Made by a program: the position numbers and the translations under genes
Notes under the pieces: model-generated
Seen by the model: only the letters and a program-made list of their open reading frames with translations
Databases searched by the model: none
What the model was told of the DNA's origin: nothing
Shown here: one piece after another, positions 1-64,000 of the stretch
Layout: each line of letters begins with the position of its first letter
How positions within the stretch are numbered: the first letter of the stretch is position 1
Source of the DNA: an uncultured virus (IMG/VR IMGVR_UViG_3300028194_000749)
Lineage: Duplodnaviria > Heunggongvirae > Uroviricota > Caudoviricetes
Reading direction: 5' to 3' (one strand)
IMG/VR virus record: IMGVR_UViG_3300028194_000749
Length of the DNA: 64,000 nucleotides

Positions 1-44
1 CTTATGCCCGTCTACGAGTTATACGAAAGGTATTATCCCAAATC

Positions 45-54
45 TTTAAGTATC
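45..54 (+). promoter_or_regulatory. TATA-like promoter TTTAAGTATC (representative of ~45 copies)
   Basis: 30 nt upstream of ATG 75; same motif and spacing at 3174, 5670, 8895, 15475, 16618, 21600, 21862, 23347, 27165, 29097, 31088, 34227, 35796, 47414, 50003, 51513, 53191, 59114, 60061 and others. Confidence 0.9.
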
Positions 55-74
55 AGTGATAACCAAGAAGATAC

Positions 75-1838
75 ATGAGTGGTTTTATTGTTAGCAATAT
101 CCTTGGAACATTTCATTCCAAGAAGGCCGAAACAATTAAACCCAAAGTATTTACTGCTGAAACTTCTGGAACAGGACTTTCTCTAATCACTTCAAGTGAT
201 ACCTTTAAGGACATCTGGGCTTCATCGACTAAATCAGCACAAGTTTTTAATACCAATCAAACTCGTGCTTACCGATGCAACACAGGTGCAGCCGGCTATC
301 AAGTTACAACAGGCACAGTTGGAGAGGCTAACCAAGCATTTCAGAACTATTCTGCTATAAGCAGCGATAAAATCTCTCTATATGACGATTGTGGCCTAAG
401 CAAAGGAACTAAGAAAAAACTTATAGGTGCTATCAGAATACAACCCAAGTCAGGAGTTAAACTAACAATGAACATTTTGGTGAAAAACTGCTCAAAAATG
501 TTTGATTATATGAAATCAGGAGGTGGCACAAAAATTAAAGATGCTTACCCATGGGGAGACCATCAACCAAATGCAGTAGGTTCTTCTTACTTTAATTCAA
601 GTTGGGATACAGGTGATAATCGTGCTGTTAGAATTACATTAAATGGTGACAAAAACGATTTCATCGAAATAGATATGGACGGAGGAGCCATGTCAAGTAA
701 AAACTTTTCATGTCAAGTTGATGGTGTGTATTATGGAACAAGTTCTCAACCTGATGATATTTGTAATGATGATGTGAGAATTGACATATACTACAAAGGA
801 GCAGCCGCACTTGCTGTCAAAGGTTGTAAAGACCAAAACGCCAACAACTATGATAGTTCCGCTACTCAAGATGACGGCAGTTGCCTCTATACCACATCAG
901 CCATCACTAAGTTTGCAGTTACGCCTAACGAGGTTAAAACTGGTGAAAACATTAACATCTCATGGAACTTAGCCAACTCAAAGTTTAGTAGTATTAAATG
1001 TCTAATGAATGGCACCGACATTATGCCATCAGGAAAACGCTCATCTAAAACTCAAAACTTTAATTATGTTCCAACTTCAGAAGGAACTAAAAACTTTGAG
1101 TTAGTAGTTTATTGGAATAAAGCAGGCACATCCGGAGATGTTAAGTCAGCAAAGAAAAGTGTTAGCGTAGTCACACCAGTTTCTTATATTGCTTGCACAG
1201 ACCCTAACCGAGCCAAAGATGGCAACCAAGAATGTGCTAATTGTAATACAGGATATTATCTTGGTGACGATGGACTTTGCACAACCTGTGATGAACCTAA
1301 CCGAGATTCTGACACTAATGGCCGATGCACCACTTGTTTGAGTGGTTACGCCGAACACACCGATGGCACTTGTCAAAAAGTCGGTTGTATGACTTACGCC
1401 GATGGCACATCTGCATCCGATGATTACAATTATGACCCCGACGCAGTAGTTAATGATTCTTCTTTGTGTCAAGGACAAGAAGAAGATGAGGACCCAGACC
1501 TCGTTCCAGAAATGATTGATTGCGAACTTTCAGATTGGGGAGACTGGTCTGAGTTCACAGAATGGTCTGATGCTGCTACGGCATCAGGCACACGCACACG
1601 CACACGAAACCGAACAATTGTTACAAATGTCAGTGGCGGTGGAGCAACTTGTGGAGAACTTGAAGAAACGGAAACTGAAACTGGCGAGTTAGACCCAGAC
1701 ACGGGAGAAGTTACCACCGTTACGACTACTACTGAAGATGCCACACAAGTAACACCAACTACAACCAGTTCACCCGTAGTTCCGATTATGATTGGAGTTG
1801 CAGCCCTTGGTGCTTTAGCACTACTAATTAGGAGATGA
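75..1838 (+). CDS. Cys-rich surface/adhesin protein with GCxDxxAxNY..DDGSC repeats, Ig-like segment, TSP1-like repeat and C-terminal TM anchor
   Basis: GCKDQNANNYDSSATQDDGSC; CANC/CTTC repeats; DCELSDWGDWS..RTRTR..GGATC; C-term VVPIMIGVAALGALALLIRR. Confidence 0.75.
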   Translation: MSGFIVSNILGTFHSKKAETIKPKVFTAETSGTGLSLITSSDTFKDIWASSTKSAQVFNTNQTRAYRCNTGAAGYQVTTGTVGEANQAFQNYSAISSDKISLYDDCGLSKGTKKKLIGAIRIQPKSGVKLTMNILVKNCSKMFDYMKSGGGTKIKDAYPWGDHQPNAVGSSYFNSSWDTGDNRAVRITLNGDKNDFIEIDMDGGAMSSKNFSCQVDGVYYGTSSQPDDICNDDVRIDIYYKGAAALAVKGCKDQNANNYDSSATQDDGSCLYTTSAITKFAVTPNEVKTGENINISWNLANSKFSSIKCLMNGTDIMPSGKRSSKTQNFNYVPTSEGTKNFELVVYWNKAGTSGDVKSAKKSVSVVTPVSYIACTDPNRAKDGNQECANCNTGYYLGDDGLCTTCDEPNRDSDTNGRCTTCLSGYAEHTDGTCQKVGCMTYADGTSASDDYNYDPDAVVNDSSLCQGQEEDEDPDLVPEMIDCELSDWGDWSEFTEWSDAATASGTRTRTRNRTIVTNVSGGGATCGELEETETETGELDPDTGEVTTVTTTTEDATQVTPTTTSSPVVPIMIGVAALGALALLIRR

Positions 1839-1842
1839 AGAT

Positions 1843-2088
1843 ATGGCAGTATTAACGGAAGGACACAACTATCAAGATTACCTTATTTCAAATACATGGT
1901 CTGCGGATGAAGGCATAACTGCTCAACAACAACCTGCCGACAATATCCCGGGTATGCAAGTTGAACCAACCCCACCGGTTTGGATAGAAGTTATTAAGAA
2001 TCTACCTTGGGTTAAAATTGGATTAGTTGGAATGGGTTTGTTTGGACTTATGCTTGTTAATTCAGGATTATCGCCTGATGATGAGTAA
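1843..2088 (+). CDS. Small membrane protein (C-terminal TM)
   Basis: GGAG SD upstream; hydrophobic WVKIGLVGMGLFGLMLV. Confidence 0.6.
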   Translation: MAVLTEGHNYQDYLISNTWSADEGITAQQQPADNIPGMQVEPTPPVWIEVIKNLPWVKIGLVGMGLFGLMLVNSGLSPDDE

Positions 2089-2121
2089 TCTTTAATACAT
2101 TGATTCGTCTTATTTAATGCT

Positions 2122-2616
2122 ATGACTTCGTGTGCTACTTGTTCTAAACCAGTGAGCCATAGAAACGGCGGCAGGAATAAGTATCATTTGGATTATTGTT
2201 GTCGGTTTTGTTATGAGGTGGCTCAACAAAAACTTTCAGTTAAGGTTGAGAGATTAGGCTTAAATTGTTCTATGTGTGGAACTGGATTTGAGATTACTAA
2301 CAAACACAACAACACCCAGCATTCTAATCTTTGTTCTACCAGATGTCGCAATAGAAAAGATACTCAGTTTGGCAGAAAGTCGCAGAAAAAATATAGTATT
2401 CTTATGATGTTGAAACTTAATGGTAAGTTATCTTCATCAGATTTATCCACTCGTATGTCTCATTCTTTTCCTACGATGTCCAGATTATCATCTTCAGCCA
2501 TAGGTGCAGTTCTTAGACCTTTTGTGCTACGAGGTTGGATTAGAAAAGAAGGTCAAGAATATGAATTAGTGTATGATGTTCCATTAGAGTATTTAACTAC
2601 ATCTTTAATAGACTGA
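2122..2616 (+). CDS. Zn-finger plus winged-HTH protein, putative regulator
   Basis: CATC..CCRFC and CSMC..CSTRC, C-terminal wHTH-like segment; TTTAATA 31 nt upstream. Confidence 0.6.
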   Translation: MTSCATCSKPVSHRNGGRNKYHLDYCCRFCYEVAQQKLSVKVERLGLNCSMCGTGFEITNKHNNTQHSNLCSTRCRNRKDTQFGRKSQKKYSILMMLKLNGKLSSSDLSTRMSHSFPTMSRLSSSAIGAVLRPFVLRGWIRKEGQEYELVYDVPLEYLTTSLID

Positions 2617-2634
2617 TAAGCCTATATCATAGTT

Positions 2635-3168
2635 ATGAGTCGTTTAGAAAATCTCAGATGCTATTTGGCAGGACCTATCGACCACGCCGAAGATGATGGC
2701 GTAGGTTGGAGAAAAGAAATTACTAAGTGGTTGTTAGAAAGAAATGTTACCGTTTTAGACCCTTGTGATAAACCAATTAAAAACACCAAATACCGTGAAA
2801 TTGAGGAAGAAAAAATCAAGATGATGGAACTCAAGAGCACAGGTAGATACTACGAATTAACTCGTCGCATGAAAGAGATTGTCCACATGGATTTAAGAAT
2901 GGTAGATGTTGCCGATTTCTTAATTGTTTATCTTAACCCAAACATCACAATGTTTGGAACAATTCACGAGTTGATTAACTCGCTAAATCAGCGTAAGCCT
3001 ACTTTAGTAGTGATTGAAGGTGGCAAACAACACGCCAGCAATTGGCTCTTTGGATTGATGGACTACAACTTTATGTTTGATAGTTTCGACGATGTTAAGT
3101 CATTTTTGGAACAAATTGATAACGAAACGATAGAGGGAGACCTTTCTCGTTGGGTGTTCTTTGAATAA
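2635..3168 (+). CDS. Nucleoside 2-deoxyribosyltransferase-like protein
   Basis: YLAGPI, W-R, LDP, DLRMVDVAD, GTIHE motifs. Confidence 0.75.
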   Translation: MSRLENLRCYLAGPIDHAEDDGVGWRKEITKWLLERNVTVLDPCDKPIKNTKYREIEEEKIKMMELKSTGRYYELTRRMKEIVHMDLRMVDVADFLIVYLNPNITMFGTIHELINSLNQRKPTLVVIEGGKQHASNWLFGLMDYNFMFDSFDDVKSFLEQIDNETIEGDLSRWVFFE

Positions 3169-3203
3169 TAGTCTTTAAGTATCAAGGAAAATAACCTCTA
3201 TGT

Positions 3204-4778
3204 ATGCCGGAGGAAACATTGGATGTCGAAGCCATTACAGACCTTGCCGAAAAAGCGCAGGTGATTGCTGAAGCCACAAATCGTCTACAAGCAGATGTCT
3301 TAGCAGATTTATTAGATGATGGGCAAGCAAACCTGAGTGCGGGAGCAGATGCCACCACGCAGGATTTCTTAGATAAAGCCCAAGAACAAGCCGAGAAACT
3401 TAAAGGATTACTAACCACTTTGATACCTATTATACTACTACTTGGTGGTGTCGGTGCAGAAGGATTAGGTGTTTTAGACTTAACAGATTGGGGTTCCAAT
3501 TCTATGTGGGAAGATGACCCAAATAACATTCGTCGGGGTTGCACTGCTTATGACGCAGCCAATTATAACTCTAATGCTAACGAGGACGATGGTTCCTGTT
3601 ATTGGAATAATCAACCACCACCCTGCAATCCACAATGGTATTATGATGAATACGGCTATGTAGACGAAACTAATTTAGAAGTTAGATTCGCTTTCCAAGA
3701 CAATGCTGGGTGCAACATAGAGCATTTCGGAGGACACTTCATTATCACTCTTTTTGAAAGCGGAGAACCACAAAGCCCAGTATTCCTTCGCAACATAGAC
3801 TTTGTGAATGGTATTAGTATGGAATATACTTTTGAAGATTTAGCCGAAGGCAATTATCATTACCGAGTAGAGTTCCATGTCGTAGAATGTGAAGATGGTT
3901 CTTGCGAACATGGTGATGAATACTACTTACCATCCAGTCAGCAATTTATTATTGAACCACAGGAAGAACCCGAAGGTTGTGATGCTTATCTCATCAATGC
4001 ACAAGCCTACTTATTAGAGTCTGATTCCGAACAAGACGCTGTTAGAATCAGTGCTGATGTAGACTTGGTAGACGAAGCCGAGAATTGTGATTCGGAACAA
4101 TTTGAAATCACTTGGAGATTGTATGAGAATAATAATCCCGATGTTATCAAATACGAACATCAAACTTTTGAGGATGGAAAAGTTTCGGACCCAGATGGTG
4201 CTGATTACACTTTCCACACTTGGGATGGTGTTTCCGTAGGAACTTATGAACCTAAAATTATTCTCAGACTTAATGGAGAAGTTTTGGATGAGCAGTGGAT
4301 TGCTCATTCTATTGATATATTAGCACCAGAAATCTGGGGTTGCACAGATTCCCAAGCCACTAATTTTAATTCAGAGGCTACTGATGATGATGGTTCGTGT
4401 GAATATCCACCTCCTGAAACTTGTGAAATTAACATATTTCAAATGGATTTATTTACCAATACGACTCATGCTACGGTTAATTTTGATTTAGATTGTGGTT
4501 ATGAACCCAATGAACTTGAAGGTTACAATGTTTCAGTTCAATTTTTGATATATGAAGTCAATGCTACTGCCAATGATAATTCATTACAATATGTAACCTG
4601 CATTCATTATATTCAGGGCTTTGTAGGCGATATTCAAGTTATTGTTTTGGATAATTTTTCCCAGAATAATACCACACACTACGATATTTATTGGTATGCT
4701 GTTTGGATAGATGGCGACAACCAGCAACAGTTTCTTGAACAGAAATGGCTCAATCGAGAGATGAATCCAGAGGCTTAA
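3204..4778 (+). CDS. Acidic membrane-anchored surface protein with GCT..ATN..DDGSC repeats
   Basis: TM at aa ~68-90; two GCTxxxAxNxNxxAxxDDGSC motifs; promoter at 3174. Confidence 0.7.
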   Translation: MPEETLDVEAITDLAEKAQVIAEATNRLQADVLADLLDDGQANLSAGADATTQDFLDKAQEQAEKLKGLLTTLIPIILLLGGVGAEGLGVLDLTDWGSNSMWEDDPNNIRRGCTAYDAANYNSNANEDDGSCYWNNQPPPCNPQWYYDEYGYVDETNLEVRFAFQDNAGCNIEHFGGHFIITLFESGEPQSPVFLRNIDFVNGISMEYTFEDLAEGNYHYRVEFHVVECEDGSCEHGDEYYLPSSQQFIIEPQEEPEGCDAYLINAQAYLLESDSEQDAVRISADVDLVDEAENCDSEQFEITWRLYENNNPDVIKYEHQTFEDGKVSDPDGADYTFHTWDGVSVGTYEPKIILRLNGEVLDEQWIAHSIDILAPEIWGCTDSQATNFNSEATDDDGSCEYPPPETCEINIFQMDLFTNTTHATVNFDLDCGYEPNELEGYNVSVQFLIYEVNATANDNSLQYVTCIHYIQGFVGDIQVIVLDNFSQNNTTHYDIYWYAVWIDGDNQQQFLEQKWLNREMNPEA

Positions 4779-4808
4779 CTTTAAGTATCAGTAATGCTCA
4801 CTATAATT

Positions 4809-5450
4809 ATGGCTAACAAAGGAATGTATGGGGATTATTTCAAGGACTCACAGGTTCAACGACAAGAAGCATATAATTTGCACACACAAGGGAACAAAAA
4901 TTGTATTTTTATCATACAGTCGGGAAGTATGATTATGAGGGGTAGAACCGAACTTTTGGCAGAACTTATGTTTGAGTTCGCCACACTGGATAACGCCTCT
5001 TCAGCCGATGTTTATACCAATGACGATGGAAAAGTGATGTATCTGGGCAACATATCTAAAAAACACCCGTATCTTAACGAACCGATTGCTATACCTTATG
5101 GTGGCGGAGAAGGTTGGACTAATGCTAACATTTTAGCAGGGTTTGTTGAAACCTACAACCACACATTTATTTTTGATGATGGAGATATGATGCCCGAAAT
5201 GGCAGTTGCGATTTTGGAACGAGTGCATCCTGACAAAAGGGATGACTTTAACCTCATCCACATCTCAAATCACTTCAGTCAATCGGACCGTGATGGACAT
5301 AGGATTAACCGATTCATGGATAGAGCAACAGAACTTAACATCAACAACTTCAGTGAAGGTCGTATAACATTACTACCATTTGGCACACCACAAACCCAGA
5401 GTATGAATAATAGAAAATCTTGGACTTTGATAACCTCGCAATTTGAGTGA
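4809..5450 (+). CDS. Hypothetical protein
   Basis: Start re-assigned to the ATG 29 nt after promoter at 4780. Confidence 0.6.
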   Translation: MANKGMYGDYFKDSQVQRQEAYNLHTQGNKNCIFIIQSGSMIMRGRTELLAELMFEFATLDNASSADVYTNDDGKVMYLGNISKKHPYLNEPIAIPYGGGEGWTNANILAGFVETYNHTFIFDDGDMMPEMAVAILERVHPDKRDDFNLIHISNHFSQSDRDGHRINRFMDRATELNINNFSEGRITLLPFGTPQTQSMNNRKSWTLITSQFE

Positions 5451-5455
5451 TTACT

Positions 5456-5659
5456 ATGCGTGACCCAATCCATGTTACTAAAGAAGCAGTTATTGTCGGG
5501 GCAGCCGTTCTTGCTGTCGGTAGTGTGCTAATGATTCTACCCGTTTCGTGGAAAGACCACCCATCGTGGCCTTACCTCGGCACATTTATCGCCGGTTTTT
5601 CTACTCATTGGTTGTTTGAAATTATAGGTGGCAACGATTACTTCTGTCGTCAGTTTTGA
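5456..5659 (+). CDS. Small two-TM membrane protein
   Basis: Two hydrophobic segments; TATA variant at 5426. Confidence 0.6.
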   Translation: MRDPIHVTKEAVIVGAAVLAVGSVLMILPVSWKDHPSWPYLGTFIAGFSTHWLFEIIGGNDYFCRQF

Positions 5660-5699
5660 CATCACAAAGTTTAAGTAGTCGTTTGGAACAATAATCTGT

Positions 5700-6572
5700 A
5701 TGGGTTGGACCGCAGTAGAACCACTCTCCCCGGGTTTCTTTCAAATTGACCCCAGTGTTATTCAATTAGATGCAGAAGGCAACCGTGTTTTCCACGCTGG
5801 AGCAGGAGGGGCAAGCAAGGCATTGATTAAGAAAATCTGGTTGGCTGCTAAACAAACCGTTAAAGATGTAGTGCAAGCCACCATCAAAGCATTCGTTAAA
5901 AAAGATGTGGCTGTTAAGATTAGTGATGAGGTCGGAGAAGACCTCACAGCACAAGCCATAAAAAATGTTGATAAGAAAACATTCCCATCTGGTATGACGG
6001 GTGAAGAGTTATCGAAACAAAACCCCGGAAGTTGGATGGCTGCGGTCAAAAGAGAAACTGGAGATTTGGCTTCTAAGCAAATTGATGACTTAGCCGAATC
6101 TACCAAAGGAGGACTCAAAGAGGTGGTAGGAGAGGGTGGAGAAATTACGCTCAAAAAAGGTGGAGCCGAAGTTACAGAAGTAGGGGTTAAAGAAGTTCCA
6201 GAGACTCTTATTGATGAAGTGGTGCCTGTAAAACCCACAAAAGAATTATCACCCAGAGGTAAAGCACTTAAAGATAGTGCTGACAAATTAACTCAAAAAG
6301 GTTTGTTATATGGTGCCTTGGCAACCACCGCCGTTATTATTCTTTCACCATTGACTGAAGCCTTGGGGGATGGATTCGGTGATGTAGTAGATAATCTTAC
6401 TGGTGAGCCATGTAAAGAAATTGATGATGCTGAAGAGAGGGAGAGATGTGAAGATAAGGCACAACAGAAATTACTCATGGTTGGTGCAGCAGGTGTTGGA
6501 CTTGTAGGATTATTTGGAGCATTGATTATTACTCGTTTAATTCCAAAGGCCAAAACCGACGAGGATGAGTGA
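5700..6572 (+). CDS. Membrane protein with two C-terminal TM segments
   Basis: Promoter at 5670; LLYGALATTAVIIL and LLMVGAAGVGLVGLFGALII. Confidence 0.65.
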   Translation: MGWTAVEPLSPGFFQIDPSVIQLDAEGNRVFHAGAGGASKALIKKIWLAAKQTVKDVVQATIKAFVKKDVAVKISDEVGEDLTAQAIKNVDKKTFPSGMTGEELSKQNPGSWMAAVKRETGDLASKQIDDLAESTKGGLKEVVGEGGEITLKKGGAEVTEVGVKEVPETLIDEVVPVKPTKELSPRGKALKDSADKLTQKGLLYGALATTAVIILSPLTEALGDGFGDVVDNLTGEPCKEIDDAEERERCEDKAQQKLLMVGAAGVGLVGLFGALIITRLIPKAKTDEDE

Positions 6573-7612
6573 AACTTATGGCTACCTTGAAAGGTTGGAC
6601 CTCGCCTGATAAAGCCGTCTTCGGACAATACGGTGCAGGCTCTACTTCGGACAAAACTTATTTGGAATCATCTGTGATTTTGAAAAGAAACGGAGTTACA
6701 CAACCTTCAGAATCATTAACACCAACAGAAGGTGGAAAAGTTATTAACTTTCCTGAAACCTTGAAAGGTGACATCATTCAATGGACAGCAAAAACTTTAT
6801 GTGACAATGACCCAACATCAGACAGAATAAATGTAACTTTATCATATTATGACCCAATCTACATTGGAAAATTGACGAATCGTATTTTAGAAGTCATTTC
6901 GGATGCTGACATGGTAAAAGTTATGCGAGGAGATAGCACAGTTCTTGAACCCTATATCGAGAATGAATTAGATGTTGCACAAGCCATTAAACAAGTTTAT
7001 TCAACTACTGTTATCACAGATTCAGATGGAAAAGCCGCAGGAGAAATACCATTTCCAGAGAATTATTTATTTGCCGACTATATTCTAACAATTCATTATG
7101 GTTATAGTGGCGTAGCAGAAAGAACTGATAAAGACAAAGCCGTAGAGTTTTGGACAGCAGAAGTAGGATTAGCCATTGTTGAAATTGGTTTAATCGCTCT
7201 TTCAGTAGTATTTCCTATTATTGCTCCATTTGCTTTACCTGCGGTAACAATAATAGGTGGTGCTGATATAGCCATAGCAGCATCAATGTATCTTTCTAAT
7301 GGATTTGGAGCCATTGATGAAAATCGCAGAGGTTGTTTATTCCCAGCCACGGGTTGGAATCAAACTTACAACTTTATTTTAGATGAACCAGTGTTAGTTG
7401 AAGTAGAGGACTCCGACACCCCTGAAGAACAATCCGCCATTACTCAAACAATTGTTAGTCAAATCACACCCGAAACTTTAAGCCGTGTTGTATCCATTCA
7501 AAATCAATATGGATTTGGTGGCGTTAGCACAGGTGCATTTTTAGGAATAGTAAGTTTATTCGGAATCGTTGCTGCTGTGATATTATTACGAGGAGGTAAA
7601 AAAGATGAGTAA
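6569..7612 (+). CDS. Membrane protein with C-terminal anchor
   Basis: GTGA overlap with upstream stop; central hydrophobic hairpin and C-term FLGIVSLFGIVAAVILLR. Confidence 0.65.
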   Translation: MKLMATLKGWTSPDKAVFGQYGAGSTSDKTYLESSVILKRNGVTQPSESLTPTEGGKVINFPETLKGDIIQWTAKTLCDNDPTSDRINVTLSYYDPIYIGKLTNRILEVISDADMVKVMRGDSTVLEPYIENELDVAQAIKQVYSTTVITDSDGKAAGEIPFPENYLFADYILTIHYGYSGVAERTDKDKAVEFWTAEVGLAIVEIGLIALSVVFPIIAPFALPAVTIIGGADIAIAASMYLSNGFGAIDENRRGCLFPATGWNQTYNFILDEPVLVEVEDSDTPEEQSAITQTIVSQITPETLSRVVSIQNQYGFGGVSTGAFLGIVSLFGIVAAVILLRGGKKDE

Positions 7613-8696
7613 AACTTTTAATGCTTCCGCAGATATTCCCGGTTACGATGTAGCCATAGACCTTCGTAAAGATAAAACTAAAGAGCGTGACCCGAAAAAA
7701 ATATGTGGTTCTAAGCACGCAGTTTGGATTGGCATACAACCACCACCAGTTGGAGGACCCAATAAGATAATTCCTTTTGAGAATAGTATTGTAGTTGCAT
7801 TTTGGGCTAACGATACCTCTGGAGGTGGTATTCTGGACCCCGGTGCAATTATAGGTGGAATAACTGTCGCCGCAACTGACCCTAAAAAATACCGAGAAAC
7901 TGTGGATAAAGGCCAAGATATTGTCATACAAAATTATGAAGACTGTAAGAAAGAAAATGGATTTTGGAATTGTAAAGGCGAGTTCACAGAAGCCGTAGTA
8001 TTCTCAGGATTAAATCAAACAGTGGGTCGAGCAGGTTCATGGGTAGCAGCAGTTCCTAATTCCGTTAATACAATTGCTAATCATTATGGACTCTGGGATT
8101 CTAATGAACCCGAAGATGAAGATGATGTTTGGTATGACCCTCGTGATTGGTTGGATGCAGAACAAAAGTTTGCCACAGATTTTTTAGGACTGGATTACCA
8201 CAGTGCTGCTGCTATGACTCATAAAGTTTCAGTAGAAATTACTTGTCGTCAAAATGGTAAAACCCGTGTAGTCCATGATACAGAACTTTCAGGCACTTCT
8301 GAAGTTTATGATGGCAATAAACCATTACCCGCATTAGGTTATTACACCATTGATTCACCCGGCGAATGGAAAGTGCGAGTCAAGTCTATTGCATCTGGTG
8401 GATGTGCTGACCCACGCTTAGATGTTGTCGAAACTTTTACTGTTGCCGAACCTTCCACGAACTCTGCGAGTTCTGCGGAAAATCACACCCGGCAAATTAT
8501 CGGACCCTCTGGAAAGACTATGAAAGTTTCACCTACGGCAATAGTTATGGCATCTTCCGAAACAGTAGACAATTCCAGTTTTAATTTGAATCCACCCTTA
8601 GTTGGTCTCACCGCCTCAACTTTGTTTTACTTGGCTTACCGATGGTGGACTAAAGACGAAAGAGAATCATGGCAACAACTTTCTAAGAAGTCTTAA
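7605..8696 (+). CDS. Hypothetical protein with C-terminal TM
   Basis: GGAGG SD; LVGLTASTLFYLAYRWW near C terminus. Confidence 0.6.
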   Translation: MSKTFNASADIPGYDVAIDLRKDKTKERDPKKICGSKHAVWIGIQPPPVGGPNKIIPFENSIVVAFWANDTSGGGILDPGAIIGGITVAATDPKKYRETVDKGQDIVIQNYEDCKKENGFWNCKGEFTEAVVFSGLNQTVGRAGSWVAAVPNSVNTIANHYGLWDSNEPEDEDDVWYDPRDWLDAEQKFATDFLGLDYHSAAAMTHKVSVEITCRQNGKTRVVHDTELSGTSEVYDGNKPLPALGYYTIDSPGEWKVRVKSIASGGCADPRLDVVETFTVAEPSTNSASSAENHTRQIIGPSGKTMKVSPTAIVMASSETVDNSSFNLNPPLVGLTASTLFYLAYRWWTKDERESWQQLSKKS

Positions 8697-8721
8697 GTAA
8701 GTGCTACACATTAGTAGACTT

Positions 8722-8889
8722 ATGTTGTGTCCGATTTGTAATTGGAAAATGACAGAACGCCGTCAATGGAGTTCTGCGGGATTTGCTCTTGGATTATTTT
8801 ATTGTAACGATTGTAAATGTGATGTTTCTATCAAAGCCCCCATCAGTAAAGTTCCATCATGGCCGTTCCCAGATGCCGAAGAAGAATGA
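8722..8889 (+). CDS. Small Zn-ribbon protein
   Basis: CPIC..CNDC; start 30 nt after promoter at 8692. Confidence 0.6.
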   Translation: MLCPICNWKMTERRQWSSAGFALGLFYCNDCKCDVSIKAPISKVPSWPFPDAEEE

Positions 8890-8924
8890 GAAGTCTTAAG
8901 TAAGTCCTATCACATAATCACATT

Positions 8925-9995
8925 ATGTCCAAGAAGAATCTTGTGTTAGTAGATGCAGGATGGTTTGTCGGAAGAAATGCTCGTCATTGGAGTCCCAAGG
9001 GAGGGATGAAGCGAGCACACCGCAAATGGATTATTCGTCAGAAGAAACCAAATCCGTATATGTTCGTCAAGGCTTGCCGAAAGATTGTCTTTAATGATTT
9101 TCAATACCTTGATTTGAGGATGACTCAACTAAAAGTTTCACCTAAGTTCGGCAATTCTGAAGTTATAGTTTGTTACGATGGCATTAACGCTCGTCAGCGT
9201 CGTGGTCTAATCTCCAGTGCTTACAAAGGTAATCGTGCTATTCTTACAGATAGTGCAACTTATGATGCTGAATCTTATGTTATTCACGATTTACGAGAGG
9301 ACTTTCAAAAGTGGAGTATCAATCCCATGCACCCCCGACATGGCTGGACAGGATTATACGATGATTACAAAGAAGCCGATGATTTAATCGCTGAAAAAGT
9401 TTTAGAAGCCTTTGAAGACCCAGACATTGAAAACATTGTTATCTTTACTGGTGATTCGGACATACACCAAATCTATGCTTGGGATTTGCCTGCGGGTAAA
9501 ACTTTACGCATTTCTAATGTGCAAAACATTATCAAACCCACTGATATTGAAACCAATAATAAAATTAAGATGTCACAATTTGTAGATTGGAAGTCATTAA
9601 CTGGAGATACTACGGATAATATCGTTAGCATACCGGGGTTAGGACCAGTAAAAGCAGCCAAACTTATCAATAAATATGGCTCTTTAGATGAGATACCTGT
9701 CGAACAGTTTGTTCGCTATCGAGTTCAAGATGCTGACGAAGTAGCAGCCTTTTTGTCCGATTACCGTGACGAAAATGAACTATCGGCATACCGAGTAGAA
9801 AAGGACTACGGTTATTTTTGGAAATCGTTGGAGTCTAAGAAGCGTGACCTTCTGAGTGTCGAGGAATACGCCTCCATTTCAAGTCTGATTCCTCCAGACT
9901 TGTTTCAGAAAGTAGATTATGGTTCATTGATTCAAGCGAACCGAGTGATGATTCGTCTGCCGTTTGAAATGCCAGAATCCCTAACAACTGATTGA
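8925..9995 (+). CDS. 5'-3' exonuclease / flap endonuclease (PolA N-terminal/T5 D15-like)
   Basis: LVDAG, YDG, YKGNR, EADDLIA, TGDSD, LTGDTTDN, HhH IPGLGPVKAAKLI. Confidence 0.9.
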   Translation: MSKKNLVLVDAGWFVGRNARHWSPKGGMKRAHRKWIIRQKKPNPYMFVKACRKIVFNDFQYLDLRMTQLKVSPKFGNSEVIVCYDGINARQRRGLISSAYKGNRAILTDSATYDAESYVIHDLREDFQKWSINPMHPRHGWTGLYDDYKEADDLIAEKVLEAFEDPDIENIVIFTGDSDIHQIYAWDLPAGKTLRISNVQNIIKPTDIETNNKIKMSQFVDWKSLTGDTTDNIVSIPGLGPVKAAKLINKYGSLDEIPVEQFVRYRVQDADEVAAFLSDYRDENELSAYRVEKDYGYFWKSLESKKRDLLSVEEYASISSLIPPDLFQKVDYGSLIQANRVMIRLPFEMPESLTTD

Positions 9996-10407
9996 GTGCA
10001 TCAGGCAACCAATCTTCCAGATTTGTGCATTCGTGAGGACTAATACCCAAATATCGGTAATTATCCATCTCTACATAGGCTTTTTCTTTAGTTTCCTTGC
10101 GTTTTCTATATTTAGGTGCTGCTTGACGAACCCATTCACTTACTTCTTTCATTTCTTTGGGTCCGTAGTCTAAACCCCAGTATTCAATAATGATGCTATC
10201 AGTAATACCCAATTCAGGCGTAGGTAGTATCACCCAATCAGGAACTATTCTTTTATCTTCTATCCAAAATACAGGTTCATAGACATAGTTTAACCTATGA
10301 GCATACAACCAGTTGTCAATTTTGGCTTCAGAATAACTTTGAACCCAATAACCGGCTTTTGTTTTCGTGCGTTTAGACCCACTTTTATTACGATGGCGTT
10401 TAGCCAT
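9835..10407 (-). CDS. PD-(D/E)XK-family nuclease-like protein
   Basis: SYSEAKIDNWL..YVYE..PDW..IEYWG; own promoter ATTAAGTAGT 30 nt upstream on minus strand. Confidence 0.7.
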   Translation of the reverse strand: MAKRHRNKSGSKRTKTKAGYWVQSYSEAKIDNWLYAHRLNYVYEPVFWIEDKRIVPDWVILPTPELGITDSIIIEYWGLDYGPKEMKEVSEWVRQAAPKYRKRKETKEKAYVEMDNYRYLGISPHECTNLEDWLPDALNQLLGILAFQTADESSLGSLESMNHNLLSETSLEESDLKWRRIPRHSEGHAS

Positions 10408-10427
10408 AATTAGGCTTGAGTAACACG

Positions 10428-10437
10428 ACTACTTAAT
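10428..10437 (-). promoter_or_regulatory. Minus-strand copy of TATA-like promoter (ATTAAGTAGT)
   Basis: 30 nt upstream of ATG at 10407; divergent from the promoter at 10472. Confidence 0.75.
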
Positions 10438-10502
10438 CTCTTCGTTATTTGGCTCAACTATAAAGCAAAACTTTAAGTATCTGCTTAGAGAATAATTAAC
10501 TT

Positions 10503-11036
10503 ATGGATGACAAACCACTCCGGAGGCGCATCCTCGTGCCTATTAAATCTTCTGAACCCGAAGACTCGGAAGACACCGCCAGATTAGGATTGTTAAACTG
10601 GTTAAGTATTTCACAAAATCCTTTAATTTCGGGAGATACTATGAAAGCCTTTATTCCAAAAAACTTACATACCAATCTTATTGCTGACGATGAAGTAATA
10701 GTGAGGAACAATCCTATGTTATTTCCTACCCAAACTACCCATGCCGATACTTTAGAGGAATTACAATCCTACCTTATCAATCATATTATTGCAGGCGTTA
10801 AAACTGCTTACTCCACTGCTTCTACATGGCTTCGGGTGAATATCAATTTGAAGTGGCTGCAAACCACTGAAGGAACACAATATGAAACTTATTATAATTT
10901 AATAGAAACTGAATCATCTAACACCGTAGCCAGAATTATAGTTTCGCACCCAGAAACCTCGTTTGAGCATCTAAAAGATGGATTAGATATTTTCTTTGAA
11001 AATAGTTTTGAAGTAAATACTGCCGCTACCGAATGA
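10503..11036 (+). CDS. Hypothetical protein
   Basis: Promoter at 10472. Confidence 0.6.
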   Translation: MDDKPLRRRILVPIKSSEPEDSEDTARLGLLNWLSISQNPLISGDTMKAFIPKNLHTNLIADDEVIVRNNPMLFPTQTTHADTLEELQSYLINHIIAGVKTAYSTASTWLRVNINLKWLQTTEGTQYETYYNLIETESSNTVARIIVSHPETSFEHLKDGLDIFFENSFEVNTAATE

Positions 11037-11074
11037 TATGAAGTTTTAAGTAGTTCTTGGGTGATATGATATTT

Positions 11075-11383
11075 ATGACCCTCAAAACCTTTGAGATGGA
11101 AAAACAGAAATTGGATGAATTAGTTGAGGCATCAGCCCCCGGTGGAGTTTTTGAAAACCGAATGTTATTCCATATTTTATCACAACTACAAACCATGGGC
11201 TATGCTTGGCGAGATGAGTGGAGTGTTGTGCTATATCATGGCGACCATGAGGGTTTGACTTCAGATGCTTATTCCGAATATCTTGACCGCAAAGCCAGTA
11301 ATGAAAAAGTTTGGTTTGATTCCGATGCTAATGATGGCCAAGGAAAAGTTTTGTTCACAGAACCAGTAGTAGAGGAGGAATAA
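11075..11383 (+). CDS. Hypothetical protein
   Basis: Start re-assigned 30 nt after promoter at 11045. Confidence 0.6.
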   Translation: MTLKTFEMEKQKLDELVEASAPGGVFENRMLFHILSQLQTMGYAWRDEWSVVLYHGDHEGLTSDAYSEYLDRKASNEKVWFDSDANDGQGKVLFTEPVVEEE

Positions 11384-11386
11384 TCC

Positions 11387-11539
11387 TTGAAACCCCGTCC
11401 TAAAACTTTGGATTGCCCTGCTTGTGGTTCACCCTATCATCGACAAACATTAAAACTTAAAGGCTCAATGTATGAGTGTGGTTGTGGATATGCAGTTTTG
11501 CTTGGCAAGACTCGACGCAAGACGAAACCCACACCATAA
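11387..11539 (+). CDS. 50-aa CPxCG Zn-finger microprotein (not in ORF track)
   Basis: GAGGAGG SD, TTG start, MKPRPKTLDCPACG..YECGCG. Confidence 0.6.
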   Translation: MKPRPKTLDCPACGSPYHRQTLKLKGSMYECGCGYAVLLGKTRRKTKPTP

Positions 11540-11577
11540 GGTCATACTTCATATAGGTGCTAACACATAGTCTACCC

Positions 11578-12285
11578 ATGGTTAGGGTAATTGTAGATTC
11601 TCACGAGCATGGTAGAATTAAAGCCATGGCAGAAATGGTTTTGAATGCTGAAGTTGAACCACTATCTTGTGGCGACTTTTGGGTTCAAGGCATTGGATAC
11701 GACGACCAAGCCGTTACAGTCATGGTAGAACGCAAAACATGGAGTGATGCTTACGGTAGTTTTAATTCCAAAAGACTTCAAGAGCAAGTCACTCGTTTGA
11801 TTCAAACCGCAGCCGAAGATTCTTCTTACCGACCTGTTTTGTTAGTTGAAGGTTCACCCAGAGATATTTACGGTGTCAATGGAGATAGAATCCGAGCACT
11901 TCAGCAACATCTTAACCGACTATCAGTAGAAAGTTTGCCAGTGATTTATACTGAATCCATTGATGAAACCTTCCGTTATCTTAACAGCATTGTTCATCGA
12001 GTTAAGTCAAAAGAGTTTGGTTCATTGGTTCGACCCGTAACTGTCGTTAGTTCTACTCGTAATCGTCATCATGCTTTGCTGGAACAAATACCCAAAGTAG
12101 GCCGCACCACAGGTAAGAAAATCCATGAAAAATATGATTCATTAGTTGATTTTGTTAATCGTTTTGCTGAAGACCCTGCTATTGGCTCACACACCAAAGC
12201 CTATGAAGCCATTTGTGCATTCTTAAATGAAGTGTGGCTCACCAAAGAATCAGAAGCCATTACTAAAATGGAGGTGTCGGAATGA
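11578..12285 (+). CDS. XPF/ERCC4-family structure-specific nuclease with HhH
   Basis: VDSHE, GDF, VERKTWSD, RLQEQ, LVEG, LEQIPKVG. Confidence 0.85.
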   Translation: MVRVIVDSHEHGRIKAMAEMVLNAEVEPLSCGDFWVQGIGYDDQAVTVMVERKTWSDAYGSFNSKRLQEQVTRLIQTAAEDSSYRPVLLVEGSPRDIYGVNGDRIRALQQHLNRLSVESLPVIYTESIDETFRYLNSIVHRVKSKEFGSLVRPVTVVSSTRNRHHALLEQIPKVGRTTGKKIHEKYDSLVDFVNRFAEDPAIGSHTKAYEAICAFLNEVWLTKESEAITKMEVSE

Positions 12286-13040
12286 AACTTAGTGCTAAAA
12301 TCCCAGTTACTACCATGAAGAATGTTATTTCTATTCTTGAAAAGGTATCTGAAGAAGCCATATTTACATTTAATTCACAAGGCTTGAGGGTCAAAACTGT
12401 TTGTGCTAATCGTTTTAAGTTAGTAGATTTGTGGGTTAAAGACACAGCCTTCAAAAATTACGACTGTGAAGAAGAGATTAAACTTGGTATTGTAGTAGAC
12501 CGTATCAAAGATATTACTAAAACCCTAACTGCTAAGGATGAACTTACCATAACCTACGAAAACGATAAGTTTTCTCTGGTCGCCAACGGTATTCGCCGTG
12601 TAATTAAACTTTTAAGATTAGAATACATGAATGAAGTCAAAGACCTTCCAGAGTTTGAATACACCTTTTCTTTAGAAACTTCTTCCAAAGAAGTTAGAGA
12701 TTTCCTCAAAACATTGGGTAAAACCGTAGCCTTTGATAGTATCATTCGTCAAGAAGGCACAGGTATGGAGATTATTTGGCGTTCCAAAAACGACGAAGAA
12801 CCTGTGGAGTGGAATCCAGACCTGAAATCTAAAGATGATGATGACAAACTAATTCGCACCTCAACTTTCGGTTCATTTTCTTCTACTTGTTATACTACTG
12901 AAGAAGTTTTAGCCGCCGTTGGAGGCACACAACGCTCACAAAGTCTTGTTGTTCAAGGAGGACAAGATATACCACTACGATTTGACTGGGAACCTTATGA
13001 GGGTGTTCGGGTTATCTCATTAGTAGCAAATAGGAAGTGA
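12282..13040 (+). CDS. pcn: Archaeal-type DNA sliding clamp PCNA
   Basis: 252 aa; N-term ..ISILEKVSEEAIFTFNSQGLRV..LVDL..AFKNYDCEEEIKLGI matches PCNA pattern; C-term VISLVANR. Confidence 0.85.
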   Translation: MKLSAKIPVTTMKNVISILEKVSEEAIFTFNSQGLRVKTVCANRFKLVDLWVKDTAFKNYDCEEEIKLGIVVDRIKDITKTLTAKDELTITYENDKFSLVANGIRRVIKLLRLEYMNEVKDLPEFEYTFSLETSSKEVRDFLKTLGKTVAFDSIIRQEGTGMEIIWRSKNDEEPVEWNPDLKSKDDDDKLIRTSTFGSFSSTCYTTEEVLAAVGGTQRSQSLVVQGGQDIPLRFDWEPYEGVRVISLVANRK

Positions 13041-13044
13041 AGAT

Positions 13045-13260
13045 ATGAAAAAAACCAAACCCACAAATTATGAAGCCGCCAAGAGAACAGTTATTGTTGG
13101 TGAAAAAGTTACTGCCGAAAACATGGTGACACGACTTATCGAAAATCGTCGTCGTGAAATCCCGACTAAACGAAGTCTGTCTGCCAAGATGAAAAAAGAC
13201 CCAGATTTTATCGTGATTTCTAATCAGCGTGGACCCACTATTTTTCAGCGTATCGCATAA
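13045..13260 (+). CDS. Small basic, probably DNA-binding protein
   Basis: K/R rich, helix-turn-helix-like. Confidence 0.5.
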   Translation: MKKTKPTNYEAAKRTVIVGEKVTAENMVTRLIENRRREIPTKRSLSAKMKKDPDFIVISNQRGPTIFQRIA

Positions 13261-13341
13261 AATCACTCGTCCAAAAAATAGCCGCAGCGAAACCTTAAGT
13301 AGTTGATACGAGATACATTAAAATCCGCAGGAGAACTTATT

Positions 13342-15369
13342 ATGAGCCAATTTGAATCAGACCCCACAGCCTTCCATTTGTCAGAACATTTTATCACTAA
13401 GTTCAAGAGGAAAAAAGCCCCATTTGGATTTAATGGTTTAGGAGAATTGGTCTACAACAGAACCTATTCCAGACTCAAAGAAGATAATAAAAATGAACAA
13501 TGGTGGGAAACGGTTCAGCGAGTTGTTGAAGGCACTTTTAATATGCAGAAACGCCACATTGATGCTAACGGCTTAGGTTGGAATGCTTGGAAAGCCCAAC
13601 ACTCGGCTCAACAAATGTATGACCGTATCTTTAACATGAAGTTTTTACCACCCGGTCGAGGTTTGTGGGCTATGGGAACACCCATTACCGAAGAAAAAGA
13701 ACTTTTTGCTGCTTTGAATAATTGTGCATTCGTTTCTACTGAATCCCTTGCTGCTGAGTTTTCTAAACCTTTTTGTTTTCTTATGGATGCTTCTATGCTC
13801 GGCGTAGGAGTCGGGTTTGATACCAAAGGGGCAGAAAAACTTGTTCTTAAGGGTCCTAATCCCTCTCGTCGTGATGAAGAGTTTGAGATTCCAGACACTC
13901 GTGAGGGTTGGGTAGAATCACTGCGCTTACTTTTGGATTCTTATGCTTTAGGAACTGGTCGTTTAGTGTTTGACTATTCTTTGATTAGAGCCGAAGGTGC
14001 ACCTATCCGTGGCTTCGGAGGAGAATCTTCTGGGCCTGCACCTTTGGTAGAACTCCACACTACTATTTCAGCGATTTTGGATGAACAAATAGGCCAACCT
14101 TTGAGCATCACTTCTATTGTAGATATTATGAATCTGATTGGCAAATGTGTAGTCGCTGGTAATGTGCGTCGCACAGCAGAAATTGTTTTCGGCGAACCTG
14201 ATTCCGAAGAATACCTTGACCTCAAGAATTACGAGGTTAATCCTCATCGTGCTACTTATGGTTGGACCTCAAATAATTCTATCTTTGCCACAACTGGTAT
14301 GGATTACGAACCCGCCGCCGAGCGCATACGCTACAACGGCGAACCCGGTTTTGCTTGGTTAGACAACATGAAAGCCTATGGGCGCATGGCAGACAAACCT
14401 AACCATAAAGACCATCGTGCCAAAGGAGGCAACCCTTGTTTAGAACAAACTTTAGAGTCCTATGAATTGTGTTGTTTGGTAGAAACTTTCCCTACCAATC
14501 ACGATTCCTTAGAAGATTACTTGACTACGCTCAAGTATGCTTACTTGTATGCTAAGACAGTGACTTTGGGTAAAACCCATTGGCCAGATACCAACCGAGT
14601 TATGCTTCGCAACCGTCGTATTGGATGTAGTATGAGTGGTATTGCACAATTCCTTGCTAACCGAGGCACAGGCGCACTTCAAGAGTGGATGGACAAAGGT
14701 TACGAACACATTCAGAAACTCGATAAAGAGTATTCCGATTGGATGGCAATTCCAGCCTCAATAAAAACCACTTCTATCAAACCATCTGGCACAGTTTCCT
14801 TACTTGCAGGTGCTACACCGGGAATCCATTTCCCAGAATCCAGATATTACATTCGTCGTATGAGGCTTGGTATCAATTCTAATCTTGTGCCAGCCTTAGA
14901 AAAAGCAGGATACAAACTTGAACCAGCCTTTGGTAGTGAAACCACAACTCTCGTCGTCGAGATTCCTGTTGATGTGGGCGAAGGTGTGCGAACATTAGAT
15001 AATGTTACTATGTGGGAGCAACTTGGGCTGGCTGCATTAGCCCAAAAATACTGGGCAGATAATCAAGTTTCATGCACCGTAACTTTTAGCCCCGAAACTG
15101 AAGGCCAACATATTGCCCCGGCTTTGGACTTGTTTCAATATCAACTCAAAGGTATTTCATTCTTGCCAAAATTAGACCATGGTGCTTATCCACAGATGCC
15201 TTATGAAACTATTGACGAAGCCACTTATATCAGCATGAAGGCAGGACTTAGCAAACTTTCTTTTGGCCGAGTCAAAGGCGAAGAGATTGCTATTGAGAGA
15301 TTCTGCGACAATGATATGTGTGAAATTGATTTCAATCCAGTGGATGTTGAAGAAATCCCTGAAGCATAA
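13342..15369 (+). CDS. nrdJ: Class II (B12-dependent) monomeric ribonucleotide reductase
   Basis: RTYSR, FLPPGRGLW, NNC, GNVRR, GEPG, NPCLEQ, ELCCLVE, TSIKPSGTVS; GGAG SD before ATG 13342. Confidence 0.93.
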   Translation: MSQFESDPTAFHLSEHFITKFKRKKAPFGFNGLGELVYNRTYSRLKEDNKNEQWWETVQRVVEGTFNMQKRHIDANGLGWNAWKAQHSAQQMYDRIFNMKFLPPGRGLWAMGTPITEEKELFAALNNCAFVSTESLAAEFSKPFCFLMDASMLGVGVGFDTKGAEKLVLKGPNPSRRDEEFEIPDTREGWVESLRLLLDSYALGTGRLVFDYSLIRAEGAPIRGFGGESSGPAPLVELHTTISAILDEQIGQPLSITSIVDIMNLIGKCVVAGNVRRTAEIVFGEPDSEEYLDLKNYEVNPHRATYGWTSNNSIFATTGMDYEPAAERIRYNGEPGFAWLDNMKAYGRMADKPNHKDHRAKGGNPCLEQTLESYELCCLVETFPTNHDSLEDYLTTLKYAYLYAKTVTLGKTHWPDTNRVMLRNRRIGCSMSGIAQFLANRGTGALQEWMDKGYEHIQKLDKEYSDWMAIPASIKTTSIKPSGTVSLLAGATPGIHFPESRYYIRRMRLGINSNLVPALEKAGYKLEPAFGSETTTLVVEIPVDVGEGVRTLDNVTMWEQLGLAALAQKYWADNQVSCTVTFSPETEGQHIAPALDLFQYQLKGISFLPKLDHGAYPQMPYETIDEATYISMKAGLSKLSFGRVKGEEIAIERFCDNDMCEIDFNPVDVEEIPEA

Positions 15370-15370
15370 C

Positions 15371-15380
15371 TATAAGTAAC
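15371..15380 (+). promoter_or_regulatory. TATA-like promoter (TATAAGTAAC) upstream of a stem-loop rather than an ORF
   Basis: Exactly 30 nt before the first base of the 13-bp inverted repeat. Confidence 0.55.
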
Positions 15381-15400
15381 AGATACAACAATTATACTAC

Positions 15401-15470
15401 TGGAGTCACCTACAACGATATTCACTTTCTTGGTATCAACCTCCCCTCACTTCGTAGGTGACTCCACCCC
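15401..15470 (+). ncRNA. Putative small stem-loop ncRNA
   Basis: Perfect 13-bp terminal stem TGGAGTCACCTAC (15401-15413) / GTAGGTGACTCCA (15454-15466) with a pyrimidine-rich loop. Confidence 0.5.
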
Positions 15471-15504
15471 AATCTTTAAGTATCGGTAGTGCTAACGGGT
15501 TAGT

Positions 15505-16473
15505 ATGGCAGATGTTGTAGAACTCATGGATTTTTGGCCAATGGATGATGATGAGAACATCGGATTCGTGGCAGCAGATAGTGATTTCCAACTTTGGTTG
15601 ATTTCTGGAATCGGAGTTGGCTTTGATGATATTTCTTATTCTGTCATTGATGGTCCTGATTCTTCAGGAATCTATGAACTAATTATGGATTATGAGGATT
15701 ATCTGAATCTTGCTGATTTGTATTCAGAATACTTGGAAACAGGATGGGCTGGATTAGAAGAAGAAGACTTTGATGAAGTTTTCGCTATGAACAATGAAGA
15801 AGGCAACGCCCCTATCCAAGACCCAATGGAGTTTGGAGAAATGGCTAACTGGACACCACTTGATGGCACACCCTCACTTAAGCGTCGCAAAGATGCTGAA
15901 GGCTCTGGCGAAATAAACATTGGTCCACTTTATGTTACCAAAAGGGTTCCAGTTTTGTTCAAACACGATTATGTTACAAAAGACTATCAATGGAGCACCG
16001 ATGAACCCTCATATTTGACAGACGACCAAGAAGAAGAACTGGTTGAGATTGTAGAACAAATTGTCGAAGGCTCTGATGAAGAAGAAGGCGACGAATCCTT
16101 TGATGAATATGATTACAAAGGTGATGTCATGTGGGATACTTACAAGGATGATGGAAGGTTTTACGATTTGATGGCAGAAGGAGCCAATCCCTCTGGTGGC
16201 GCAACAGGCGACCAAATTATCTCATGGGAACACAATGGACTTTCTTCTCCATCAGGACCTCCTTCTGATATTTTCTGGTCTGAAGATTTTAATGCTCAAA
16301 TGGGACACAGTAGATTCCAGAAATCAGATAACCCTCGTCGTGACATAGAAAGTTCTACTCGTCGCAAACTTAAGCAAGAAATGTTTTCAGATGTTTCTGG
16401 TGTAGTCAATACAAAAAATATGGCTATTGTTGGAATTGCAGGAATAGTTGGTTATTTGTTAGCGAGGAAGTAA
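15505..16473 (+). CDS. Acidic modular protein with C-terminal tail anchor
   Basis: KDAE, LMAE, FNAQ junctions; C-term MAIVGIAGIVGYLLARK. Confidence 0.7.
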   Translation: MADVVELMDFWPMDDDENIGFVAADSDFQLWLISGIGVGFDDISYSVIDGPDSSGIYELIMDYEDYLNLADLYSEYLETGWAGLEEEDFDEVFAMNNEEGNAPIQDPMEFGEMANWTPLDGTPSLKRRKDAEGSGEINIGPLYVTKRVPVLFKHDYVTKDYQWSTDEPSYLTDDQEEELVEIVEQIVEGSDEEEGDESFDEYDYKGDVMWDTYKDDGRFYDLMAEGANPSGGATGDQIISWEHNGLSSPSGPPSDIFWSEDFNAQMGHSRFQKSDNPRRDIESSTRRKLKQEMFSDVSGVVNTKNMAIVGIAGIVGYLLARK

Positions 16474-16474
16474 T

Positions 16475-16612
16475 ATGAAACAATTGGAATTAGTATTGGC
16501 TTGTGCTGAGTTAAAAACCAACCACATGAGTTATTTAGTTTCCAATGCTAATCAACGAGTCGAAGTATTGCATAATAAAATTACTGAACTTGTTGCCCGA
16601 CTCAATGATTAA
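16475..16612 (+). CDS. 45-aa coiled-coil microprotein (not in ORF track)
   Basis: GAGG SD; MKQLELVLACAELKTNH..LVARLND fills intergenic gap. Confidence 0.45.
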   Translation: MKQLELVLACAELKTNHMSYLVSNANQRVEVLHNKITELVARLND

Positions 16613-16647
16613 ATATCTTTAAGTATCAGCAGTTATATTATAATTGT

Positions 16648-16959
16648 ATGGACAAAGACTTACAAAAGTTTCAAGAAGAGTTAATGTTACTCATTGATGC
16701 TTTTATTACAGATACTTCGGAAGTCAAAGAAGTTATGGGTCGTGTTTCATCACAATTAGAAGATTTAGAAGAAGATATGGCTTATATCAACAAAGTTGTT
16801 CGTGATGGTAACGGTCGTCCTCCAGTTATGACTCGTATTGAAGTCATCGAAGAAAAACTTTCAACTTTGAAAGCAGTTCAAGATAAGTGGTGGCAAGTTT
16901 GGATGGCCGCAGTTCCGGGCTTAATAGCCTTGATAACCACTGGTGCAGTAGTAATGTAG
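16648..16959 (+). CDS. Coiled-coil protein with C-terminal TM
   Basis: Promoter at 16618; heptads, GNGRPP, C-term hydrophobic helix. Confidence 0.6.
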   Translation: MDKDLQKFQEELMLLIDAFITDTSEVKEVMGRVSSQLEDLEEDMAYINKVVRDGNGRPPVMTRIEVIEEKLSTLKAVQDKWWQVWMAAVPGLIALITTGAVVM

Positions 16960-17005
16960 GACTTGAAGACAAAGTTTTAAGTAGTTGATTGACAAATACA
17001 CACCT

Positions 17006-17452
17006 ATGCCTTATTCTGACCCCGAAAAAAAGAAACAATATCAGGATGCTTACAATAAAAAGTATTATCAAGATTACAAAAGTGCCAAAAACTTAGTTGG
17101 CAAAGCCACTCATGCTAAAAGTTTGCTTCGACAAAAGAAGCGAGATTTTCTATTGAAACAATTAGGCCATCAATGTCCAATCTGTGAAATTACTGATACC
17201 ACCGTTTTGCTTATCAAAACCACGCCTCAAACTTTTACTCGTAAGTGGGGAGATGCTTCTTACAAATCATTGTATGATTATTCTTGGGGCGACTTAGAAA
17301 CTATTTGGCCGACACTAAAGATAGTGTGTCAGGTTTGTGCTGAAAAGTCCAAACCAAAACACAAAAAAGCCTTGCAGGAAATGTTTGAGGAAAATCTACC
17401 CAGAGGCTATACCTTAGACGAAGATTTAACCAACCAAGACACGAATCTTTAA
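17006..17452 (+). CDS. Degenerate HNH-endonuclease-like Zn-binding protein
   Basis: MPYSDPEKKKQY N-term, LGHQCPIC..VCQVC; catalytic His not evident. Confidence 0.5.
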   Translation: MPYSDPEKKKQYQDAYNKKYYQDYKSAKNLVGKATHAKSLLRQKKRDFLLKQLGHQCPICEITDTTVLLIKTTPQTFTRKWGDASYKSLYDYSWGDLETIWPTLKIVCQVCAEKSKPKHKKALQEMFEENLPRGYTLDEDLTNQDTNL

Positions 17453-17476
17453 GTATCAAAGCAACGAGGTATAACT

Positions 17477-19144
17477 ATGGGCCATTATGTTATTCAAGCA
17501 CTTCTTGATGGAAACATTGTTTATCATAGAGAAACCCCTGTGAGGGCAGGAGTGGAAAATCTTATTAACGAAGGCATTTCACAATTATTTTCAGTAAGTG
17601 GTGGCAATCCCGGCAGAGATGCCGTAGTTGAAGTCTTGAGATATTATGATGAAGACCCAGTTCCCGAAGTAGAATTAGTTATTTTTGCAGATAGTGTCGA
17701 GGAAGTATTTTTTGAAGCCGAAGCATTGACTGAGGCTAAAGGCAAAGTTCGCACTATGTCTGGCAAGCCACATACACCACGCAAACTTAAGCAAGATTCA
17801 GGCATTAGTCCTGAAGAAGCGGCTCGTCGTATTGCTTTGAAATCAGAAACTCATGTTTTTGATGCAGATACTATGGAATGGGACATAGATTACTTAGAAT
17901 CTTATGAAACACCTTATGGCACCAAATTAGACGGTGTGCTGTATAATCCAACCACGGGAGAATCAGCCGAGTTTGAGGGTATAACTATTGAAACTTCAAT
18001 TCCAGACATAGACCCTATGTATGCTAACATGGAAGATATTCCGACTTACGAAGCCGAGAACGAAGATAACCTCGGACCCATGTTTATGGCCGAATCTAAA
18101 AGCACTATGCCTAAGATTCCTAAAGGAATAAAAACAGGTGGTTGGCAACAGGCTGCTTACATTTACTCAAACGGAGATATTTTTTCTATTGTAGATTACG
18201 AAGAAGTCTATGATATGCCGGTCTATGATATTTGGCATCATAGTGGCAATATACCCAAGATAGATGCGCCCAAAAACACATGGATTTATGATGATGAAGT
18301 AGAATCTTGGGATTGGGACAAGATTTTAGATAAGGCAAAAAATCAGGTCAATAAAGAGTATTATACACTCCGAGCCGAAGAGAAAAAGAACTGCGGTTGC
18401 GGTCAAGACCCCTGTAAGACTTATGGTGCAGAAACTTTTGAAGCCCCGAAATCCAAGACACTTTCACAATTAAAAGACACCTTGACAGCCAAAGACAGAA
18501 AAGCCTTTGATAACCAGAATTGGAGATATTGGGATAGCCCAGATTCAATTTGGAATGAACAACATACTTATCACCAGCGCATTACAGACAGACTCAAGAA
18601 AAACGGTTTCAAGAAAAGCGGTATGTCAGTAGAAACGATGATTAAGAAAATACCTTCTGCTTGGACAAGGTTTTACAACAAGTGGTGGGCTGTTGGAAAA
18701 TCAAACTTTGCATACTTTGGACATCCAAACCATATTGGTGCCAACATTTTTAATTGGTCGGATTTGTTAGATGTGGAGATTTGGACTAAGGATAACCAAA
18801 TTGTAATGGTATGGCAATTCAAACACCACGACCACGGTGATGCTTCTCCGTGGTTAGAACAAACCTTTACTCTGCCTACGAAATCCAAGCCAAAGACGGC
18901 TAAGAAAACTACAACTCGTAAAGCCAAGCCAAAGGCTGCTAAGAAATTAACGGCTAAGACTGGTCGTAAAGCACCCACACTTTCTGCTACTAAGCGAAAG
19001 ATTGGCACTCGAATGCGAGGCAACGACGGTAATATGTGGCAAGTCAAGAAATCTGGAAAATCTCAACGATGGATGGCTGGAGCCGAAACACAAACTCAAA
19101 CTTTCCATTCTTCTATTGATTCCAAGTTTGACGAATTACTGTGA
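17477..19144 (+). CDS. Modular mosaic protein with histone H1-like K/A/T tract and GNDGNMW module
   Basis: FEAE, FDAD, YEAE, FMAE, LRAE, YGAETFEA, AGAE junctions; CGCGQDPC; RKAPTLSATKRKIGTRMRGNDGNMWQVKKSGKSQRW. Confidence 0.7.
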   Translation: MGHYVIQALLDGNIVYHRETPVRAGVENLINEGISQLFSVSGGNPGRDAVVEVLRYYDEDPVPEVELVIFADSVEEVFFEAEALTEAKGKVRTMSGKPHTPRKLKQDSGISPEEAARRIALKSETHVFDADTMEWDIDYLESYETPYGTKLDGVLYNPTTGESAEFEGITIETSIPDIDPMYANMEDIPTYEAENEDNLGPMFMAESKSTMPKIPKGIKTGGWQQAAYIYSNGDIFSIVDYEEVYDMPVYDIWHHSGNIPKIDAPKNTWIYDDEVESWDWDKILDKAKNQVNKEYYTLRAEEKKNCGCGQDPCKTYGAETFEAPKSKTLSQLKDTLTAKDRKAFDNQNWRYWDSPDSIWNEQHTYHQRITDRLKKNGFKKSGMSVETMIKKIPSAWTRFYNKWWAVGKSNFAYFGHPNHIGANIFNWSDLLDVEIWTKDNQIVMVWQFKHHDHGDASPWLEQTFTLPTKSKPKTAKKTTTRKAKPKAAKKLTAKTGRKAPTLSATKRKIGTRMRGNDGNMWQVKKSGKSQRWMAGAETQTQTFHSSIDSKFDELL

Positions 19145-19153
19145 GGAGTTACC

Positions 19154-19282
19154 ATGATTAAGTATTGTGCCCAGTGCAATCGCCAGATACTACCCGGAGA
19201 AGCCACGGCTTCTCAACACGCCCGGCCGGTTCACTTGAGTTGTTTGAAGAATAACACATGGCAAGCCCCATGGAGATGCTAA
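19154..19282 (+). CDS. 42-aa CxxC..HxxC Zn-finger microprotein (not in ORF track)
   Basis: GAGGAG SD; MIKYCAQC..VHLSCL. Confidence 0.55.
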   Translation: MIKYCAQCNRQILPGEATASQHARPVHLSCLKNNTWQAPWRC

Positions 19283-19314
19283 ACTTTATATCGGTGACAA
19301 CCCTTAGACTAATC

Positions 19315-19692
19315 ATGCCTGCATGGGACGATTGGTTTAGAAACTTCTATTTGAACGAAGATATTTGGAATAATACCTCATTTCCGAGAGATTATTACCA
19401 GCAACCACAATCGCCGAAAACTTCTGGCTTTATCAAGAATCTAACCGAAACTTTGGAAGATATTAACCGCTTATTGGTGGCTTTGTTTGACAACAGTTTG
19501 CCTAAAGCACAAATACTTAATGAAAAGATTACTATTGATGACGATGGTTTGTTCCATTTAGAATTAGTAGTTCTTCGAGAAGGAGAGGACAAACCTCGCA
19601 CCTTCAAAGTTAATGTTCAAGAACTTTTGAAACCTCCGACAGACGACGATGAGGACGAAGATGAAGAAACTACTGATTACTTTACCGAGTGA
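19315..19692 (+). CDS. Hypothetical protein with acidic tail
   Basis: Start 30 nt after TTTATA at 19285. Confidence 0.55.
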   Translation: MPAWDDWFRNFYLNEDIWNNTSFPRDYYQQPQSPKTSGFIKNLTETLEDINRLLVALFDNSLPKAQILNEKITIDDDGLFHLELVVLREGEDKPRTFKVNVQELLKPPTDDDEDEDEETTDYFTE

Positions 19693-19786
19693 GCAACCTA
19701 TACTTAACTTTAAGTAGTTGTTAAGTGCTATATTGCGTTAGAGGGAACAGTGGGTTCCCTATGAATAACACAATAAGTGATACAAT

Positions 19787-21475
19787 ATGGAGAAAAATAA
19801 TAGATTTACAAAAACAATGCTTACGATTTTGACCGCAATTATGCTTGCTATGAGTGCAGGTATAGTTACCGCAGATGGTTCTGACCCTCTGGACCCTTCC
19901 GATGGTGGGGCAGATTGGGACGGTGATGGTTTAACCAACGCTGAAGAGAACGATGCAGGAACGAACATGAACAATGCCGATTCAGATGGTGATGGATTAC
20001 CTGATGGATGGGAGGTCAATCACGGACTTAACCCAACTAACGGTGGAGATGCAAATGCTGACCCCGATGGTGATGGTTTAACCAATGCACAAGAATATGC
20101 TAAGGGAACTAACCCAAACAACGCTGACACCGATGGTGACGGCAAACCAGATAATACAGATGCTTTCCCAAACGACCCTAATGACGGAGAATACTCCGAT
20201 TCAGACGGAGATGGAATACCAGATGCTTACGACCCAGATTACCAAGAATCCCAACCGGGTTCTGGTGATGGAGGAACAGAAGGCGGCGGCGAATCCGAAG
20301 ACCAAGGCCAAGGCCAAGGCGAAGGCCAAGGTCAGGGACAAGGGCAAGGGCAAGGACAAGGACAAGGACAGGGACAAGGCCAAGGCCAAGGTCAGGGTCA
20401 AGGTCAGGGTCAGGGTCAAGGACAGGGCCAAGGTCAAGGACAAGGACAGGGGCAAGGCCAAGGTCAAGGGCAAGGTCAAGGTCAAGGACAAGGACAGGGA
20501 CAAGGACAGGGGCAAGGCCAAGGACAACAGCAAGGCCAAGGTCAAGGACAACAAGGCCAACAATCAGGACAGCAAGGCCAGCAAGGACAGGCTGGGCAAC
20601 AAGGCCAGCAATCTGGACAACAAGGAAATCAAGGTCAGCAAGGTCAGCAAGGACAACAAGGCCAGCAACAAGATAACGGTCAAGGTCAGCAACAGCAAGG
20701 AGGCCAACAAGGAGGCCAACAATCCGAGCAACAAGCCGAAGAACAGAACGGACAAAACCAAAACGGCCAATCCCAACAACAACAGGGACAAACTCAAAAC
20801 GGGCAACAAGGCCAACAAGGGCAACAGTCTGATACACAACAAGGCCAACAGTTAGACAATCAAGAACAGAATGGTGAAAACGATAATGACGGTGACAGCA
20901 TTCCTGATGACCTCGATAACGATGATGATAACGATGGAATCCCCGATTCTATGGATGATTCACCATTAGACCACGACAACGATGGTATCAATGATGCCGA
21001 AGATGACGATGATGACGGTGATGGAATCAATGATGCTGAAGAAGTTAATGATGGCAACGATAACACCAACATTTACGACCACGACAACGATGGTATCTCC
21101 GACCGATTCGATTTAGATATTGATAATGACGGTATCGACAATTACAAAGACTTTTACACTAATGGCAGTGATGCCAGCCGAGACCACGACAACGATGGTT
21201 TGAATGATAGTGTAGACTCAGACGACGATAACGACGATATTCTGGATGTTGATGAAATTGGTGGTGCATGGTCTTCCTATCGCTACGACCACGACAACGA
21301 CAACATTTGGGATGCTTCCGATTTGGATGACGATAACGATGGTTTGAGTGATTGGTTCGAGTCTAACGATGGTAACGATAATACCGGTCAGTTCGACCAT
21401 GATAACGATGGTCTGGACGACCACCTCGATGATGACGATGATGACGATGGTATCCTCGACATCTTAGAATCCTAA
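19787..21475 (+). CDS. Secreted Ca-binding (DxDxDG / thrombospondin type 3-like repeat) protein with central (GQ)n and Q-rich spacer
   Basis: Signal peptide; DWDGDG, DSDGDGLPDGWE, many DHDNDG/DDDNDG repeats. Confidence 0.8.
   Translation: MEKNNRFTKTMLTILTAIMLAMSAGIVTADGSDPLDPSDGGADWDGDGLTNAEENDAGTNMNNADSDGDGLPDGWEVNHGLNPTNGGDANADPDGDGLTNAQEYAKGTNPNNADTDGDGKPDNTDAFPNDPNDGEYSDSDGDGIPDAYDPDYQESQPGSGDGGTEGGGESEDQGQGQGEGQGQGQGQGQGQGQGQGQGQGQGQGQGQGQGQGQGQGQGQGQGQGQGQGQGQGQGQGQGQGQGQGQGQQQGQGQGQQGQQSGQQGQQGQAGQQGQQSGQQGNQGQQGQQGQQGQQQDNGQGQQQQGGQQGGQQSEQQAEEQNGQNQNGQSQQQQGQTQNGQQGQQGQQSDTQQGQQLDNQEQNGENDNDGDSIPDDLDNDDDNDGIPDSMDDSPLDHDNDGINDAEDDDDDGDGINDAEEVNDGNDNTNIYDHDNDGISDRFDLDIDNDGIDNYKDFYTNGSDASRDHDNDGLNDSVDSDDDNDDILDVDEIGGAWSSYRYDHDNDNIWDASDLDDDNDGLSDWFESNDGNDNTGQFDHDNDGLDDHLDDDDDDDGILDILES
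20303..20527 (+). repeat. ~37 x Gly-Gln dipeptide coding repeat, followed by Q-rich tract to ~20850
   Basis: GGN-CAR hexamers with mixed synonymous codons. Confidence 0.95.
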
Positions 21476-21490
21476 GATTGGTGAGATTAA

Positions 21491-21592
21491 ATGTTTGGTC
21501 GTGATGGACGGTTTCGCACCCTCTTGAACCGAGTATTTGACCTTTTATTCTGGGTGGCATGGTGGCCGTTTATGATTCTTTTTGATGAATAA
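21491..21592 (+). CDS. 33-aa hydrophobic microprotein (not in ORF track)
   Basis: GGTGA SD; MFGRDGRFRTLLNRVFDLLFWVAWWPFMILFDE. Confidence 0.4.
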   Translation: MFGRDGRFRTLLNRVFDLLFWVAWWPFMILFDE

Positions 21593-21629
21593 CAGAAGGT
21601 TTAAGTAGGTCATTCGGTATAGTAGTCTT

Positions 21630-21866
21630 ATGACTCCGAATAGTATGACCCCGAACCAAATGCGTGCTCTTTGCACCCGTAGTGAACTTGAAACCTTTGT
21701 GCTTCGTAGACTTTCTACTTTGAACAAGCGTAGTGCTTCTTCATGGAATGCTCGCAACCAAAAAGCCAATCGTTCAGATGTTAGTTTGAAAGGTATGAAC
21801 AAAGAGTCTCTGGTCTACATGGCTGCCGCACTCAAGCAGTGTGAGCGTGTCGATAAAAACCTTTAA
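21630..21866 (+). CDS. Small basic hypothetical protein
   Basis: Promoter at 21600. Confidence 0.6.
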   Translation: MTPNSMTPNQMRALCTRSELETFVLRRLSTLNKRSASSWNARNQKANRSDVSLKGMNKESLVYMAAALKQCERVDKNL

Positions 21867-21891
21867 GTATCAGTGACTCGCATACTACTTC

Positions 21892-22098
21892 ATGCGTGAC
21901 CGAGAGGAGGTATATCAAATGTTATCTGATGCCATAGAGGTTCAAAGCACTTGGAGGTTTGCCTATGATGGTGCTAAGGCCGCCAAGAACAAACCAGACA
22001 TGATGATAGCAGCCCGTAATCACAAAGCCCTTGAGGGTGTTATTAAAACCCTTCGCTGGACATTAGAATATGCAGGTGTCGGAAGCCCATTACAGTGA
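21892..22098 (+). CDS. Small helical protein, paralog of next gene
   Basis: AARNHKALEGVIKTLRWTL; promoter at 21862. Confidence 0.7.
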   Translation: MRDREEVYQMLSDAIEVQSTWRFAYDGAKAAKNKPDMMIAARNHKALEGVIKTLRWTLEYAGVGSPLQ

Positions 22099-22108
22099 GT
22101 AGATTATT

Positions 22109-22357
22109 ATGCCAATGTCAGACCATCAAGATAGTGATAACTTTAGTTACGAGCGAGAGTGGACCGAGATTGAGCAGATGTTAGATGCTGCCGAAAGAGT
22201 AATGAATCAGTGGGTTAGTCGTTTCTATCAAGCCAGAGAATCCAATGATAAGCCCCTGATGCGTGAGGCTGCTCGTAATAAAAAAGCCCTTGAAGGAGTT
22301 ATTAAAACTCTACGCTGGACTCTTGGAGATAAAAATATCGACCATCCGTTAAACTAA
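22109..22357 (+). CDS. Small helical protein, paralog of previous gene
   Basis: AARNKKALEGVIKTLRWTL. Confidence 0.7.
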   Translation: MPMSDHQDSDNFSYEREWTEIEQMLDAAERVMNQWVSRFYQARESNDKPLMREAARNKKALEGVIKTLRWTLGDKNIDHPLN

Positions 22358-22401
22358 TCTTTCCGTAATCTTTAAGTATCAGAACGGTCCCATGTCATAA
22401 C

Positions 22402-23343
22402 ATGGACGCAAAGACAATCGCAGGTGCAGGACTAATTATTGGTGGTGGCCTTATGGGTTACAAATCAATGAAAGATTTGGCAGGGCTTGGATGTTATGGA
22501 CCAGCAGCATATTTGACTCTTGGACTCACAGCAATTGGCGGTGGACTATTCCTCTTTGGAAAACTACGCCGTGAAGAAGTTTCAGCCAAGAATGAACAAG
22601 TTAAAGAAGAAATCTCAGCAGTTTTGAGTTCTGAATACTTCCCACAACTTCCAGATGGTATGGATGCTGGTGCAGTTGTTGTTCCAGATTCCTACGGTGG
22701 CACATCTTCTTTGATGTCAGGCCGTGGTGTCCCACAATGGTATGGAAGCGCAGAAGGTCGTAAATACGGCAAGCGTGACCGCTACACCGACCGATGGGGT
22801 AATGCTCGTTACATGACCCGTCGTAAGGATGGTTCTATCGTTACTTCAGTCAATATCGCAGGTAAGAAGGGTGCAGTTGCTAACGACCGCCGTTCCAACG
22901 CTGTGAACTACGCTAAGTCTGGCTACCGTCAGATGGGTGATGCCAAGCCAGTTGGCCGTGTCGAGCGTGCTATGAAGAATATGTTCGGTGCTGATGGAGA
23001 ATACACAGTCCAAGAACAAGGACTTCCAGTTATCCCAGATTCCTACGGCACAAACTCAGCATTGAGTTCAGGCCAAGGTGTCCCACAATGGTATGGTTCC
23101 GCAGAAGGCAAGAAAGGCCGATACGGAAAGCGACAACGCTTCACTACTTCTAAGGGCAACAGCCGCTATGTCGCTCGCAACACCAAGGGAGAGTTCATCT
23201 CCAATGTAGCCGTCGCTGGTAAGCGTGGTTCAATCGCTCAAGACCTTCGTAAGACCGCTAAGTCATACAAGCCTGTTGGTTACCGCCAAATGGGTGATGG
23301 AAAGCGTGTTTCCCAGAAGGCTCGTCGCAGCAAGAACGAGTGA
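22402..23343 (+). CDS. Membrane-anchored protein with two tandem [PDSYG..VPQWYGSAE + basic domain] units
   Basis: Two N-term TMs; internal duplication of ~120 aa. Confidence 0.75.
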   Translation: MDAKTIAGAGLIIGGGLMGYKSMKDLAGLGCYGPAAYLTLGLTAIGGGLFLFGKLRREEVSAKNEQVKEEISAVLSSEYFPQLPDGMDAGAVVVPDSYGGTSSLMSGRGVPQWYGSAEGRKYGKRDRYTDRWGNARYMTRRKDGSIVTSVNIAGKKGAVANDRRSNAVNYAKSGYRQMGDAKPVGRVERAMKNMFGADGEYTVQEQGLPVIPDSYGTNSALSSGQGVPQWYGSAEGKKGRYGKRQRFTTSKGNSRYVARNTKGEFISNVAVAGKRGSIAQDLRKTAKSYKPVGYRQMGDGKRVSQKARRSKNE

Positions 23344-23376
23344 AGTCTTAAGTAGTAAAACAGCACATAGATAACT

Positions 23377-23733
23377 ATGGGTTGGCTAAAGGCTTTGGCA
23401 GAAGAAAGGCGAAAGAATGCCCTTCGTAAGCAAGCACAGGGTTCACGCACAGGTCTAACAGATTCTAAAGTGCGAGCAGACCCACTTCGTAATGTTAAAG
23501 TTCCAGACATACAGATTCGTGACTCAGCCAGAGTCAATCCCACATGGACCAAGGATATTAAGGAAACCTCCCTCCCCGCCACCCCTCCCTCCGATGAGAT
23601 AGCAATTCAAACGCAGCATAGGTATGCCCAGCCGAATCAAAGATTATTGACAAATGCTGAACAACAATTAGAAGACTTGCGACGACAATTGCGTAAATCT
23701 TATGGATTAGACCCCAATGGAGGGAAAATCTAA
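23377..23733 (+). CDS. Basic hypothetical protein
   Basis: Promoter at 23347. Confidence 0.6.
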   Translation: MGWLKALAEERRKNALRKQAQGSRTGLTDSKVRADPLRNVKVPDIQIRDSARVNPTWTKDIKETSLPATPPSDEIAIQTQHRYAQPNQRLLTNAEQQLEDLRRQLRKSYGLDPNGGKI

Positions 23734-24206
23734 TGAGTGTTCGTCGTCAAGGCTGGCAGTGGGGAATATCTGACCTCGGAAATCTACCTGCCAAGGTAAA
23801 AGATTTAGAGGCTTCACCGCAATCAGTTTTTTATTCTGGCATAGGTGATGCAACTTTGTTGAATCGCAATCGCACCAAAGCCGATGAGTTTATTGTTCTG
23901 CAATATGTCGGTAGCACACCCGGAGTTTATGGCAACGGAGAAAATTGGGTTCCGGGCGGTTATGTAAATATCCGTATTGGCACAACTTTTTATTATGAAA
24001 CTTTAGATGGTCGAGATGGCTTAGGTATGAGTGGAACTGCTGCTCCATTTCCTATCAGCACCAGAGCCTCTCCAGTTCTGAAGAATTGGATTCCGATTGA
24101 AATCCCGCCGGGAACTGATTGGGATGTTACCTATTATCTTTCTAATGCTTTGATTTCAATAACAGAAGATTTCCCCGAATTACCAGTTAGTTCGTGGACA
24201 GTATGA
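23733..24206 (+). CDS. Beta-rich hypothetical protein, possibly structural
   Basis: TAATG coupling to upstream gene; G/P/aromatic beta-strand pattern. Confidence 0.55.
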   Translation: MSVRRQGWQWGISDLGNLPAKVKDLEASPQSVFYSGIGDATLLNRNRTKADEFIVLQYVGSTPGVYGNGENWVPGGYVNIRIGTTFYYETLDGRDGLGMSGTAAPFPISTRASPVLKNWIPIEIPPGTDWDVTYYLSNALISITEDFPELPVSSWTV

Positions 24207-24216
24207 GGTGATTAGC

Positions 24217-27129
24217 ATGGGTGGATTAGCATATGATTTTGATACCACTTTTTTACCACAGTTAAGTCGTAATTGGGAGGATATTTTGTTTGATAGTGGA
24301 GCACGGTCTGATAATCAAGTTTTACAAGAGTTATGGCAAGGTATTTCACCATTTGACCCCGCTACTGGAACTCATGTCGGAGATATTATCATTCGTGGCT
24401 CCAGATTTGCTAATGATTGGTATTATATCTGGGGTTCATATCGTGCCTCATTCATAGACTTGCGTAATGATGGAAACAATGTGATAGCATGGGATGGGTT
24501 CGTTACCATGATTCCGGCTCATGCTTTGTTTTCTCGATTTCCAGAGAACTTTGTAGGCGGTCAAGAGAACTTTAACGACCCCAATGTTTTCAATGGCGGT
24601 AATGTTTTTTATTCCGTTCCTTGCAGACTACCCTATGCCTTAAATCCCGGGCCTATTGCCGATAACGCAGCCATAGCCGCCGATTCCGAAGTAGGAGTTC
24701 ACACCTTAGATTATGCTCTGGGAGTGGGTGTAACTGGAGCACAAGCACCCATCCCCGGTTTCCCCACAAGGGTTATTTCATTGGACCCCTCTACAAGTCC
24801 TTGTCTCAACTTTAATTGGATGGGGCATCAACGCACCGTGGCTGCCAATGGCACATTAGACATGGATTATGTCGCTTGTGGAGGCAACTATATTGTCGAA
24901 GTTATACTACCTATTTATGCAGGTCCAGAGAACCCGCTTGGGTCTACTCGTGAAAACTTGGCTATAACCAATTTAGAACGGTGGGGTTGGGGTCTTACCG
25001 AAGCCTTGTGTAAAAATGCTGGAGGACAACCAGCCCTTACTAACCCCCTAACCTTTCCAAGACCCGAAGGTATTAGTAAATTAGAAGAACGCACTGCGGC
25101 ATATTTACAACCGTTTGAAGCAATTGGAGGTGGTTTTACAGATGATATAGCAGATTGCTTACTTAGTGATTATGCCACACCTGCGGTGACAACATCAGGA
25201 TATTATGTTTCCAGAATCTATGATAGTTATTCTTATCAAGGCCAAAACTATGCTAACACCGGATTAACTTTGATTTGTGGTGAAGCCTCTCGTATCAATG
25301 CGGCAGGCACAGCCGTAGCAGGAACAGTGCCATTTGCAGGGGTATTTGCATCCACATTTTCAAGTTCACCAGAATTGGATTACCCGGGTTCTACCCCCAA
25401 AGACCGAGCCACACTAAAAATAGCCGTTCCACCTAACTTTGTTACCGATACCTCCATAGCAGCCTATGATTATGAGGGCGCATGGGCTAATGTGATTTCA
25501 CCTTCATTAAGTAGAGCCGAGGTGCAACAAGCCGAGTTCCTACCAGATTCAATACCTCCGGGTTTCCTAATCGGCATAAATAATTTAGACATAGGTGGAG
25601 TTAAAACTTGTGCTATCTTGGCTTCAGTTACCGACGATGTAATCTATGGTGGTGGTTATCCAACATTTACTGCTTTAGGTGCAGGAGTAGATAATTTTTT
25701 TGCTACTCCTTTAGCCATTAAGGGCAATCAATTTACTACTCAGACTGGTATAGCACTCCCCGAAGGCACTGGTGCTAAATGGACAGGTCGAGTTCAACAA
25801 CAAGCCACCTTTTCCCCAGAATATGAAAGAATTACTAAAAATCAAGGAATATATGAAAGTTTTATTTCTGGAAGATTAGCAGCCGATTCCCTCTTTGGAT
25901 GGATTAGTGACCCAGATTTGCTAAGAGATTTACAAGGAGATTCAACCATTAGTCCCAAAGACCGAGATGTATCTTCATTAGTAGGGTGTAATCCAACTTT
26001 TTCATCCGGTCCTAATTTTAATCCAGCGTTTTTATTAGGCACTGGTAATATCTACATCGGAGGTTTATCCAACAAACCGATTCCTACGCTAACAAATCCA
26101 TACAGTAATTTAGGTTATGGTTTGCTGGCTTATGTTCCCGGAGGTGAACCTTATGTATTTATGTATGACTATGGCACAGTTTCAATGCTTCAAAACAACG
26201 GTTTCCCACCGATAATTGCCCCCTTAGTGCCTACTTTTGATGTGCGGGCATCAGGTATTCAAGAAGGAGATAACATGAATGCTGCCTTCACCGTAGCACC
26301 CACCAGCACCACTCGCTATCCAGTATCGGCTTCTTGGGATAATGACCGAGACCAATGGACATTTACTTTTGCCGATGCTACTAATGGTTTTGGATTTATG
26401 TCTGTTAATTCAGCATTCAGCACCGCCGAGAGTCAAAATCAATTTAGTTTCTTAGACCAAACCGATAATTTTGCATTATCAGGACCCTATGCTGCTTTAG
26501 CCAACCCTCAAGCCTGTATTTATACTTCTCGCATGATGACTCCAATTTTAGATGGATTGGCGATTTTAGGGGCTTCTGAAGATGTAACATATAAAGGGCA
26601 AACCGCTATGAGAGCGTTTGAATATACTCCCGCCGGTGCCTTACAGCCAGTTAATGCTTTTGCGTGTTATACTATCAATGGAACTACTGGGCGAACTGCC
26701 AATGTTTGGGTAGATTACCTGCTATTTGATGGTGTAGATTCGTTAATTGCTACTGAATTGCAGACTATGGGATTAAGAGTCACTGTTGAAAATGTGGAAT
26801 GGTATAAGGCCAAGATTATTCGCAAAGGAGAACTTGGATTCACACCAGAAGAGGTAGAAGATTGGGTCCGTTCTCAACAAGAAGAATACAAGGCTACTCA
26901 AAGACTCAAACAACGCCAAGGCCGTAGTCGTCTACGAAAGCGTCAAGTTCAAGCGTGGCAAGAAGGCAATAGTGACATGGAAGATATTGTTTCAGGAGAT
27001 TTCACAGAAAAAGGTGGATTTGAAAGTTTGAAAGAGTTTGACGCTGCTGCTGCCGAATATGTTCCACCTCCAGAAGAATCATCACCTGATAGTTCCAGAA
27101 AAGAGAAAAATAAGTCTGGAAAACGGTAA
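24217..27129 (+). CDS. Large beta-rich protein with charged helical C-terminus, candidate virion spike/structural protein
   Basis: GAGGTGA SD before ATG 24217; ~970 aa rich in G/P/N/T/aromatics. Confidence 0.55.
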   Translation: MGGLAYDFDTTFLPQLSRNWEDILFDSGARSDNQVLQELWQGISPFDPATGTHVGDIIIRGSRFANDWYYIWGSYRASFIDLRNDGNNVIAWDGFVTMIPAHALFSRFPENFVGGQENFNDPNVFNGGNVFYSVPCRLPYALNPGPIADNAAIAADSEVGVHTLDYALGVGVTGAQAPIPGFPTRVISLDPSTSPCLNFNWMGHQRTVAANGTLDMDYVACGGNYIVEVILPIYAGPENPLGSTRENLAITNLERWGWGLTEALCKNAGGQPALTNPLTFPRPEGISKLEERTAAYLQPFEAIGGGFTDDIADCLLSDYATPAVTTSGYYVSRIYDSYSYQGQNYANTGLTLICGEASRINAAGTAVAGTVPFAGVFASTFSSSPELDYPGSTPKDRATLKIAVPPNFVTDTSIAAYDYEGAWANVISPSLSRAEVQQAEFLPDSIPPGFLIGINNLDIGGVKTCAILASVTDDVIYGGGYPTFTALGAGVDNFFATPLAIKGNQFTTQTGIALPEGTGAKWTGRVQQQATFSPEYERITKNQGIYESFISGRLAADSLFGWISDPDLLRDLQGDSTISPKDRDVSSLVGCNPTFSSGPNFNPAFLLGTGNIYIGGLSNKPIPTLTNPYSNLGYGLLAYVPGGEPYVFMYDYGTVSMLQNNGFPPIIAPLVPTFDVRASGIQEGDNMNAAFTVAPTSTTRYPVSASWDNDRDQWTFTFADATNGFGFMSVNSAFSTAESQNQFSFLDQTDNFALSGPYAALANPQACIYTSRMMTPILDGLAILGASEDVTYKGQTAMRAFEYTPAGALQPVNAFACYTINGTTGRTANVWVDYLLFDGVDSLIATELQTMGLRVTVENVEWYKAKIIRKGELGFTPEEVEDWVRSQQEEYKATQRLKQRQGRSRLRKRQVQAWQEGNSDMEDIVSGDFTEKGGFESLKEFDAAAAEYVPPPEESSPDSSRKEKNKSGKR

Positions 27130-27194
27130 CTGAGAGCCATTTTGGTAATCAAAAAGCCCTCAACTTTAAGTAGTCGTAAAACATATCATTATGT

Positions 27195-27614
27195 ATGAGC
27201 GAAGATTCCTTCGTAGGTGTCATGGATATTCCTGTTAATCCTGAAATCATGTCTTTGGCTACGATTTCAATACCCAGTGATATTTGTTTGGAAAGTATTT
27301 CTATACCGACTAATGCTATTTCATATATTACTGAAGTTGAGTTCACTTTCTTGTTAGATGGGGATGAAGTTTGGAGTGGCACAGGATTACCACATGGAGT
27401 TGAGTTCGGCATTCCAAATAATTTAGCATTTTCAGACCAACCACGAACCTTGTTAGTTTTGGCGCAACCCAGTGCTTTATTGGGTATGCCTTTAGGATTA
27501 CATACCTCGGAACTACCTATTGCACTCAAAGGTCGTCGAGGCTCTTGTGCTTACACCATAGATACCGAAGAAGATTACGAGTTTCCTTCATTTTTCATAG
27601 ATGCTTGGGTGTGA
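27195..27614 (+). CDS. Hypothetical protein
   Basis: Promoter at 27165. Confidence 0.55.
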   Translation: MSEDSFVGVMDIPVNPEIMSLATISIPSDICLESISIPTNAISYITEVEFTFLLDGDEVWSGTGLPHGVEFGIPNNLAFSDQPRTLLVLAQPSALLGMPLGLHTSELPIALKGRRGSCAYTIDTEEDYEFPSFFIDAWV

Positions 27615-27648
27615 AGTATTAAGTAGGAGAGACATCATATCTTTCCTT

Positions 27649-28815
27649 ATGGCTTACTTGCTTTTATTTACTGGAAAAGGTGGAGTCGGTAAATCAACGA
27701 TTTCCGCAGCCACCGCTTTGCACCATGCTCAACAAGGACTACGCACCCTATTGGTATCCTCTGACCCAGCACACAGCACCGATGATACTTTGGGCATCAA
27801 AGTAGGATTCCAACCCACACAAGTCGCTGAAGATTTACCATTGTGGGCGAAGAATCTGAATGCCGAGGAAATGGCCGGCGATTTCTTCGGGAAGATGGAA
27901 AGTTTGATGGAAAAGTCTTTTGGTTCATTACCCGGTTTTGATTCATCTATGCTTTCAGACTTGAGTAATTTTCCCGGTATGGATGAAGCCTTTGCTATGG
28001 AAGAAATTGAAAGATTGTGTGCTTCCGCAGATTACGATGTTATCGTTTTTGATACTGCACCCACAGGCCACACACTCAAAGCCTTGTCTGCACCAGATTA
28101 TCTTAATACCTTCTTGTTAAAAGTTTTGCGTATGAAAGCCAAAATTGAAAATCTTAAAGGATTTTTTATCAAGAAAGGAGATACTTCTAAACTTGTAGAC
28201 TTACTCGAAGATTTCATCAAGAGGATAGAAAGACTAAAAGTTTTGCTTCGTAATCCTGAATATGTTAGCATTAACTTGGTTTCCATCCCTACTGAAGCAG
28301 GTTTCGCCGAGTGTCTTAGAACCGTTAGATTTTTGGACAACATGAAGATTCCTGTGCAACATATAGTAGTTAATCAAATTATTCCCTCATTTACCCCTGA
28401 TGTGTGGGAGATTGCACCAAGTAACCCTGCGGTAGCACTCCTCAAAACGGAATATGATATTCAACAGCCCTATTTGGGTCGATTTAAGGAACTAACCTCC
28501 TCCCACCCTATTCGGTTGGTTGGAATGACAAGATTACCATTTGAACCCCGTTCCGCCCGCCTCGTAGATGTTGCACATACACTCTGGGGAGAGCGTGGTT
28601 TGAACTTCCCAATCACACCTTCTTTGGAAGTTCAAGAGGATTCATTAACACTCCATATTCCTTACATCAAGAATGCTAAATGGACTAAAGATAATTGGAC
28701 TTATCGTTTTGGAGATTCACTCCATCATATTCCATTGGAAAAACCTGATACTAAGATTACTCGTAAGACCGACAAGAAAACCAATTGTGTTATTTTAAGT
28801 TGGGCGAATGATTAA
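27649..28815 (+). CDS. Get3/ArsA-family (SIMIBI) ATPase, single domain with putative C-terminal alpha-crystallin-like domain
   Basis: GKGGVGKS, SDPAH, PGMDE, DTAPTGHT, VVNQI; start 31 nt after promoter at 27618. Confidence 0.9.
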   Translation: MAYLLLFTGKGGVGKSTISAATALHHAQQGLRTLLVSSDPAHSTDDTLGIKVGFQPTQVAEDLPLWAKNLNAEEMAGDFFGKMESLMEKSFGSLPGFDSSMLSDLSNFPGMDEAFAMEEIERLCASADYDVIVFDTAPTGHTLKALSAPDYLNTFLLKVLRMKAKIENLKGFFIKKGDTSKLVDLLEDFIKRIERLKVLLRNPEYVSINLVSIPTEAGFAECLRTVRFLDNMKIPVQHIVVNQIIPSFTPDVWEIAPSNPAVALLKTEYDIQQPYLGRFKELTSSHPIRLVGMTRLPFEPRSARLVDVAHTLWGERGLNFPITPSLEVQEDSLTLHIPYIKNAKWTKDNWTYRFGDSLHHIPLEKPDTKITRKTDKKTNCVILSWAND

Positions 28816-28852
28816 GTATCAAAACAAACAATAAACATAAGAGGTGTAAATC

Positions 28853-28945
28853 GTGGAATGTAAAATATGTATGCAAGCAGTAAGGTCAAGTCTGAATGAA
28901 GATGGTGTCTGTAAATCTTGTATAATTAACGAAAGGGAGGAATAA
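28853..28945 (+). CDS. 30-aa CxxC..CxxC Zn-finger microprotein (not in ORF track)
   Basis: Promoter 28811, GAGGTG SD, GTG start, MECKIC..VCKSC. Confidence 0.55.
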   Translation: MECKICMQAVRSSLNEDGVCKSCIINEREE

Positions 28946-28947
28946 CC

Positions 28948-29124
28948 TTGGATTGGGAATGGTTCTGGATAGTAATTCTGACTGTGATAGTTTGCTTCCA
29001 TGGAGTATTGGATATTTTCTTTGTTCGCTGGGTGCTTTGGCGCAACACACTACTTACGAATCTGGCTGTTAAGTCTGCTCTTGCTGAAAGCGAATCTTTA
29101 AGTAGCGAGACAGAGCAAGAATAG
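28948..29124 (+). CDS. 58-aa single-TM protein (not in ORF track)
   Basis: GGAGG SD, TTG start, MDWEWFWIVILTVIVCFHGVLDIFFVRWVLW. Confidence 0.5.
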   Translation: MDWEWFWIVILTVIVCFHGVLDIFFVRWVLWRNTLLTNLAVKSALAESESLSSETEQE

Positions 29125-29126
29125 TC

Positions 29127-29843
29127 ATGGTGCAAACACAGACCATAGGTATTTTGTCAGCAGTAGTCCTTGGTGGACTTGGTTATTGGTATATGGGCAA
29201 AGAAGATGAAGAAGAAACTACTACAACGACTGTTACTGGTGGTGGGGTCGTAACACCTACTACACCAGAATGTAGTGATGATTTAGGTTGTTTAGCAGAT
29301 ACACCTCATTGTAATGATGATGGAGCCTGCGTTTCAGCCACAGAATACTTTGATTCCTCTACTGGTTCTTTATATCCTGCCTACGGCGGTAGTGATTTAC
29401 ACAAACCTGATGCTCGCAAGACAATTGTTGGCAAAGAAATGTGTTCCAAAACTTGTTTAGACGACCCAGACTGTGTAGGATTCACTCATTGGGAAGAACG
29501 CTACGACAGTGACAATCCACTAATTGATGGCGAAGAACCAACTCACCCAGATAATGACCTTTGTTATTTCTGGTCTGGTCCTCAAGGAGATGATTTGACT
29601 CTTACTCCTACGGCTGCGGTCGGAGAATCTCACGAAGGCAACACTGATGATGTCGAGCGTGCTAAGAGCAAGGCTACCACTTACATTAAGACTGAAATGA
29701 AAGATTATGTGCCAGAAGAAACCACAGAAACTTCCGAAGCCGAAGATGTAAAAACACCATTCTATACTCCCAATAAAACCCCATCTGGTTCAGGATACCA
29801 AATTGCTGACAAGCAGTGTGGCATGGACTGGCGACAGTGGTAA
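29127..29843 (+). CDS. N-terminally anchored Cys-rich protein with PAN/apple-like domain
   Basis: TM aa 7-23; GSDL..CSKTCLDDPDCVGFT..CYF. Confidence 0.65.
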   Translation: MVQTQTIGILSAVVLGGLGYWYMGKEDEEETTTTTVTGGGVVTPTTPECSDDLGCLADTPHCNDDGACVSATEYFDSSTGSLYPAYGGSDLHKPDARKTIVGKEMCSKTCLDDPDCVGFTHWEERYDSDNPLIDGEEPTHPDNDLCYFWSGPQGDDLTLTPTAAVGESHEGNTDDVERAKSKATTYIKTEMKDYVPEETTETSEAEDVKTPFYTPNKTPSGSGYQIADKQCGMDWRQW

Positions 29844-29875
29844 TCTTTATTACAGTAGTTCTGTGTAAGATTAGT

Positions 29876-30259
29876 ATGAACGGTCTGACTTTTGATTGGG
29901 ATGATGTAGAAATCACTGACTCTAAAGTTCAAGCGGCTTTAGCCGAGTTAGACCAAGACTTTAAGCAACGAGTTTGGTATCGTCAATCTTCCTCTCGTGA
30001 GGGACTTCATGTGATGATTGCCGAATTAGATTATGATACCTTATTTGGATTGATTCTTAATCCAGTGACTTTGCCTTTAGAAACTCAATTTGCTTATCGT
30101 AGCAAATACGGCGAGGCTCCTTGGAGTTTAGAGTGTCAAGGTCGTTTCTTTTCCGACCAAGTTCGTGCCGCCGAGGGCTTTAGAACCAGTCGAGTTTTTA
30201 TGAGCAAAAACGGACTCTCAGCAGGACCGTGGAAATGTTATGGATGTGAAGAAGAATGA
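29876..30259 (+). CDS. Hypothetical protein (weak primase-like SxxGLH motif)
   Basis: Start 30 nt after TTTATTAC at 29846; RQSSSREGLHV. Confidence 0.5.
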   Translation: MNGLTFDWDDVEITDSKVQAALAELDQDFKQRVWYRQSSSREGLHVMIAELDYDTLFGLILNPVTLPLETQFAYRSKYGEAPWSLECQGRFFSDQVRAAEGFRTSRVFMSKNGLSAGPWKCYGCEEE

Positions 30260-30753
30260 AGCGAGAATGGGATTGGATGTTAGACCAAGAGTTATCAATT
30301 GCTACTTTAGAGGTGATACCCATGATTCCCGAAAATCCATTATTGGGAACTCTAAGAGAATCTCCTATTTCATGGTTTAGACCTGCAAAGGGTGTTTTAA
30401 GTGATGAGAGCAAAATTGAATTACAGGATTCTAATAAGAGTATTTATTTTGGTTGTTGGAATGGTTATGACGGTTCTGAATGGGGAATGATGCGATACAA
30501 GACAATTTCGGATTTGGAAAATGAGCATGGTAAAGCCCTTCATGTGAAAGTAAATTGGAATGGGAAGACCGAAGGGATTCAATTTGAAAATCATTATATG
30601 AAGTTTATTGAAAGCAAAACAAGGAAGTTAATTGATGGAATTAACGATTTGTCTATTGAAACGACTCAAGAAGGCCGATGTGAAGGCCATAATAAGAATG
30701 GAGATAGATGCAAACGCTACTCACCATGTAGTATTAACGGACATAGGAATTGA
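30256..30753 (+). CDS. Hypothetical protein with C-terminal Cys/His knuckle
   Basis: ATGA overlap; RCEGHNKNGDRCKRYSPCSINGH. Confidence 0.55.
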   Translation: MKREWDWMLDQELSIATLEVIPMIPENPLLGTLRESPISWFRPAKGVLSDESKIELQDSNKSIYFGCWNGYDGSEWGMMRYKTISDLENEHGKALHVKVNWNGKTEGIQFENHYMKFIESKTRKLIDGINDLSIETTQEGRCEGHNKNGDRCKRYSPCSINGHRN

Positions 30754-30757
30754 TACC

Positions 30758-30931
30758 ATGATGCCTCAAAACGCCGTTGATGCTTATGCTTTTTGGTTTG
30801 TAATTGGGATATTTGCAGTTATCTTCGGTAATTTGGTTTATGAAGCGTTATTCCGAAATTGGGGTGACATTTTCTATTTTGAACCAAAATGCCCTGCGCC
30901 TTGTTGCGAAGAAGGTGATGATGATGAATGA
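30758..30931 (+). CDS. Small single-TM protein
   Basis: YAFWFVIGIFAVIFGNLVY; start re-assigned after upstream stop. Confidence 0.5.
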   Translation: MMPQNAVDAYAFWFVIGIFAVIFGNLVYEALFRNWGDIFYFEPKCPAPCCEEGDDDE

Positions 30932-31082
30932 AGCCGATGTTAAAGAAATGACACTTCTGATTAAACTACACATCTCACAAGGAGAACAATACTTTATTGA
31001 TGGTGAACGCTCAATAGACGCTGAGAAAATCGCTCGTGCCTTGTTGATTGATGGGTCCATGGTTTATAGCATATCAAATTAA
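30924..31082 (+). CDS. Small hypothetical protein
   Basis: AGGTGA SD; coupled to upstream gene. Confidence 0.45.
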   Translation: MNEADVKEMTLLIKLHISQGEQYFIDGERSIDAEKIARALLIDGSMVYSISN

Positions 31083-31117
31083 GAACTTTTAAGTAGGTAA
31101 GACTCCTTAGTTCAGTT

Positions 31118-31507
31118 ATGAGCGAAGTAAGATACTGGCCCAGAATTGGAATGCGTGTAGACCGAGAAACTGCTGATTCATTTATTGGCAAGTTAGTTGT
31201 TGGAGATGTTGGCAGTATTTTAGATGAAGATATTGATGAGTTTATAGCAGTTACACCTTTGACTCCTGAAACACTTCGCCGAGAAGTTGAAACCTTGTTT
31301 TCTACACCTCTGGAAGATATTGAACCAGTGTTTGATGAAGTCAATTTGGCGATTTTGGAACTCATGGCTTTTGAAGGCCAGCGTAAGTCATTTCTTATGG
31401 AGTGTAAAGCCGAGGGTATGACTACTGATGAAGCCAAAACAGCCTACGATGTGGCTAAAGCAGACCTTGTGCGAAAACATCTACCAGAAAAAGAAGAAGA
31501 AGAATGA
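31118..31507 (+). CDS. Acidic hypothetical protein
   Basis: Promoter at 31088. Confidence 0.6.
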   Translation: MSEVRYWPRIGMRVDRETADSFIGKLVVGDVGSILDEDIDEFIAVTPLTPETLRREVETLFSTPLEDIEPVFDEVNLAILELMAFEGQRKSFLMECKAEGMTTDEAKTAYDVAKADLVRKHLPEKEEEE

Positions 31508-31516
31508 GGGATTCGC

Positions 31517-31978
31517 ATGGCCGATGAGAAACCCCGACCTCTACCATTAGTAGAAACTTTAGTCTTTGATATTGTTAAGTATTTGCTCGACCAAGATGGT
31601 TATGGTTACTCTACTGATATTGCCCAAGAAATGTTGAGGCTTAAGCCTCGTCGTTATACTTCTCGTGAAGTTATTGGTATTCTACGCAACCGCCCGATGT
31701 TCCGTCATGCTCAATCCAAAGAGCGCAAAGGAGGTATCCGGTGGCGATTAGATTTGTTAGCCCTTAAGAAGTATCTGATTCAAAAAGGTTATGAAGAACG
31801 AGCCGATGCTCGCAACCTTCATGCTAAAATCCGTAATTTGAAATGGCGACAAATGCTTCAAACTTTAGAAGGTTTGAATAAGTTAGTCACCGAAATGCAA
31901 ACTAACACTACTGAATCCGATATATCGGATGAAGTTATGGATTATTGCTATGAACAGTTAGCGCAGATATGGTCGTGA
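31517..31978 (+). CDS. Winged-helix DNA-binding protein
   Basis: IVKYLLDQDG..STDIAQEM..SREVIGILR..WRL. Confidence 0.55.
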   Translation: MADEKPRPLPLVETLVFDIVKYLLDQDGYGYSTDIAQEMLRLKPRRYTSREVIGILRNRPMFRHAQSKERKGGIRWRLDLLALKKYLIQKGYEERADARNLHAKIRNLKWRQMLQTLEGLNKLVTEMQTNTTESDISDEVMDYCYEQLAQIWS

Positions 31979-31982
31979 GGGT

Positions 31983-32891
31983 ATGCACCTTCGGAATACT
32001 TTAAGTTGTTTTGATGGCATATCTTGTGGACAAACTGCTTTGAAGGAAGCAGGAATTACTTTTGACAATTATTATGCTTCAGAAATTGACAACTCTCCTA
32101 TAAAAGTTACACAATCTCAATATCCTAATACTATTCAACTGGGTGATATTTCTGATTGGAAATCATGGGATTTAGAAAACATTGATTTAATTATAGGCGG
32201 AAGTCCCTGTCAAGGTTTTTCATCTATTGGCAAAGGTTTGAACTTTGAGGACCCACGCAGCAAACTTTTCTTTACCTTTGTAGAAATCATTAAACACTTC
32301 AAGCCCAAATACTTTTTGTTAGAAAATGTTAATATGAAACCAGAATGGCGAGATATTATCACCGACCTCATGGGTGTAGAACCTCTTCTTATCAATTCTA
32401 ATTTAGTATCAGCACAAAACCGACCAAGGTGGTATTGGTGCAACTGGAAAATAACTCAACCTGCTGATGCTCAAGTAAAACTTAGTAGCATTTTACAAAC
32501 CGATACCGATTGGTTGCCGGCTCATATTGTTGGTCGCAGACTCAATCCAATTACTGGCAAGCGAGATGATTACAATCGAGCGATTAAGGCCACCCAATGC
32601 CTACAAGTTAAAAAGAATCCCGACAAAATGGGTTGTCTTACCACCGTTAGCAAAGATGCTGTTATCTCTTCATTACCTCATGGTCGGTATGTTAATGCCT
32701 ACACAACCTTAGTCAAAGGTTCAGACTGGCGAGATTTAACTTCCATAGAATGTGAAAGACTACAAGGACTTTCGGACAATTATACTTCGGTAGCATCCCA
32801 TTCTGCCCGCCGAAAGATGTTAGGAAACAGTTGGAACATTCCAACTATTAAGCATATTTTTCAAGAATTGAAGTCAAGTCTTTCGGATTAA
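31983..32891 (+). CDS. C5 DNA cytosine methyltransferase (orphan)
   Basis: FDGISCG, GGSPCQGFS, ENV, QNRPR, ERLQG, LGNSW. Confidence 0.93.
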   Translation: MHLRNTLSCFDGISCGQTALKEAGITFDNYYASEIDNSPIKVTQSQYPNTIQLGDISDWKSWDLENIDLIIGGSPCQGFSSIGKGLNFEDPRSKLFFTFVEIIKHFKPKYFLLENVNMKPEWRDIITDLMGVEPLLINSNLVSAQNRPRWYWCNWKITQPADAQVKLSSILQTDTDWLPAHIVGRRLNPITGKRDDYNRAIKATQCLQVKKNPDKMGCLTTVSKDAVISSLPHGRYVNAYTTLVKGSDWRDLTSIECERLQGLSDNYTSVASHSARRKMLGNSWNIPTIKHIFQELKSSLSD

Positions 32892-32955
32892 CTCCTCTCG
32901 GATATACGCCCGAATGTGGGAACCTTTAAGTAGTCGTAGCATCATAGGCAAATTG

Positions 32956-33708
32956 ATGACCTACTTTGTTAGACGCTATCAAAAAGGAGTCAAGAACTCT
33001 GGCACTAAAGATGTCGTCGCATCAGAGCAAGAAATCAGCCTCCAAGATTTTATTAGTTTGGCTCATCAAACTGGACCGGGCAAGTATATGTTAGGTCGTC
33101 GTGGAAAAGGTATCAAAGGATTCCAAAAGATTACAGATTGTATCGTGGAAGCCTCTATTGAACCCACTGCTGTTTTCGCTGCGGAAACGATTTCAGTCCG
33201 TCGCACTCTCAAACCTGCTGATATGAGTGATTCCGAACTTATGGAACTACTTGGTAGTATGAGTCGCACTTCTATGACCTCACCTGAAGAAATGACTACT
33301 TTTCAAAAAGACCTTGAAGCAATTCACCGTGAACTTGCTCGTCGCAACACTGGAACTTCTGTGGCCAAATCCGCAGAAACTTCCCACAGCCCCGCTATCG
33401 CTTCGGCTGGATTTGCCGTTGGCAATAAATCCGCCGCCGCTATGGGACTTATGGGTGGATTAGTTATTGGTGTTCTGGGAACTTCTTGGTATTACAAGAG
33501 TAAAATAGACGAACTCCAATCAACCATTGACCGTTTCGATACCAAACTCCAAGAGGCCGAATCATACATGAAGCGTGCTGAAGCCAGAGAAACCAAGCGT
33601 GCTGCTGCCGAAGAAGCCAAGGCTCGTTTTGATTCCGTCCAGAGCAGTGGATTAGGTGGTTTGTTTTTGAGCGATTATAACCGTCGTAATGGACCCACGG
33701 GATTGTGA
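32956..33708 (+). CDS. Membrane protein with C-terminal coiled coil
   Basis: TM MGLMGGLVIGVLGTSWYY; FAAE and KSAE motifs; promoter at 32925. Confidence 0.6.
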   Translation: MTYFVRRYQKGVKNSGTKDVVASEQEISLQDFISLAHQTGPGKYMLGRRGKGIKGFQKITDCIVEASIEPTAVFAAETISVRRTLKPADMSDSELMELLGSMSRTSMTSPEEMTTFQKDLEAIHRELARRNTGTSVAKSAETSHSPAIASAGFAVGNKSAAAMGLMGGLVIGVLGTSWYYKSKIDELQSTIDRFDTKLQEAESYMKRAEARETKRAAAEEAKARFDSVQSSGLGGLFLSDYNRRNGPTGL

Positions 33709-33718
33709 GGGATGATTC

Positions 33719-34231
33719 ATGGCTGAATTATCTGACTTAGTAAAGAACCTAACTGAAATGCAAGAAAGTTTGCATCAGTATCGTGGTTTTTTAGAAACAC
33801 AACGAGAAAATACCATCAAGTCACAGTTTCAACAATTCTCTGAATCATTAGGCATAGTGGCGACTCCCGAAACCATTGAAAAATTATTTGAAGGTTTTGA
33901 ACAAGTCACTGCTATTTTAGAAGAAGGTGAACTTTCCCTCCGAGATAGAATCCTCAAAACTTTAGAGTCCTCATTTGTGGAACAAGTTTTAACTTTGAAA
34001 ACGGCTGCTCGTGAATCAGAACTGCGACGCATGACTTCGGATTTATCCGAGTTTATTCGGAACATTCCTACCGCCAGTAACGATAAACAATTTATTCAAA
34101 ATCTTATGGCTACCTCTTTGAAAACACTTTCTACCGAAGTCTCACTGGAAAAAGAATCTGGAAACACATATAATGAAGCGTGGATTGCATCTTTACAAGC
34201 ACAAGCCACCGAGATTTTTAAGAACTTTTAA
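33719..34231 (+). CDS. Coiled-coil protein
   Basis: GAGG SD, all-helical heptads. Confidence 0.6.
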   Translation: MAELSDLVKNLTEMQESLHQYRGFLETQRENTIKSQFQQFSESLGIVATPETIEKLFEGFEQVTAILEEGELSLRDRILKTLESSFVEQVLTLKTAARESELRRMTSDLSEFIRNIPTASNDKQFIQNLMATSLKTLSTEVSLEKESGNTYNEAWIASLQAQATEIFKNF

Positions 34232-34256
34232 GTAGTTAGCAGGATATACGATAAGT

Positions 34257-35384
34257 ATGAGTGACTTTGATGGTTTAGTTAGAAATGACACAACGCCCGA
34301 ACCAGCCACGGCTTCTGCCTCAAGTTCTGGTTCTAAATCTACTAAGAAAAGCCGAGGTATTGCTCAAGCATTAGGAGCCGATGACATCGGTAGTTTGGCA
34401 CGCAAGTTTGACCTTGACCCAGAATTAGGAGAAAAGGTATTAGTTCCTTTAATTAACTTTTTAGATAAGTATGGAGTCGGCGACGCAGTTAATGAATCAC
34501 CTACTGTTTCTTCAATTCTTGGGTTAGCCGAGTTTTGGAATGATATTTCACCAGTAGTTCAAAACGCTACTCAGTATTTTGGTGGTAAGCAAAAAGATTT
34601 GAGTGAAGATGATAAAGCCTTCCTTGACCGTATTCGTGAAGCACAATCCGATAGTGCCGATATGAGTTTGTTTCAAGAGGGTGAGATAGGAGAAACAGTA
34701 GCAGAAGAACCTGCTGTTCCAGCCGAGCCTATTGACATACCTAAAGACCCATTCAAAACCGATGGACCCACCGATTGGTTCGAGATGTTAGGCGAACCCA
34801 AGTCTCAAGCCAAATCACATTATGAAACATCTTCTACTTTGAACTCCCTGATGCCTGAAACTAATTTTGGTGTTTCGGGATTAGAACAATTAGCCAAAGA
34901 AGCAGGATTGAGTGTTGATGAACTCAGGGCTACGGATTCTCAAACTAAGTTTAATCGCTCTACTAATTCTGGTATGGATTACACGGACCCTAATTTCGGT
35001 TCTAAAATCAACATTGGTGCGGATAAAATTACCGCCAGCATGAAGGCCGAAACCGACAAATACGAGCGCACATCTTCTGCCCAATTTGCTGATATGCCTG
35101 TTCCAGAATCAGCCCAAACTTATGACCCACTGACAGTTAGTGGATTAGAAATGCCAGCCCTAACAGGAGGTGGCTTGGAATCTATCGCAGACATGGCTAC
35201 CAAAGCAGGAGTTAGCCAAGATGAACTTAATAATTCCACTGCATTAGGTGGCAAAGACCCTAAAGCCCCTGCGGAAGATGACCCACAAATAGAGTTTTCT
35301 GAAGTGGTCCTCCCATCTAACCCCGGCGAACTCCCTCCTGAAACATACATCGTAGATTTCGGAGATTATGAAACTGATGAGTGA
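34257..35384 (+). CDS. Acidic, largely disordered protein
   Basis: Promoter at 34227; internal repeat GLEQLAKEAGLSVDEL / GLESIADMATKAGVSQDEL. Confidence 0.6.
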   Translation: MSDFDGLVRNDTTPEPATASASSSGSKSTKKSRGIAQALGADDIGSLARKFDLDPELGEKVLVPLINFLDKYGVGDAVNESPTVSSILGLAEFWNDISPVVQNATQYFGGKQKDLSEDDKAFLDRIREAQSDSADMSLFQEGEIGETVAEEPAVPAEPIDIPKDPFKTDGPTDWFEMLGEPKSQAKSHYETSSTLNSLMPETNFGVSGLEQLAKEAGLSVDELRATDSQTKFNRSTNSGMDYTDPNFGSKINIGADKITASMKAETDKYERTSSAQFADMPVPESAQTYDPLTVSGLEMPALTGGGLESIADMATKAGVSQDELNNSTALGGKDPKAPAEDDPQIEFSEVVLPSNPGELPPETYIVDFGDYETDE

Positions 35385-35800
35385 GTCCTATGAATCCCAT
35401 ATGGACGCACTATTGCGCTAACCAGATGCAAACTTGGTTAGAGTGGTTAAATACTGTGCATATCAATTCTTATTTGGAATTGACCGAGCGTTTTATTGTT
35501 ACTCATCCTTTCTTTGTCCCGACTAATAGTAATTTCACAGACACTCAACAAGGATTATTTGACAAGTTAATTATGGATAAAAGTTTCATCAGCAGCCTCA
35601 GTGACAAGGGATTATCTATCTGGGCTAATTCAAACTTTGTAGACTTTATCGAGACTTTAGAGCCATACGGAAGTCGTTATCCCGATATTCGTCGTTTAAC
35701 TAATTTTATGAATCTACATTTAGAGTGGTTCACCAGAGTCTATCAATTCTTCCGTGCAGATATGATTTTAGAACTCAGAGAAGAAGGTCGGAATCTTTAA
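35381..35800 (+). CDS. Hypothetical helical protein
   Basis: GTGA overlap with upstream stop. Confidence 0.55.
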   Translation: MSPMNPIWTHYCANQMQTWLEWLNTVHINSYLELTERFIVTHPFFVPTNSNFTDTQQGLFDKLIMDKSFISSLSDKGLSIWANSNFVDFIETLEPYGSRYPDIRRLTNFMNLHLEWFTRVYQFFRADMILELREEGRNL

Positions 35801-35825
35801 GTAGTCGTAGTGTGTGAGGTAAGTT

Positions 35826-37937
35826 ATGGCACGCATCACAGCAAGCAAAGCGAATCAAATTATTCTTTATTTGTATGCTCAAGGCTATAAAGCGGGTGGT
35901 GCACGCAAAATTGGTGATGACATAGCCGACTACCTTTTGGCTACTGGACACACCTTTGCTAATGCCACTGTGGAAAAGAAAGTTCGCACTGCACCCTCCG
36001 CAGGATGGTCTGGAGTTCTTAAGCAACACACAGAAAATGACCCAATCATTTCATCTATGTTCGGTATTGACGCTTATAACTTAGATAAATACACACAACA
36101 ACTTGGATATAGTAGTGTTATTTCCAGTCCTCGTGGTGCACCTTATGGAGCCGACGGTGGTGGCAAAGGTCGTCTTGCCAAAGGACCAAATTATAATACT
36201 ACTGGTTGGGACACAGTAAATCTTGATTCAATCGCTACGGATGGCGTATTACATCCAGACTATATACTTAAACTGATGAAACTTGCTGGCGGAACACCCT
36301 TCCGTGATGAGTTCGAGAGAGGAAATCCTCGTTATCAAGTGGGTTCAAAACTTGCGACTTACAGTGGCATAGCCCCAACCATTAGTGCTGTGAGTGCTAC
36401 TCCTACTACATCAACTCCATCTACGGCGACAGAACCCGATGAAGAGGAAGAAGAAGAAATTGCCGCAGTTGTGGAAGCCGTAGCAGATTCTATCGTGGCT
36501 GACCTTGTTAAGTATCAAGAAACTGATGACCTAAGTATTTTCCTCAAAGATGGAGATGCTTTTACACCAGTTGTCGCAGGGGAACGAAAAGTTTCCACCA
36601 AAGCCTACGCTGCTAACTCTGGTGTTTTTGAAGTCACTAAGGGTAATGTTCAAGTAACTATGCCAGTCTTGAGTTCTGACATAGGAGGTATTGACCTCAT
36701 GCCCGGTGCCGAAGACCCTGCGGCTATGATGAAAGCGATACTATCTAAGTTTAGCAACATCGTAGAAGTCTTGGATTCCGATAAAGAGCCTTACGAAGTA
36801 GTGCCTTCTCCAGAAGTTCATTTTATTATTGATGCTGATGCCAAACAAGTATTTATTAGTATCAACAATGAGGTTGTTCCAGCCGTGGCTAATGCCGCAG
36901 GACAATCCTATACTTTTAATAAGTTATCAGTAGTTGTGGATGAACCATCCCGTAGCAATAAGATTATTGATGTCTTGCTTGATGGCAAGGCACTACTCAC
37001 AGGAAAAACTATTTCTAATGAACTTGGAAAGTTTAACGAATACGGATTCCCATACGCAGGTGTTGAAGGACTTCCAGTTGATTGTTACCCAGACCACTAT
37101 GAAGAAGGTGCTGTTGGTGCAGGACCCGTAGAAAAGGCTGCTGGTGCTTTGGCTCGTTTTATTGCCGAAGGTGGACGACCAGTTCGATTTGGAACAGGCG
37201 TTCAGAGTATCACTTATAATTTAGATAACTTATCGGAATCAGTCTTGCAGCCTTTGGCCTTAGATTTTGATACCCTACTCGACCTTGATAACCAAGCCAT
37301 TTATTTTAACTTAGTAATGCAAGGACCCAACGATAGTTCTAATCTTTTCCCCGGATTTGATATAAACACAGGACTTCCTGAAGCCGAAGCAGTGTTATTC
37401 CCAGACGATGTTCGCAATCTAAGACCTATCAACGAAGACCAAAAAGTTATGTTACAAAAGTTTTCTGGTCGCAAAGCCGGAATGGGTATTAAACAAATGC
37501 GTATTGCCAGTTCAAACCTACAAGGTATGGCAGACCTTGAATTAGGTGTTGGCACAGTAAATGCTGAAGTCTACACTCAAGTTGAAGTTACTTTTGAAGA
37601 TGATAGCGTTATGTTGATTCCAGATGGAGATGAAAGATTCAAGGCTTTGGACAATTCTAATGAAGAAATCCAAGGTGTGGTTTCCTTGAACGAGGAAACT
37701 GATAAACCCCAAATAATGGTTCTCACAGGCACCAAAGGATATATGCAAGAAATATACGACTCCATAGAGGGTGCAAGACGCTCTGCTCGTATTTCTGACA
37801 AGTTTAACCGCAAGGATACCAATAATAAAATTGTCACACAAACTGCTATGATTCAACAAGATAGCACCTATTACATTATCATGGGTGTCGGAGATAACAC
37901 CGTAGTTGTAGAACTCGATATGAGCAAGGAGGAATGA
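35826..37937 (+). CDS. Large hypothetical protein, first gene of the AAA+/vWA cluster
   Basis: Promoter at 35796; coupled to AAA+ gene (ATGA). Confidence 0.7.
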   Translation: MARITASKANQIILYLYAQGYKAGGARKIGDDIADYLLATGHTFANATVEKKVRTAPSAGWSGVLKQHTENDPIISSMFGIDAYNLDKYTQQLGYSSVISSPRGAPYGADGGGKGRLAKGPNYNTTGWDTVNLDSIATDGVLHPDYILKLMKLAGGTPFRDEFERGNPRYQVGSKLATYSGIAPTISAVSATPTTSTPSTATEPDEEEEEEIAAVVEAVADSIVADLVKYQETDDLSIFLKDGDAFTPVVAGERKVSTKAYAANSGVFEVTKGNVQVTMPVLSSDIGGIDLMPGAEDPAAMMKAILSKFSNIVEVLDSDKEPYEVVPSPEVHFIIDADAKQVFISINNEVVPAVANAAGQSYTFNKLSVVVDEPSRSNKIIDVLLDGKALLTGKTISNELGKFNEYGFPYAGVEGLPVDCYPDHYEEGAVGAGPVEKAAGALARFIAEGGRPVRFGTGVQSITYNLDNLSESVLQPLALDFDTLLDLDNQAIYFNLVMQGPNDSSNLFPGFDINTGLPEAEAVLFPDDVRNLRPINEDQKVMLQKFSGRKAGMGIKQMRIASSNLQGMADLELGVGTVNAEVYTQVEVTFEDDSVMLIPDGDERFKALDNSNEEIQGVVSLNEETDKPQIMVLTGTKGYMQEIYDSIEGARRSARISDKFNRKDTNNKIVTQTAMIQQDSTYYIIMGVGDNTVVVELDMSKEE

Positions 37938-40900
37938 TTATGCCAGAAGATGAAGAAACCGCAGAAGAATTAGGACTGGGTGATGCAGTAGACCTTGAGA
38001 TTGAAGTCACAACCACCCCCGTCACCAGCACATCCACCTCAATTAAACTTTCAGGAACTACTGCTGATGATTTGAAGGCTCTTTTGGGTCTTGAAGGATA
38101 TGAAACTCTATTGTCCGTGGCTAAGAGTCAAAACAAATCCTTAGATGAGTTCGTTAAGACCACAGTTATTCCCAAGAAACTTGGGGCTATTGAAGTATTC
38201 TCTGGAAAGAATCGTGGACCACATAATATGGTGGTCGTGGATGCCGCAGGTGAAGCCATTGATTTAGATGGAATCGGACTTGAAGATGCTGGTCGAGGAT
38301 ACCAAGGTTATTCCGTTGGTTCACTTTACGACCAAACCGTTGAAGGTTATGGTTGGATGCCTCCTAATTTGGGTAGTTCTTTAGCAAAAGTTTTCGGACC
38401 GATTCTGAAACTTGGAGATTTGGACGCTTTGGAAAAGGCTCACGAGAAAATGCTGGGTAAAGTTCGCAACTCTATGACCTCTCTGGGAGAAGTTTTCGGG
38501 TTTGATAACTATGAGCATCTGGAAATGTTCTTTGCGGCTTGGTTGATGAAAGACAGCACTTGCCGATTGTCTGGTATTCCCGGCACAGGTAAGACCACAG
38601 TTATTGAGTCTGCCGCTATATTACTATGTAACTCTTATGGATATGGAGCCAAGTCACGATATGTTACGGCTACTAACCGAACCTACACTATGGCAGAAAT
38701 GTTCGGCGAAGACCGTGCTTATACTCCTCAAGAATACCTTCAAGGTCAAGACTACCATCTTACCTACTCTAATGTAGATTACGAAGAAGTGTCTAACGAT
38801 TGGGATGAGTGGCGATTTACAGGTTGGGAAGCCCCAACAGGTCGTAATCGTTCTGGTGCTTACAACTATGGATTTGAGTTCCTTCATCAACAAGGATTCA
38901 AAGATGGTGTATTGTTTAACAAGAAACCGTTGAAGAATGAAGATTTGTATCAACTCCTCAACAACTGTTGGGTTGCTCAAGTTCCCAGCCGAGGATTTGC
39001 TGACCCATCAGCAGGCAAACTTGAAGGCCGTGAATTATTGGCTATGTTTGAACCAGAACAACTTCGGACAGTAGTATCACCAATTAAACTTATGGATGAT
39101 TCAGGAAAAATCTTGGTAAAGGATAAAATGACTCCACCAACTTACACTGTTACTGACCTCAAAGGAGAAACTCATAACTTTCAAATGAGTTTGCGATTCC
39201 CAGATGTAGGACTTAACAAAGACGATGGTTTGAATTATAATTGGATTCTTACTCAAGGAGAGGCTGCCGAGTTTAAGCAATCTGGTTACGGACTTTTTAC
39301 TGATACAGGACGCTCCGAAGGATATGGATTCCGCAACTATTTACAAACTTACTTTTATGACGCTCGTGTGCGAGATGGAGTTATCAAAGGACGCTGGAAG
39401 CCACTTCTTGAAGAAATGCTTCGTGAGAACGGTGTAGCCAAGATTGACTATGAAAAGCGTGCTGACGAAGTTTTGTATGGTATTGAGATTCAACAAAGCA
39501 CTAAGGTAGACCCAACTCGTGGCTCCACAGTTTCAACTTACGAGTTTGAGCCAGTGCCAAGACCAATTGTTACTCAACCAATTAAGTTCTTTAACGAAGC
39601 CAACCGTTCACAGGCTGGTGTAGAAGATGCAGTGCTTGGTTTGATTGCAGAGCGCAAGGTAGAATACCGAGGTAAAACTTTTAACTCACCTAATTTCGTG
39701 GCTTGGATGGATACTAACCCTCACCAAAAAGGAAACGACCTTGCATTCATTGACCGTATCGACATGGAATTGTTGTTCAAAACAGTGAGTCTTGGTGCCA
39801 GATACACACAATTGAGTGGACGATTCGGTGGTGGAGGACTTTCACCTCAAGACCAATTAGTTAAGAAACTTTCAGAAGGTGGAAACCTTGGTTTTGAGCC
39901 AATGCGATTTAACGAACTTGCTAAAGTTTGGAACTTTGTTCTTAAGGAAATTGGTTATGCACCTCCGGGACAAACACCGGGAAGTTCCACCTACGACGCA
40001 CTCCGAGAAATCTCTTACATCTCGGTTCTCTTTACACAAAGATTTATGCCTCGTAATAACGATTTGAAATCAGGTCGTGATACCTTTACTACTAAAGTTT
40101 CCCAAAACTTCTTTGAGTCGCCGCTTATGGATTTCTCCACTACTACCAACACTAATGAAGATGGAATGTCCCAAATTAAGATTGCTCAAGACAAGAAGCA
40201 AACTTATGAGCAGCATACACCGTTCAACATTGACCGTGTTCTTGGATTCCGTTTCACTAATTCTTTGGTAAAACTTTCGTCGGCTCTGGCTTTCCTTCGT
40301 GGCAAGTCATATGTAGGTCGTAAGGAAATCCTTGATGGGCTACCTTATGTTACGGCTCACCGTTTGGGTCGTGCTAAATCATCTAAGGGAGAAATCTCTG
40401 GTATGGATGGCACTAAGTTAAATTACAACAATGAACAAGAATGGATTCGTGAAGCCATTGTTAATGGTTACTTGTTGAATGATATTAGCATTGGATATGC
40501 TGATGGTAAAGGTATGCCTATGATGGATACTTGGGAATTGTATTATCGACGCTGTGTTGATGCTCTCAAGAGCGCACCAGCATTATTCTGGTATGAAAAC
40601 CAAGTTCTTAAGCCGTTGCACACAGCACTTAGTAATGCCGCCGCAGGCGCAGCATTTACTCCAATTCACTGGCATATTGCTACGATGGTGGTTGAAAACG
40701 AGCGAACTGCTACTGCTGATTCTGCTACTAAACCTTACCGTATTTATGAACATGGAGATAGTAAGCAAAACAACTATCAAAGTAACAAAAACTATTACCT
40801 CGCTCGTATTACTGGCACACCTAATCCATCTAAGCCTAAGAGCGACCAAAACCTACATGATTTCTATCAACTTCGTGGTGAGATTTGTTCCGAACCTAAT

Positions 40901-41941
40901 TTGTTCTCGGACGACCGTGATGATTTGTTAGATTTGTTGGCTTCTAAGATGGCCGAGATTTGTGGTGGACCTGCTTTGAACACGGGAATAGGCAACAGCA
41001 GTAAAATTGCGATTGTTGCCAAAAACAACATGGCTTCTAAAGAGATGAAAAACATAGCGACCTCGGCATTCAATCACGACACGACCAAGTTTGCGTGGAG
41101 AACCTATCAAGATAGTATCGGTGCATGGGGTAGACTATTACAATCTGCTGGAACCAGTTCTTTACCAGTAGTGGGTTCTCAATTCACAGCCTCTCAAAAA
41201 GACAAGCCAGAAGCCGCCAGTTTCGCCGACCAAGCCCTAATGATTACTGGCCGTATGGAAGTTCGTGCACCAGCCAAGGGAAGTCTCAAGGGTCCAAGTT
41301 CCGCAGGAAGTCTACAACGCAACGACATGGTTTCACAAGTTAATAAACTTGCTTCCAAGTTTGCCTCAGACACCAGTGAAGGAGTTCTTATCGTATCTCC
41401 AAAAGATGGCAGGACTCAAAACATAACTTATGATAGTTTCATGCGGTTGTGTGCTGATGCTATCACCGAATATCCTGCTCGTGAAGATTTTACTGATACT
41501 GATTTTGTAGTCGGAGGAACTACTTTTGACATGGCAGATGGTTTGATGGCTTGTTTCCCACTTAAGCATAGTGCTGGTGCTCCAATTGGCTCATCTGATT
41601 TCACTGGAGAAGACAGCCTTCGTTTGTGGGTTCGATTATTCCAATCCGATAAGTCCAAGAAAGAAGCCATGACCGCCGCCACAGGCAGTGTGCCATTCGT
41701 TACTCTGAACCTAACTATGGGAATTACTTCTAACAGTGCTACCAAAGACCGTTATCTTAACATTGTTCCATTAAATGATGAGGATACTATGGCTTACCAA
41801 GCCGAAAGTTATACCAAAAACTTTGGAGTCGGTAGTGCCGATAAAAAAGGTAAAATCCAAGACTCAGGTAATCTATCTAAAACAGATGTTTTGAATTATC
41901 AAGTTATGTTTAGTGAATCTATTAGCACGCAAACATCATAA
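37934..41941 (+). CDS. Giant MoxR-like AAA+ ATPase with large insertion between Walker A and B
   Basis: GIPGTGKT; FFNEANRS (cf. DEINR); MDTNP; AFIDRI; VTAHRL. Confidence 0.8.
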   Translation: MIMPEDEETAEELGLGDAVDLEIEVTTTPVTSTSTSIKLSGTTADDLKALLGLEGYETLLSVAKSQNKSLDEFVKTTVIPKKLGAIEVFSGKNRGPHNMVVVDAAGEAIDLDGIGLEDAGRGYQGYSVGSLYDQTVEGYGWMPPNLGSSLAKVFGPILKLGDLDALEKAHEKMLGKVRNSMTSLGEVFGFDNYEHLEMFFAAWLMKDSTCRLSGIPGTGKTTVIESAAILLCNSYGYGAKSRYVTATNRTYTMAEMFGEDRAYTPQEYLQGQDYHLTYSNVDYEEVSNDWDEWRFTGWEAPTGRNRSGAYNYGFEFLHQQGFKDGVLFNKKPLKNEDLYQLLNNCWVAQVPSRGFADPSAGKLEGRELLAMFEPEQLRTVVSPIKLMDDSGKILVKDKMTPPTYTVTDLKGETHNFQMSLRFPDVGLNKDDGLNYNWILTQGEAAEFKQSGYGLFTDTGRSEGYGFRNYLQTYFYDARVRDGVIKGRWKPLLEEMLRENGVAKIDYEKRADEVLYGIEIQQSTKVDPTRGSTVSTYEFEPVPRPIVTQPIKFFNEANRSQAGVEDAVLGLIAERKVEYRGKTFNSPNFVAWMDTNPHQKGNDLAFIDRIDMELLFKTVSLGARYTQLSGRFGGGGLSPQDQLVKKLSEGGNLGFEPMRFNELAKVWNFVLKEIGYAPPGQTPGSSTYDALREISYISVLFTQRFMPRNNDLKSGRDTFTTKVSQNFFESPLMDFSTTTNTNEDGMSQIKIAQDKKQTYEQHTPFNIDRVLGFRFTNSLVKLSSALAFLRGKSYVGRKEILDGLPYVTAHRLGRAKSSKGEISGMDGTKLNYNNEQEWIREAIVNGYLLNDISIGYADGKGMPMMDTWELYYRRCVDALKSAPALFWYENQVLKPLHTALSNAAAGAAFTPIHWHIATMVVENERTATADSATKPYRIYEHGDSKQNNYQSNKNYYLARITGTPNPSKPKSDQNLHDFYQLRGEICSEPNLFSDDRDDLLDLLASKMAEICGGPALNTGIGNSSKIAIVAKNNMASKEMKNIATSAFNHDTTKFAWRTYQDSIGAWGRLLQSAGTSSLPVVGSQFTASQKDKPEAASFADQALMITGRMEVRAPAKGSLKGPSSAGSLQRNDMVSQVNKLASKFASDTSEGVLIVSPKDGRTQNITYDSFMRLCADAITEYPAREDFTDTDFVVGGTTFDMADGLMACFPLKHSAGAPIGSSDFTGEDSLRLWVRLFQSDKSKKEAMTAATGSVPFVTLNLTMGITSNSATKDRYLNIVPLNDEDTMAYQAESYTKNFGVGSADKKGKIQDSGNLSKTDVLNYQVMFSESISTQTS

Positions 41942-41977
41942 GATGAAACTTTAAGTAGTAGAAGCCCCTACAACTAA

Positions 41978-43351
41978 GTGAGCATCATGGTGAAAGTAGC
42001 AGAATCAGATACCCCACCAGAAGGTTATTACGAAAAATCAGGTGATTTTGATTTGGCTCCTGAATTGGGAGCGATTGCTAATAAACTTCGAGGTATCAAT
42101 GGAATTAGTAACAAATTAGTTATTGTGCCATCTGCTATTCACGAAGCCTACACTAACATGGAATATATTTCTTTGTCGGGCGACTACATGGCTATGGCTA
42201 TGATTGCTAATTATCATGGTTATCCAGCCGAGAGATTAGCCGAAGATGTAGAGTTTGTAATCCAACACGAAATAGGACACCTAAATGTTCACCCGGGCCA
42301 AGGCACAGGTTGGAAAAAGGAAATTGCTACTATGCCTGTTGAGGGTCGTAAGAAAGGATTGTGGTCGAATATCTTATCTGACATTGAAGTAAATTACAAT
42401 ATCGCTCATGGCACACAACTAATCGTCGGAGGTTCAGATAAAGAAGCAGCAGTTCAACGCATGAATACCGCAGTTTGGGCAGCCTACGGCGGAGGTTATC
42501 GTAATTGTTTAGACGGAAATGGTGATTTAGGAGGTCAATATGCTCACAAAGAACTTTTAGAAGCAGGCAAGTTAGTGGATAATCGTCACAACAAAGGAGT
42601 TTATGAACCTCATGCCCCGGGAAACCCCTATTTACCAGACTCAGATGAAACTCCATTTTGGCAGACTTTACAAGGCCATGGTCGTGGACCACAACTTTAT
42701 CCAAGTATCTCACATTGTTTGAGTCATAAAATGCCTGTTGGCACAGATATGGGTCCCGGTCAAGGACTATCTCGCACCTCACAGGATTATCCTTCTAATT
42801 GGAAGCAAGTTAAAGTCACCGCCAATGTCCGAATTGAATATGATTCTGCCGAAGACCAATACTTTGGTTATAATCAAACTCCCGGTGTGTCCCCAATTTC
42901 TGGCAGCAGCACAGTGAATCAAGGTCCGATTAGTTCAGGACAATACACTGTTTTGGCTTGTCGCACCTATGATGGTATCGAAAATCCTAAAGATGTTCGC
43001 CCAATTCAGTATCTACAATTAGATGTTGATGGTAGTCCTCGCTGGATTCCTGCTCATTACTGTATGAGTCTTTGCCCGCACTGTGGCCAATCCGCAGCCA
43101 GCCAATTTGAAATCGGCATGGCTTTCCGCCCCGGTTTAGCCGAGGCACTCCAAAGATACGGAGATTTAGACCCCCAGACACTTACTCAAATTGAGAAAAG
43201 CCGATTGTTTAGTATTCTTTTGAATTATCTTTTGGCAGGACTTTACGCCAATTCGTCCGAAGGATTTGGTGGAATCACTGGCGCAGAAGCAGGTAAGTTA
43301 TTCTTACACCAAGTTGCTTATGACCGCCATTTGTGTATGATAGGACAGTGA
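41978..43351 (+). CDS. HEXXH zinc metallopeptidase-like protein (vWA-associated type)
   Basis: FVIQHEIGHL followed by NILSDIEVN; CPHC near C-term; promoter at 41950. Confidence 0.7.
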   Translation: MSIMVKVAESDTPPEGYYEKSGDFDLAPELGAIANKLRGINGISNKLVIVPSAIHEAYTNMEYISLSGDYMAMAMIANYHGYPAERLAEDVEFVIQHEIGHLNVHPGQGTGWKKEIATMPVEGRKKGLWSNILSDIEVNYNIAHGTQLIVGGSDKEAAVQRMNTAVWAAYGGGYRNCLDGNGDLGGQYAHKELLEAGKLVDNRHNKGVYEPHAPGNPYLPDSDETPFWQTLQGHGRGPQLYPSISHCLSHKMPVGTDMGPGQGLSRTSQDYPSNWKQVKVTANVRIEYDSAEDQYFGYNQTPGVSPISGSSTVNQGPISSGQYTVLACRTYDGIENPKDVRPIQYLQLDVDGSPRWIPAHYCMSLCPHCGQSAASQFEIGMAFRPGLAEALQRYGDLDPQTLTQIEKSRLFSILLNYLLAGLYANSSEGFGGITGAEAGKLFLHQVAYDRHLCMIGQ

Positions 43352-43355
43352 TATT

Positions 43356-46118
43356 ATGGGATACGACAGCAACACCTACATTAGTCCTAAAGGACGAGAC
43401 TACACTAACCATATTTTTGATTTACTTTTCAAGAATGATGGTGCGGTCATGGATATTAGTTCTGTGGAGGCCGTAGTGTCCCACTTTCGAGGACCAGATG
43501 GCATCAATCTACACAATACCACACAAATAATGAAAAAGTTTATCAAAGGTTACGAATCTGCTCAATATCAACAAGGCTACAACTCTGGCATTCATGTTTG
43601 TCCTTATTGCGACCGCCGAGATTATATGTGGACTTGGGAGTATGTTGATTTTGGTCTGCGTAATGACAATGGAGAATGGACCAGCAGTATTAAGCCTCAA
43701 TATCAGGAATGGGAGTTGGGTGCTAACATGATGGACACAGGGTATCGTTTTGATTGTCGAGTTCGATGTAATACAGTTACTACTTGTAATGATTGTCATA
43801 TAACGGTTACTGGTGGTTATAGTAATTGTCGTGATTGTTCTTCTTCAAATGTAGTTAAGGTTGGTTGTGGCAAAGAATCTTATACACTTCACTTTGTTAA
43901 ACCAATTCAGGCTTCGGAATGGCTAATGACTACTGATATGAAAGTCAATTCTCAAACTACAAAAGGTATCAGTATAATGAGTGGTGGCACCACAGCCGAT
44001 ACTAAAAATACTAATCCCTTCTTTTATCGTGTTGCCAATCCGGGTCCTGCGCCAAATGGATTAGTAGTTAATGACCCTGAAGTGGCATTTCAATATATCC
44101 CACATTTAGAAGTCGGTTACGAAACTTATGACAAAGAACATCGTAGACCCTATGGTTATTGTTGCCCCAATATAGAGTGCAATTATGAGCGATATGCCCC
44201 AGTTGGTGGTGCAGAATATGAAGTTCCAATGGCGCAGCCAGATGATTATAATCAAAACAAAATGAAAGTTCCCGATAAGAATCTATCTACGGGTCCTGCA
44301 CCCACACTTAATCAGGATGGTCGAGATGCTCAAGGTGGTTTAGTAGATAACATGGGCAATTGTCCTAATCCAGAATGTGAAGGTGCAAAATTAGTGCCAC
44401 GAACTCAAAATAAAGAAATACTTCCTAAGATTGTGTATAAGACTGGCGATACTGTTTTAGGTTGGCGAACTTCCAGCCACAGAGGAAGAGTAAGTAGTCT
44501 TGGACCAGTCCAAGAAGAAGGATTAGCCATACTACAAGAGTATTCTAATTGGCAAATCAACCGTTGGAAGAATGCTAAACCAGATTCATATCCATTTAGT
44601 CCTATGGTAAGAGCCTTTACTCGCACCGCAAAAGAAGTCTGCAAAAAATGTTATCCTTCTTGGGGTAATACTCGTGATTATTTTTGGTCGGCTACGGACG
44701 GTCTTCAATTAGAATGTCGTTTTTGTCATGCTTGGGCACCAGAGCAAAGAATGATGGACCCCGAAAGAGGTCTTAATCCAGCCATGGCATTTAGAATCGT
44801 GAGTCCACAACCGCTAAGATACGGTATGGATACTGCCGCAGGATTACAAGTTGGCACTAATCCGGAGTCCAAAGCAGGAACCGTTTGGATGCTTCGTTTG
44901 GAATGTCCTCAAAATCAAGAGTATGGATTACTACAAAACTTTTTACAACTTTGGAGTTTGAACGAGATACCTGAAACACCTACTTCTCCGCCAATGACTG
45001 GGCAGGGGATTCAGATTTGTCCAAATGATAAAGCCGCCCCAGTTTCAGAAGAGGTTCGTGAAAAGTTATTGGAAGATAAGGCAAAAACCGCTTCCTCATC
45101 TGAATCTGAGGTTCGACTACCATCTATTCTCACTAATCTTGATGGACTCTCACCCGATGGAAGTGAAACTTTAGAGCAGTATTGGCGTAACTGTCAGAAA
45201 AACGGTGATGCTCCATCAGAGGTCGGTGTTAAATCAGCCATAGAAATTATCAAACCAGATGCTACTTCTGATACTCAGATGATTACTTCTTCCCGCTTAA
45301 TGAGATACCGCCCCTTAGATGAAATAGACAATCCTTTCGGTAGAGTTTGGCAAGTAGAAGTTCCAACTTCAGCAGTGGTTATGCCTCTGGGTGATGATAG
45401 CATACTTGGTGTCACCTCCGCAGGATATACCTTTGTAGTTTGTGAAGGCCGAAGTAAAGAAGCCTACCGAGACAGGCGAACTAATCAGTGGGTAGATGCC
45501 AGTGGTCCGTGTATTAGTTATCACGACCGGGAGAATCCATCCCAACCTTTGAGTCGTCAAATTACCTATCCACGCTGGACACAAGCCCCAGAATCACACA
45601 TCAATTCAGATGGAACTATTGCTACGGAACCGGGTTCTTATTATTGGAATCACACCGACCATTTCGCACAAGATTTTATCATGGTTAATGATTATCTATC
45701 AATTTACATGAGAAACACCGAAGGACAACAAACTCTAATGAGTCGGTATCACGATTTCTACGAGGTTAGTGAGCCACTTCTCAATCCTGCCGATGGAACT
45801 TATGTTCGTATCTTTGAATGTAAAACTTGTAAGCGTATGTATGATATAGGAGTTGAACTTCAAGCCAAAGGCATTTACGCCCCAAGTCTTCCACCTTTGA
45901 TGTATTATCAAGAAAAATACCGAGCCAATGAGGATGGAGAAACCACTAATGAAGAATCCTTCCCTCAAGCCTGCTTGGATGCAGAAATGGCAGGCTATCC
46001 AGAAATCACAGATTTCGGAGTAGAGGATGCAGTTATGGACTCACTAAATCGTGGCGGCGGAAAAACTGCTAAAGAAATGCTGTCAGAAAAGAAATTGATT
46101 GTATCTGGAGATGATTAA
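43356..46118 (+). CDS. Large multi-Zn-ribbon protein
   Basis: CPYC, CNDC, CRDC, CPNIEC, CPNPEC, CKKC, CRFC, CKTC. Confidence 0.7.
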   Translation: MGYDSNTYISPKGRDYTNHIFDLLFKNDGAVMDISSVEAVVSHFRGPDGINLHNTTQIMKKFIKGYESAQYQQGYNSGIHVCPYCDRRDYMWTWEYVDFGLRNDNGEWTSSIKPQYQEWELGANMMDTGYRFDCRVRCNTVTTCNDCHITVTGGYSNCRDCSSSNVVKVGCGKESYTLHFVKPIQASEWLMTTDMKVNSQTTKGISIMSGGTTADTKNTNPFFYRVANPGPAPNGLVVNDPEVAFQYIPHLEVGYETYDKEHRRPYGYCCPNIECNYERYAPVGGAEYEVPMAQPDDYNQNKMKVPDKNLSTGPAPTLNQDGRDAQGGLVDNMGNCPNPECEGAKLVPRTQNKEILPKIVYKTGDTVLGWRTSSHRGRVSSLGPVQEEGLAILQEYSNWQINRWKNAKPDSYPFSPMVRAFTRTAKEVCKKCYPSWGNTRDYFWSATDGLQLECRFCHAWAPEQRMMDPERGLNPAMAFRIVSPQPLRYGMDTAAGLQVGTNPESKAGTVWMLRLECPQNQEYGLLQNFLQLWSLNEIPETPTSPPMTGQGIQICPNDKAAPVSEEVREKLLEDKAKTASSSESEVRLPSILTNLDGLSPDGSETLEQYWRNCQKNGDAPSEVGVKSAIEIIKPDATSDTQMITSSRLMRYRPLDEIDNPFGRVWQVEVPTSAVVMPLGDDSILGVTSAGYTFVVCEGRSKEAYRDRRTNQWVDASGPCISYHDRENPSQPLSRQITYPRWTQAPESHINSDGTIATEPGSYYWNHTDHFAQDFIMVNDYLSIYMRNTEGQQTLMSRYHDFYEVSEPLLNPADGTYVRIFECKTCKRMYDIGVELQAKGIYAPSLPPLMYYQEKYRANEDGETTNEESFPQACLDAEMAGYPEITDFGVEDAVMDSLNRGGGKTAKEMLSEKKLIVSGDD

Positions 46119-46119
46119 G

Positions 46120-46212
46120 ATGAAGTGTATAAAACCATTAGTTCACAACCCACAATTTGAAGGAAAACACCATTGTCGGCATTGTGCCAGAGAACAGGAG
46201 GAATCTCAATGA
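46120..46212 (+). CDS. 30-aa Cys/His microprotein (not in ORF track)
   Basis: GGAG SD; MKCIKPLVH..HHCRHC; ATGA-coupled to vWA gene. Confidence 0.5.
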   Translation: MKCIKPLVHNPQFEGKHHCRHCAREQEESQ

Positions 46213-47405
46213 GTGATGTTCAATCCGAAAACTGGTCTGATAATCCTTTTACCTTTGGTAAGCAATTCACCCTTCCTGATGTGAAACCACAACCAGTCCC
46301 AATTAAAAACATTTTACGAGATTTTTTCGCCAAGTTAAAAGCCAAATACATTAAAATGCCTCCTGCAAAAATCAATCCCGTAGAACCTGTTTCTACTACG
46401 GCTTGGAGTCCCGAAATGGGAATGGGAGATACTTTGACAGACCGTTTCGCACCCAACCCTGCATTTATTGGCATTCCCTTAAAGAGAAAAGATGTGCCTT
46501 CCCAAACAGGGACAAAAGGTTGGAATACCCATTACAATATCATGGTAGACCAATCTGGTTCTATGCAGCAGGAGTCTACTAAATACGAAGGACAAAGCCT
46601 TGACAGAAGTTTAGTGTGTCGATTGGCTACCAGTTGTTTAGTTAAACAAGCCAGTTTCAATACCGATAGTTTCACAGTCTACACCTATAATGATATGGGC
46701 AAACCTTGTTTTCCAATTCCAGCAAAACCTTCTTATGATTATCAGGGTTGTATTGATTTCTTAACAGCAGAATCCGTTTCTAAAGTTTGGAGTATCACAG
46801 ACTCACAACACAGTTCTGTGCGGGGTGCATACAATTACAATGATGCCGCAGAAAACTTTTTGTTAAATGCTCTGGCAGCCATGGTGCCTGATGGAGAAAA
46901 CAATGAAACGCACGCTATGGAAGTAATGATTCGTGGTATGAAAGATAATGATATTCAAGGATGTATTACAGTGTTTATTACTGACGGTGATAATTTGGCA
47001 GGACCCTTGAAGGAAGGCAAGTATTCTGATGACACTGGCGGAATTACTTATGATGAGTGGATGCGACAGTTTGGCCATGTATTCTATATTGTTTTGAAAA
47101 ATCAAGGCCACCCGTCGATTGAAACTGACAAAAGAAAGGCTCGTGAAGCCCTAATGAAGATTTATAGTTGGGATGAAAGTTTAGCCGATAAGTTCGTCTG
47201 GGGATTCCCTGACGACAAAATGAAAGACCCCGCTACGGGTGAGTATTTAACAGATGTCGCCGACCAAATGGGTTGGCTCTTTGCAGAAATTGGTAAAATC
47301 TTTGCAGGAACTTCCGATGAGTTTGCGGAAATCGCCGAAGAATTAGGAGAAATTGTCAATCCAGATGGCTCCAAAGGTTCTTATGAGCGACCAGAGACCG
47401 ACTAA
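46209..47405 (+). CDS. von Willebrand factor A (MIDAS) domain protein
   Basis: IMVDQSGSM and VFITDG; GGAGG SD before ATG 46209. Confidence 0.85.
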   Translation: MSDVQSENWSDNPFTFGKQFTLPDVKPQPVPIKNILRDFFAKLKAKYIKMPPAKINPVEPVSTTAWSPEMGMGDTLTDRFAPNPAFIGIPLKRKDVPSQTGTKGWNTHYNIMVDQSGSMQQESTKYEGQSLDRSLVCRLATSCLVKQASFNTDSFTVYTYNDMGKPCFPIPAKPSYDYQGCIDFLTAESVSKVWSITDSQHSSVRGAYNYNDAAENFLLNALAAMVPDGENNETHAMEVMIRGMKDNDIQGCITVFITDGDNLAGPLKEGKYSDDTGGITYDEWMRQFGHVFYIVLKNQGHPSIETDKRKAREALMKIYSWDESLADKFVWGFPDDKMKDPATGEYLTDVADQMGWLFAEIGKIFAGTSDEFAEIAEELGEIVNPDGSKGSYERPETD

Positions 47406-47443
47406 TGCTAACCCTTAAGTAGCAGCAACATCTAATCTTAACC

Positions 47444-48646
47444 ATGTCAGATTTTATGGCGACTCAACCCAAAGAGGCATTTCCCACTCCGAGTGAGGTA
47501 TGTTTGGGTCAAAAACTTAGGTTTCCTGCCTATGGAGAAGATAGTTTAATTTCTAATGTGCTGTTTATTACTGGTAAGCGAGGTTCAGGAAAGTCTTGGA
47601 CCGCAGGTGTAATGATGGAAGAGTTTCATAGACTTGGATTACAATTTGTTTGTTTCGATGCTTTGAATGCTCATGGTGGCATAGATACATTATCCAGAGT
47701 AGAGTCACTCAAACCCGATGTGGGTCAATCCATTGATATGAAATCATTAGTAGACCGTTTGAAAACCACAGACAAAAGTTTAGTCATCAGTCTGGGTGGA
47801 TTACCTTTACTAAAACAACAAGAACTTATTGGAGATTATTGTGAAGCCTTGATTGAAGCCCGACTGGGCAAAGGTATTCACACTATTATTGAAGAATGTC
47901 AAGATTTCGTGCCACAAATGGGCCGACCTATTTCTTATGACCCTATCGTGCGACTCTGCAAACTTGGTCGTGCATTAGGATACGGTGCGTCTTTGGTTTC
48001 CCAACGACCCGCAGGTGTGAACAAAGAAGCACTTTCGCAAGCATCAGTTTATCTGGTTCACAATGTCATTAACAACCGAGACTTGAAAACTTTGGACGAA
48101 CAATTAAGTTTTGGAACAGACAAGCGATTGATTAAGAAAATCTTGAATGGTATTGCTTCGGCTCGCAAAGGAGAATGTGTCGCCTATGCCCCAGAGTTTT
48201 TCCGAGACCGAGGCTACCTTGTTATTGACAAAGTGCGTAGTGACCGACAAGCCAAGCACACTGGAAACAACATAGATGTTCAGAGTTCCATGATTTCTCA
48301 ATCCGAGTCCAGCGATTCTGTGGATGAACCCTTTGAAGCAGTTAGTTCTGCTTCCGAACTTTCACATTTTGCCCGCCAATCCTCACCAACGATGCCTTCA
48401 GCATCCCCGGCTTTTTCCACGCATCCCACAGGTTATTTATCTCAAGGTGGATTCCAAGATATGGCTATGACTGAAGACCATTGGGAGGCTTCAGAATTAG
48501 AACCCTCTTTAGAATATGATTCCGAAATGGAATTAGAAATAATTCCTGAAAATAAGAATACTATTTGGGTTCCTGTGGCTGCCGTAGGTGGTGTAGGATT
48601 AACTGCTGCTTTAATGATGGTAGTTATGAAAGGCTTTACTCGTTAA
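47444..48646 (+). CDS. HerA/FtsK-superfamily (DUF87-like) ATPase with C-terminal tail anchor
   Basis: GKRGSGKS, IIEECQ, GRALG, SQRP; C-term IWVPVAAVGGVGLTAALMMVVMK. Confidence 0.85.
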   Translation: MSDFMATQPKEAFPTPSEVCLGQKLRFPAYGEDSLISNVLFITGKRGSGKSWTAGVMMEEFHRLGLQFVCFDALNAHGGIDTLSRVESLKPDVGQSIDMKSLVDRLKTTDKSLVISLGGLPLLKQQELIGDYCEALIEARLGKGIHTIIEECQDFVPQMGRPISYDPIVRLCKLGRALGYGASLVSQRPAGVNKEALSQASVYLVHNVINNRDLKTLDEQLSFGTDKRLIKKILNGIASARKGECVAYAPEFFRDRGYLVIDKVRSDRQAKHTGNNIDVQSSMISQSESSDSVDEPFEAVSSASELSHFARQSSPTMPSASPAFSTHPTGYLSQGGFQDMAMTEDHWEASELEPSLEYDSEMELEIIPENKNTIWVPVAAVGGVGLTAALMMVVMKGFTR

Positions 48647-48677
48647 GTTAATAACACTGATGGTGCTTATTATACTC

Positions 48678-49544
48678 ATGGTGCGATTAGTCGATAGACT
48701 GGAAACAGGTCAAGCCATGATTCTGTTAGAGGATTTATCTCGGTTGATTCCCTATGATGTTAATTTGCCTGATTTTCATAATCTAACATCTGGACAATTT
48801 ATTCAACGATACCACGAATCTAAAACCTCATTAGTTCGCAATTTGCATCTTCCTGTTTGGGTGGCTGTGCAACCCAGTAATAAGAAAGGCGGTAACGAGC
48901 GTTGGAAAGTAGCCAATCCAAATGGTGAAACTAAAGTTATTGGATATGGTGATATTTTCTGTTTAGCCCGAATCGGACATGGCACAGAAACTTTTACTCG
49001 TTGGGTAGTTTTAGAAAGTGGTTACGACGAGATGGGTAATTCTTTAGATAAACACGGAAGTCTGGCTGTGGGAAGATTAAAACAAAATCCATTTTATTTT
49101 CAAGAACCTTTCAAAAAACAATGGTTCGGATATAGAATCCATCGAAGTAATTTCGTAGTTCAGATGTTGCCGTATGGTGCTTCGTTCAAGCCCAGAGGAA
49201 TTGCTGATTGGAAAGACACCAGATTTGTGATGAACTTTGGACATTTGAATCAATACAATGCTAAGTTTTACAAGTCTAAATATGGCATGGGTTATTTAGT
49301 AGCAGCCCAGCGTGCACCAGAATATAGTATTAGTAAAAGATTAAATGCCATAGCCTATGAGCACGCTGCTAATAATTGGCCTGAATCTATTCGCCGAGTA
49401 AAAGATAATAAAGAAGTTTTCTATGTGCCATTAAGTTATTTAGAGCCATATGCCATACCTGATGATTCCTTAGAGCCAAAAACCCTACACATTTTGAATT
49501 GGGTAGTTACGGGTTGCGACGATTTGATACACACAAATCTTTAA
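48678..49544 (+). CDS. Hypothetical protein
   Basis: Long ORF; TATA variant ~31 nt upstream of ATG 48678. Confidence 0.6.
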   Translation: MVRLVDRLETGQAMILLEDLSRLIPYDVNLPDFHNLTSGQFIQRYHESKTSLVRNLHLPVWVAVQPSNKKGGNERWKVANPNGETKVIGYGDIFCLARIGHGTETFTRWVVLESGYDEMGNSLDKHGSLAVGRLKQNPFYFQEPFKKQWFGYRIHRSNFVVQMLPYGASFKPRGIADWKDTRFVMNFGHLNQYNAKFYKSKYGMGYLVAAQRAPEYSISKRLNAIAYEHAANNWPESIRRVKDNKEVFYVPLSYLEPYAIPDDSLEPKTLHILNWVVTGCDDLIHTNL

Positions 49545-49581
49545 GTATCAGAACCGACGCAATTAGTATTAGGTAAGACCC

Positions 49582-49995
49582 ATGAATGACGACACAGGAT
49601 TCTCCCAACCAATTATTGAAGACCCAAACAGCACTGTGGGTTCCTACCCATGGGATGGCGACCACGGAGCCACTCGTGCTTTTGATGTTAGTTCAATGTC
49701 TGTTATGTCAAATCCAATGCCTTCTATGGTTCAACCAGCCAAAGATGCAGTTTCAGAAGAGTTTCAAGGATTGAAAGACGAAGTTACCGAGTCTACTTCA
49801 CCAGAAGGTGCAGACATGGGACAAACTGGCGACGCTGGCGGAGATGCTGACGGACAAAACTTTGGACAAGACCAAGGTTCCCAAGACACAATGGAGGCCG
49901 AATCAATCAGTTTGCCTATCATTGGAACAGTTTCATTCCTAACAATTGGTGTTGTTGGAGTCCTCGGTTACTTCTTTTTGAAGCGAGGCGAATAA
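49582..49995 (+). CDS. Acidic tail-anchored protein
   Basis: MEAE directly before C-term TM LPIIGTVSFLTIGVVGVLGYFFLKR. Confidence 0.7.
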   Translation: MNDDTGFSQPIIEDPNSTVGSYPWDGDHGATRAFDVSSMSVMSNPMPSMVQPAKDAVSEEFQGLKDEVTESTSPEGADMGQTGDAGGDADGQNFGQDQGSQDTMEAESISLPIIGTVSFLTIGVVGVLGYFFLKRGE

Positions 49996-50032
49996 GTAAA
50001 ACTTTAAGTAGTAAGAACAATCAGGTGATATT

Positions 50033-50890
50033 ATGGCAAGAGTAATCGGAAATGCAGTTCTACCAGATTTGCCCTATTCACCAAATCTGCGCCCACTACC
50101 ACAAGTAAATATCACTCGTGATACTTTAGCAGGATATAATGCTCGTGCTATGATTGGCCAAGGTCTTTCATCGGCTGCACCTCGTCCCTCACCAACTATC
50201 ACCAAGATGCCTTCAATTTCAGTTCCAGAAAGCAAACCTATGTCTATGGAAGCACAGGCTATGGGTGCAGGATATGGACAAGGTATCGTTCCTATGACTC
50301 CTCGCCCAGCACCTATGCAAATGAATATCCCTCGTCTTGATATTCCTATTGGCAGCATGGCACAAGACTTTGCTTTGCAGAACTACGATTTGATGGGACA
50401 AGGTATTACACCTGAAGCCCAATACCTACGACCTACTCACACTATGGAAGTTTATGCACCTGCCGCAGCACCAAATGTTGCTGGACTTGAGCGTATGAAG
50501 CCAGAGATGATGATGGGAAGTATTAACGCCCACCAACCTACAATGAACTTTGGTGGCGACCCTCGTATGGAAGCAGAGTTCGCATCCATTCGACCAACTA
50601 ATCCACGACAAATGACTCGTGCACCTACTGTTAATATCTCAGCAAGCGCACGCCGAATACCAATTCGTGAGTTGCCTCTAATCCCTGCCAGCACACAACC
50701 TCGTGTGCCAAATGTTTCTGCTTTGATTGGCCCAGTTAAGTCAATCAAGATGGAAGCCCAATATGTCGCACCACCTGTGCGTAACTCTGACCTTGGAGGA
50801 ATGCTCAACAGCACCAGCCGAGTCGGAGGATTTGGAAACAGCAGTGGAAGAACCTTTGGTGCAGAAGCACCACTTACAGTAAGACTGTAA
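50033..50890 (+). CDS. Pro/Met-rich low-complexity modular protein
   Basis: MEAQ, PEAQ, MEAE, MEAQ, FGAE junctions; repeated GQG motifs. Confidence 0.65.
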   Translation: MARVIGNAVLPDLPYSPNLRPLPQVNITRDTLAGYNARAMIGQGLSSAAPRPSPTITKMPSISVPESKPMSMEAQAMGAGYGQGIVPMTPRPAPMQMNIPRLDIPIGSMAQDFALQNYDLMGQGITPEAQYLRPTHTMEVYAPAAAPNVAGLERMKPEMMMGSINAHQPTMNFGGDPRMEAEFASIRPTNPRQMTRAPTVNISASARRIPIRELPLIPASTQPRVPNVSALIGPVKSIKMEAQYVAPPVRNSDLGGMLNSTSRVGGFGNSSGRTFGAEAPLTVRL

Positions 50891-50903
50891 AACTAAAACG
50901 GAG

Positions 50904-51131
50904 ATGAAAAATATGGATACAAAAGTAATAATTGTTGGAGCAAGTTTGGTTGTTGTCGGTGGCTTTGCTGCTCTTGGCGGAACCTTTAGTATGATGACAA
51001 AGCCACTACCAGTGATTGGTTTTAACGCCCTACAAATCGGAGGCGGAATTGTCGCCCTCGTTGGTGTTAGCACATTGGTCGGCATTGACCCACTCGGACT
51101 CAAGCAAGCCGCAGCAAGCACCGCATTCTGA
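50904..51131 (+). CDS. Small two-TM membrane protein
   Basis: Two Gly-rich hydrophobic helices. Confidence 0.65.
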   Translation: MKNMDTKVIIVGASLVVVGGFAALGGTFSMMTKPLPVIGFNALQIGGGIVALVGVSTLVGIDPLGLKQAAASTAF

Positions 51132-51159
51132 GGCTAACCTCAATTAGAGGTGAGTCACC

Positions 51160-51510
51160 ATGGATAGTCGAAATAAAGCCGAAATCACACGAGTTTGTGA
51201 CGCAGGTTTAGCGGCTTATTTGGCTCAACAGCGTTCTGACTTTCGTTTGAAAAGTTTTAGTGTTGGTTTGGTTAGCGGAGTATTAGTTAGTATCCCAGTT
51301 TATTTCCTAACACAACAATACGGAGTAAGCCCTTCATTTATAATTCTACCCTTGTTTGGTGGAATAGTTGGCGGAACTTATCGAGGATTATCACAATCAG
51401 AGATGAATGATGCTTCACACGAGGTAGATTTTAATGATGTGTGTGCCACCATCGAAGAAGACGAAGACGAAGAATCCGAAGAGGATGAGTCAGACGGCGA
51501 CCAAGAGTAA
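51160..51510 (+). CDS. Two-TM membrane protein with acidic tail
   Basis: GAGGTGA SD. Confidence 0.65.
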   Translation: MDSRNKAEITRVCDAGLAAYLAQQRSDFRLKSFSVGLVSGVLVSIPVYFLTQQYGVSPSFIILPLFGGIVGGTYRGLSQSEMNDASHEVDFNDVCATIEEDEDEESEEDESDGDQE

Positions 51511-51542
51511 TCTTTAAGTAGTCGTAGGGTTTAACCTTTGGT

Positions 51543-51824
51543 ATGGCAAGAAATATATTTTCCATTTTAACTCCATTAGTTATCGCTGGTTGCGCTGGAC
51601 TTTTGATTGGTAAGATGATTTCTCAAAAGAAAGATGCCGAATCAGTATGGCCTTATGTTGTCGTTGAACCTACTGAAACCAATATGTTGATGCAAAGCCT
51701 TGTGATGCGTCCTGCGGTTAATGCCGAACTTAACTATTTGTATGGTAGTGCTCCTGCTGTTAATATCAGCAACATGACAAACATGATTGTTGGCACCCCA
51801 CTTCCTCAAGCAATTTACAACTAA
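51543..51824 (+). CDS. N-terminal TM protein
   Basis: Promoter 51513; KDAE and VNAE motifs. Confidence 0.6.
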   Translation: MARNIFSILTPLVIAGCAGLLIGKMISQKKDAESVWPYVVVEPTETNMLMQSLVMRPAVNAELNYLYGSAPAVNISNMTNMIVGTPLPQAIYN

Positions 51825-51835
51825 GGTGAGATTAA

Positions 51836-52345
51836 ATGAATAATTATCTACTTGGAGCCATCGGAATAGCAGCATTTGGTTTAGGATATTCATCTATGTC
51901 TTTTAAGAAAGTTGAGGCCGAAGAAAAAGAAGATTGTGGATGTTCACATCAGAAAAGAGCCGAGGCTCGTGTCACTCGTGGAGAAGAAGTTTTCAATTCT
52001 GAACTCACCCAAGATATGTCTGGTAATTCTACTGATTTGTCTCGCATCAATCCTGTGGAAGTTTCAGGGTCCGAAGATGTTTATGGTGCTGAATATGTCA
52101 ATATGAATCCCTTAGACTATCAAACACCTACTGCTTTCAGTCAGTATTCTGGCTATGCTTCCCAACCTTTCTGGGACCAAGCCAATGATATGCTACCAGA
52201 GTATAGATATGCTATGCCGTGGAGTTCATCTTATCTTCCTGTTAATGAGTGGCGACCTAACGACCAACAAGGCTACCCTGCTGGTCCTCTACCATTAGAT
52301 GTTCGCACCCGTAGTAGGAATTATCAAACTTGGCAACGCTCTTGA
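51836..52345 (+). CDS. N-terminal TM modular protein
   Basis: VEAEEKEDCGC, KRAE, FNSE, YGAE. Confidence 0.65.
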   Translation: MNNYLLGAIGIAAFGLGYSSMSFKKVEAEEKEDCGCSHQKRAEARVTRGEEVFNSELTQDMSGNSTDLSRINPVEVSGSEDVYGAEYVNMNPLDYQTPTAFSQYSGYASQPFWDQANDMLPEYRYAMPWSSSYLPVNEWRPNDQQGYPAGPLPLDVRTRSRNYQTWQRS

Positions 52346-52381
52346 GCAAACTGTTAAATAGTTAAGACCTGATGTTATCTT

Positions 52382-52924
52382 ATGATGGCTGATGCTTCGC
52401 TTTTTCTTTGGATTAAAGAAAACTTACCTCACAATTCTACAATTTTAGAGTTTGGTTCTGGAACTGGAACTAAAGAATTAGTTAAGCATTATCAAGTTAC
52501 ATCTATTGAACATTCTAAAGAATGGTTAGATATTGCCGATACTAATTACATTTATGCACCGATTGATGAATCTCGTCAGTGGTATTCTTGGGAATCTTTA
52601 GAAGTTCTACAAAACAAAACTTTTGATTTGGTATTAGTTGATGGTCCTCGAATAGACACCAGAGAAAATATGAAAGCATGGTATCAAGAAAACTTTCAGG
52701 TTTTTGAAGATAGTATTATGATTATTGATGATAATAATTATCCACAAACACAAGGTTTAATTCACATAATAAAACAACTTGGATGGCATTTAGTTCATCA
52801 AGGTGGAGTTCAACAAAATCACTATTGGGGTGTCTATCGTAAATATCAAGAGTGCCCAGAGTGTGCTACTGAATATCTAAAACTAAGTGATATGTTAAAC
52901 TGTTGTGAGCAAAACTTTAAGTAG
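52382..52924 (+). CDS. Class I SAM-dependent methyltransferase (glycan-modifying type)
   Basis: ILEFGSGTGT, SIEH, LVLVDGP, IIDD; AT-richer than neighbours. Confidence 0.8.
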   Translation: MMADASLFLWIKENLPHNSTILEFGSGTGTKELVKHYQVTSIEHSKEWLDIADTNYIYAPIDESRQWYSWESLEVLQNKTFDLVLVDGPRIDTRENMKAWYQENFQVFEDSIMIIDDNNYPQTQGLIHIIKQLGWHLVHQGGVQQNHYWGVYRKYQECPECATEYLKLSDMLNCCEQNFK

Positions 52925-52945
52925 TTGTATCAGACCACTACAACT

Positions 52946-53176
52946 ATGATTAACAATCCAGCAGCATATTATCAAGAAATGGGATTCACCTCAATTGATT
53001 CCTTAGTTTATACTGGTTCACTAATTGGTGCTCTCGGTGGAATCCTCGGAGTAGTCAATGGTATTCGTTACCGCCAAATGAAACAAATTGGAGTCTTCGC
53101 TGCTATGACTGTGGGTTGTGGATTGGGTCTGATGGAAGGCTTACATATTGCTAATACCTATTATCCAAAAGAATAA
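52946..53176 (+). CDS. Small two-TM membrane protein
   Basis: Start 30 nt after promoter 52916. Confidence 0.6.
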   Translation: MINNPAAYYQEMGFTSIDSLVYTGSLIGALGGILGVVNGIRYRQMKQIGVFAAMTVGCGLGLMEGLHIANTYYPKE

Positions 53177-53220
53177 TAGTAGGCGTAATCTTTAAGTAGT
53201 CGTGAGTATAACTTTTTAGC

Positions 53221-53679
53221 ATGGCTTTGATGACTAACTCCTATGTTCGCCGAGATGCGAATACAGAAATAGGTTTTTTACCACCGACTTCTTCTGAATC
53301 TATGATGATGAATGATGGCACTACTATGCCTGCTACTGCTTTCCGAGAAGATTCTCCAGTTATGAAATACACACCCGAAGAACTTGGCATGAATCCTCGT
53401 GCTTCACCATTTTATGACCCAGACACTAATTCCGCAGCCATGGCCAGACCAGCCCAACCAAGTGGTAGTCAGACCACTGCCGTTGATTCTAACTCGGCTG
53501 CCTCGACAGTTTTAGGTGCAGAGTATAATGTAGAGGCTATGGATGCTGTCGGAACTGGTGCTGTTATGGCAGCCTCCAATTTTAACACTTGGTTTTCATC
53601 CAACATCGGATTTATTGCATTGGCCTGTGTCGGCGTTTATGCTGTCTACCGATTTGGAGTGAACTCTAATGCTGCGTGA
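53221..53679 (+). CDS. Tail-anchored protein
   Basis: LGAE; C-term IGFIALACVGVYAVYRF. Confidence 0.65.
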   Translation: MALMTNSYVRRDANTEIGFLPPTSSESMMMNDGTTMPATAFREDSPVMKYTPEELGMNPRASPFYDPDTNSAAMARPAQPSGSQTTAVDSNSAASTVLGAEYNVEAMDAVGTGAVMAASNFNTWFSSNIGFIALACVGVYAVYRFGVNSNAA

Positions 53680-54184
53680 TTATCAAGCGGGAAACCGAGT
53701 AACATCTATTGCAGTTCAAGACCTTGGAATTGGCACTGTTTTAGTCCCCAGTCTAACTAATGTTATCGTTGAATGGGATGATGGCACTTGGTCTAAAGAA
53801 CGCTACCAAGATATAATCTTTATTGGTAATAGTAAAACCCAACCTTTGCCTAATCCGACTCGTGGAGGTTCTCAACGAAAACTTAAGGGTTCTAACGATA
53901 AACAAAGAGATAGTTCTACTCGATTAGATTTTGAACCTCAAGAAAAGTTTGATAATCCTGAAGCCAATTTTCGCCCAGAGCCTTATGTCTACGGCACAGC
54001 CAGTTTGAATCAAGATATAGGATTCTTGGCTGAAGATTGGGTGCCCACAGAGATTGCGAATACTGACCCACAGTTTCCTAATCCTTATGCGGCTCGTGTC
54101 AAATACTTTGAACAGCGTATGGACCGAGCCATGACAAATTGGTTGCTGCAAAATCAAGGTAGCAAATTAGCCCGGAGGTATTAA
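53669..54184 (+). CDS. Protein with N-terminal SH3-like beta-barrel
   Basis: YQAGNRV..GIGTV..VIVEWDDG; FLAE. Confidence 0.55.
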   Translation: MLRDYQAGNRVTSIAVQDLGIGTVLVPSLTNVIVEWDDGTWSKERYQDIIFIGNSKTQPLPNPTRGGSQRKLKGSNDKQRDSSTRLDFEPQEKFDNPEANFRPEPYVYGTASLNQDIGFLAEDWVPTEIANTDPQFPNPYAARVKYFEQRMDRAMTNWLLQNQGSKLARRY

Positions 54185-54186
54185 GT

Positions 54187-55413
54187 ATGATAGGACCTCA
54201 ACGACCCGATGGCATGGGAATGGATAGTCTACAAAACCATGGACCCATTTATTATCAAGATGTCGCCACAGGAGAAACTAAAACTTTCTTACGCTGGGCA
54301 CAATCTTACACTTTGTATCATCAAAACGATGGCACTCTGGTAGCCTATGCTCGTTTTTCTAATGGCATACCCCCGACTACCCTACGGGCAATCGACACAC
54401 CACCCGGCGCAGCCAGTGGTCCGAATTGGCCGCCGGCTTCAACTTTTAATGCTGAATCTACTCAATTCGACCAATTACGAAAAGAACTCCGAACTCAGGG
54501 TGTTAATCTTCAAGCCACTAAGCGTATTCCTCCTACATGGGTAGAACTGATTAGCGAGGATTTGCCAATGGGATTCAAACTCGTAGGTTTAGTATCTCCT
54601 GATTATTATTCAGGTTATGATGCTGACCCTTATCAACAAGTTATTTCAGGACAAGGTGAAGCAGGTATCAATCAAGAAGGATTAGGTATTATTCTAAGTG
54701 GTAATAACTCTACCGCAAAAACTATTGCTTTTCAAGGTGCCAGTTTAACCCGTCAATTAGAACTTTTTAATGATTTAGTATCTGCCTCTCAAAAGTTTTT
54801 GAATCCTGTGGTTTCTTATCGCAACACTGGCACTGTGGCTGGATATAGCCCTTTGAATACTGAAGGTCGTCGTTGGCAACCGGGTGACCTCGTTAATATC
54901 GCTCGCCCTACTTCTGATGCTGGAGGTTTAGCCACGGCTCATGTTGTCCGAGTTTATCCTACTCAAGTCTTAGTTACTTGGCCTAATGATGCCGACCATC
55001 CTAAGTCTGAATATCCTCGTGGTTGGTTCACTAAAGAAGAGAAAACGGATTTGATTTTTATCAAGAATGATAAAACTTGGTTAGAGCAATACAAAAAACT
55101 TCCCAATGATTTTAGTTCTCGCTATGGTTCTGAAAGTGGACAACACGCTCAACCAAGTTACAACATGGATGGTAGTTGGTTTTCAACCAGTAATGCTGTG
55201 CCTCTTTATGGTGATGTGGGAGAGAGATTTAATGAAAGTAGAATGATGGGTCAAGCCCCACCTTGGGCTACTGACCTACCACTCCCAACAGGACTTCGAC
55301 TTCGCACTACACCCAAAAAAGGTAAAACCGATTTGTATGGTGAGATGGATGAAATCATGCTACATATTAAGCGTCAAGAGGCTATTGCCCAACTCACAGG
55401 ATTGTCGTTGTAA
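54187..55413 (+). CDS. Modular hypothetical protein with SH3-like segment
   Basis: FNAE, YGSE; WQPGDLV..AHVVRV..VLVTW. Confidence 0.6.
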   Translation: MIGPQRPDGMGMDSLQNHGPIYYQDVATGETKTFLRWAQSYTLYHQNDGTLVAYARFSNGIPPTTLRAIDTPPGAASGPNWPPASTFNAESTQFDQLRKELRTQGVNLQATKRIPPTWVELISEDLPMGFKLVGLVSPDYYSGYDADPYQQVISGQGEAGINQEGLGIILSGNNSTAKTIAFQGASLTRQLELFNDLVSASQKFLNPVVSYRNTGTVAGYSPLNTEGRRWQPGDLVNIARPTSDAGGLATAHVVRVYPTQVLVTWPNDADHPKSEYPRGWFTKEEKTDLIFIKNDKTWLEQYKKLPNDFSSRYGSESGQHAQPSYNMDGSWFSTSNAVPLYGDVGERFNESRMMGQAPPWATDLPLPTGLRLRTTPKKGKTDLYGEMDEIMLHIKRQEAIAQLTGLSL

Positions 55414-55451
55414 TAGTAATCTTTAAGTATCGGTGTTGATTAAGAATGACT

Positions 55452-56306
55452 ATGCGTCTGGCTCAAGTTGGTTTGGGAACACTTCTTATTGGTGTGGCAG
55501 CCTATTTTGGTAGCGACACAGTTCGTAATAAAGTTTCAACTGTTTTCGGTGCAGATGCCATCACACCTGCCGAATTAGAAGAAATGCACATTGAATCCAG
55601 TGGAGTTACTGTGGACACAGTTCCAGTTTCACAAGTTCAAGCATTCATGGGTTGGCAACAACTTCGCCTACAACACACTAACGCAGTTGCTAATGACTCA
55701 CCATTTATGGATGGAGTCGTAGATGCCCAGCCTGTTTATACTAATCCCTTTGATATTGGATACAGTTTCGACCAAGAGTATTATGGAGCAGAAACTTTTG
55801 AAGCAACTGGAGATTACGCTGGCCAAGGACCTTCTTCTTATAATGTGGCTAATCCACCTAATACTATTCCAACTGCTGGAACACCTTATCGTATTCAAGC
55901 ACACACTGGACAAGTTTATAGCACCGACCCCTCAACTGGAGTTAATGGACAACCTATTGCTTACTCTGGTGCTACACCAGTGGCACGACTTCCACCAGAA
56001 GTTACCAGCGACTTCCCATACATGGTAAGTCTAATCAATGTTCCTTTCCAAGAAATTGCTACATCTGACATCGGTAGTAACCGATTCGGCAGTTTGGCTC
56101 GTAACAGCACCGACGACAATGTAAATGCTCGATTCGGTGAAACTGCACTAAATCCTGAAGTTGATGCTTCTTACACATCACCCACAGGAGAGACCAAGCC
56201 ATTGAGTCAATGGCGAAGCAAATACACGGTTTTGCGACATTCAGACACCACAGTAAGTGCAATCCCATTTAGTGGCGGTGTCGAACTACAACTAAGGAGA
56301 GTATAA
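55452..56306 (+). CDS. N-terminal TM modular protein
   Basis: FGAD, YGAETFEA (identical to 17477 protein); promoter 55422. Confidence 0.65.
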   Translation: MRLAQVGLGTLLIGVAAYFGSDTVRNKVSTVFGADAITPAELEEMHIESSGVTVDTVPVSQVQAFMGWQQLRLQHTNAVANDSPFMDGVVDAQPVYTNPFDIGYSFDQEYYGAETFEATGDYAGQGPSSYNVANPPNTIPTAGTPYRIQAHTGQVYSTDPSTGVNGQPIAYSGATPVARLPPEVTSDFPYMVSLINVPFQEIATSDIGSNRFGSLARNSTDDNVNARFGETALNPEVDASYTSPTGETKPLSQWRSKYTVLRHSDTTVSAIPFSGGVELQLRRV

Positions 56307-56308
56307 TT

Positions 56309-57976
56309 ATGACTGGAGAAAAAATGCTATATGTTAAATCAAATGACTTTTGGGGATATGATGCGAGCGATTTTGATTCGTCTCTAAACTTTTACACCTA
56401 CACATGGACAGTTCCAGCAGCCATGTATGATGGTATGGATGATAGCGACCAAGGACGACTCTTCCCTTGTGCACTATTTTATGTCCAAGGAGTTACTGAT
56501 AATCACAATTTCCTAACACTTTCTATTGATGTTACGGGTGCCGATGCTAAAGTTCGTGGTATGCAAGGAGCCAAGCGTCGCACACTCAAGTTTGAAAAAG
56601 GTGTGCCTTATGCTTATTCCGTTGGTAGTTTGTCTATGAAGGAAGCACCTGCTGGTTCTTCTAACATCAGTGAGATTGAAACTGCGGTTAAAGATGGTTC
56701 GGCTACTATGACTGGAGTATTCAATGTTGATTCTTTCCTAACTGATGCAGGTGAAATCGCAACAGCAGTTGGTTTGTCTACTGCCTCATCAGCAGAAAGT
56801 TATGAAGCAGAAGTTTCGGATTTCTATCCACAATCCTCTGCTGAAATTGGTAACGAACAATCTGGCCGTGGAGTTCCAGTGGCTTATGGCTCTGGCTCAT
56901 CTCAATATGTTGAACCACCAGTGGTTGAACTTGAAGCAGAAGTTTCAGATTTCTACCCTCAATCATCTGCCGAAATCGGTGATGAACAATCAGGGCGTGG
57001 AGTTCCTGTGTCTTACGGCTCAGGGTCCTCACAATATGTTGAGCCTCCTGTTGTGGAACTCGCAGCAGAAGTTTCTGACTTCTACCCACAATCTTCAGCC
57101 GAAATCGGTGATGAACAATCTGGACGAGGAGTTCCTGTGTCTTATGGCTCTGGTTCTTCTCAATATGTTGAACCACCAGTTGTAGAACTCGGTGCTGAAG
57201 TTATTGATGATGATTACATGGATGCTTATTCGGCTATGGGAGAACCAGATGCAGAATACGACCAAGGCTACAACGACCAACTCGACGAATCCCTCGGAAT
57301 GAGAGATGGAGCAGAAGGAAACTTCCGCCAATCTATGAAATCCCGAAGAGATGAGTCAAAAGGGACTGAAAAATATGATAAGTCTCGCCCCTACTCTGGA
57401 GTAGATACTATGGATGCACAAGGATACAACGACAAAATGGATGAATCATTGGGTATGCGACATCGTGGTCGTCATTCTCAATCAATGAAAGACCGCCGAG
57501 ATGAAGCGGCTGCTATGGACCGAAAATACGGAATGAAGCGTAAGTATGATGATGTTATGACAATGGATGCTGATGGTATGATTACCGAAGGCTTGCCAGT
57601 TATTCCAGATTCCTACGGCACTAATTCTGCACTAAGTTCTGGACAAGGTGTGCCAGTTTGGTATGGTAGTGCAGATGGTATGGAAGATTACAACTACCAA
57701 AGCAACGAGGGTTCATTGGATAGCGCAGGCTTCACAGAAGGCACTGTTAATCCTATGGAGTTCACTCGTCTTGGTGCTTATGATGTTCCAGTTATTTCTA
57801 ACAGTTTAGGAGAAGATTCTTCTGAGATGGGATATGGAGTTCCACAATGGTATGGAGCCGACACTATGGCAGACAACTTCGAGGAATCTGCACCACCTAT
57901 GAATATGGGTAAGAAAACAGTTGGTCTAATGGCTATCATTGGATTGCTTGCTGGAGCATACATGGCTCGTAAGTGA
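56309..57976 (+). CDS. Repeat-containing modular tail-anchored protein
   Basis: 3x43-aa repeat, 2x QGYND..DESLGMR, 2x VPxWYG modules, C-term TVGLMAIIGLLAGAYMARK. Confidence 0.75.
   Translation: MTGEKMLYVKSNDFWGYDASDFDSSLNFYTYTWTVPAAMYDGMDDSDQGRLFPCALFYVQGVTDNHNFLTLSIDVTGADAKVRGMQGAKRRTLKFEKGVPYAYSVGSLSMKEAPAGSSNISEIETAVKDGSATMTGVFNVDSFLTDAGEIATAVGLSTASSAESYEAEVSDFYPQSSAEIGNEQSGRGVPVAYGSGSSQYVEPPVVELEAEVSDFYPQSSAEIGDEQSGRGVPVSYGSGSSQYVEPPVVELAAEVSDFYPQSSAEIGDEQSGRGVPVSYGSGSSQYVEPPVVELGAEVIDDDYMDAYSAMGEPDAEYDQGYNDQLDESLGMRDGAEGNFRQSMKSRRDESKGTEKYDKSRPYSGVDTMDAQGYNDKMDESLGMRHRGRHSQSMKDRRDEAAAMDRKYGMKRKYDDVMTMDADGMITEGLPVIPDSYGTNSALSSGQGVPVWYGSADGMEDYNYQSNEGSLDSAGFTEGTVNPMEFTRLGAYDVPVISNSLGEDSSEMGYGVPQWYGADTMADNFEESAPPMNMGKKTVGLMAIIGLLAGAYMARK
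56807..57193 (+). repeat. 3 x 129-nt in-frame tandem repeat (AEVSDFYPQSSAEIGxEQSGRGVPVxYGSGSSQYVEPPVVELx)
   Basis: Units begin at 56807, 56936, 57065; synonymous divergence. Confidence 0.95.
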
Positions 57977-57986
57977 GGCGATTCAA

Positions 57987-58658
57987 ATGTTTGGTGTGAA
58001 TGCGTGGGATATAACTCCACATAAGTTTAATGCCTTTTCCGATGAATCAACGATTCGTGGAGAAATGAACCAAATGGCATCCAGAGGAATTGATATTCCT
58101 GCTTGGTCTTTTGTTAATATGGGTGACTCCGAGATGTTGGGGACACCAGTTGAAACTTTTGAGCGAACCTTTGTAGTGCCATTTGGAACTATTAAACAAA
58201 CCAAAAAGGTTCTACATCCCGACCCTGCCAATCAAATTGGTGATGCGTGGAGTGGGGGCAAACCGATGTTTGATGTTAAGGTTCGTAGTGAACTCATACC
58301 GCTTGAAGGAGATGATACTCCATCATCTTTTATTGAAAAGCAAGTTGAAGACCCATTTATGCCCGATAATGCTCAATGGGAATTGTCTGGATTAGATACT
58401 TGGTTTGAAACTACGGAAACTACGGAAGAAGAGGAAGATGATTCCGATGATGAAGAACCTGAAGAAGTAGCCAAAGAGATTACAACCCCTCAAACAGAAT
58501 CCAAAACTGGTTTGTATATCTTAGGTGGTATTGGAGTATTAGCCGCAGGTTATCTTTACTTTATTATTCGTAATCCCAAGGCTTATGTTCAAGGCAAGGC
58601 TATATCCACCGCAGGCGGATTAGTCTCACAAGCGTTAGGTGCAGAACATGGTTCATAG
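57987..58658 (+). CDS. Protein with acidic linker and near-C-terminal TM
   Basis: GAGG SD before ATG 57987; GLYILGGIGVLAAGYLYFII; ends LGAEHGS. Confidence 0.65.
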   Translation: MFGVNAWDITPHKFNAFSDESTIRGEMNQMASRGIDIPAWSFVNMGDSEMLGTPVETFERTFVVPFGTIKQTKKVLHPDPANQIGDAWSGGKPMFDVKVRSELIPLEGDDTPSSFIEKQVEDPFMPDNAQWELSGLDTWFETTETTEEEEDDSDDEEPEEVAKEITTPQTESKTGLYILGGIGVLAAGYLYFIIRNPKAYVQGKAISTAGGLVSQALGAEHGS

Positions 58659-58737
58659 ACATTGGGATGATGACCCAGAACCCAGCGTTTTATTCTTTTT
58701 GCTGGCTTTGGTATTTGGAGTCATTTTTTTACTCTAA
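58648..58737 (+). CDS. 29-aa tail-anchored microprotein (not in ORF track)
   Basis: AGGTG SD; MVHRHWDDDPEPSVLFFLLALVFGVIFLL. Confidence 0.45.
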   Translation: MVHRHWDDDPEPSVLFFLLALVFGVIFLL

Positions 58738-58768
58738 CTTTATTACAGTAGTATTACTTATGATAATT

Positions 58769-59122
58769 ATGAGCGAATACTTTTGGGGTCATTATGGTTA
58801 TCCCACCGAAGATTGCGAAATCGAAGAACTTACCCGTGTTGTAGCGTGGGCTTGGAATGGTGATTTCAATAATCTAACTATGGAACGCTATGAGTTTATG
58901 GCTTCTAAGCCTGACCCTCGTTCCTCGGCTCACACCGTAACCGGCATATGCCGTATTACTCACCCCGGCGACGCAGGAGTAGAAATACACATTCATTTAG
59001 AAGGACCTTATATTCCTAATTCATGGGAACAATTCAGGGTTTTAGCCTATGATACTCAAGAAGAATTGACTCAGGCTTTTTCATCTGAAATGCCATGGGC
59101 AGGCACACCAAACTTTAAGTAG
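58769..59122 (+). CDS. Hypothetical protein
   Basis: Start re-assigned 30 nt after TTTATTAC at 58739. Confidence 0.55.
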   Translation: MSEYFWGHYGYPTEDCEIEELTRVVAWAWNGDFNNLTMERYEFMASKPDPRSSAHTVTGICRITHPGDAGVEIHIHLEGPYIPNSWEQFRVLAYDTQEELTQAFSSEMPWAGTPNFK

Positions 59123-59143
59123 TCGTGCTGCTCAAGGTAAGAT

Positions 59144-60052
59144 ATGTCTGACGACGGTATTTCACCTTTCTTAGCCGAGATTGAAAGTGAAGTCACAGTA
59201 GAAGCCGCAGGTAATCCTAACAACGCTGTGGCTTTTGATATGGAATCTGGTAAAAACTCTGTGGTAGATACCATGGAAGTTACTAAAGAAGATTTGAATA
59301 CTTATCTTAGTGCTTCACAAAGAAGTTCACTTCCTAAGCACCTTCAAGAAGGTATTGTTCGTAAGAAGAAAACCTCGGCTGCCGAAGAAGAGGCTATGCC
59401 AAGTTTTGAAGAGATGCGTGATGAAACTGCACCTCAAGACCCAGCCGAACCAGAACCAGATATTAGTCAAATGGGAGAAACCCCTGAACCCGGTTTTGCC
59501 GACCCAGATATGGGTCCTACTGAAATGGGAGGTCCTGATGATATGACAGGTGGCGAAATACTGGATAGTCCTTTGCCAGTGGAACTTCTATCTGAGCGAC
59601 TTCAGAATCAAGAACAAGAAATGGTGGTGGCCAGCATGACACAAAAACAATTTGAAGATTGGTTGTTTCCAGCCGCAGAAGAATCTGATTGGGCATCGGG
59701 TCAAATTGCTTTAGCCCGTATTATGGCAAATCTTAAAGCCGCAGGTTATGATTCTAAATCTTTGTCATTAAATGATGAACTCTACCCTGCTTATGTGCAA
59801 ATTGCTTCTTCACTTTGGAGTCGTCAAAATCTGGTAACTCCAGTTCGTGATGATGTTTTATCCAGAGTCGAAAATGCTCCGGCTGCACAATTAGTGGCGA
59901 CTTTGGAAGCCACCGCTTCCGCAGTTCCTACTGAACTCGCTGCTGAATTGTTTCGAGTCCCCATTGAAGAAACCACTAATTACACTCCATATTTAATTGT
60001 AGGATTGGCTACAATCGCCGCTACGACCATTCCATTCTTTTGGAAGCGATAG
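59144..60052 (+). CDS. Acidic tail-anchored protein
   Basis: FLAE; C-term YLIVGLATIAATTIPFFWKR. Confidence 0.7.
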   Translation: MSDDGISPFLAEIESEVTVEAAGNPNNAVAFDMESGKNSVVDTMEVTKEDLNTYLSASQRSSLPKHLQEGIVRKKKTSAAEEEAMPSFEEMRDETAPQDPAEPEPDISQMGETPEPGFADPDMGPTEMGGPDDMTGGEILDSPLPVELLSERLQNQEQEMVVASMTQKQFEDWLFPAAEESDWASGQIALARIMANLKAAGYDSKSLSLNDELYPAYVQIASSLWSRQNLVTPVRDDVLSRVENAPAAQLVATLEATASAVPTELAAELFRVPIEETTNYTPYLIVGLATIAATTIPFFWKR

Positions 60053-60090
60053 GGCAAATCTTTAAGTATCAAGGATGGTGAAGATAAACT

Positions 60091-60891
60091 ATGAATCTGG
60101 ACCTCGCTATTCAAAATGTTATGAAGCGCAGTGAAATGGAAGGTGCTATGCACGGAGTTATGTCTAACTTCGGAGCCAGTTACGAGTTGATGGCTTACAC
60201 TGATTCTGCTAAGTCTGCGGAAAACATTCTTGGAGTTACTGTGGCACACATGGCTCCTAATGCTTTGAGTCGTCCAGTTATGGAAACTAAGCGTGCCGAA
60301 GTTTATACTGCTACGCCACCTACTCAAGATGTTTCAACTACAATTGGACCTATGGAACTTTCTTACACAGCCAGTTCTCGTAACTGGACTCTAAGTTCTA
60401 TGGGACAACCAACATTTTGGAATAAACTTTTCGGAACTGCACCATCGTCAAAGATTCTTATTACTAAGTATGGCACTAATGCTTCCCATCGTTTCTTGAG
60501 TGCTGTTGAGAACTCTGGTATGTCAGCATCTTCTAAGAATCAAATTGCTTCTTTTGTTATGACTCATATGCAATCCACCTCTGTTCGTGCTTACCAACAA
60601 GGGCTTACGGTTGATACAACAACATTAGATGATGCTATTACTTCTTCCACCAGTCGCAAAGTTCTCGAAGCCAACTATACTAATGGTTCTCAAGAAATGA
60701 GTTTGGCAGAAACCTATTCAGGGGTTGCTAAACTTAGTAATAACACCTTTATGGGTGATACAGTTATTCCACAACCGCTTAGTGCGGCACAAGTAGGCAC
60801 GGTTCGCACTGCACTCGGCGACCCCGTAGGTGTTCATATTTCACCACCAACCCGACATATGGGTGCAATCAAGACTAACCGAAGTCTTTAA
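60091..60891 (+). CDS. S/T-rich hypothetical protein
   Basis: Promoter 60061; KSAE, KRAE, SLAE. Confidence 0.6.
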   Translation: MNLDLAIQNVMKRSEMEGAMHGVMSNFGASYELMAYTDSAKSAENILGVTVAHMAPNALSRPVMETKRAEVYTATPPTQDVSTTIGPMELSYTASSRNWTLSSMGQPTFWNKLFGTAPSSKILITKYGTNASHRFLSAVENSGMSASSKNQIASFVMTHMQSTSVRAYQQGLTVDTTTLDDAITSSTSRKVLEANYTNGSQEMSLAETYSGVAKLSNNTFMGDTVIPQPLSAAQVGTVRTALGDPVGVHISPPTRHMGAIKTNRSL

Positions 60892-60916
60892 GTAGTTGAA
60901 CAGGAGAGTTAAAAAC

Positions 60917-61936
60917 ATGAATGCAGTAACAGATGTAGTCGAAGATTCCTACGAAGGACTCATGGATGCAAAGTTTTATTCTGGCGTTGCTGGTATTGCC
61001 ATTGGTGGAGTTCTCGGCAGCGTCGTGACTCTACTACCATTCTACAAACTTGGAACTTTTGGAAATATCGCTCGCACAGTAGTTACCGCAGGCTCAGGTG
61101 CTTACCTTGTTCAAATGTCTCGTAAAGTTTCTGGAGATATGTCTTCCTTGTATCTTGGTGCAGGAACCATCCTCGGATTCATTGGTGTTACACAAGCCGT
61201 GGGATACCTCACTGCATTCACAGGACTTTCTATCCCGGGATTCAATGGACTTGGTAGTGTTTTAATCGGTGAAGCAGAATCTTCAATTCTACCTCAGCGT
61301 GGCTCTGGCCGTGTTCTCGGTCAAGAAACAGCAACCCAAGATTTTTCTGACATCTACAATTCCGAAGATATTTTTGAGGAAGGCACACAACAAATGATTA
61401 ACCGTGTTCCTGCTGACAACCCAGTTGATTCAGTCGTCGAACAAGCACCACTTGGCCATGGAGTTACTCAATGGTTTGGTGCAGACGGAATCTCTGCTAC
61501 TGGTGGAGTTGCCCAAAGTTTTGGTGGAGTTGCTGAATCATCTTCCGTCAATCACAACCCACAGACTAATGTTAGTCAATATGTTTCCTCAGTTGATACT
61601 ATGGGAACTCGTGCTATGAATGTGAACAAGGGTTCACCACTTACACAATCTGCCTATGGTAAGAACTATTCACCTCCAGTTTCATTCCAATCTGAAGAAC
61701 CTACTATGAAGATGGGACAAAGTGACGCACCAACTCCAAGTATGGGACAACTACCAGACATCTGGAGTTCTTACATCAAACCTTCCACCACTGCCGAAGA
61801 AATGGTAATGGACACCGTTAGAATGATTAACCCGGGACAACCTATCCAATGGTATGGTTCCGAAGAAAGTTCTACTGGAGTTCTATCACACCATATGTCT
61901 CACGCAGAAGGATTTGGAAGTGTCATAGGACAATAA
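60917..61936 (+). CDS. Multi-TM N-terminus plus modular disordered C-terminus
   Basis: GEAE, HGVTQWFGAD, GQPIQWYGSE, SHAE; start 30 nt after promoter 60887. Confidence 0.7.
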   Translation: MNAVTDVVEDSYEGLMDAKFYSGVAGIAIGGVLGSVVTLLPFYKLGTFGNIARTVVTAGSGAYLVQMSRKVSGDMSSLYLGAGTILGFIGVTQAVGYLTAFTGLSIPGFNGLGSVLIGEAESSILPQRGSGRVLGQETATQDFSDIYNSEDIFEEGTQQMINRVPADNPVDSVVEQAPLGHGVTQWFGADGISATGGVAQSFGGVAESSSVNHNPQTNVSQYVSSVDTMGTRAMNVNKGSPLTQSAYGKNYSPPVSFQSEEPTMKMGQSDAPTPSMGQLPDIWSSYIKPSTTAEEMVMDTVRMINPGQPIQWYGSEESSTGVLSHHMSHAEGFGSVIGQ

Positions 61937-61964
61937 AACTAAAAAAAAATAAAGGTGAAATGAA

Positions 61965-62216
61965 ATGCTACAAAGAATGTGTGATTGGACAAACTCTCGA
62001 AATGGACAAATTGTAATGGGTGTTGCTACTTTAGTCGGTGGCCTACATCTATTCTTCAGCGAATCTCAACCAGTATTGGGTATGCTCGATATTGGCGGTA
62101 TTACTCTAATGGGTAAGGAAATCGGAGTCCAGCAAGTTCTGGGTGTCGTTCTTTCCATTGGTGGTGCTTGCTATGTTTGGGATTATTGCTGTGCTGATAC
62201 CGGCATGGGTATGTAA
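61965..62216 (+). CDS. Small two-TM membrane protein
   Basis: AGGTGA SD; two hydrophobic helices. Confidence 0.6.
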   Translation: MLQRMCDWTNSRNGQIVMGVATLVGGLHLFFSESQPVLGMLDIGGITLMGKEIGVQQVLGVVLSIGGACYVWDYCCADTGMGM

Positions 62217-62223
62217 ATAGGAG

Positions 62224-62820
62224 ATGAATAATATGAATATAAAAAGAATACTTGTGAATGAATATACTGTTGGCGGAAGCCTATTGCTGGTTGGTGCTGG
62301 ATTCTTCAGCACTCGATTTACTGATGCTCTCTCTTATGAGTTGTTCACTCTACCCTCGGCTATCCCTATGATTGGCGGTGCATCTGTCACTGTTGGTCGT
62401 GTGGCTGGTTTAGTCCCACTAAGTTTGGGTATTGCATTCTTGCTCGGTAAGGTTCGCCCAGTTACTTCCAAAGTTCCAGTCGTTGATAAGGTCGTAGACC
62501 TTGCTGACCGAATCGTGAACGAAGTTTCAATGCCGGTTTCTGAAGAAACATCCACAATGGGTGCAGAGTTCTGTGCAGAACACAACGCTGAGTTCTCTGC
62601 TTGCGGTTGTGGCACTAAAGCGGCTGAAACCGTAGACCATCTTAATCCAACTGAAGTTGATTCCCCAGAAGTTTCTCTGGAAGCAGAATCAGGCTCCAAA
62701 AAAAAACTAAAATGGACTGACGCTGTGAAAGCGGCTCGCAAAGAGTTAGGCATCACTGGATTTAGCGCAGTTAAGAAGGAAACTCCCCTTTACAAGCGTG
62801 CTAAAGCACTAATGGCGTGA
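62224..62820 (+). CDS. Two-TM protein with C-terminal DVNP-like basic module
   Basis: MGAE FCAE HNAE KAAE LEAE; C-term KWTDAVKAARKELGITGFSAVKKETPLYKRAKAL. Confidence 0.7.
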   Translation: MNNMNIKRILVNEYTVGGSLLLVGAGFFSTRFTDALSYELFTLPSAIPMIGGASVTVGRVAGLVPLSLGIAFLLGKVRPVTSKVPVVDKVVDLADRIVNEVSMPVSEETSTMGAEFCAEHNAEFSACGCGTKAAETVDHLNPTEVDSPEVSLEAESGSKKKLKWTDAVKAARKELGITGFSAVKKETPLYKRAKALMA

Positions 62821-62825
62821 TACTT

Positions 62826-62927
62826 GTGTCTTACGCAAGTCGATTCCGTGGACTTCCAATGGTAGTTCAATTAGGAATTGCTTTGGGTGTCACTGTGGTT
62901 GTCGTCAAAGTCTGGGAAAAAGTCTAA
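62826..62927 (+). CDS. 33-aa single-TM microprotein (not in ORF track)
   Basis: GTG start; MSYASRFRGLPMVVQLGIALGVTVVVVKVWEKV. Confidence 0.45.
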   Translation: MSYASRFRGLPMVVQLGIALGVTVVVVKVWEKV

Positions 62928-62961
62928 GTAGTATTAAATACTTAGGAATGTATTACCGTTT

Positions 62962-63846
62962 ATGACAACTGTTAGTTTAACTTACTATCACGATAGTAAG
63001 AACTATGGTAACTTTGGTGATGAGTTATCACCATTTATTATTCAAAAACTACTAAGTTCCGAGTATAAACTCCTACTTAATGCCCCAGAATCCGACCATT
63101 CTTTGCTTGGAATAGGTTCTATTATACATCTTGCTAAAGAAAATGATTATGTTTTTGGTAGTGGTTTGGGAGTTTTAGAACCAGAATCATTACCACATTT
63201 GAACATTTGTGCCGTCCGAGGACCCTTAACTCGTGAAACTTTAGCCCATTATGATATAGATTGCCCAGAAGTTTATGGTGATGCGGCTTTGTTACTACCT
63301 AAGTTTTATACACCTACTTATTGTGAAGGACTTTCTACTAAGATTGGTTTTGTTCCACATTTTAATCATTACGATAATTATGCATCCCTCGAACTTCCTG
63401 AAAACTTTCACTTGATTGACCCAACTATGGAGTGGAGACAAGTTATTGATGAGATTACCTCTTGCCATGCAATTGTTTCACAAAGTCTACATGGTTTAAT
63501 TTGTGCTGATGCTTACCAAATCCCCAACATTAGATTTGCAGAAAACTTTTGGTTCTGCAATATGTGTCACAGCCTGAGCACGCAGAGTGCACTCAACTTA
63601 GATGAAACTTTTAACTTATCTACTTCTGGGGATGACCGTCCAGCCTGTAATTGCGGTTGGAAATACAATTGTTGGGGCAATAATTTACTACATCATAATG
63701 GAGATTTTAAGTTTCAAGATTATTTTATGAGTCAAGGTCGAAAGAGTATTTTCTTAACTACATTAGAATCTTATAATGAAACTTTACTCTATACCGACGG
63801 CAATCAGATAGATTTAGATTTACTTATCTCGGTATTTCCCTTCTGA
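62962..63846 (+). CDS. Polysaccharide pyruvyl transferase-family (ExoV-like) protein
   Basis: NFGDELSP, GIGSII, AVRGPLT, GDAALLLP, VPH, SLHGLICADAY, FKFQDY. Confidence 0.85.
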   Translation: MTTVSLTYYHDSKNYGNFGDELSPFIIQKLLSSEYKLLLNAPESDHSLLGIGSIIHLAKENDYVFGSGLGVLEPESLPHLNICAVRGPLTRETLAHYDIDCPEVYGDAALLLPKFYTPTYCEGLSTKIGFVPHFNHYDNYASLELPENFHLIDPTMEWRQVIDEITSCHAIVSQSLHGLICADAYQIPNIRFAENFWFCNMCHSLSTQSALNLDETFNLSTSGDDRPACNCGWKYNCWGNNLLHHNGDFKFQDYFMSQGRKSIFLTTLESYNETLLYTDGNQIDLDLLISVFPF

Positions 63847-64000
63847 TTTCAGGCACATTCGGATAAAAAACCCAAACCTTTAAGTAGTCAAAAAGACCAA
63901 TATAGAGTATGAGCAACCAAGTGTTGTTCTAAACCTAAAATGGAGATGAAAAAATATGAGTATGAGAAGCCAAGTATATGAATGGGCCAACCTCGCACCT

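Follow-up and report, generated by a model that had tools for sequence, protein, structure and literature searches.

A four-residue motif, [F/M/Y]-x-A-[E/D], recurs where autonomous modules meet in many proteins encoded in the late block of an archaeal virus-like genome that is linear, ~160 kb long, and furnished with inverted terminal repeats (ITR); the motif is maintained throughout a family of large archaeal viruses not described before. Endoproteolytic processing of many substrates at this motif is, judging from sequence, its best explanation, to which we assign a probability of roughly 45%. The window, i.e., the 64,000-nt stretch analyzed here, is part of this genome. Profile matches identified archaea-type replication and transcription genes in it (PCNA, ERCC4/XPF, and class II RNR) as well as Get3 and HerA/FtsK ATPases, while PolD and TBP are carried by relatives; the syntenic relative G001 encodes PolD DP2 (E 1e-104), TBP, an archaeal Holliday junction resolvase, a primase small subunit, and an MCM-like protein. 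The ATPase at the head of the motif-rich block, ORF 47444, was assigned from its matches to the DUF87/HerA and NCBIfam HerA profiles and to solved HerA chains (E 4e-7 to 1e-5). FtsK/HerA-superfamily ATPases likewise lie inside the morphogenetic block of membrane-containing viruses that package DNA with such enzymes. ORF 47444 also gave the sole "terminase" PHROG match, which was rejected since the product is a HerA/FtsK ATPase, and a weak match to CedD. The block, which probably supplies virion proteins, also contains a methyltransferase-like gene (52382).

Table. Features of the window. Starts are those of the longest ORF; ORFs 55446 and 60896 were listed in the preliminary description as 55452 and 60917.
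Feature	Coordinates	Strand	Remarks
Flagged ORF, 322 aa, hydrophobic C-terminal tail	15505..16473	+	loose motif variants only, no core instance
Mosaic protein, 555 aa, 5 core motifs	17477..19144	+	6 vs 1.0 expected
17477 motifs	FEAE 17711-17722; FDAD 17858-17869; YEAE 18047-18058; FMAE 18083-18094; YGAE(TFEA) 18422-18445	+	
17477 CGCG	18392-18403	+	
N-anchored protein, two GVPQWYGSAEG junctions	22402..23343	+	junctions 22726-22758, 23077-23109; FGAD 22984-22995 between
GET3/TRC40/ArsA-family ATPase	27601..28815	+	ArsA_ATPase E 8e-59; TIGR00345 195.8 bits, above cut-off 135
HerA/FtsK-superfamily ATPase, C-terminal TM anchor	47444..48646	+	start of motif-rich block
Tail-anchored acidic protein	49582..49995	+	MEAE 49891-49902 immediately before TM segment
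Pro-rich protein, highly conserved	50033..50890	+	MEAQ 50246-50257; MEAE 50567-50578 (kept in 8/8 non-redundant orthologues); MEAQ 50750-50761 (7/8); FGAE 50855-50866
Flagged small N-anchored ORF	51543..51824	+	VNAE, MISQ only; no core motif
N-anchored protein	51836..52345	+	VEAE, then EK..CGC (51935-51943); FNSE 51992-52003 kept in 12/13 orthologues; YGAE 52082-52093
Flagged tail-anchored ORF	53221..53679	+	LGAE only; no core motif
Conserved N-terminal barrel-like module, then FLAE	53669..54184	+	FLAE 54023-54034, kept in 10/11 orthologues
Three-domain protein, best-resolved case	54187..55413	+	N-module, site 1, core, site 2, C-terminal part
54187 parts	N-module 54250-54420; site 1 FNAE 54445-54456; core; site 2 YGSE 55123-55134; C-terminal part	+	
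N-anchored protein	55446..56306	+	FGAD 55545-55556 kept in 9/10 orthologues; YGAE(TFEA) 55782-55805
Mosaic tail-anchored protein, conserved N-domain	56309..57976	+	
56309 tandem repeats, 129 nt	56804-57202	+	43-aa units bordered by YEAE/LEAE/LAAE/LGAE
Two 51-aa DESLG cassettes in 56309	57263-57421, 57419-57574	+	ends MDAQ, MDAD
56309 further junctions	GVPVWYGSAD 57647-57676; GVPQWYGAD 57836-57862	+	
N-anchored protein	60896..61936	+	QWFGAD 61469-61486, QWYGSE 61847-61864; each kept in 9/9 orthologues
N-anchored protein	62224..62820	+	MGAE-FCAE 62557-62580; CGCG 62602-62613; LEAE 62677-62688, kept in 9/9

The preliminary description had listed 17 tetrapeptides in 12 otherwise unrelated mosaic proteins. 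All 17 are present in the sequence, with FNAE and one YGSE falling in ORF 54187-55413, outside the flagged set. Relative to whole-protein shuffles (300 each), the broad pattern [FYMLV]-x-[AS]-[EDQ] occurs 47 times in the 12 ORFs versus 23.3 expected (z 4.95), and [FYML][EG]A[ED] occurs 18 times versus 0.86; the 62 other window ORFs are at expectation for both (101 versus 97.3 and 3 versus 3.9, respectively). Enzymes had been thought to be poor in the motif, but 10 enzyme ORFs are likewise at expectation for the broad pattern (30 versus 26.2), with no depletion. What the counts support is a core of the form [F/M/Y]-[G/E/D preferred]-A-[E/D], frequently lengthened to AE-x-F, with enrichments of 3.4x for F, 2.5x for M, and 2.2x for Y at position 1 (L, 0.96x), 3.1x for A at position 3 (S, 1.1x), and 4.0x for E and 1.7x for D at position 4 (Q, 1.0x). 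The original breadth of the motif thus stands for this core and not for a first-position L or V, a third-position S, or a fourth-position Q, none of which is enriched, and three flagged ORFs out of 12 (15505, 51543, and 53221) lack the core altogether. The supposed lack of relationship within the flagged set is only partly true, as several of its ORFs share modules longer than the motif (GVPQWYGSAEG, LPVIPDSYG, and YGAETFEA).

When all a.bc patterns were ranked over all ORFs, F.AE and M.AE came near the top in relatives G1 (27 versus 9.4 and 21 versus 7.0, respectively) and G2 (28 versus 8.9 and 25 versus 6.2), equaled or exceeded only by Q/G repeats and CxxC patterns. Local shuffles within 15- or 30-aa windows left a 3- to 4-fold excess in four divergent genomes (window, 23 versus 7.4; G1, 51 versus 12.6; G2, 32 versus 9.2; L071, 26 versus 7.2), and the observed count was reached in 0/300 shuffles of each. 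As a control for residue order, H-x-A-Z was found 132 times, ten other orderings 24 to 40 times, and A-Z-x-H 70 times. Codons at the motif Ala and Glu/Asp follow background usage, and the motif is therefore selected at the peptide level, not as a DNA word. The enrichment extends over the late block in the four genomes, and several proteins carry 3 to 8 instances each; some instances are doubled, as in YGAEsFNAD and MGAEFCAE.

Of 51 related loci, 50 showed enrichment at p<0.05, a clade of 31 to 34% identity among them, although these loci, being related, are not independent. In 66% of non-redundant orthologues, a motif is present no more than 6 alignment columns away, versus 3.6% at 2206 control positions, and the motif reappears at non-homologous positions in divergent linkers. 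Its surroundings are prone to insertion and deletion: the gap fraction within 12 columns is 0.251 versus 0.118, and of 384 indel borders, 91 have a motif no farther than 8 aa away versus 45 expected. Conservation at the fixed positions, measured over 60 loosely defined instances, does not exceed that of the flanks (0.518 versus 0.547; p=0.88). No N-terminal bias was found (15 versus 14.2). The proposal that the motif sits just before membrane anchors found no backing beyond chance; a core motif occurs within 50 aa of the anchor in 7/30 proteins anchored at the C terminus and in 9/34 anchored at the N terminus, compared to ~22% estimated from the block-wide motif density, though MEAE of ORF 49582 does adjoin its TM segment. 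Membrane tethering, part of the preliminary interpretation, is accordingly no feature of the motif.

The position at module borders and its upkeep in homologues, both anticipated in the preliminary description, are borne out by indel, linker, fused/separate-module, and cassette evidence. In the predicted structure of ORF 54187, sites 1 and 2 both lie in low-pLDDT linkers between confident domains. Orthologues from a distant clade lack everything 5′ of site 1 and start just past it, as do P0018, P0020, P0021, and P0023. The ~57-aa N-module heads 11 unrelated architectures, in 7 of which the motif stands at the module end; the P0025 junction and 4 of 13 N-module ends are devoid of it. An N-module-like sequence also forms the extreme C terminus of ORF 55446. 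Similarly, 4 distant representatives carry a fusion of the 53669-type module with 54187-type domains, with the motif in the linker of 3. The presence of small barrel-like modules in the late block is indicated by weak KOW/Tudor-like matches and by the 53669 pattern. The DESLG cassette provides a second view of module ends. It ends with MD[AS][EDQ] in 22/22 embedded copies and is also found alone in proteins of 55 to 86 aa, nine of which stop at MD, without A-[EDQ]; Q precedes G[YF] in 9/9 of these free-standing forms and in 22/22 embedded copies. In the cassette, the residue after Ala belongs to the downstream unit, which lends some indirect support to an A|[E/D/Q] register. The cassette varies from 1 to 3 copies, resides in a different host protein in G1, and shows 85% identity across clades in which identity of the 54187 proteins is 33%. 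Basic segments follow each GVPQWYGSAEG of ORF 22402 (net +14 over residues 119 to 194 and +18 over residues 229 to 313) and the LEAE of ORF 62224 (a 43-aa tail, net +9, with weak DVNP likeness at E 0.013, below the cut-off), and the C-terminal part of ORF 17477 is strongly basic (net +23, residues 320 to 555).

In our best explanation, many proteins of the late block downstream of the tail-anchored HerA/FtsK ATPase, and of a few upstream ORFs, are strings of autonomous modules joined by [F/M/Y]-[G/E/D]-A-[E/D](-x-F). The modules include barrel-like ones, the N-terminal one of ~57 aa, the 51-aa DESLG cassette, Cys-rich mini-domains, and segments that are basic and DNA-binding-like. If the motif is a processing site, a viral protein of unrecognized fold or a host enzyme would cut, probably between Ala and the acidic residue, and separate the modules after synthesis or assembly. 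Such cleavage would set free the conserved and charged 51-aa peptide, a shared N-terminal targeting module, Cys-rich mini-domains, and basic segments able to condense DNA. The ORF 27601 ATPase is a possible insertase-targeting factor for many tail-anchored proteins, and this viral Get3 homologue would put tail-anchored precursors, the packaging ATPase included, into the membrane. The wider picture, a new ~160 kb linear archaeal virus lineage whose particle, or some other membrane-associated assembly, is made from polyprotein-like precursors, many of them tail-anchored and inserted by Get3, that are cut at [F/M/Y]-x-A|[E/D] to release modules, is tentative and on balance doubtful.

An element-encoded protease, as first envisaged, was not recognized. 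Searches of the window's 74 ORFs against Pfam and PHROGs, of 115 ORFs of G001 against Pfam, and of 74 of those against PHROGs detected no peptidase family, nor did a permissive scan of 103 unannotated proteins at E<=0.5. Peptidase_S21 (PF00716) had no match in G001 or G002, but control genomes gave none either; hmmscan of all ORFs also returned no S21 match. A very divergent viral protease could nevertheless lie behind these null searches. Window ORFs, G001 ORFs, and the permissive scan yielded no Pfam or PHROG family of HK97-type capsid, portal, terminase, or scaffold. As to a jelly-roll capsid, no capsid family was found by sequence, and the structural side is covered by ORF 54187, the only orphan folded, whose predicted structure has no significant fold match. 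Since no capsid, portal, or scaffold was recognized, "maturation" is an assumption.

The null protease searches are also what would be expected if the motif were not cleaved but docked, its acidic-aromatic copies binding a common hub that brings proteins to one assembly site. Multivalent-hub short linear motifs are acidic-aromatic, 4 to 6 residues long, present in several copies in flexible linkers, and subject to positional turnover. The multi-copy, linker-located motif described here, with its turnover, flanks of low column conservation, and AE-x-F extension, resembles them, and doubled instances fit multivalent binding as well as cleavage. Candidate hubs include the barrel-like module of 53669 or 54187, the ATPase, a chaperone, and a capsid or membrane scaffold; the late block indeed encodes small barrel-like modules, but no hub was identified. 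Docking leaves unexplained why, unlike docking motifs, this one is located where modules also known as separate proteins naturally end, and why free-standing cassettes lose A-[EDQ]. We consider docking the main rival, though unlikely.

Location at domain ends and next to indels, clear shuffling of modules between proteins, and column conservation not above flanks would also suit a passive structural junction, i.e., a helix/strand cap or hinge spread by module shuffling with no signaling role. This is improbable, as the same four-residue pattern follows the unrelated N-module, cassette, 43-aa repeats, and barrel module, arises anew at non-homologous sites where linkers have diverged, and is enriched 3- to 4-fold even in the clade of 31 to 34% identity; nor was it copied as DNA, because codon usage is not fixed. 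Still less probable is another modification or sorting site, acted on by an enzyme at the Glu/aromatic residue or serving loading into a particle, secretion, or conjugation-like apparatus of a non-viral linear element. Gene 52382, the use of HerA/FtsK ATPases in DNA transfer systems (cf. the CedD match), and the lack of a recognized capsid speak for it, but nothing specific points to it, and a modification site does not predict border position and module autonomy. Finally, a chance or compositional artifact of acidic, Ala-rich low-complexity sequence and post hoc ORF choice (the ORFs were chosen after the motif was seen, the 56309 tandem repeat inflates counts, and the broad L/V, S, Q pattern is not enriched) has a negligible probability; for the core motif, it is refuted by the scans free of selection, the local shuffles, the permuted residue orders, and the recurrence of the excess in independent genomes.

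Processing at the motif, our preferred reading, has parallels in known systems. Large DNA viruses employ one protease and one short consensus for many structural precursors. Herpesvirus assemblin cuts hydrophobic-x-A|S; adenoviruses, poxviruses, and ASFV process polyproteins or core proteins, with basic core proteins among the substrates; and phiKZ gp175 and T4 gp21 represent further prohead-protease maturation systems of giant and T4-like phages beside SPN3US. A cut at A|E would share the hydrophobic P3 and the P1 Ala with assemblin, whereas P1′ would be acidic, not Ser or Gly, and no homologue of the herpesvirus, adenovirus, poxvirus, or ASFV proteases was detected; the assemblin and prohead analogies drawn earlier were not confirmed by any homology. 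In SPN3US, gp245 cleaves 14 sites distributed over 9 head proteins, with A-X-E at P3-P1 (PMC10052503). Prohead-protease phages likewise use a short Glu-containing consensus on many proteins, with several sites per substrate, as seen here in four genomes, and they remove targeting propeptides. In contrast, Ala directly precedes Glu/Asp in our motif, with F/M/Y two residues upstream of Ala, which departs from the A-X-E consensus; sites are spread along the proteins, while phage propeptides are mostly N-terminal; the ATPase is of the HerA/FtsK type; the host is archaeal; and no prohead protease (S77/S78/S80-like), HK97-type capsid, portal, or terminase was found. In SSV1 (Fuselloviridae), an unknown protease cleaves VP1 on the N-terminal side of a conserved Glu, the virus has no protease ORF, and a short patch upstream of the cut is essential (PMC5748691). 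It offers an archaeal virus precedent for a cut before a conserved Glu, after a small residue, with no protease-like viral ORF, though with a single substrate and a single site in an unrelated 15 kb virus; the SSV1 ORF site, ...KLTKG|EATN..., is not [FMY]-x-A-E. The border position and family-wide upkeep of a common signal fit the prediction of a multi-substrate processing system.

The preliminary description had proposed that about a dozen mosaic proteins share a hydrophobic-x-Ala-acidic junction. All 17 tetrapeptides that it listed are present in the sequence, and its pattern, [FYMLV]-x-[AS]-[EDQ], is enriched over shuffled controls, occurring 47 times in the 12 flagged ORFs against 23.3 expected from whole-protein shuffles. 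The narrower form [FYML][EG]A[ED] occurred 18 times in these ORFs against 0.86 expected. Counts in the remaining 62 ORFs and in 10 enzyme ORFs matched expectation in the same shuffles; the supposed rarity in the enzymes of the window is thus not a depletion. The flagged set had been picked post hoc, and selection-free tests were therefore run. Across all ORFs of two syntenic relatives (G001 and G002), F.AE and M.AE were among the most over-represented gapped triplets, with only Q/G repeats and CxxC patterns at comparable or higher rank. Totals of [FYMLW].A[ED] were 62 versus 35.6 expected in the window, 151 versus 91.3 in G001, and 147 versus 87.6 in G002, the excess being concentrated in the late block downstream of the HerA/FtsK-type ATPase gene. 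Shuffling within windows of 15 or 30 residues left a 3- to 4.4-fold enrichment in four divergent genomes, in each of which 0 of 300 local shuffles reached the observed count. Among 12 possible slot orderings, only hydrophobic-x-Ala-acidic stood out (132 instances); ten others yielded 24 to 40, and the ordering Ala-acidic-x-hydrophobic (70) reflects an AE-x-F extension of the same motif. Codon usage at the motif Ala and Glu/Asp equals background, which rules out a DNA-word explanation and indicates selection on the peptide.

Leaving each motif position open in turn revealed preferences for F (3.4-fold), M (2.5-fold), and Y (2.2-fold) at position 1; G (3.0-fold), E (2.0-fold), and D (1.8-fold) at position 2; A (3.1-fold) at position 3; and E (4.0-fold) and D (1.7-fold) at position 4. 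The F/M/Y, A, and E/D core of the earlier pattern therefore stands, but its class was too wide, since L at position 1 (0.96-fold), S at position 3 (1.1-fold), and Q at position 4 (1.0-fold) are not enriched. Similarly, most of the flagged ORFs carry the core motif, but 15505, 51543, and 53221 (ORFs are named by start coordinate) lack any core instance. Orthologous proteins do carry S and Q where others have A and E; these variants are thus tolerated but not enriched. Within the late block, F is 5-fold enriched two residues past the motif (25/137) and T directly past it, a flank signal absent outside the block; disorder-promoting residues are only slightly commoner in the flanks (0.569 versus 0.543).

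A metagenome scan for the 54187 family (54187-55413 in the window) recovered 51 loci ranging from 100% to 31% identity, which are mutually related, a few of them deriving from the virus of the window or of G001; the motif was enriched at p<0.05 in 50 of them, with ratios of 1.4 to 4.7. The expectation that homologues keep the motif held at particular sites, some of which are retained almost perfectly within poorly conserved flanks (see table), but not column by column: the fixed positions of 60 loosely defined instances were no better conserved (0.518) than their flanks (0.547; p=0.88). For 20 core instances, 66% of non-redundant orthologues had a motif no more than 6 columns away, versus 3.6% at control positions, a difference to which ordinary homology contributes in part. 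In divergent linkers, the motif is regenerated at non-homologous places.

Several observations place the motif at module borders, as had been suggested. The gap fraction of alignment segments beside motifs was 0.251 versus 0.118 (p=1e-4), and 91 of 384 borders of indels of at least 20 aa fell within 8 aa of a motif versus 45 expected, although these events are non-independent. In 54187, sites 1 (FNAE) and 2 (YGSE) are both kept in 16 close homologues, site 2 is kept in 14/14 sequences including the distant clade (31 to 34% identical), and the distant-clade proteins plus four other representatives begin just past site 1. An AF2 model of 54187 (45 sequences, pLDDT 63.9) predicts three confident domains, with both sites in the low-confidence linkers between them; no hit reached E<=0.001 in Foldseek searches of this model against PDB and BFVD, the rows returned being weak and KOW/Tudor-like. 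An N-terminal module of ~57 aa opens 11 proteins that are otherwise unrelated, most of them tail-anchored, and ends at a motif in 7 of the 11, often as ...LTLRxVPT-MxAE (9/13 with two more 54187-like forms). In the 55446 family, the C-terminal ~45 residues (...LQLRRV-end; window 56172-56303) match the HMM of this module (E 4e-7 to 5e-4), which therefore occurs at either protein end. Four representatives combine a 53669-type module with 54187-type domains in one protein. Three of these fusions carry a linker motif; P0025, the sole hit of a BLAST-level gene-fusion screen, has none at its junction. Three window proteins have a CGC(G) mini-motif a few residues past A-E junctions (18392-18403, 51935-51943, and 62602-62613), and a distant-clade protein (L071:13604-14644) is built of Cys-rich mini-domains bracketed by MAAE, MDAE, FGAE, and FGAE. 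Placement just before a TM anchor, also noted previously, is at chance level (7/30 and 9/34 versus ~22%, our estimate from block-wide motif density), and the motif does not mark such anchors. Nor does it mark N-terminal propeptides (15 versus 14.2, with no N-terminal bias).

A further module is a 51-aa cassette, present as two tandem units in 56309 (QGY[ND]D..DESLG...KY[DE]DV..MD[AS][EDQ]; window 57263-57574). We found 22 copies across 15 distinct proteins, one to three per protein, those of G001 residing in a different host protein; the window and distant-clade units share 85% identity. All 22 embedded copies end in MD[AS][EDQ] and all 22 have a preceding Q; five of the six MDAQ endings directly precede another cassette. 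Nine free-standing public proteins of 55 to 86 aa (P0057-P0065), without meaningful match in Pfam or PHROGs, consist of this unit alone, with a short basic leader, a QG[YF] start, and an [ST]M[DG] end followed by a basic tail. None of the nine has A-[EDQ] after MD, which, set against the embedded endings, indicates that the Ala-acidic pair is specific to the embedded context. The residue that follows Ala is part of the next unit, which mildly favours a cut in the A|[E/D/Q] register.

The motif is best explained, with a probability of roughly 45%, as a site of proteolytic processing used on many substrates, because the signal is an order-specific peptide one, is kept family-wide, and lies at the ends of modules that are elsewhere separate proteins. 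Processing would act at the junctions between such modules. The element-encoded protease envisaged in the preliminary description did not emerge from Pfam, PHROGs, PDB sequence, Atlas, or fold searches, or from NCBIfam applied to selected proteins. Among the relatives, Trypsin_2 and Peptidase_S21 searches gave no match, the latter matching nothing in control genomes either, and phmmer against PDB found none for 54187, 48660, 37934, 43356, 41978, or 24208. Conserved His/Ser/Asp residues had raised 54187 and 48660 as candidate proteases; neither fold nor family supports them. The main rival, a docking motif that is not cleaved, would account for both the missing protease and the doubled instances, but it leaves unexplained the free-standing modules that end exactly at the motif start, and we consider it unlikely. 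A passive junction is improbable, another kind of signal distinctly so, and an artefact can practically be dismissed.

The window holds 74 probable genes, all real ones on the + strand (~41% GC), a minority of which are recognised by Pfam and PHROGs. From 35826 to beyond 62224 it is syntenic with two IMG/VR contigs (G001, 160,342 bp, and another of 166,176 bp), both classed as carrying inverted terminal repeats (ITRs). G001, with two convergent gene arms, encodes a PolD large subunit (E 1e-104), PolX, TBP, an archaeal Holliday junction resolvase, a primase small subunit, an MCM-like helicase, and an ATP-dependent ligase. With these genes and the ITR-classed contigs, the element is a large, linear, virus-like genome of archaeal type. 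Pfam and PHROGs recognised no capsid, portal, or scaffold family in the window ORFs or G001; with no protease family either, the case for a virus is based on the IMG/VR classification together with the HerA/FtsK ATPase. Searching the genome collection for a host with PolD, the phage collection by tblastn with the ATPase, and the window for tRNA genes and Rfam families gave no matches. C5 cytosine methyltransferase genes are multiple: the window has a single one, G001 a tandem of three (L010:8620-11278).

The Get3/TRC40/ArsA-family ATPase occurs alongside at least 10 candidate tail-anchored proteins, which suggests a virus-encoded tail-anchor targeting factor; a virus-encoded Get3 was described in none of the papers returned by a single literature search. 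The HerA/FtsK-type ATPase is itself predicted to be tail-anchored, by a C-terminal TM segment behind an acidic linker, as is its distant-clade counterpart (L071:2367-3605). Upstream of it, 37934-41941 (1335 aa; weak AAA and AAA-lid matches) and 46173-47405 (VWA-like, with a DQSGSM MIDAS-type motif) may be partners in a MoxR/VWA-like pair; two VWA-like paralogues occupy this place in the distant clade. Further proteins of note are 19787-21475 (562 aa), which combines calcium-binding TSP3 repeats of bacterial type with a long Gln-Gly repeat (CAAGGA x41 at 20303-20551, then further Q/G-rich arrays to ~20722); the late-block orphan 52382-52924, with SAM-methyltransferase motif I (ILEFGSGTGT), weak Methyltransf_25/BioC matches, and a C-terminal Cys cluster; and 62224, whose basic 43-aa C-terminal tail past LEAE (62677-62817) weakly resembles the DVNP viral nucleoprotein (E 0.013, below cut-off).

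Coordinates of recognised genes, retained motif sites (ORF:residue), and candidate tail-anchored proteins
Feature	Position	Strand	Basis or retention
5'-3' exonuclease	8925	+	Pfam/PHROGs
ERCC4/XPF	11557	+	Pfam/PHROGs
PCNA	12282	+	Pfam/PHROGs
Class II ribonucleotide reductase	13303	+	Pfam/PHROGs
ArsA/Get3 ATPase	27601-28815	+	Pfam/PHROGs; score above curated cut-off
C5 methyltransferase	31983-32891	+	Pfam/PHROGs
HerA/FtsK-type ATPase	47444-48646	+	Pfam/PHROGs
PolD large subunit (G001)	L008:6627-10190	-	
TBP (G001)	L003:15740-16378	+	
Holliday junction resolvase (G001)	L009:17982-18545	-	
MCM-like (G001)	L008:16106-17827	-	
Motif site	54187:313		14/15 orthologues
Motif site	51836:53		12/13 orthologues
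Motif site	55446:34		9/10 orthologues
Motif sites	60896:194, 264, 320		9/9 orthologues each
Motif site	62224:152		9/9 orthologues
Motif site	50033:179		8/8 orthologues
Candidate tail-anchored	75-1838, 1843-2088, 5447-5659, 16648-16959, 47444-48646		
Candidate tail-anchored	49582-49995, 52925-53176, 53221-53679, 57939-58658, 59144-60052		
Also candidate tail-anchored	15505-16473, 56309-57976		

Particle assembly in tailed phages and in herpes-, adeno-, pox-, and asfarviruses relies centrally on proteolytic maturation at a single consensus site. A family-wide junction code acting on multiple substrates, if true, would provide a sequence rule predicting the mature products of dozens of orphan proteins and a handle on the missing protease. 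A literature search outside subscription journals and supplements found no description of this motif or of PolD-encoding archaeal viruses of ~160 kb; genomes combining PolD, TBP, Get3, a tail-anchored HerA ATPase, and ITRs with no recognisable capsid appear previously undescribed. The closest documented precedents, neither of them a family match, are the gp245 system of giant phage SPN3US and VP1 of the archaeal virus SSV1. In SPN3US, gp245 processes 9 head proteins at a total of 14 sites, cutting after A-X-E, with multiple cuts inside propeptides (PMC10052503); the A-X-E register differs from that of the motif described here, and HK97-type genes are absent from this element. In SSV1, an unknown protease cuts VP1 on the N-terminal side of a conserved Glu, and no viral ORF is protease-like (PMC5748691); the VP1 site, KLTKG|EATN, is not the same motif, and is the only instance of such proteolysis in an archaeal virus that we found in print. 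If the motif is cleaved, it would represent a new variant of a known strategy, with a new consensus, in a viral lineage and a domain of hosts for which that strategy has no earlier description.

What the first reader, a model, noticed from the sequence alone, without database searches (positions are those of the whole stretch)
62698..62820. DVNP-like (dinoflagellate/viral nucleoprotein) basic module in an archaeal element, fused behind a membrane anchor
Seen: KKKLKWTDAVKAARKELGITGFSAVKKETPLYKRAKALMA follows LEAESGS. From memory it resembles the C-terminal half of DVNPs (W..AV.KARK.LG..GF.A.KK...LY..AK), the chromatin proteins of dinoflagellates and some algal giant viruses. Inference: a eukaryote/NCLDV-derived DNA-condensing peptide made as a membrane-tethered precursor.
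Basis: partly seen in the sequence, partly recalled or inferred. Interest (0 to 1): 0.8.

Follow-up and report, generated by a model that had tools for sequence, protein, structure and literature searches.

The report
DVNP core on archaeal-virus membrane protein
A small membrane protein of a large marine virus of archaea ends in a true copy of the conserved tail of DVNP, the DNA-packing protein so far reported only from dinoflagellates and giant algal viruses, so the known range of that module is wider than thought.

Summary
The ORF 62224/62233-62820 (+) ends in the quoted 40 residues.

The DVNP resemblance is real homology, not chance:
- Pfam's only hit is DVNP (PF19060), below its cut-off and covering only profile positions 47-77 of 77.
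- phmmer against 1.8 billion proteins links the tail to about 50 short basic proteins. 23 of the 46 I scanned pass Pfam's DVNP cut-off.
- A profile-profile comparison gives 99.4% probability, E 4e-21.

The protein is not a whole DVNP. The N-terminal half of the DVNP core is missing. The tail (net +9) sits behind a nearly invariant hydrophobic hairpin and an acidic linker (net -12).

The element is a virus of archaea:
- It is collinear with about 160-kb linear IMG/VR genomes that encode PolD and TBP.
- TTTAAGTA boxes lie exactly 30 nt before many start codons.
- Internal genes have Shine-Dalgarno sites.

Best reading: a membrane-anchored DNA tether. DNA binding is inferred, not shown. Nothing supports cleavage of a precursor, and the direction of transfer is unresolved. 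About half of the family carries a different short tail. An A9 tract lies at the linker-module junction.

The scan found the same thing earlier on other DNA (e1-5652782). My literature searches found no report.

The parts
60887..60894 (+). TTTAAGTA box, putative archaeal TATA-like promoter of the operon that holds the target
   Evidence: The box occurs 32 times in the window (31 on +) against 3.2 expected. This copy lies 30 nt before the ATG at 60917. The next copy downstream is at 63879.
60917..61936 (+). First gene of the operon, a 339-aa protein with one strong N-terminal hydrophobic segment and no family match
   Evidence: 72% identical to its G001 orthologue. A 348-aa homologue occupies the same position in L011.
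61965..62216 (+). 83-aa hydrophobic protein, preceded by AAGGTGA (Shine-Dalgarno)
62219..62223 (+). AGGAG, Shine-Dalgarno site 9 nt before the ATG at 62233
   Evidence: Homologues start at MNIK.
62233..62820 (+). The target gene (195 aa; 198 aa if read from 62224)
62263..62448 (+). Nearly invariant hydrophobic hairpin (residues 14-75 in 198-aa numbering): two Gly-rich hydrophobic segments with a conserved loop
   Evidence: 31 invariant columns in 31 sequences, nearly all in this part. Hydropathy. AF2 helices 4-29 and 57-81, at low confidence.
62449..62697 (+). Variable acidic linker (net charge -12), predicted disordered
   Evidence: pLDDT 35-49.
62569..62613 (+). FCAEHNAEFSACGCG, a C-x2-H-x6-C-x-C motif in the linker, kept in some clades and absent from others
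   Evidence: A metal-binding role is my guess.
62698..62706 (+). A9 homopolymer (codons KKK) exactly at the linker-module junction
   Evidence: One of only two runs of 9 in the 64 kb, and the only one inside an ORF. Three related protein clusters end at this tract. RNA-library contigs of two studies carry one extra A here.
62713..62817 (+). DVNP C-terminal module: helix W164-L175, loop GITGFSAVKKET, helix P188-A198. The basic run KKKLK lies just before it; the 40 residues from K159 have net charge +9.
   Evidence: Pfam PF19060 positions 47-77 of 77. Alignment A2. hhalign. AF2 pLDDT 82-85 in the whole protein and 80.6 for the module alone.
62817..62927 (+). 36-aa hydrophobic ORF with a GTG start that overlaps the target's stop codon
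   Evidence: A 94-aa hydrophobic ORF follows the orthologue in L011.
62962..63846 (+). Polysaccharide pyruvyl transferase-like gene, the downstream neighbour, syntenic in G001
   Evidence: PF04230, 47.1 bits. G001 orthologue 49.5 bits.

Best explanation
The gene encodes a small integral membrane protein of a large (about 160 kb, linear) marine virus of archaea. A nearly invariant N-terminal hydrophobic hairpin holds it in a membrane. An acidic, disordered linker of about 80 residues acts as a spacer. The last 35-40 residues form a basic helix-loop-helix module that is a true homologue of the conserved C-terminal half of DVNP.

I propose that this tail binds double-stranded DNA without sequence preference, as DVNPs do, and so ties DNA, most likely the viral genome, to the cytoplasmic face of a membrane. 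That membrane could be a replication or assembly site on the host membrane, and could carry through into a virion membrane.

Shown: the homology, the hydrophobic anchor, the charge layout, the operon of membrane proteins, the conservation and the archaeal setting. Inferred: DNA binding, the N-in/C-in topology (positive-inside rule only), and which DNA and which membrane. My odds: module homology on a membrane protein of an archaeal virus, above 0.9; DNA-to-membrane tether, about 0.5-0.6.
For: Homology:
- PF19060 is the only Pfam hit.
- 13 of 31 family members hit PF19060 on their own at E <= 0.05.
- It is the only PF19060 match in each of two related whole viral records, and it lies in the orthologue's tail.
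- Of the 46 C-terminus-only phmmer hits I scanned (46 of 50 such hits among 71 in all), 41 have PF19060 at E <= 0.01 and 23 reach the 25-bit cut-off.
- The gap-free alignment keeps W, A, G and K invariant and R, K, L, F, K, G, T, P, L, Y, A nearly so.
- hhalign gives 99.4%, E 3.9e-21.

Fold: only the tail is confidently predicted, as helix-loop-helix, pLDDT 82-85 and 80.6.

Anchor and layout:
- Hydrophobic segments and charges of +2, -12 and +9 for residues 11-75 (the hydrophobic part), the linker and the tail.
- K/R flank the N-terminus and the end of the second hydrophobic segment.

Context:
- The operon runs from the TTTAAGTA box at 60887 and includes other small hydrophobic proteins. The order is kept in G001 and L011.
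- 25 of 71 window ORFs have a hydrophobic segment and 8 look tail-anchored, among them the HerA/FtsK-like ATPase. The virus encodes an ArsA/Get3 homologue at 199.7 bits.

Archaeal host:
- PolD DP2 (350, 290 and 278 bits), TBP and an Hjc-like nuclease in collinear G001.
- 18 of the 30 TTTAAGTA boxes that have a listed ORF downstream (32 in the window) lie exactly 30 nt before an ORF's ATG.
- 24 of 65 ORFs have a TATA-like box at -36..-24 (background 1.1%). 25 of 65 have a Shine-Dalgarno tetramer at -17..-4 (background 13.5%).

Literature: DVNP binds DNA (passages of PMC5906630 and of bioRxiv 10.1101/2024.02.09.579734). [quoted passage not shown]
Against: - No experiment shows that the C-terminal half of DVNP binds DNA on its own.
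- The N-terminal half of the DVNP core is absent here.
- About half of the family (63 of 134 proteins P0001-P0134 after hand correction, against 55 with the DVNP-like tail) carries a different short tail, PKQQAWRSCV..AKGDM..AK.LY. That tail is not detectably related to DVNP: hhalign 1.8%, E 0.027. The tail's job may therefore be more generic than DVNP-type DNA packing.
- No capsid, portal or tail protein was recognised in the window or in G001. The virion type is unknown, and so is whether a virion membrane exists.
- If the membrane were an internal vesicle pinched off inward, a cytoplasm-facing tail would face the capsid and not the DNA.
- The topology rests on few charges.
- The hydrophobic hairpin has low AF2 confidence.
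Confidence: 0.6

Rival explanations
1. Precursor model: the membrane protein is cleaved just before the module, at or near LEAES/GS. This releases a free basic peptide of about 40 residues that condenses the viral genome like a protamine or DVNP.
For: An acidic linker next to a basic tail recalls pro-peptides. An AE[SG] motif lies just before the module in several clades (EAESGS, EAEGG, RAES). Stand-alone module-only basic proteins exist in giant-virus contigs.
Against: No protease was recognised in the window or in G001. The junction sequence is not conserved across the family. The alternative short tail follows KTTGSPKQQ, with no such motif. Cleavage cannot be seen from sequence.
Confidence: 0.08
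2. The tail is not a DNA binder here. It is a basic helical hairpin that docks on acidic partners: lipid head groups, the protein's own acidic linker, or an acidic virion or host protein. It would serve assembly of a membrane protein complex.
For: In about half of the family the tail is replaced by an unrelated short W-containing basic tail, which suggests a generic role. Most neighbouring proteins are strongly acidic. The membrane hairpin, not the tail, is the most conserved part.
Against: Every characterised relative of the module is a DNA-associated nucleoprotein (papers cited above). The module is kept at 42-62% identity to DVNPs, and nearly all of their conserved positions are retained.
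Confidence: 0.17
3. Host-directed weapon: the tail binds the host chromosome and pins or compacts it at the membrane to shut down host functions. This would parallel the toxicity of DVNP expressed in yeast.
For: DVNP expression impairs transcription and growth in yeast (passages of PMC5906630). With an N-in/C-in topology the tail would face the host cytoplasm.
Against: The gene lies deep in a long block of unknown, membrane-rich, probably late or structural genes, next to a HerA/FtsK-like ATPase, and not among obvious early genes. Nothing tells host DNA from viral DNA for a non-specific binder.
Confidence: 0.1
4. The resemblance is a chance or compositional match of a lysine- and alanine-rich tail, or the element is really a eukaryotic giant virus, so nothing is unusual.
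For: The Pfam score is below the gathering cut-off (16.3 against 25 bits). The module is short.
Against: The matched positions include W, G-x-x-G-F, KKGT-x-LY and AK, which are not low-complexity sequence. E-values reach about 5e-15 in a library of 1.8 billion proteins, and hhalign gives E 3.9e-21. A eukaryotic host is contradicted by PolD, rigidly spaced TATA-like boxes, Shine-Dalgarno sites and overlapping genes. No NCLDV capsid and no PolB were found in G001 or G002.
Confidence: 0.02

Closest known systems
DVNP family (Pfam PF19060): dinoflagellate/viral nucleoproteins of dinoflagellates and of giant viruses (Imitervirales, Algavirales)
   Same: The last 35-38 residues align without gaps to the C-terminal half of the DVNP core (profile positions 47-77): W..AV..ARK.LGI.GF..(I/V)KKGT.LY..AK. 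Identity to the proteins in alignment A2 is 42-62%. The module is strongly basic.
   Different: The N-terminal half of the core (the GGL.K.DL..NK.GKIVSKK region seen in full DVNPs) is absent. The whole protein is not basic (net about 0). It is membrane-anchored, with an acidic linker. It is encoded by a virus of archaea, whereas the papers I read report DVNPs only from dinoflagellates and giant viruses (PMC11953307 section 11; passages of bioRxiv 10.1101/2024.02.09.579734).
Module-only basic proteins of giant-virus contigs (for example in IMG/VR records named GVMAG; L016-L025)
   Same: They carry the same C-terminal module alone, without the N-terminal half of DVNP, at 62-72% identity to the target's module over 29-39 residues. 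Several proteins carry two or three tandem modules (P0138, P0139, P0140, P0144), so the module behaves as an independent unit.
   Different: They are small, soluble and very basic (S/K/R-rich N-termini), have no hydrophobic anchor, and lie in low-GC or prasinovirus-like contigs. The target's module is fused to a membrane protein.
Phage phi29 p16.7 (recalled, not looked up here): a membrane-anchored DNA-binding protein that organises phage DNA replication at the membrane
   Same: The proposed way of working: an N-terminal membrane anchor, a spacer and a C-terminal non-specific DNA-binding domain, in a virus with a linear genome.
   Different: No sequence relation was tested or expected. The DNA-binding fold differs, and so do the host domain and the genome size.
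LEM/HeH inner-nuclear-membrane proteins (recalled): membrane proteins that tether chromatin through a small helix-extension-helix domain
   Same: A membrane anchor plus a roughly 40-residue two-helix module, proposed to hold DNA at a membrane.
   Different: Fold searches with the module model gave no match to such domains (best VIA Z 3.0; Foldseek E > 4). Pfam reported no SAP, HeH or LEM hit. This is an analogy only.

Membership tests
DVNP (Pfam PF19060) | Score at or above Pfam's gathering cut-off (25 bits) for the whole protein | tested here: not met
   16.3 bits for the whole protein, 20.0 bits for the last 50 aa, 18.8 bits for the last 40 aa. Orthologues score 19.3 and 17.4 bits.
DVNP (Pfam PF19060) | Conserved C-terminal core motif W..AV..ARK.LGI.GF..IKKGT.LY..AK (profile positions about 47-77) | tested here: met
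   Gap-free alignment with proteins that pass the cut-off. hhalign 99.4%, E 3.9e-21, 38 columns. phmmer E down to about 5e-15.
DVNP (Pfam PF19060) | N-terminal half of the core (profile positions 1-46; the region GGL.K.DL..NK.GKIVSKK.S..GKK seen in full members) | tested here: not met
   Pfam and hhalign alignments cover only the C-terminal half. The residues before the module are an acidic linker.
DVNP (Pfam PF19060) | Small, highly basic soluble protein | tested here: not met
   195-198 aa with a hydrophobic hairpin. Net charge is about 0 overall, -12 for the linker and +9 for the tail only.
DVNP (Pfam PF19060) | Binds and packs DNA (nucleus of dinoflagellates, virions of giant viruses) | not testable with these tools
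   Inferred from homology only. Needs peptide-DNA binding assays.
DVNP (Pfam PF19060) | Occurs in dinoflagellates or Nucleocytoviricota | tested here: not met
   The setting is a virus of archaea: PolD, TBP, TATA-like boxes 30 nt before start codons, Shine-Dalgarno sites.
Unnamed family of marine archaeal-virus membrane proteins (this ORF's own family) | Nearly invariant N-terminal hairpin NEYTVGGSLLL.G.GFFSTRF...P..P..GG..TVGR...VP..LG | tested here: met
   173 relatives at E <= 0.01. 31 invariant columns in 31 aligned sequences. Same operon position in G001 and L011.
SAP / HeH / LEM-type two-helix DNA-binding folds | Structural match of the module model to a solved member | tested here: inconclusive
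   No listed match: Foldseek against PDB best E 4.6; VIA-align wide best Z 3.0. A 35-residue module is at the limit of these methods.

The most novel reading that the evidence does not exclude
The C-terminal half of DVNP is an old, self-standing DNA-binding mini-domain that moves between viruses of archaea and giant viruses of eukaryotes. DVNP itself (N-half plus this module) would then be a later assembly, and its ultimate source could be archaeal viruses rather than giant viruses. In this lineage the module is a swappable, and perhaps switchable, tail. It alternates with an unrelated short tail across the family. In the window's subclade it lies directly behind an A9 tract, where a one-base slip removes it. 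For one-base-shorter variants, the sequence implied by the SKKN endings would be A_AAA_AAC followed by TAA, a classical -1 frameshift arrangement (the heptamer rule is recalled). That could yield both a tail-less and a tailed isoform.
Probability: 0.2. Interest if true: 0.85.

Novelty: new variant of a known kind. Interest (0 to 1): 0.62.

Why it matters
DVNPs are the proteins that replaced histones in dinoflagellates. Their origin is currently traced to giant viruses of eukaryotes (PMC11953307). A true copy of the DVNP core on a conserved membrane protein of an abundant marine archaeal virus lineage has three consequences:
- It extends the module beyond eukaryotes and their viruses.
- It shows that the C-terminal half is an independent evolutionary unit.
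- It points to gene flow between archaeal and eukaryotic viruses in the plankton.

It also gives a short, testable peptide for asking which part of DVNP binds DNA. Finally, it suggests a way in which a poorly understood, membrane-rich, PolD-encoding virus lineage links its genome to a membrane.

Tried and rejected
- Whole genome of the window: none is held.
I could not name the organisms behind P0135-P0189.
- Word-based homologue search with the tail alone among shorter proteins: no candidates.
- ESM Atlas with the tail: no usable hit and no model.
- tblastn of the whole protein against 50,697 GenBank phage records at E <= 1: no match.
- PDB sequence search with the module profile: only a chance adenylate-kinase match, E 0.15.
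- Fold searches: the whole model gave only generic helical hairpins, Z <= 6.2. The module alone gave Foldseek E > 4 and VIA Z <= 3.0. My idea that the module is SAP/HeH/Rho_N-like has no support.
- Module tree (107 instances, 36 columns): unresolved, 63 of 104 inner branches open, no direction of transfer readable.
- Short alternative tail against DVNP or against the family's long tail: not significant, 1.8% and 0.7%.
- Capsid hunt: no NCLDV capsid and no PolB in G001 or G002. PHROGs and Pfam found no capsid, portal or tail protein. My candidate 50033-50890 turned out to be a Pro/Gly-rich protein with PRPAP repeats, and I did not fold it.
- Pattern scans for A-tract variants: one JGI contig (L035, tract as in the window) and no IMG/VR contig, so I have no DNA-level tract-length distribution.
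- Genome-contig scan: one hit, a 136-kb contig of a MAG labelled Rickettsiales. It carries the short-tail form and is probably a mis-binned viral contig. It gives no host clue.
- Metatranscriptome contigs: several parts of the operon have no cover in each run. This says nothing either way.
- Complex prediction was not used: I make no protein-protein binding claim.
- Literature searches for PolD-encoding marine viruses found no description of this lineage (passages of PMC7544198).

Full report
**The observation.** The + strand ORF 62224-62820 ends in ...SLEAESGS followed by KKKLKWTDAVKAARKELGITGFSAVKKETPLYKRAKALMA. The 40 residues are encoded at 62698-62817 and are followed by the stop codon. 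Homologues begin at MNIK, and AGGAG at 62219-62223 lies 9 nt before the ATG at 62233. The real start is therefore probably 62233 (195 aa).

**Is the DVNP resemblance real?** Yes, on five lines of evidence.
- Against Pfam at E <= 10, the only family reported is DVNP (PF19060). It scores 16.3 bits for the whole protein, 20.0 bits (E 9e-4) for the last 50 residues and 18.8 bits for the last 40. The match always covers profile positions 47-77 (49-77 for the last 40 residues) of 77 and is always below the 25-bit cut-off.
- phmmer of the whole protein against 1.84 billion representative proteins gave 71 hits at E <= 1e-3. Fifty of them match only residues about 133-197, with E from 1e-3 down to about 5e-15.
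- I scanned 46 of those 50 against Pfam, leaving out P0156, P0171, P0181 and P0184. 41 have PF19060 at E <= 0.01 and 23 reach the cut-off, for example 77.9, 75.8, 73.2 and 65.3 bits.
- In alignment A2 the target's tail aligns without gaps to these proteins at 42-62% identity. W, A, G and K are invariant, and R, K, L, F, K, G, T, P, L, Y, A are nearly so.
- A profile of the 20 family tails against a profile of 18 proteins that pass the DVNP cut-off gives 99.4% probability, E 3.9e-21, over 38 columns. Those 18 were found through the query, so this test is not fully independent. The Pfam model is independent.

At family level, 13 of 31 members hit PF19060 on their own at E <= 0.05. In two related complete-looking viral records, the only PF19060 match lies in the orthologue's tail.

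**What it is not.** The N-terminal half of the DVNP core, visible in the full DVNPs of A2, is missing. All alignments stop at the tryptophan region. The protein as a whole is not basic. So it carries the DVNP C-terminal module but is not a DVNP.

Many hits likewise have the module alone behind S/K/R-rich sequence, sometimes in two or three tandem copies. The module therefore behaves as an independent unit.

**Anatomy.** Alignment A1 (31 sequences) has 31 invariant columns, nearly all of them in the N-terminal 75 residues.
- That part holds two Gly-rich hydrophobic segments. AF2 draws them as helices 4-29 and 57-81, at low confidence.
- K/R residues flank the N-terminus and the end of the second segment. 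This weakly favours both ends facing the cytoplasm (inference, positive-inside rule).
- The linker varies in length and sequence, has net charge -12 and is predicted disordered. In some clades it holds a C-x2-H-x6-C-x-C motif.
- The tail has net charge +9. It is the only confidently folded part: helix 164-175, a 12-residue loop, helix 188-197, with pLDDT 82-85. Folded alone it gives pLDDT 80.6.
- No solved structure resembles it by sequence or by fold.

**The family has two tails.** I sorted P0001-P0134 with a regular expression and corrected five rows by eye.
- 55 carry the DVNP-like tail.
- 63 carry a short tail, G(S/T)PKQQAWRSCV..AKGDM..AK.LY..MGY.
- 16 are truncated or otherwise different.

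The short tail is not detectably related to DVNP (1.8%, E 0.027). Both tails occur on otherwise similar backbones, for example P0122 against P0131. The C-terminus is therefore a swappable cassette. This weakens any claim that DVNP-type chemistry is essential to the protein.

**The element.** All 65 ORFs of at least 80 aa that I kept lie on the + strand.
- The window encodes PCNA, an ERCC4 nuclease, a 5'-3' exonuclease, a class II ribonucleotide reductase, an ArsA/Get3 ATPase, a C5 methyltransferase and a HerA/FtsK-like ATPase.
- It is collinear by tblastx with positions about 22-81 kb of an IMG/VR record of 160,342 bp. IMG/VR classes that record as having inverted terminal repeats. A second record of 166,176 bp is alike.
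- The first record, G001, encodes the PolD large subunit DP2 (350, 290 and 278 bits for its three domains), TBP (155 bits), PolX, an ATP-dependent ligase, an XPD-like helicase, an Hjc-like nuclease, a PriS-like primase and three more C5 methyltransferases.
- It shows no PolB and no NCLDV capsid, and no recognisable capsid, portal or tail protein.

**Expression signals are archaeal.**
- TTTAAGTA occurs 32 times (31 on +) against 3.2 expected.
- 18 of the 30 boxes that have a listed ORF downstream lie exactly 30 nt before an ORF's ATG. This fits a TATA box driving leaderless mRNAs.
- 24 of 65 ORFs have such a box at -36..-24, against a background of 1.1%.
- 25 of 65 have a Shine-Dalgarno tetramer at -17..-4, against a background of 13.5%. 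Genes often overlap by 1-14 nt.

These signals, together with PolD, make a eukaryotic host very unlikely. The host lineage is not identified. The only hit in species genomes is a contig in a MAG labelled Rickettsiales, which is probably mis-binned.

**Context of the gene.** The target lies in a transcription unit that starts at the box at 60887. It follows a 339-aa and an 83-aa hydrophobic protein, and a 36-aa hydrophobic ORF follows it. The order is kept in G001 and L011.

The virus is rich in membrane proteins. 25 of 71 window ORFs have a hydrophobic segment, and 8 look tail-anchored, including the HerA/FtsK-like ATPase. This fits the virus-encoded Get3/ArsA homologue.

**Distribution.** The stretch is held almost whole by 14 DNA runs of marine, seawater and brine metagenomes. 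All 20 holding rows, DNA and RNA together, come from 15 studies; some of the DNA runs may be the window's own source. Short contigs from four metatranscriptome libraries of four studies cover parts of the operon, including 62420-62779. This is compatible with transcription, but DNA carry-over is not excluded.

**Who else has the module.** An IMG/VR scan with A2 returned 21 loci.
- Two are the archaeal-virus records.
- Nineteen encode small stand-alone basic proteins.
- Four of those records are named as giant-virus MAGs, and two more encode the same protein as one of them.

The papers I read report DVNPs only from dinoflagellates and giant viruses, with homologues in 528 of 1817 marine giant-virus genomes and one in the PkV RF02 virion proteome (PMC11953307, sections 9, 11 and 18; passages of bioRxiv 10.1101/2024.02.09.579734). 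A full-text search for DVNP together with 'archaeal virus' found one unrelated paper. A module tree is unresolved, so the direction of transfer is open.

**How it most likely works.** The protein is a membrane-anchored DNA tether. The hairpin sits in the membrane, the acidic linker spaces the tail and perhaps masks it, and the basic two-helix tail binds DNA at the cytoplasmic face. I cannot say whether this serves replication or assembly at the host membrane, genome attachment in a membrane-bearing virion, or both. The virion type is unknown.

Rivals are a cleaved precursor (no support), a protein- or lipid-docking tail, and a host-nucleoid weapon.

**A side observation.** The KKK before the module is an A9 run, the only one inside an ORF in the window.
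- Three distinct related protein clusters end exactly there. P0005 and P0010 end in SKKN, as expected if the tract were one base shorter. P0011 ends in SSKKK. The other five clusters of this subclade read through.
- RNA-library contigs of two studies carry one extra A at the tract.
- This may be homopolymer error, real on/off variation, or slippage. I could not fetch the DNA behind the truncated forms.

The scan had already flagged the same architecture on another genome (e1-5652782). My tests agree with it.

Noticed in passing
window 62698-62706: An A9 tract lies exactly at the linker-module junction and is the only homopolymer of 9 inside an ORF in the window. Three related protein clusters (P0005, P0010, P0011) stop at it. 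Two metatranscriptome contigs from different studies have one extra A there. A one-base-shorter tract would, by inference from the SKKN endings, read A_AAA_AAC followed by TAA, which looks like a -1 frameshift site (the heptamer rule is recalled).
   Followed up: partly
window, e.g. 45-52, 3174-3181, 60887-60894 (32 sites): The TTTAAGTA box occurs 32 times against 3.2 expected, and 18 copies lie exactly 30 nt before a start codon. This is a very regular promoter for leaderless mRNAs. Genes inside operons use GGAGG/GAGGTGA sites instead.
   Followed up: yes
window 27601-28815 and tail-anchored ORFs (75-1838, 16648-16959, 47444-48646, 49582-49995, 53221-53679, 56309-57976, 59144-60052): The virus encodes an ArsA/Get3-type ATPase (199.7 bits). 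At least 8 window proteins have a single hydrophobic segment at the very C-terminus, among them the HerA/FtsK-like ATPase. The virus may bring its own insertion factor for tail-anchored membrane proteins.
   Followed up: partly
L008:6627-10190 (-) and L003:15740-16378 (+) in the related record G001: A roughly 160-kb linear viral genome with inverted terminal repeats encodes a full-length PolD large subunit (DP2) and a TBP, but no recognisable PolB, DP1, capsid, portal or terminase. My literature searches found no description of such a lineage.
   Followed up: partly
family-wide (P0059-P0134, L011:3371-3925): About half of the family carries an alternative short C-terminal tail, G(S/T)PKQQAWRSCV..AKGDM..AK.LY..MGY, in place of the DVNP-like module. 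It is not detectably related to DVNP.
   Followed up: yes
window 62569-62613: The linker holds FC.EH......ACGCG (C-x2-H-x6-C-x-C). The motif is conserved between distant clades, missing in others, and replaced by CxxC...CxxC in P0052. It may be a small metal-binding knuckle.
   Followed up: no
window 50033-50890: A highly conserved (83% to G001) 285-aa Pro/Gly-rich protein with repeated PRPAP-like motifs, a strong promoter and a Shine-Dalgarno site. It has 91 marine relatives and no family.
   Followed up: partly
window 22402-23343 and 13045-13260: Two conserved, strongly basic proteins without any family: 313 aa with net +25, and 71 aa with net +10 right after the PCNA gene. They are candidates for the virus's own DNA-packing proteins.
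   Followed up: no
window 75-1838 and 19787-21475: Proteins with a thrombospondin-type (TSP1 spondin-like, below cut-off) domain and with bacterial TSP3 repeats. The second protein has net charge -121.
   Followed up: no
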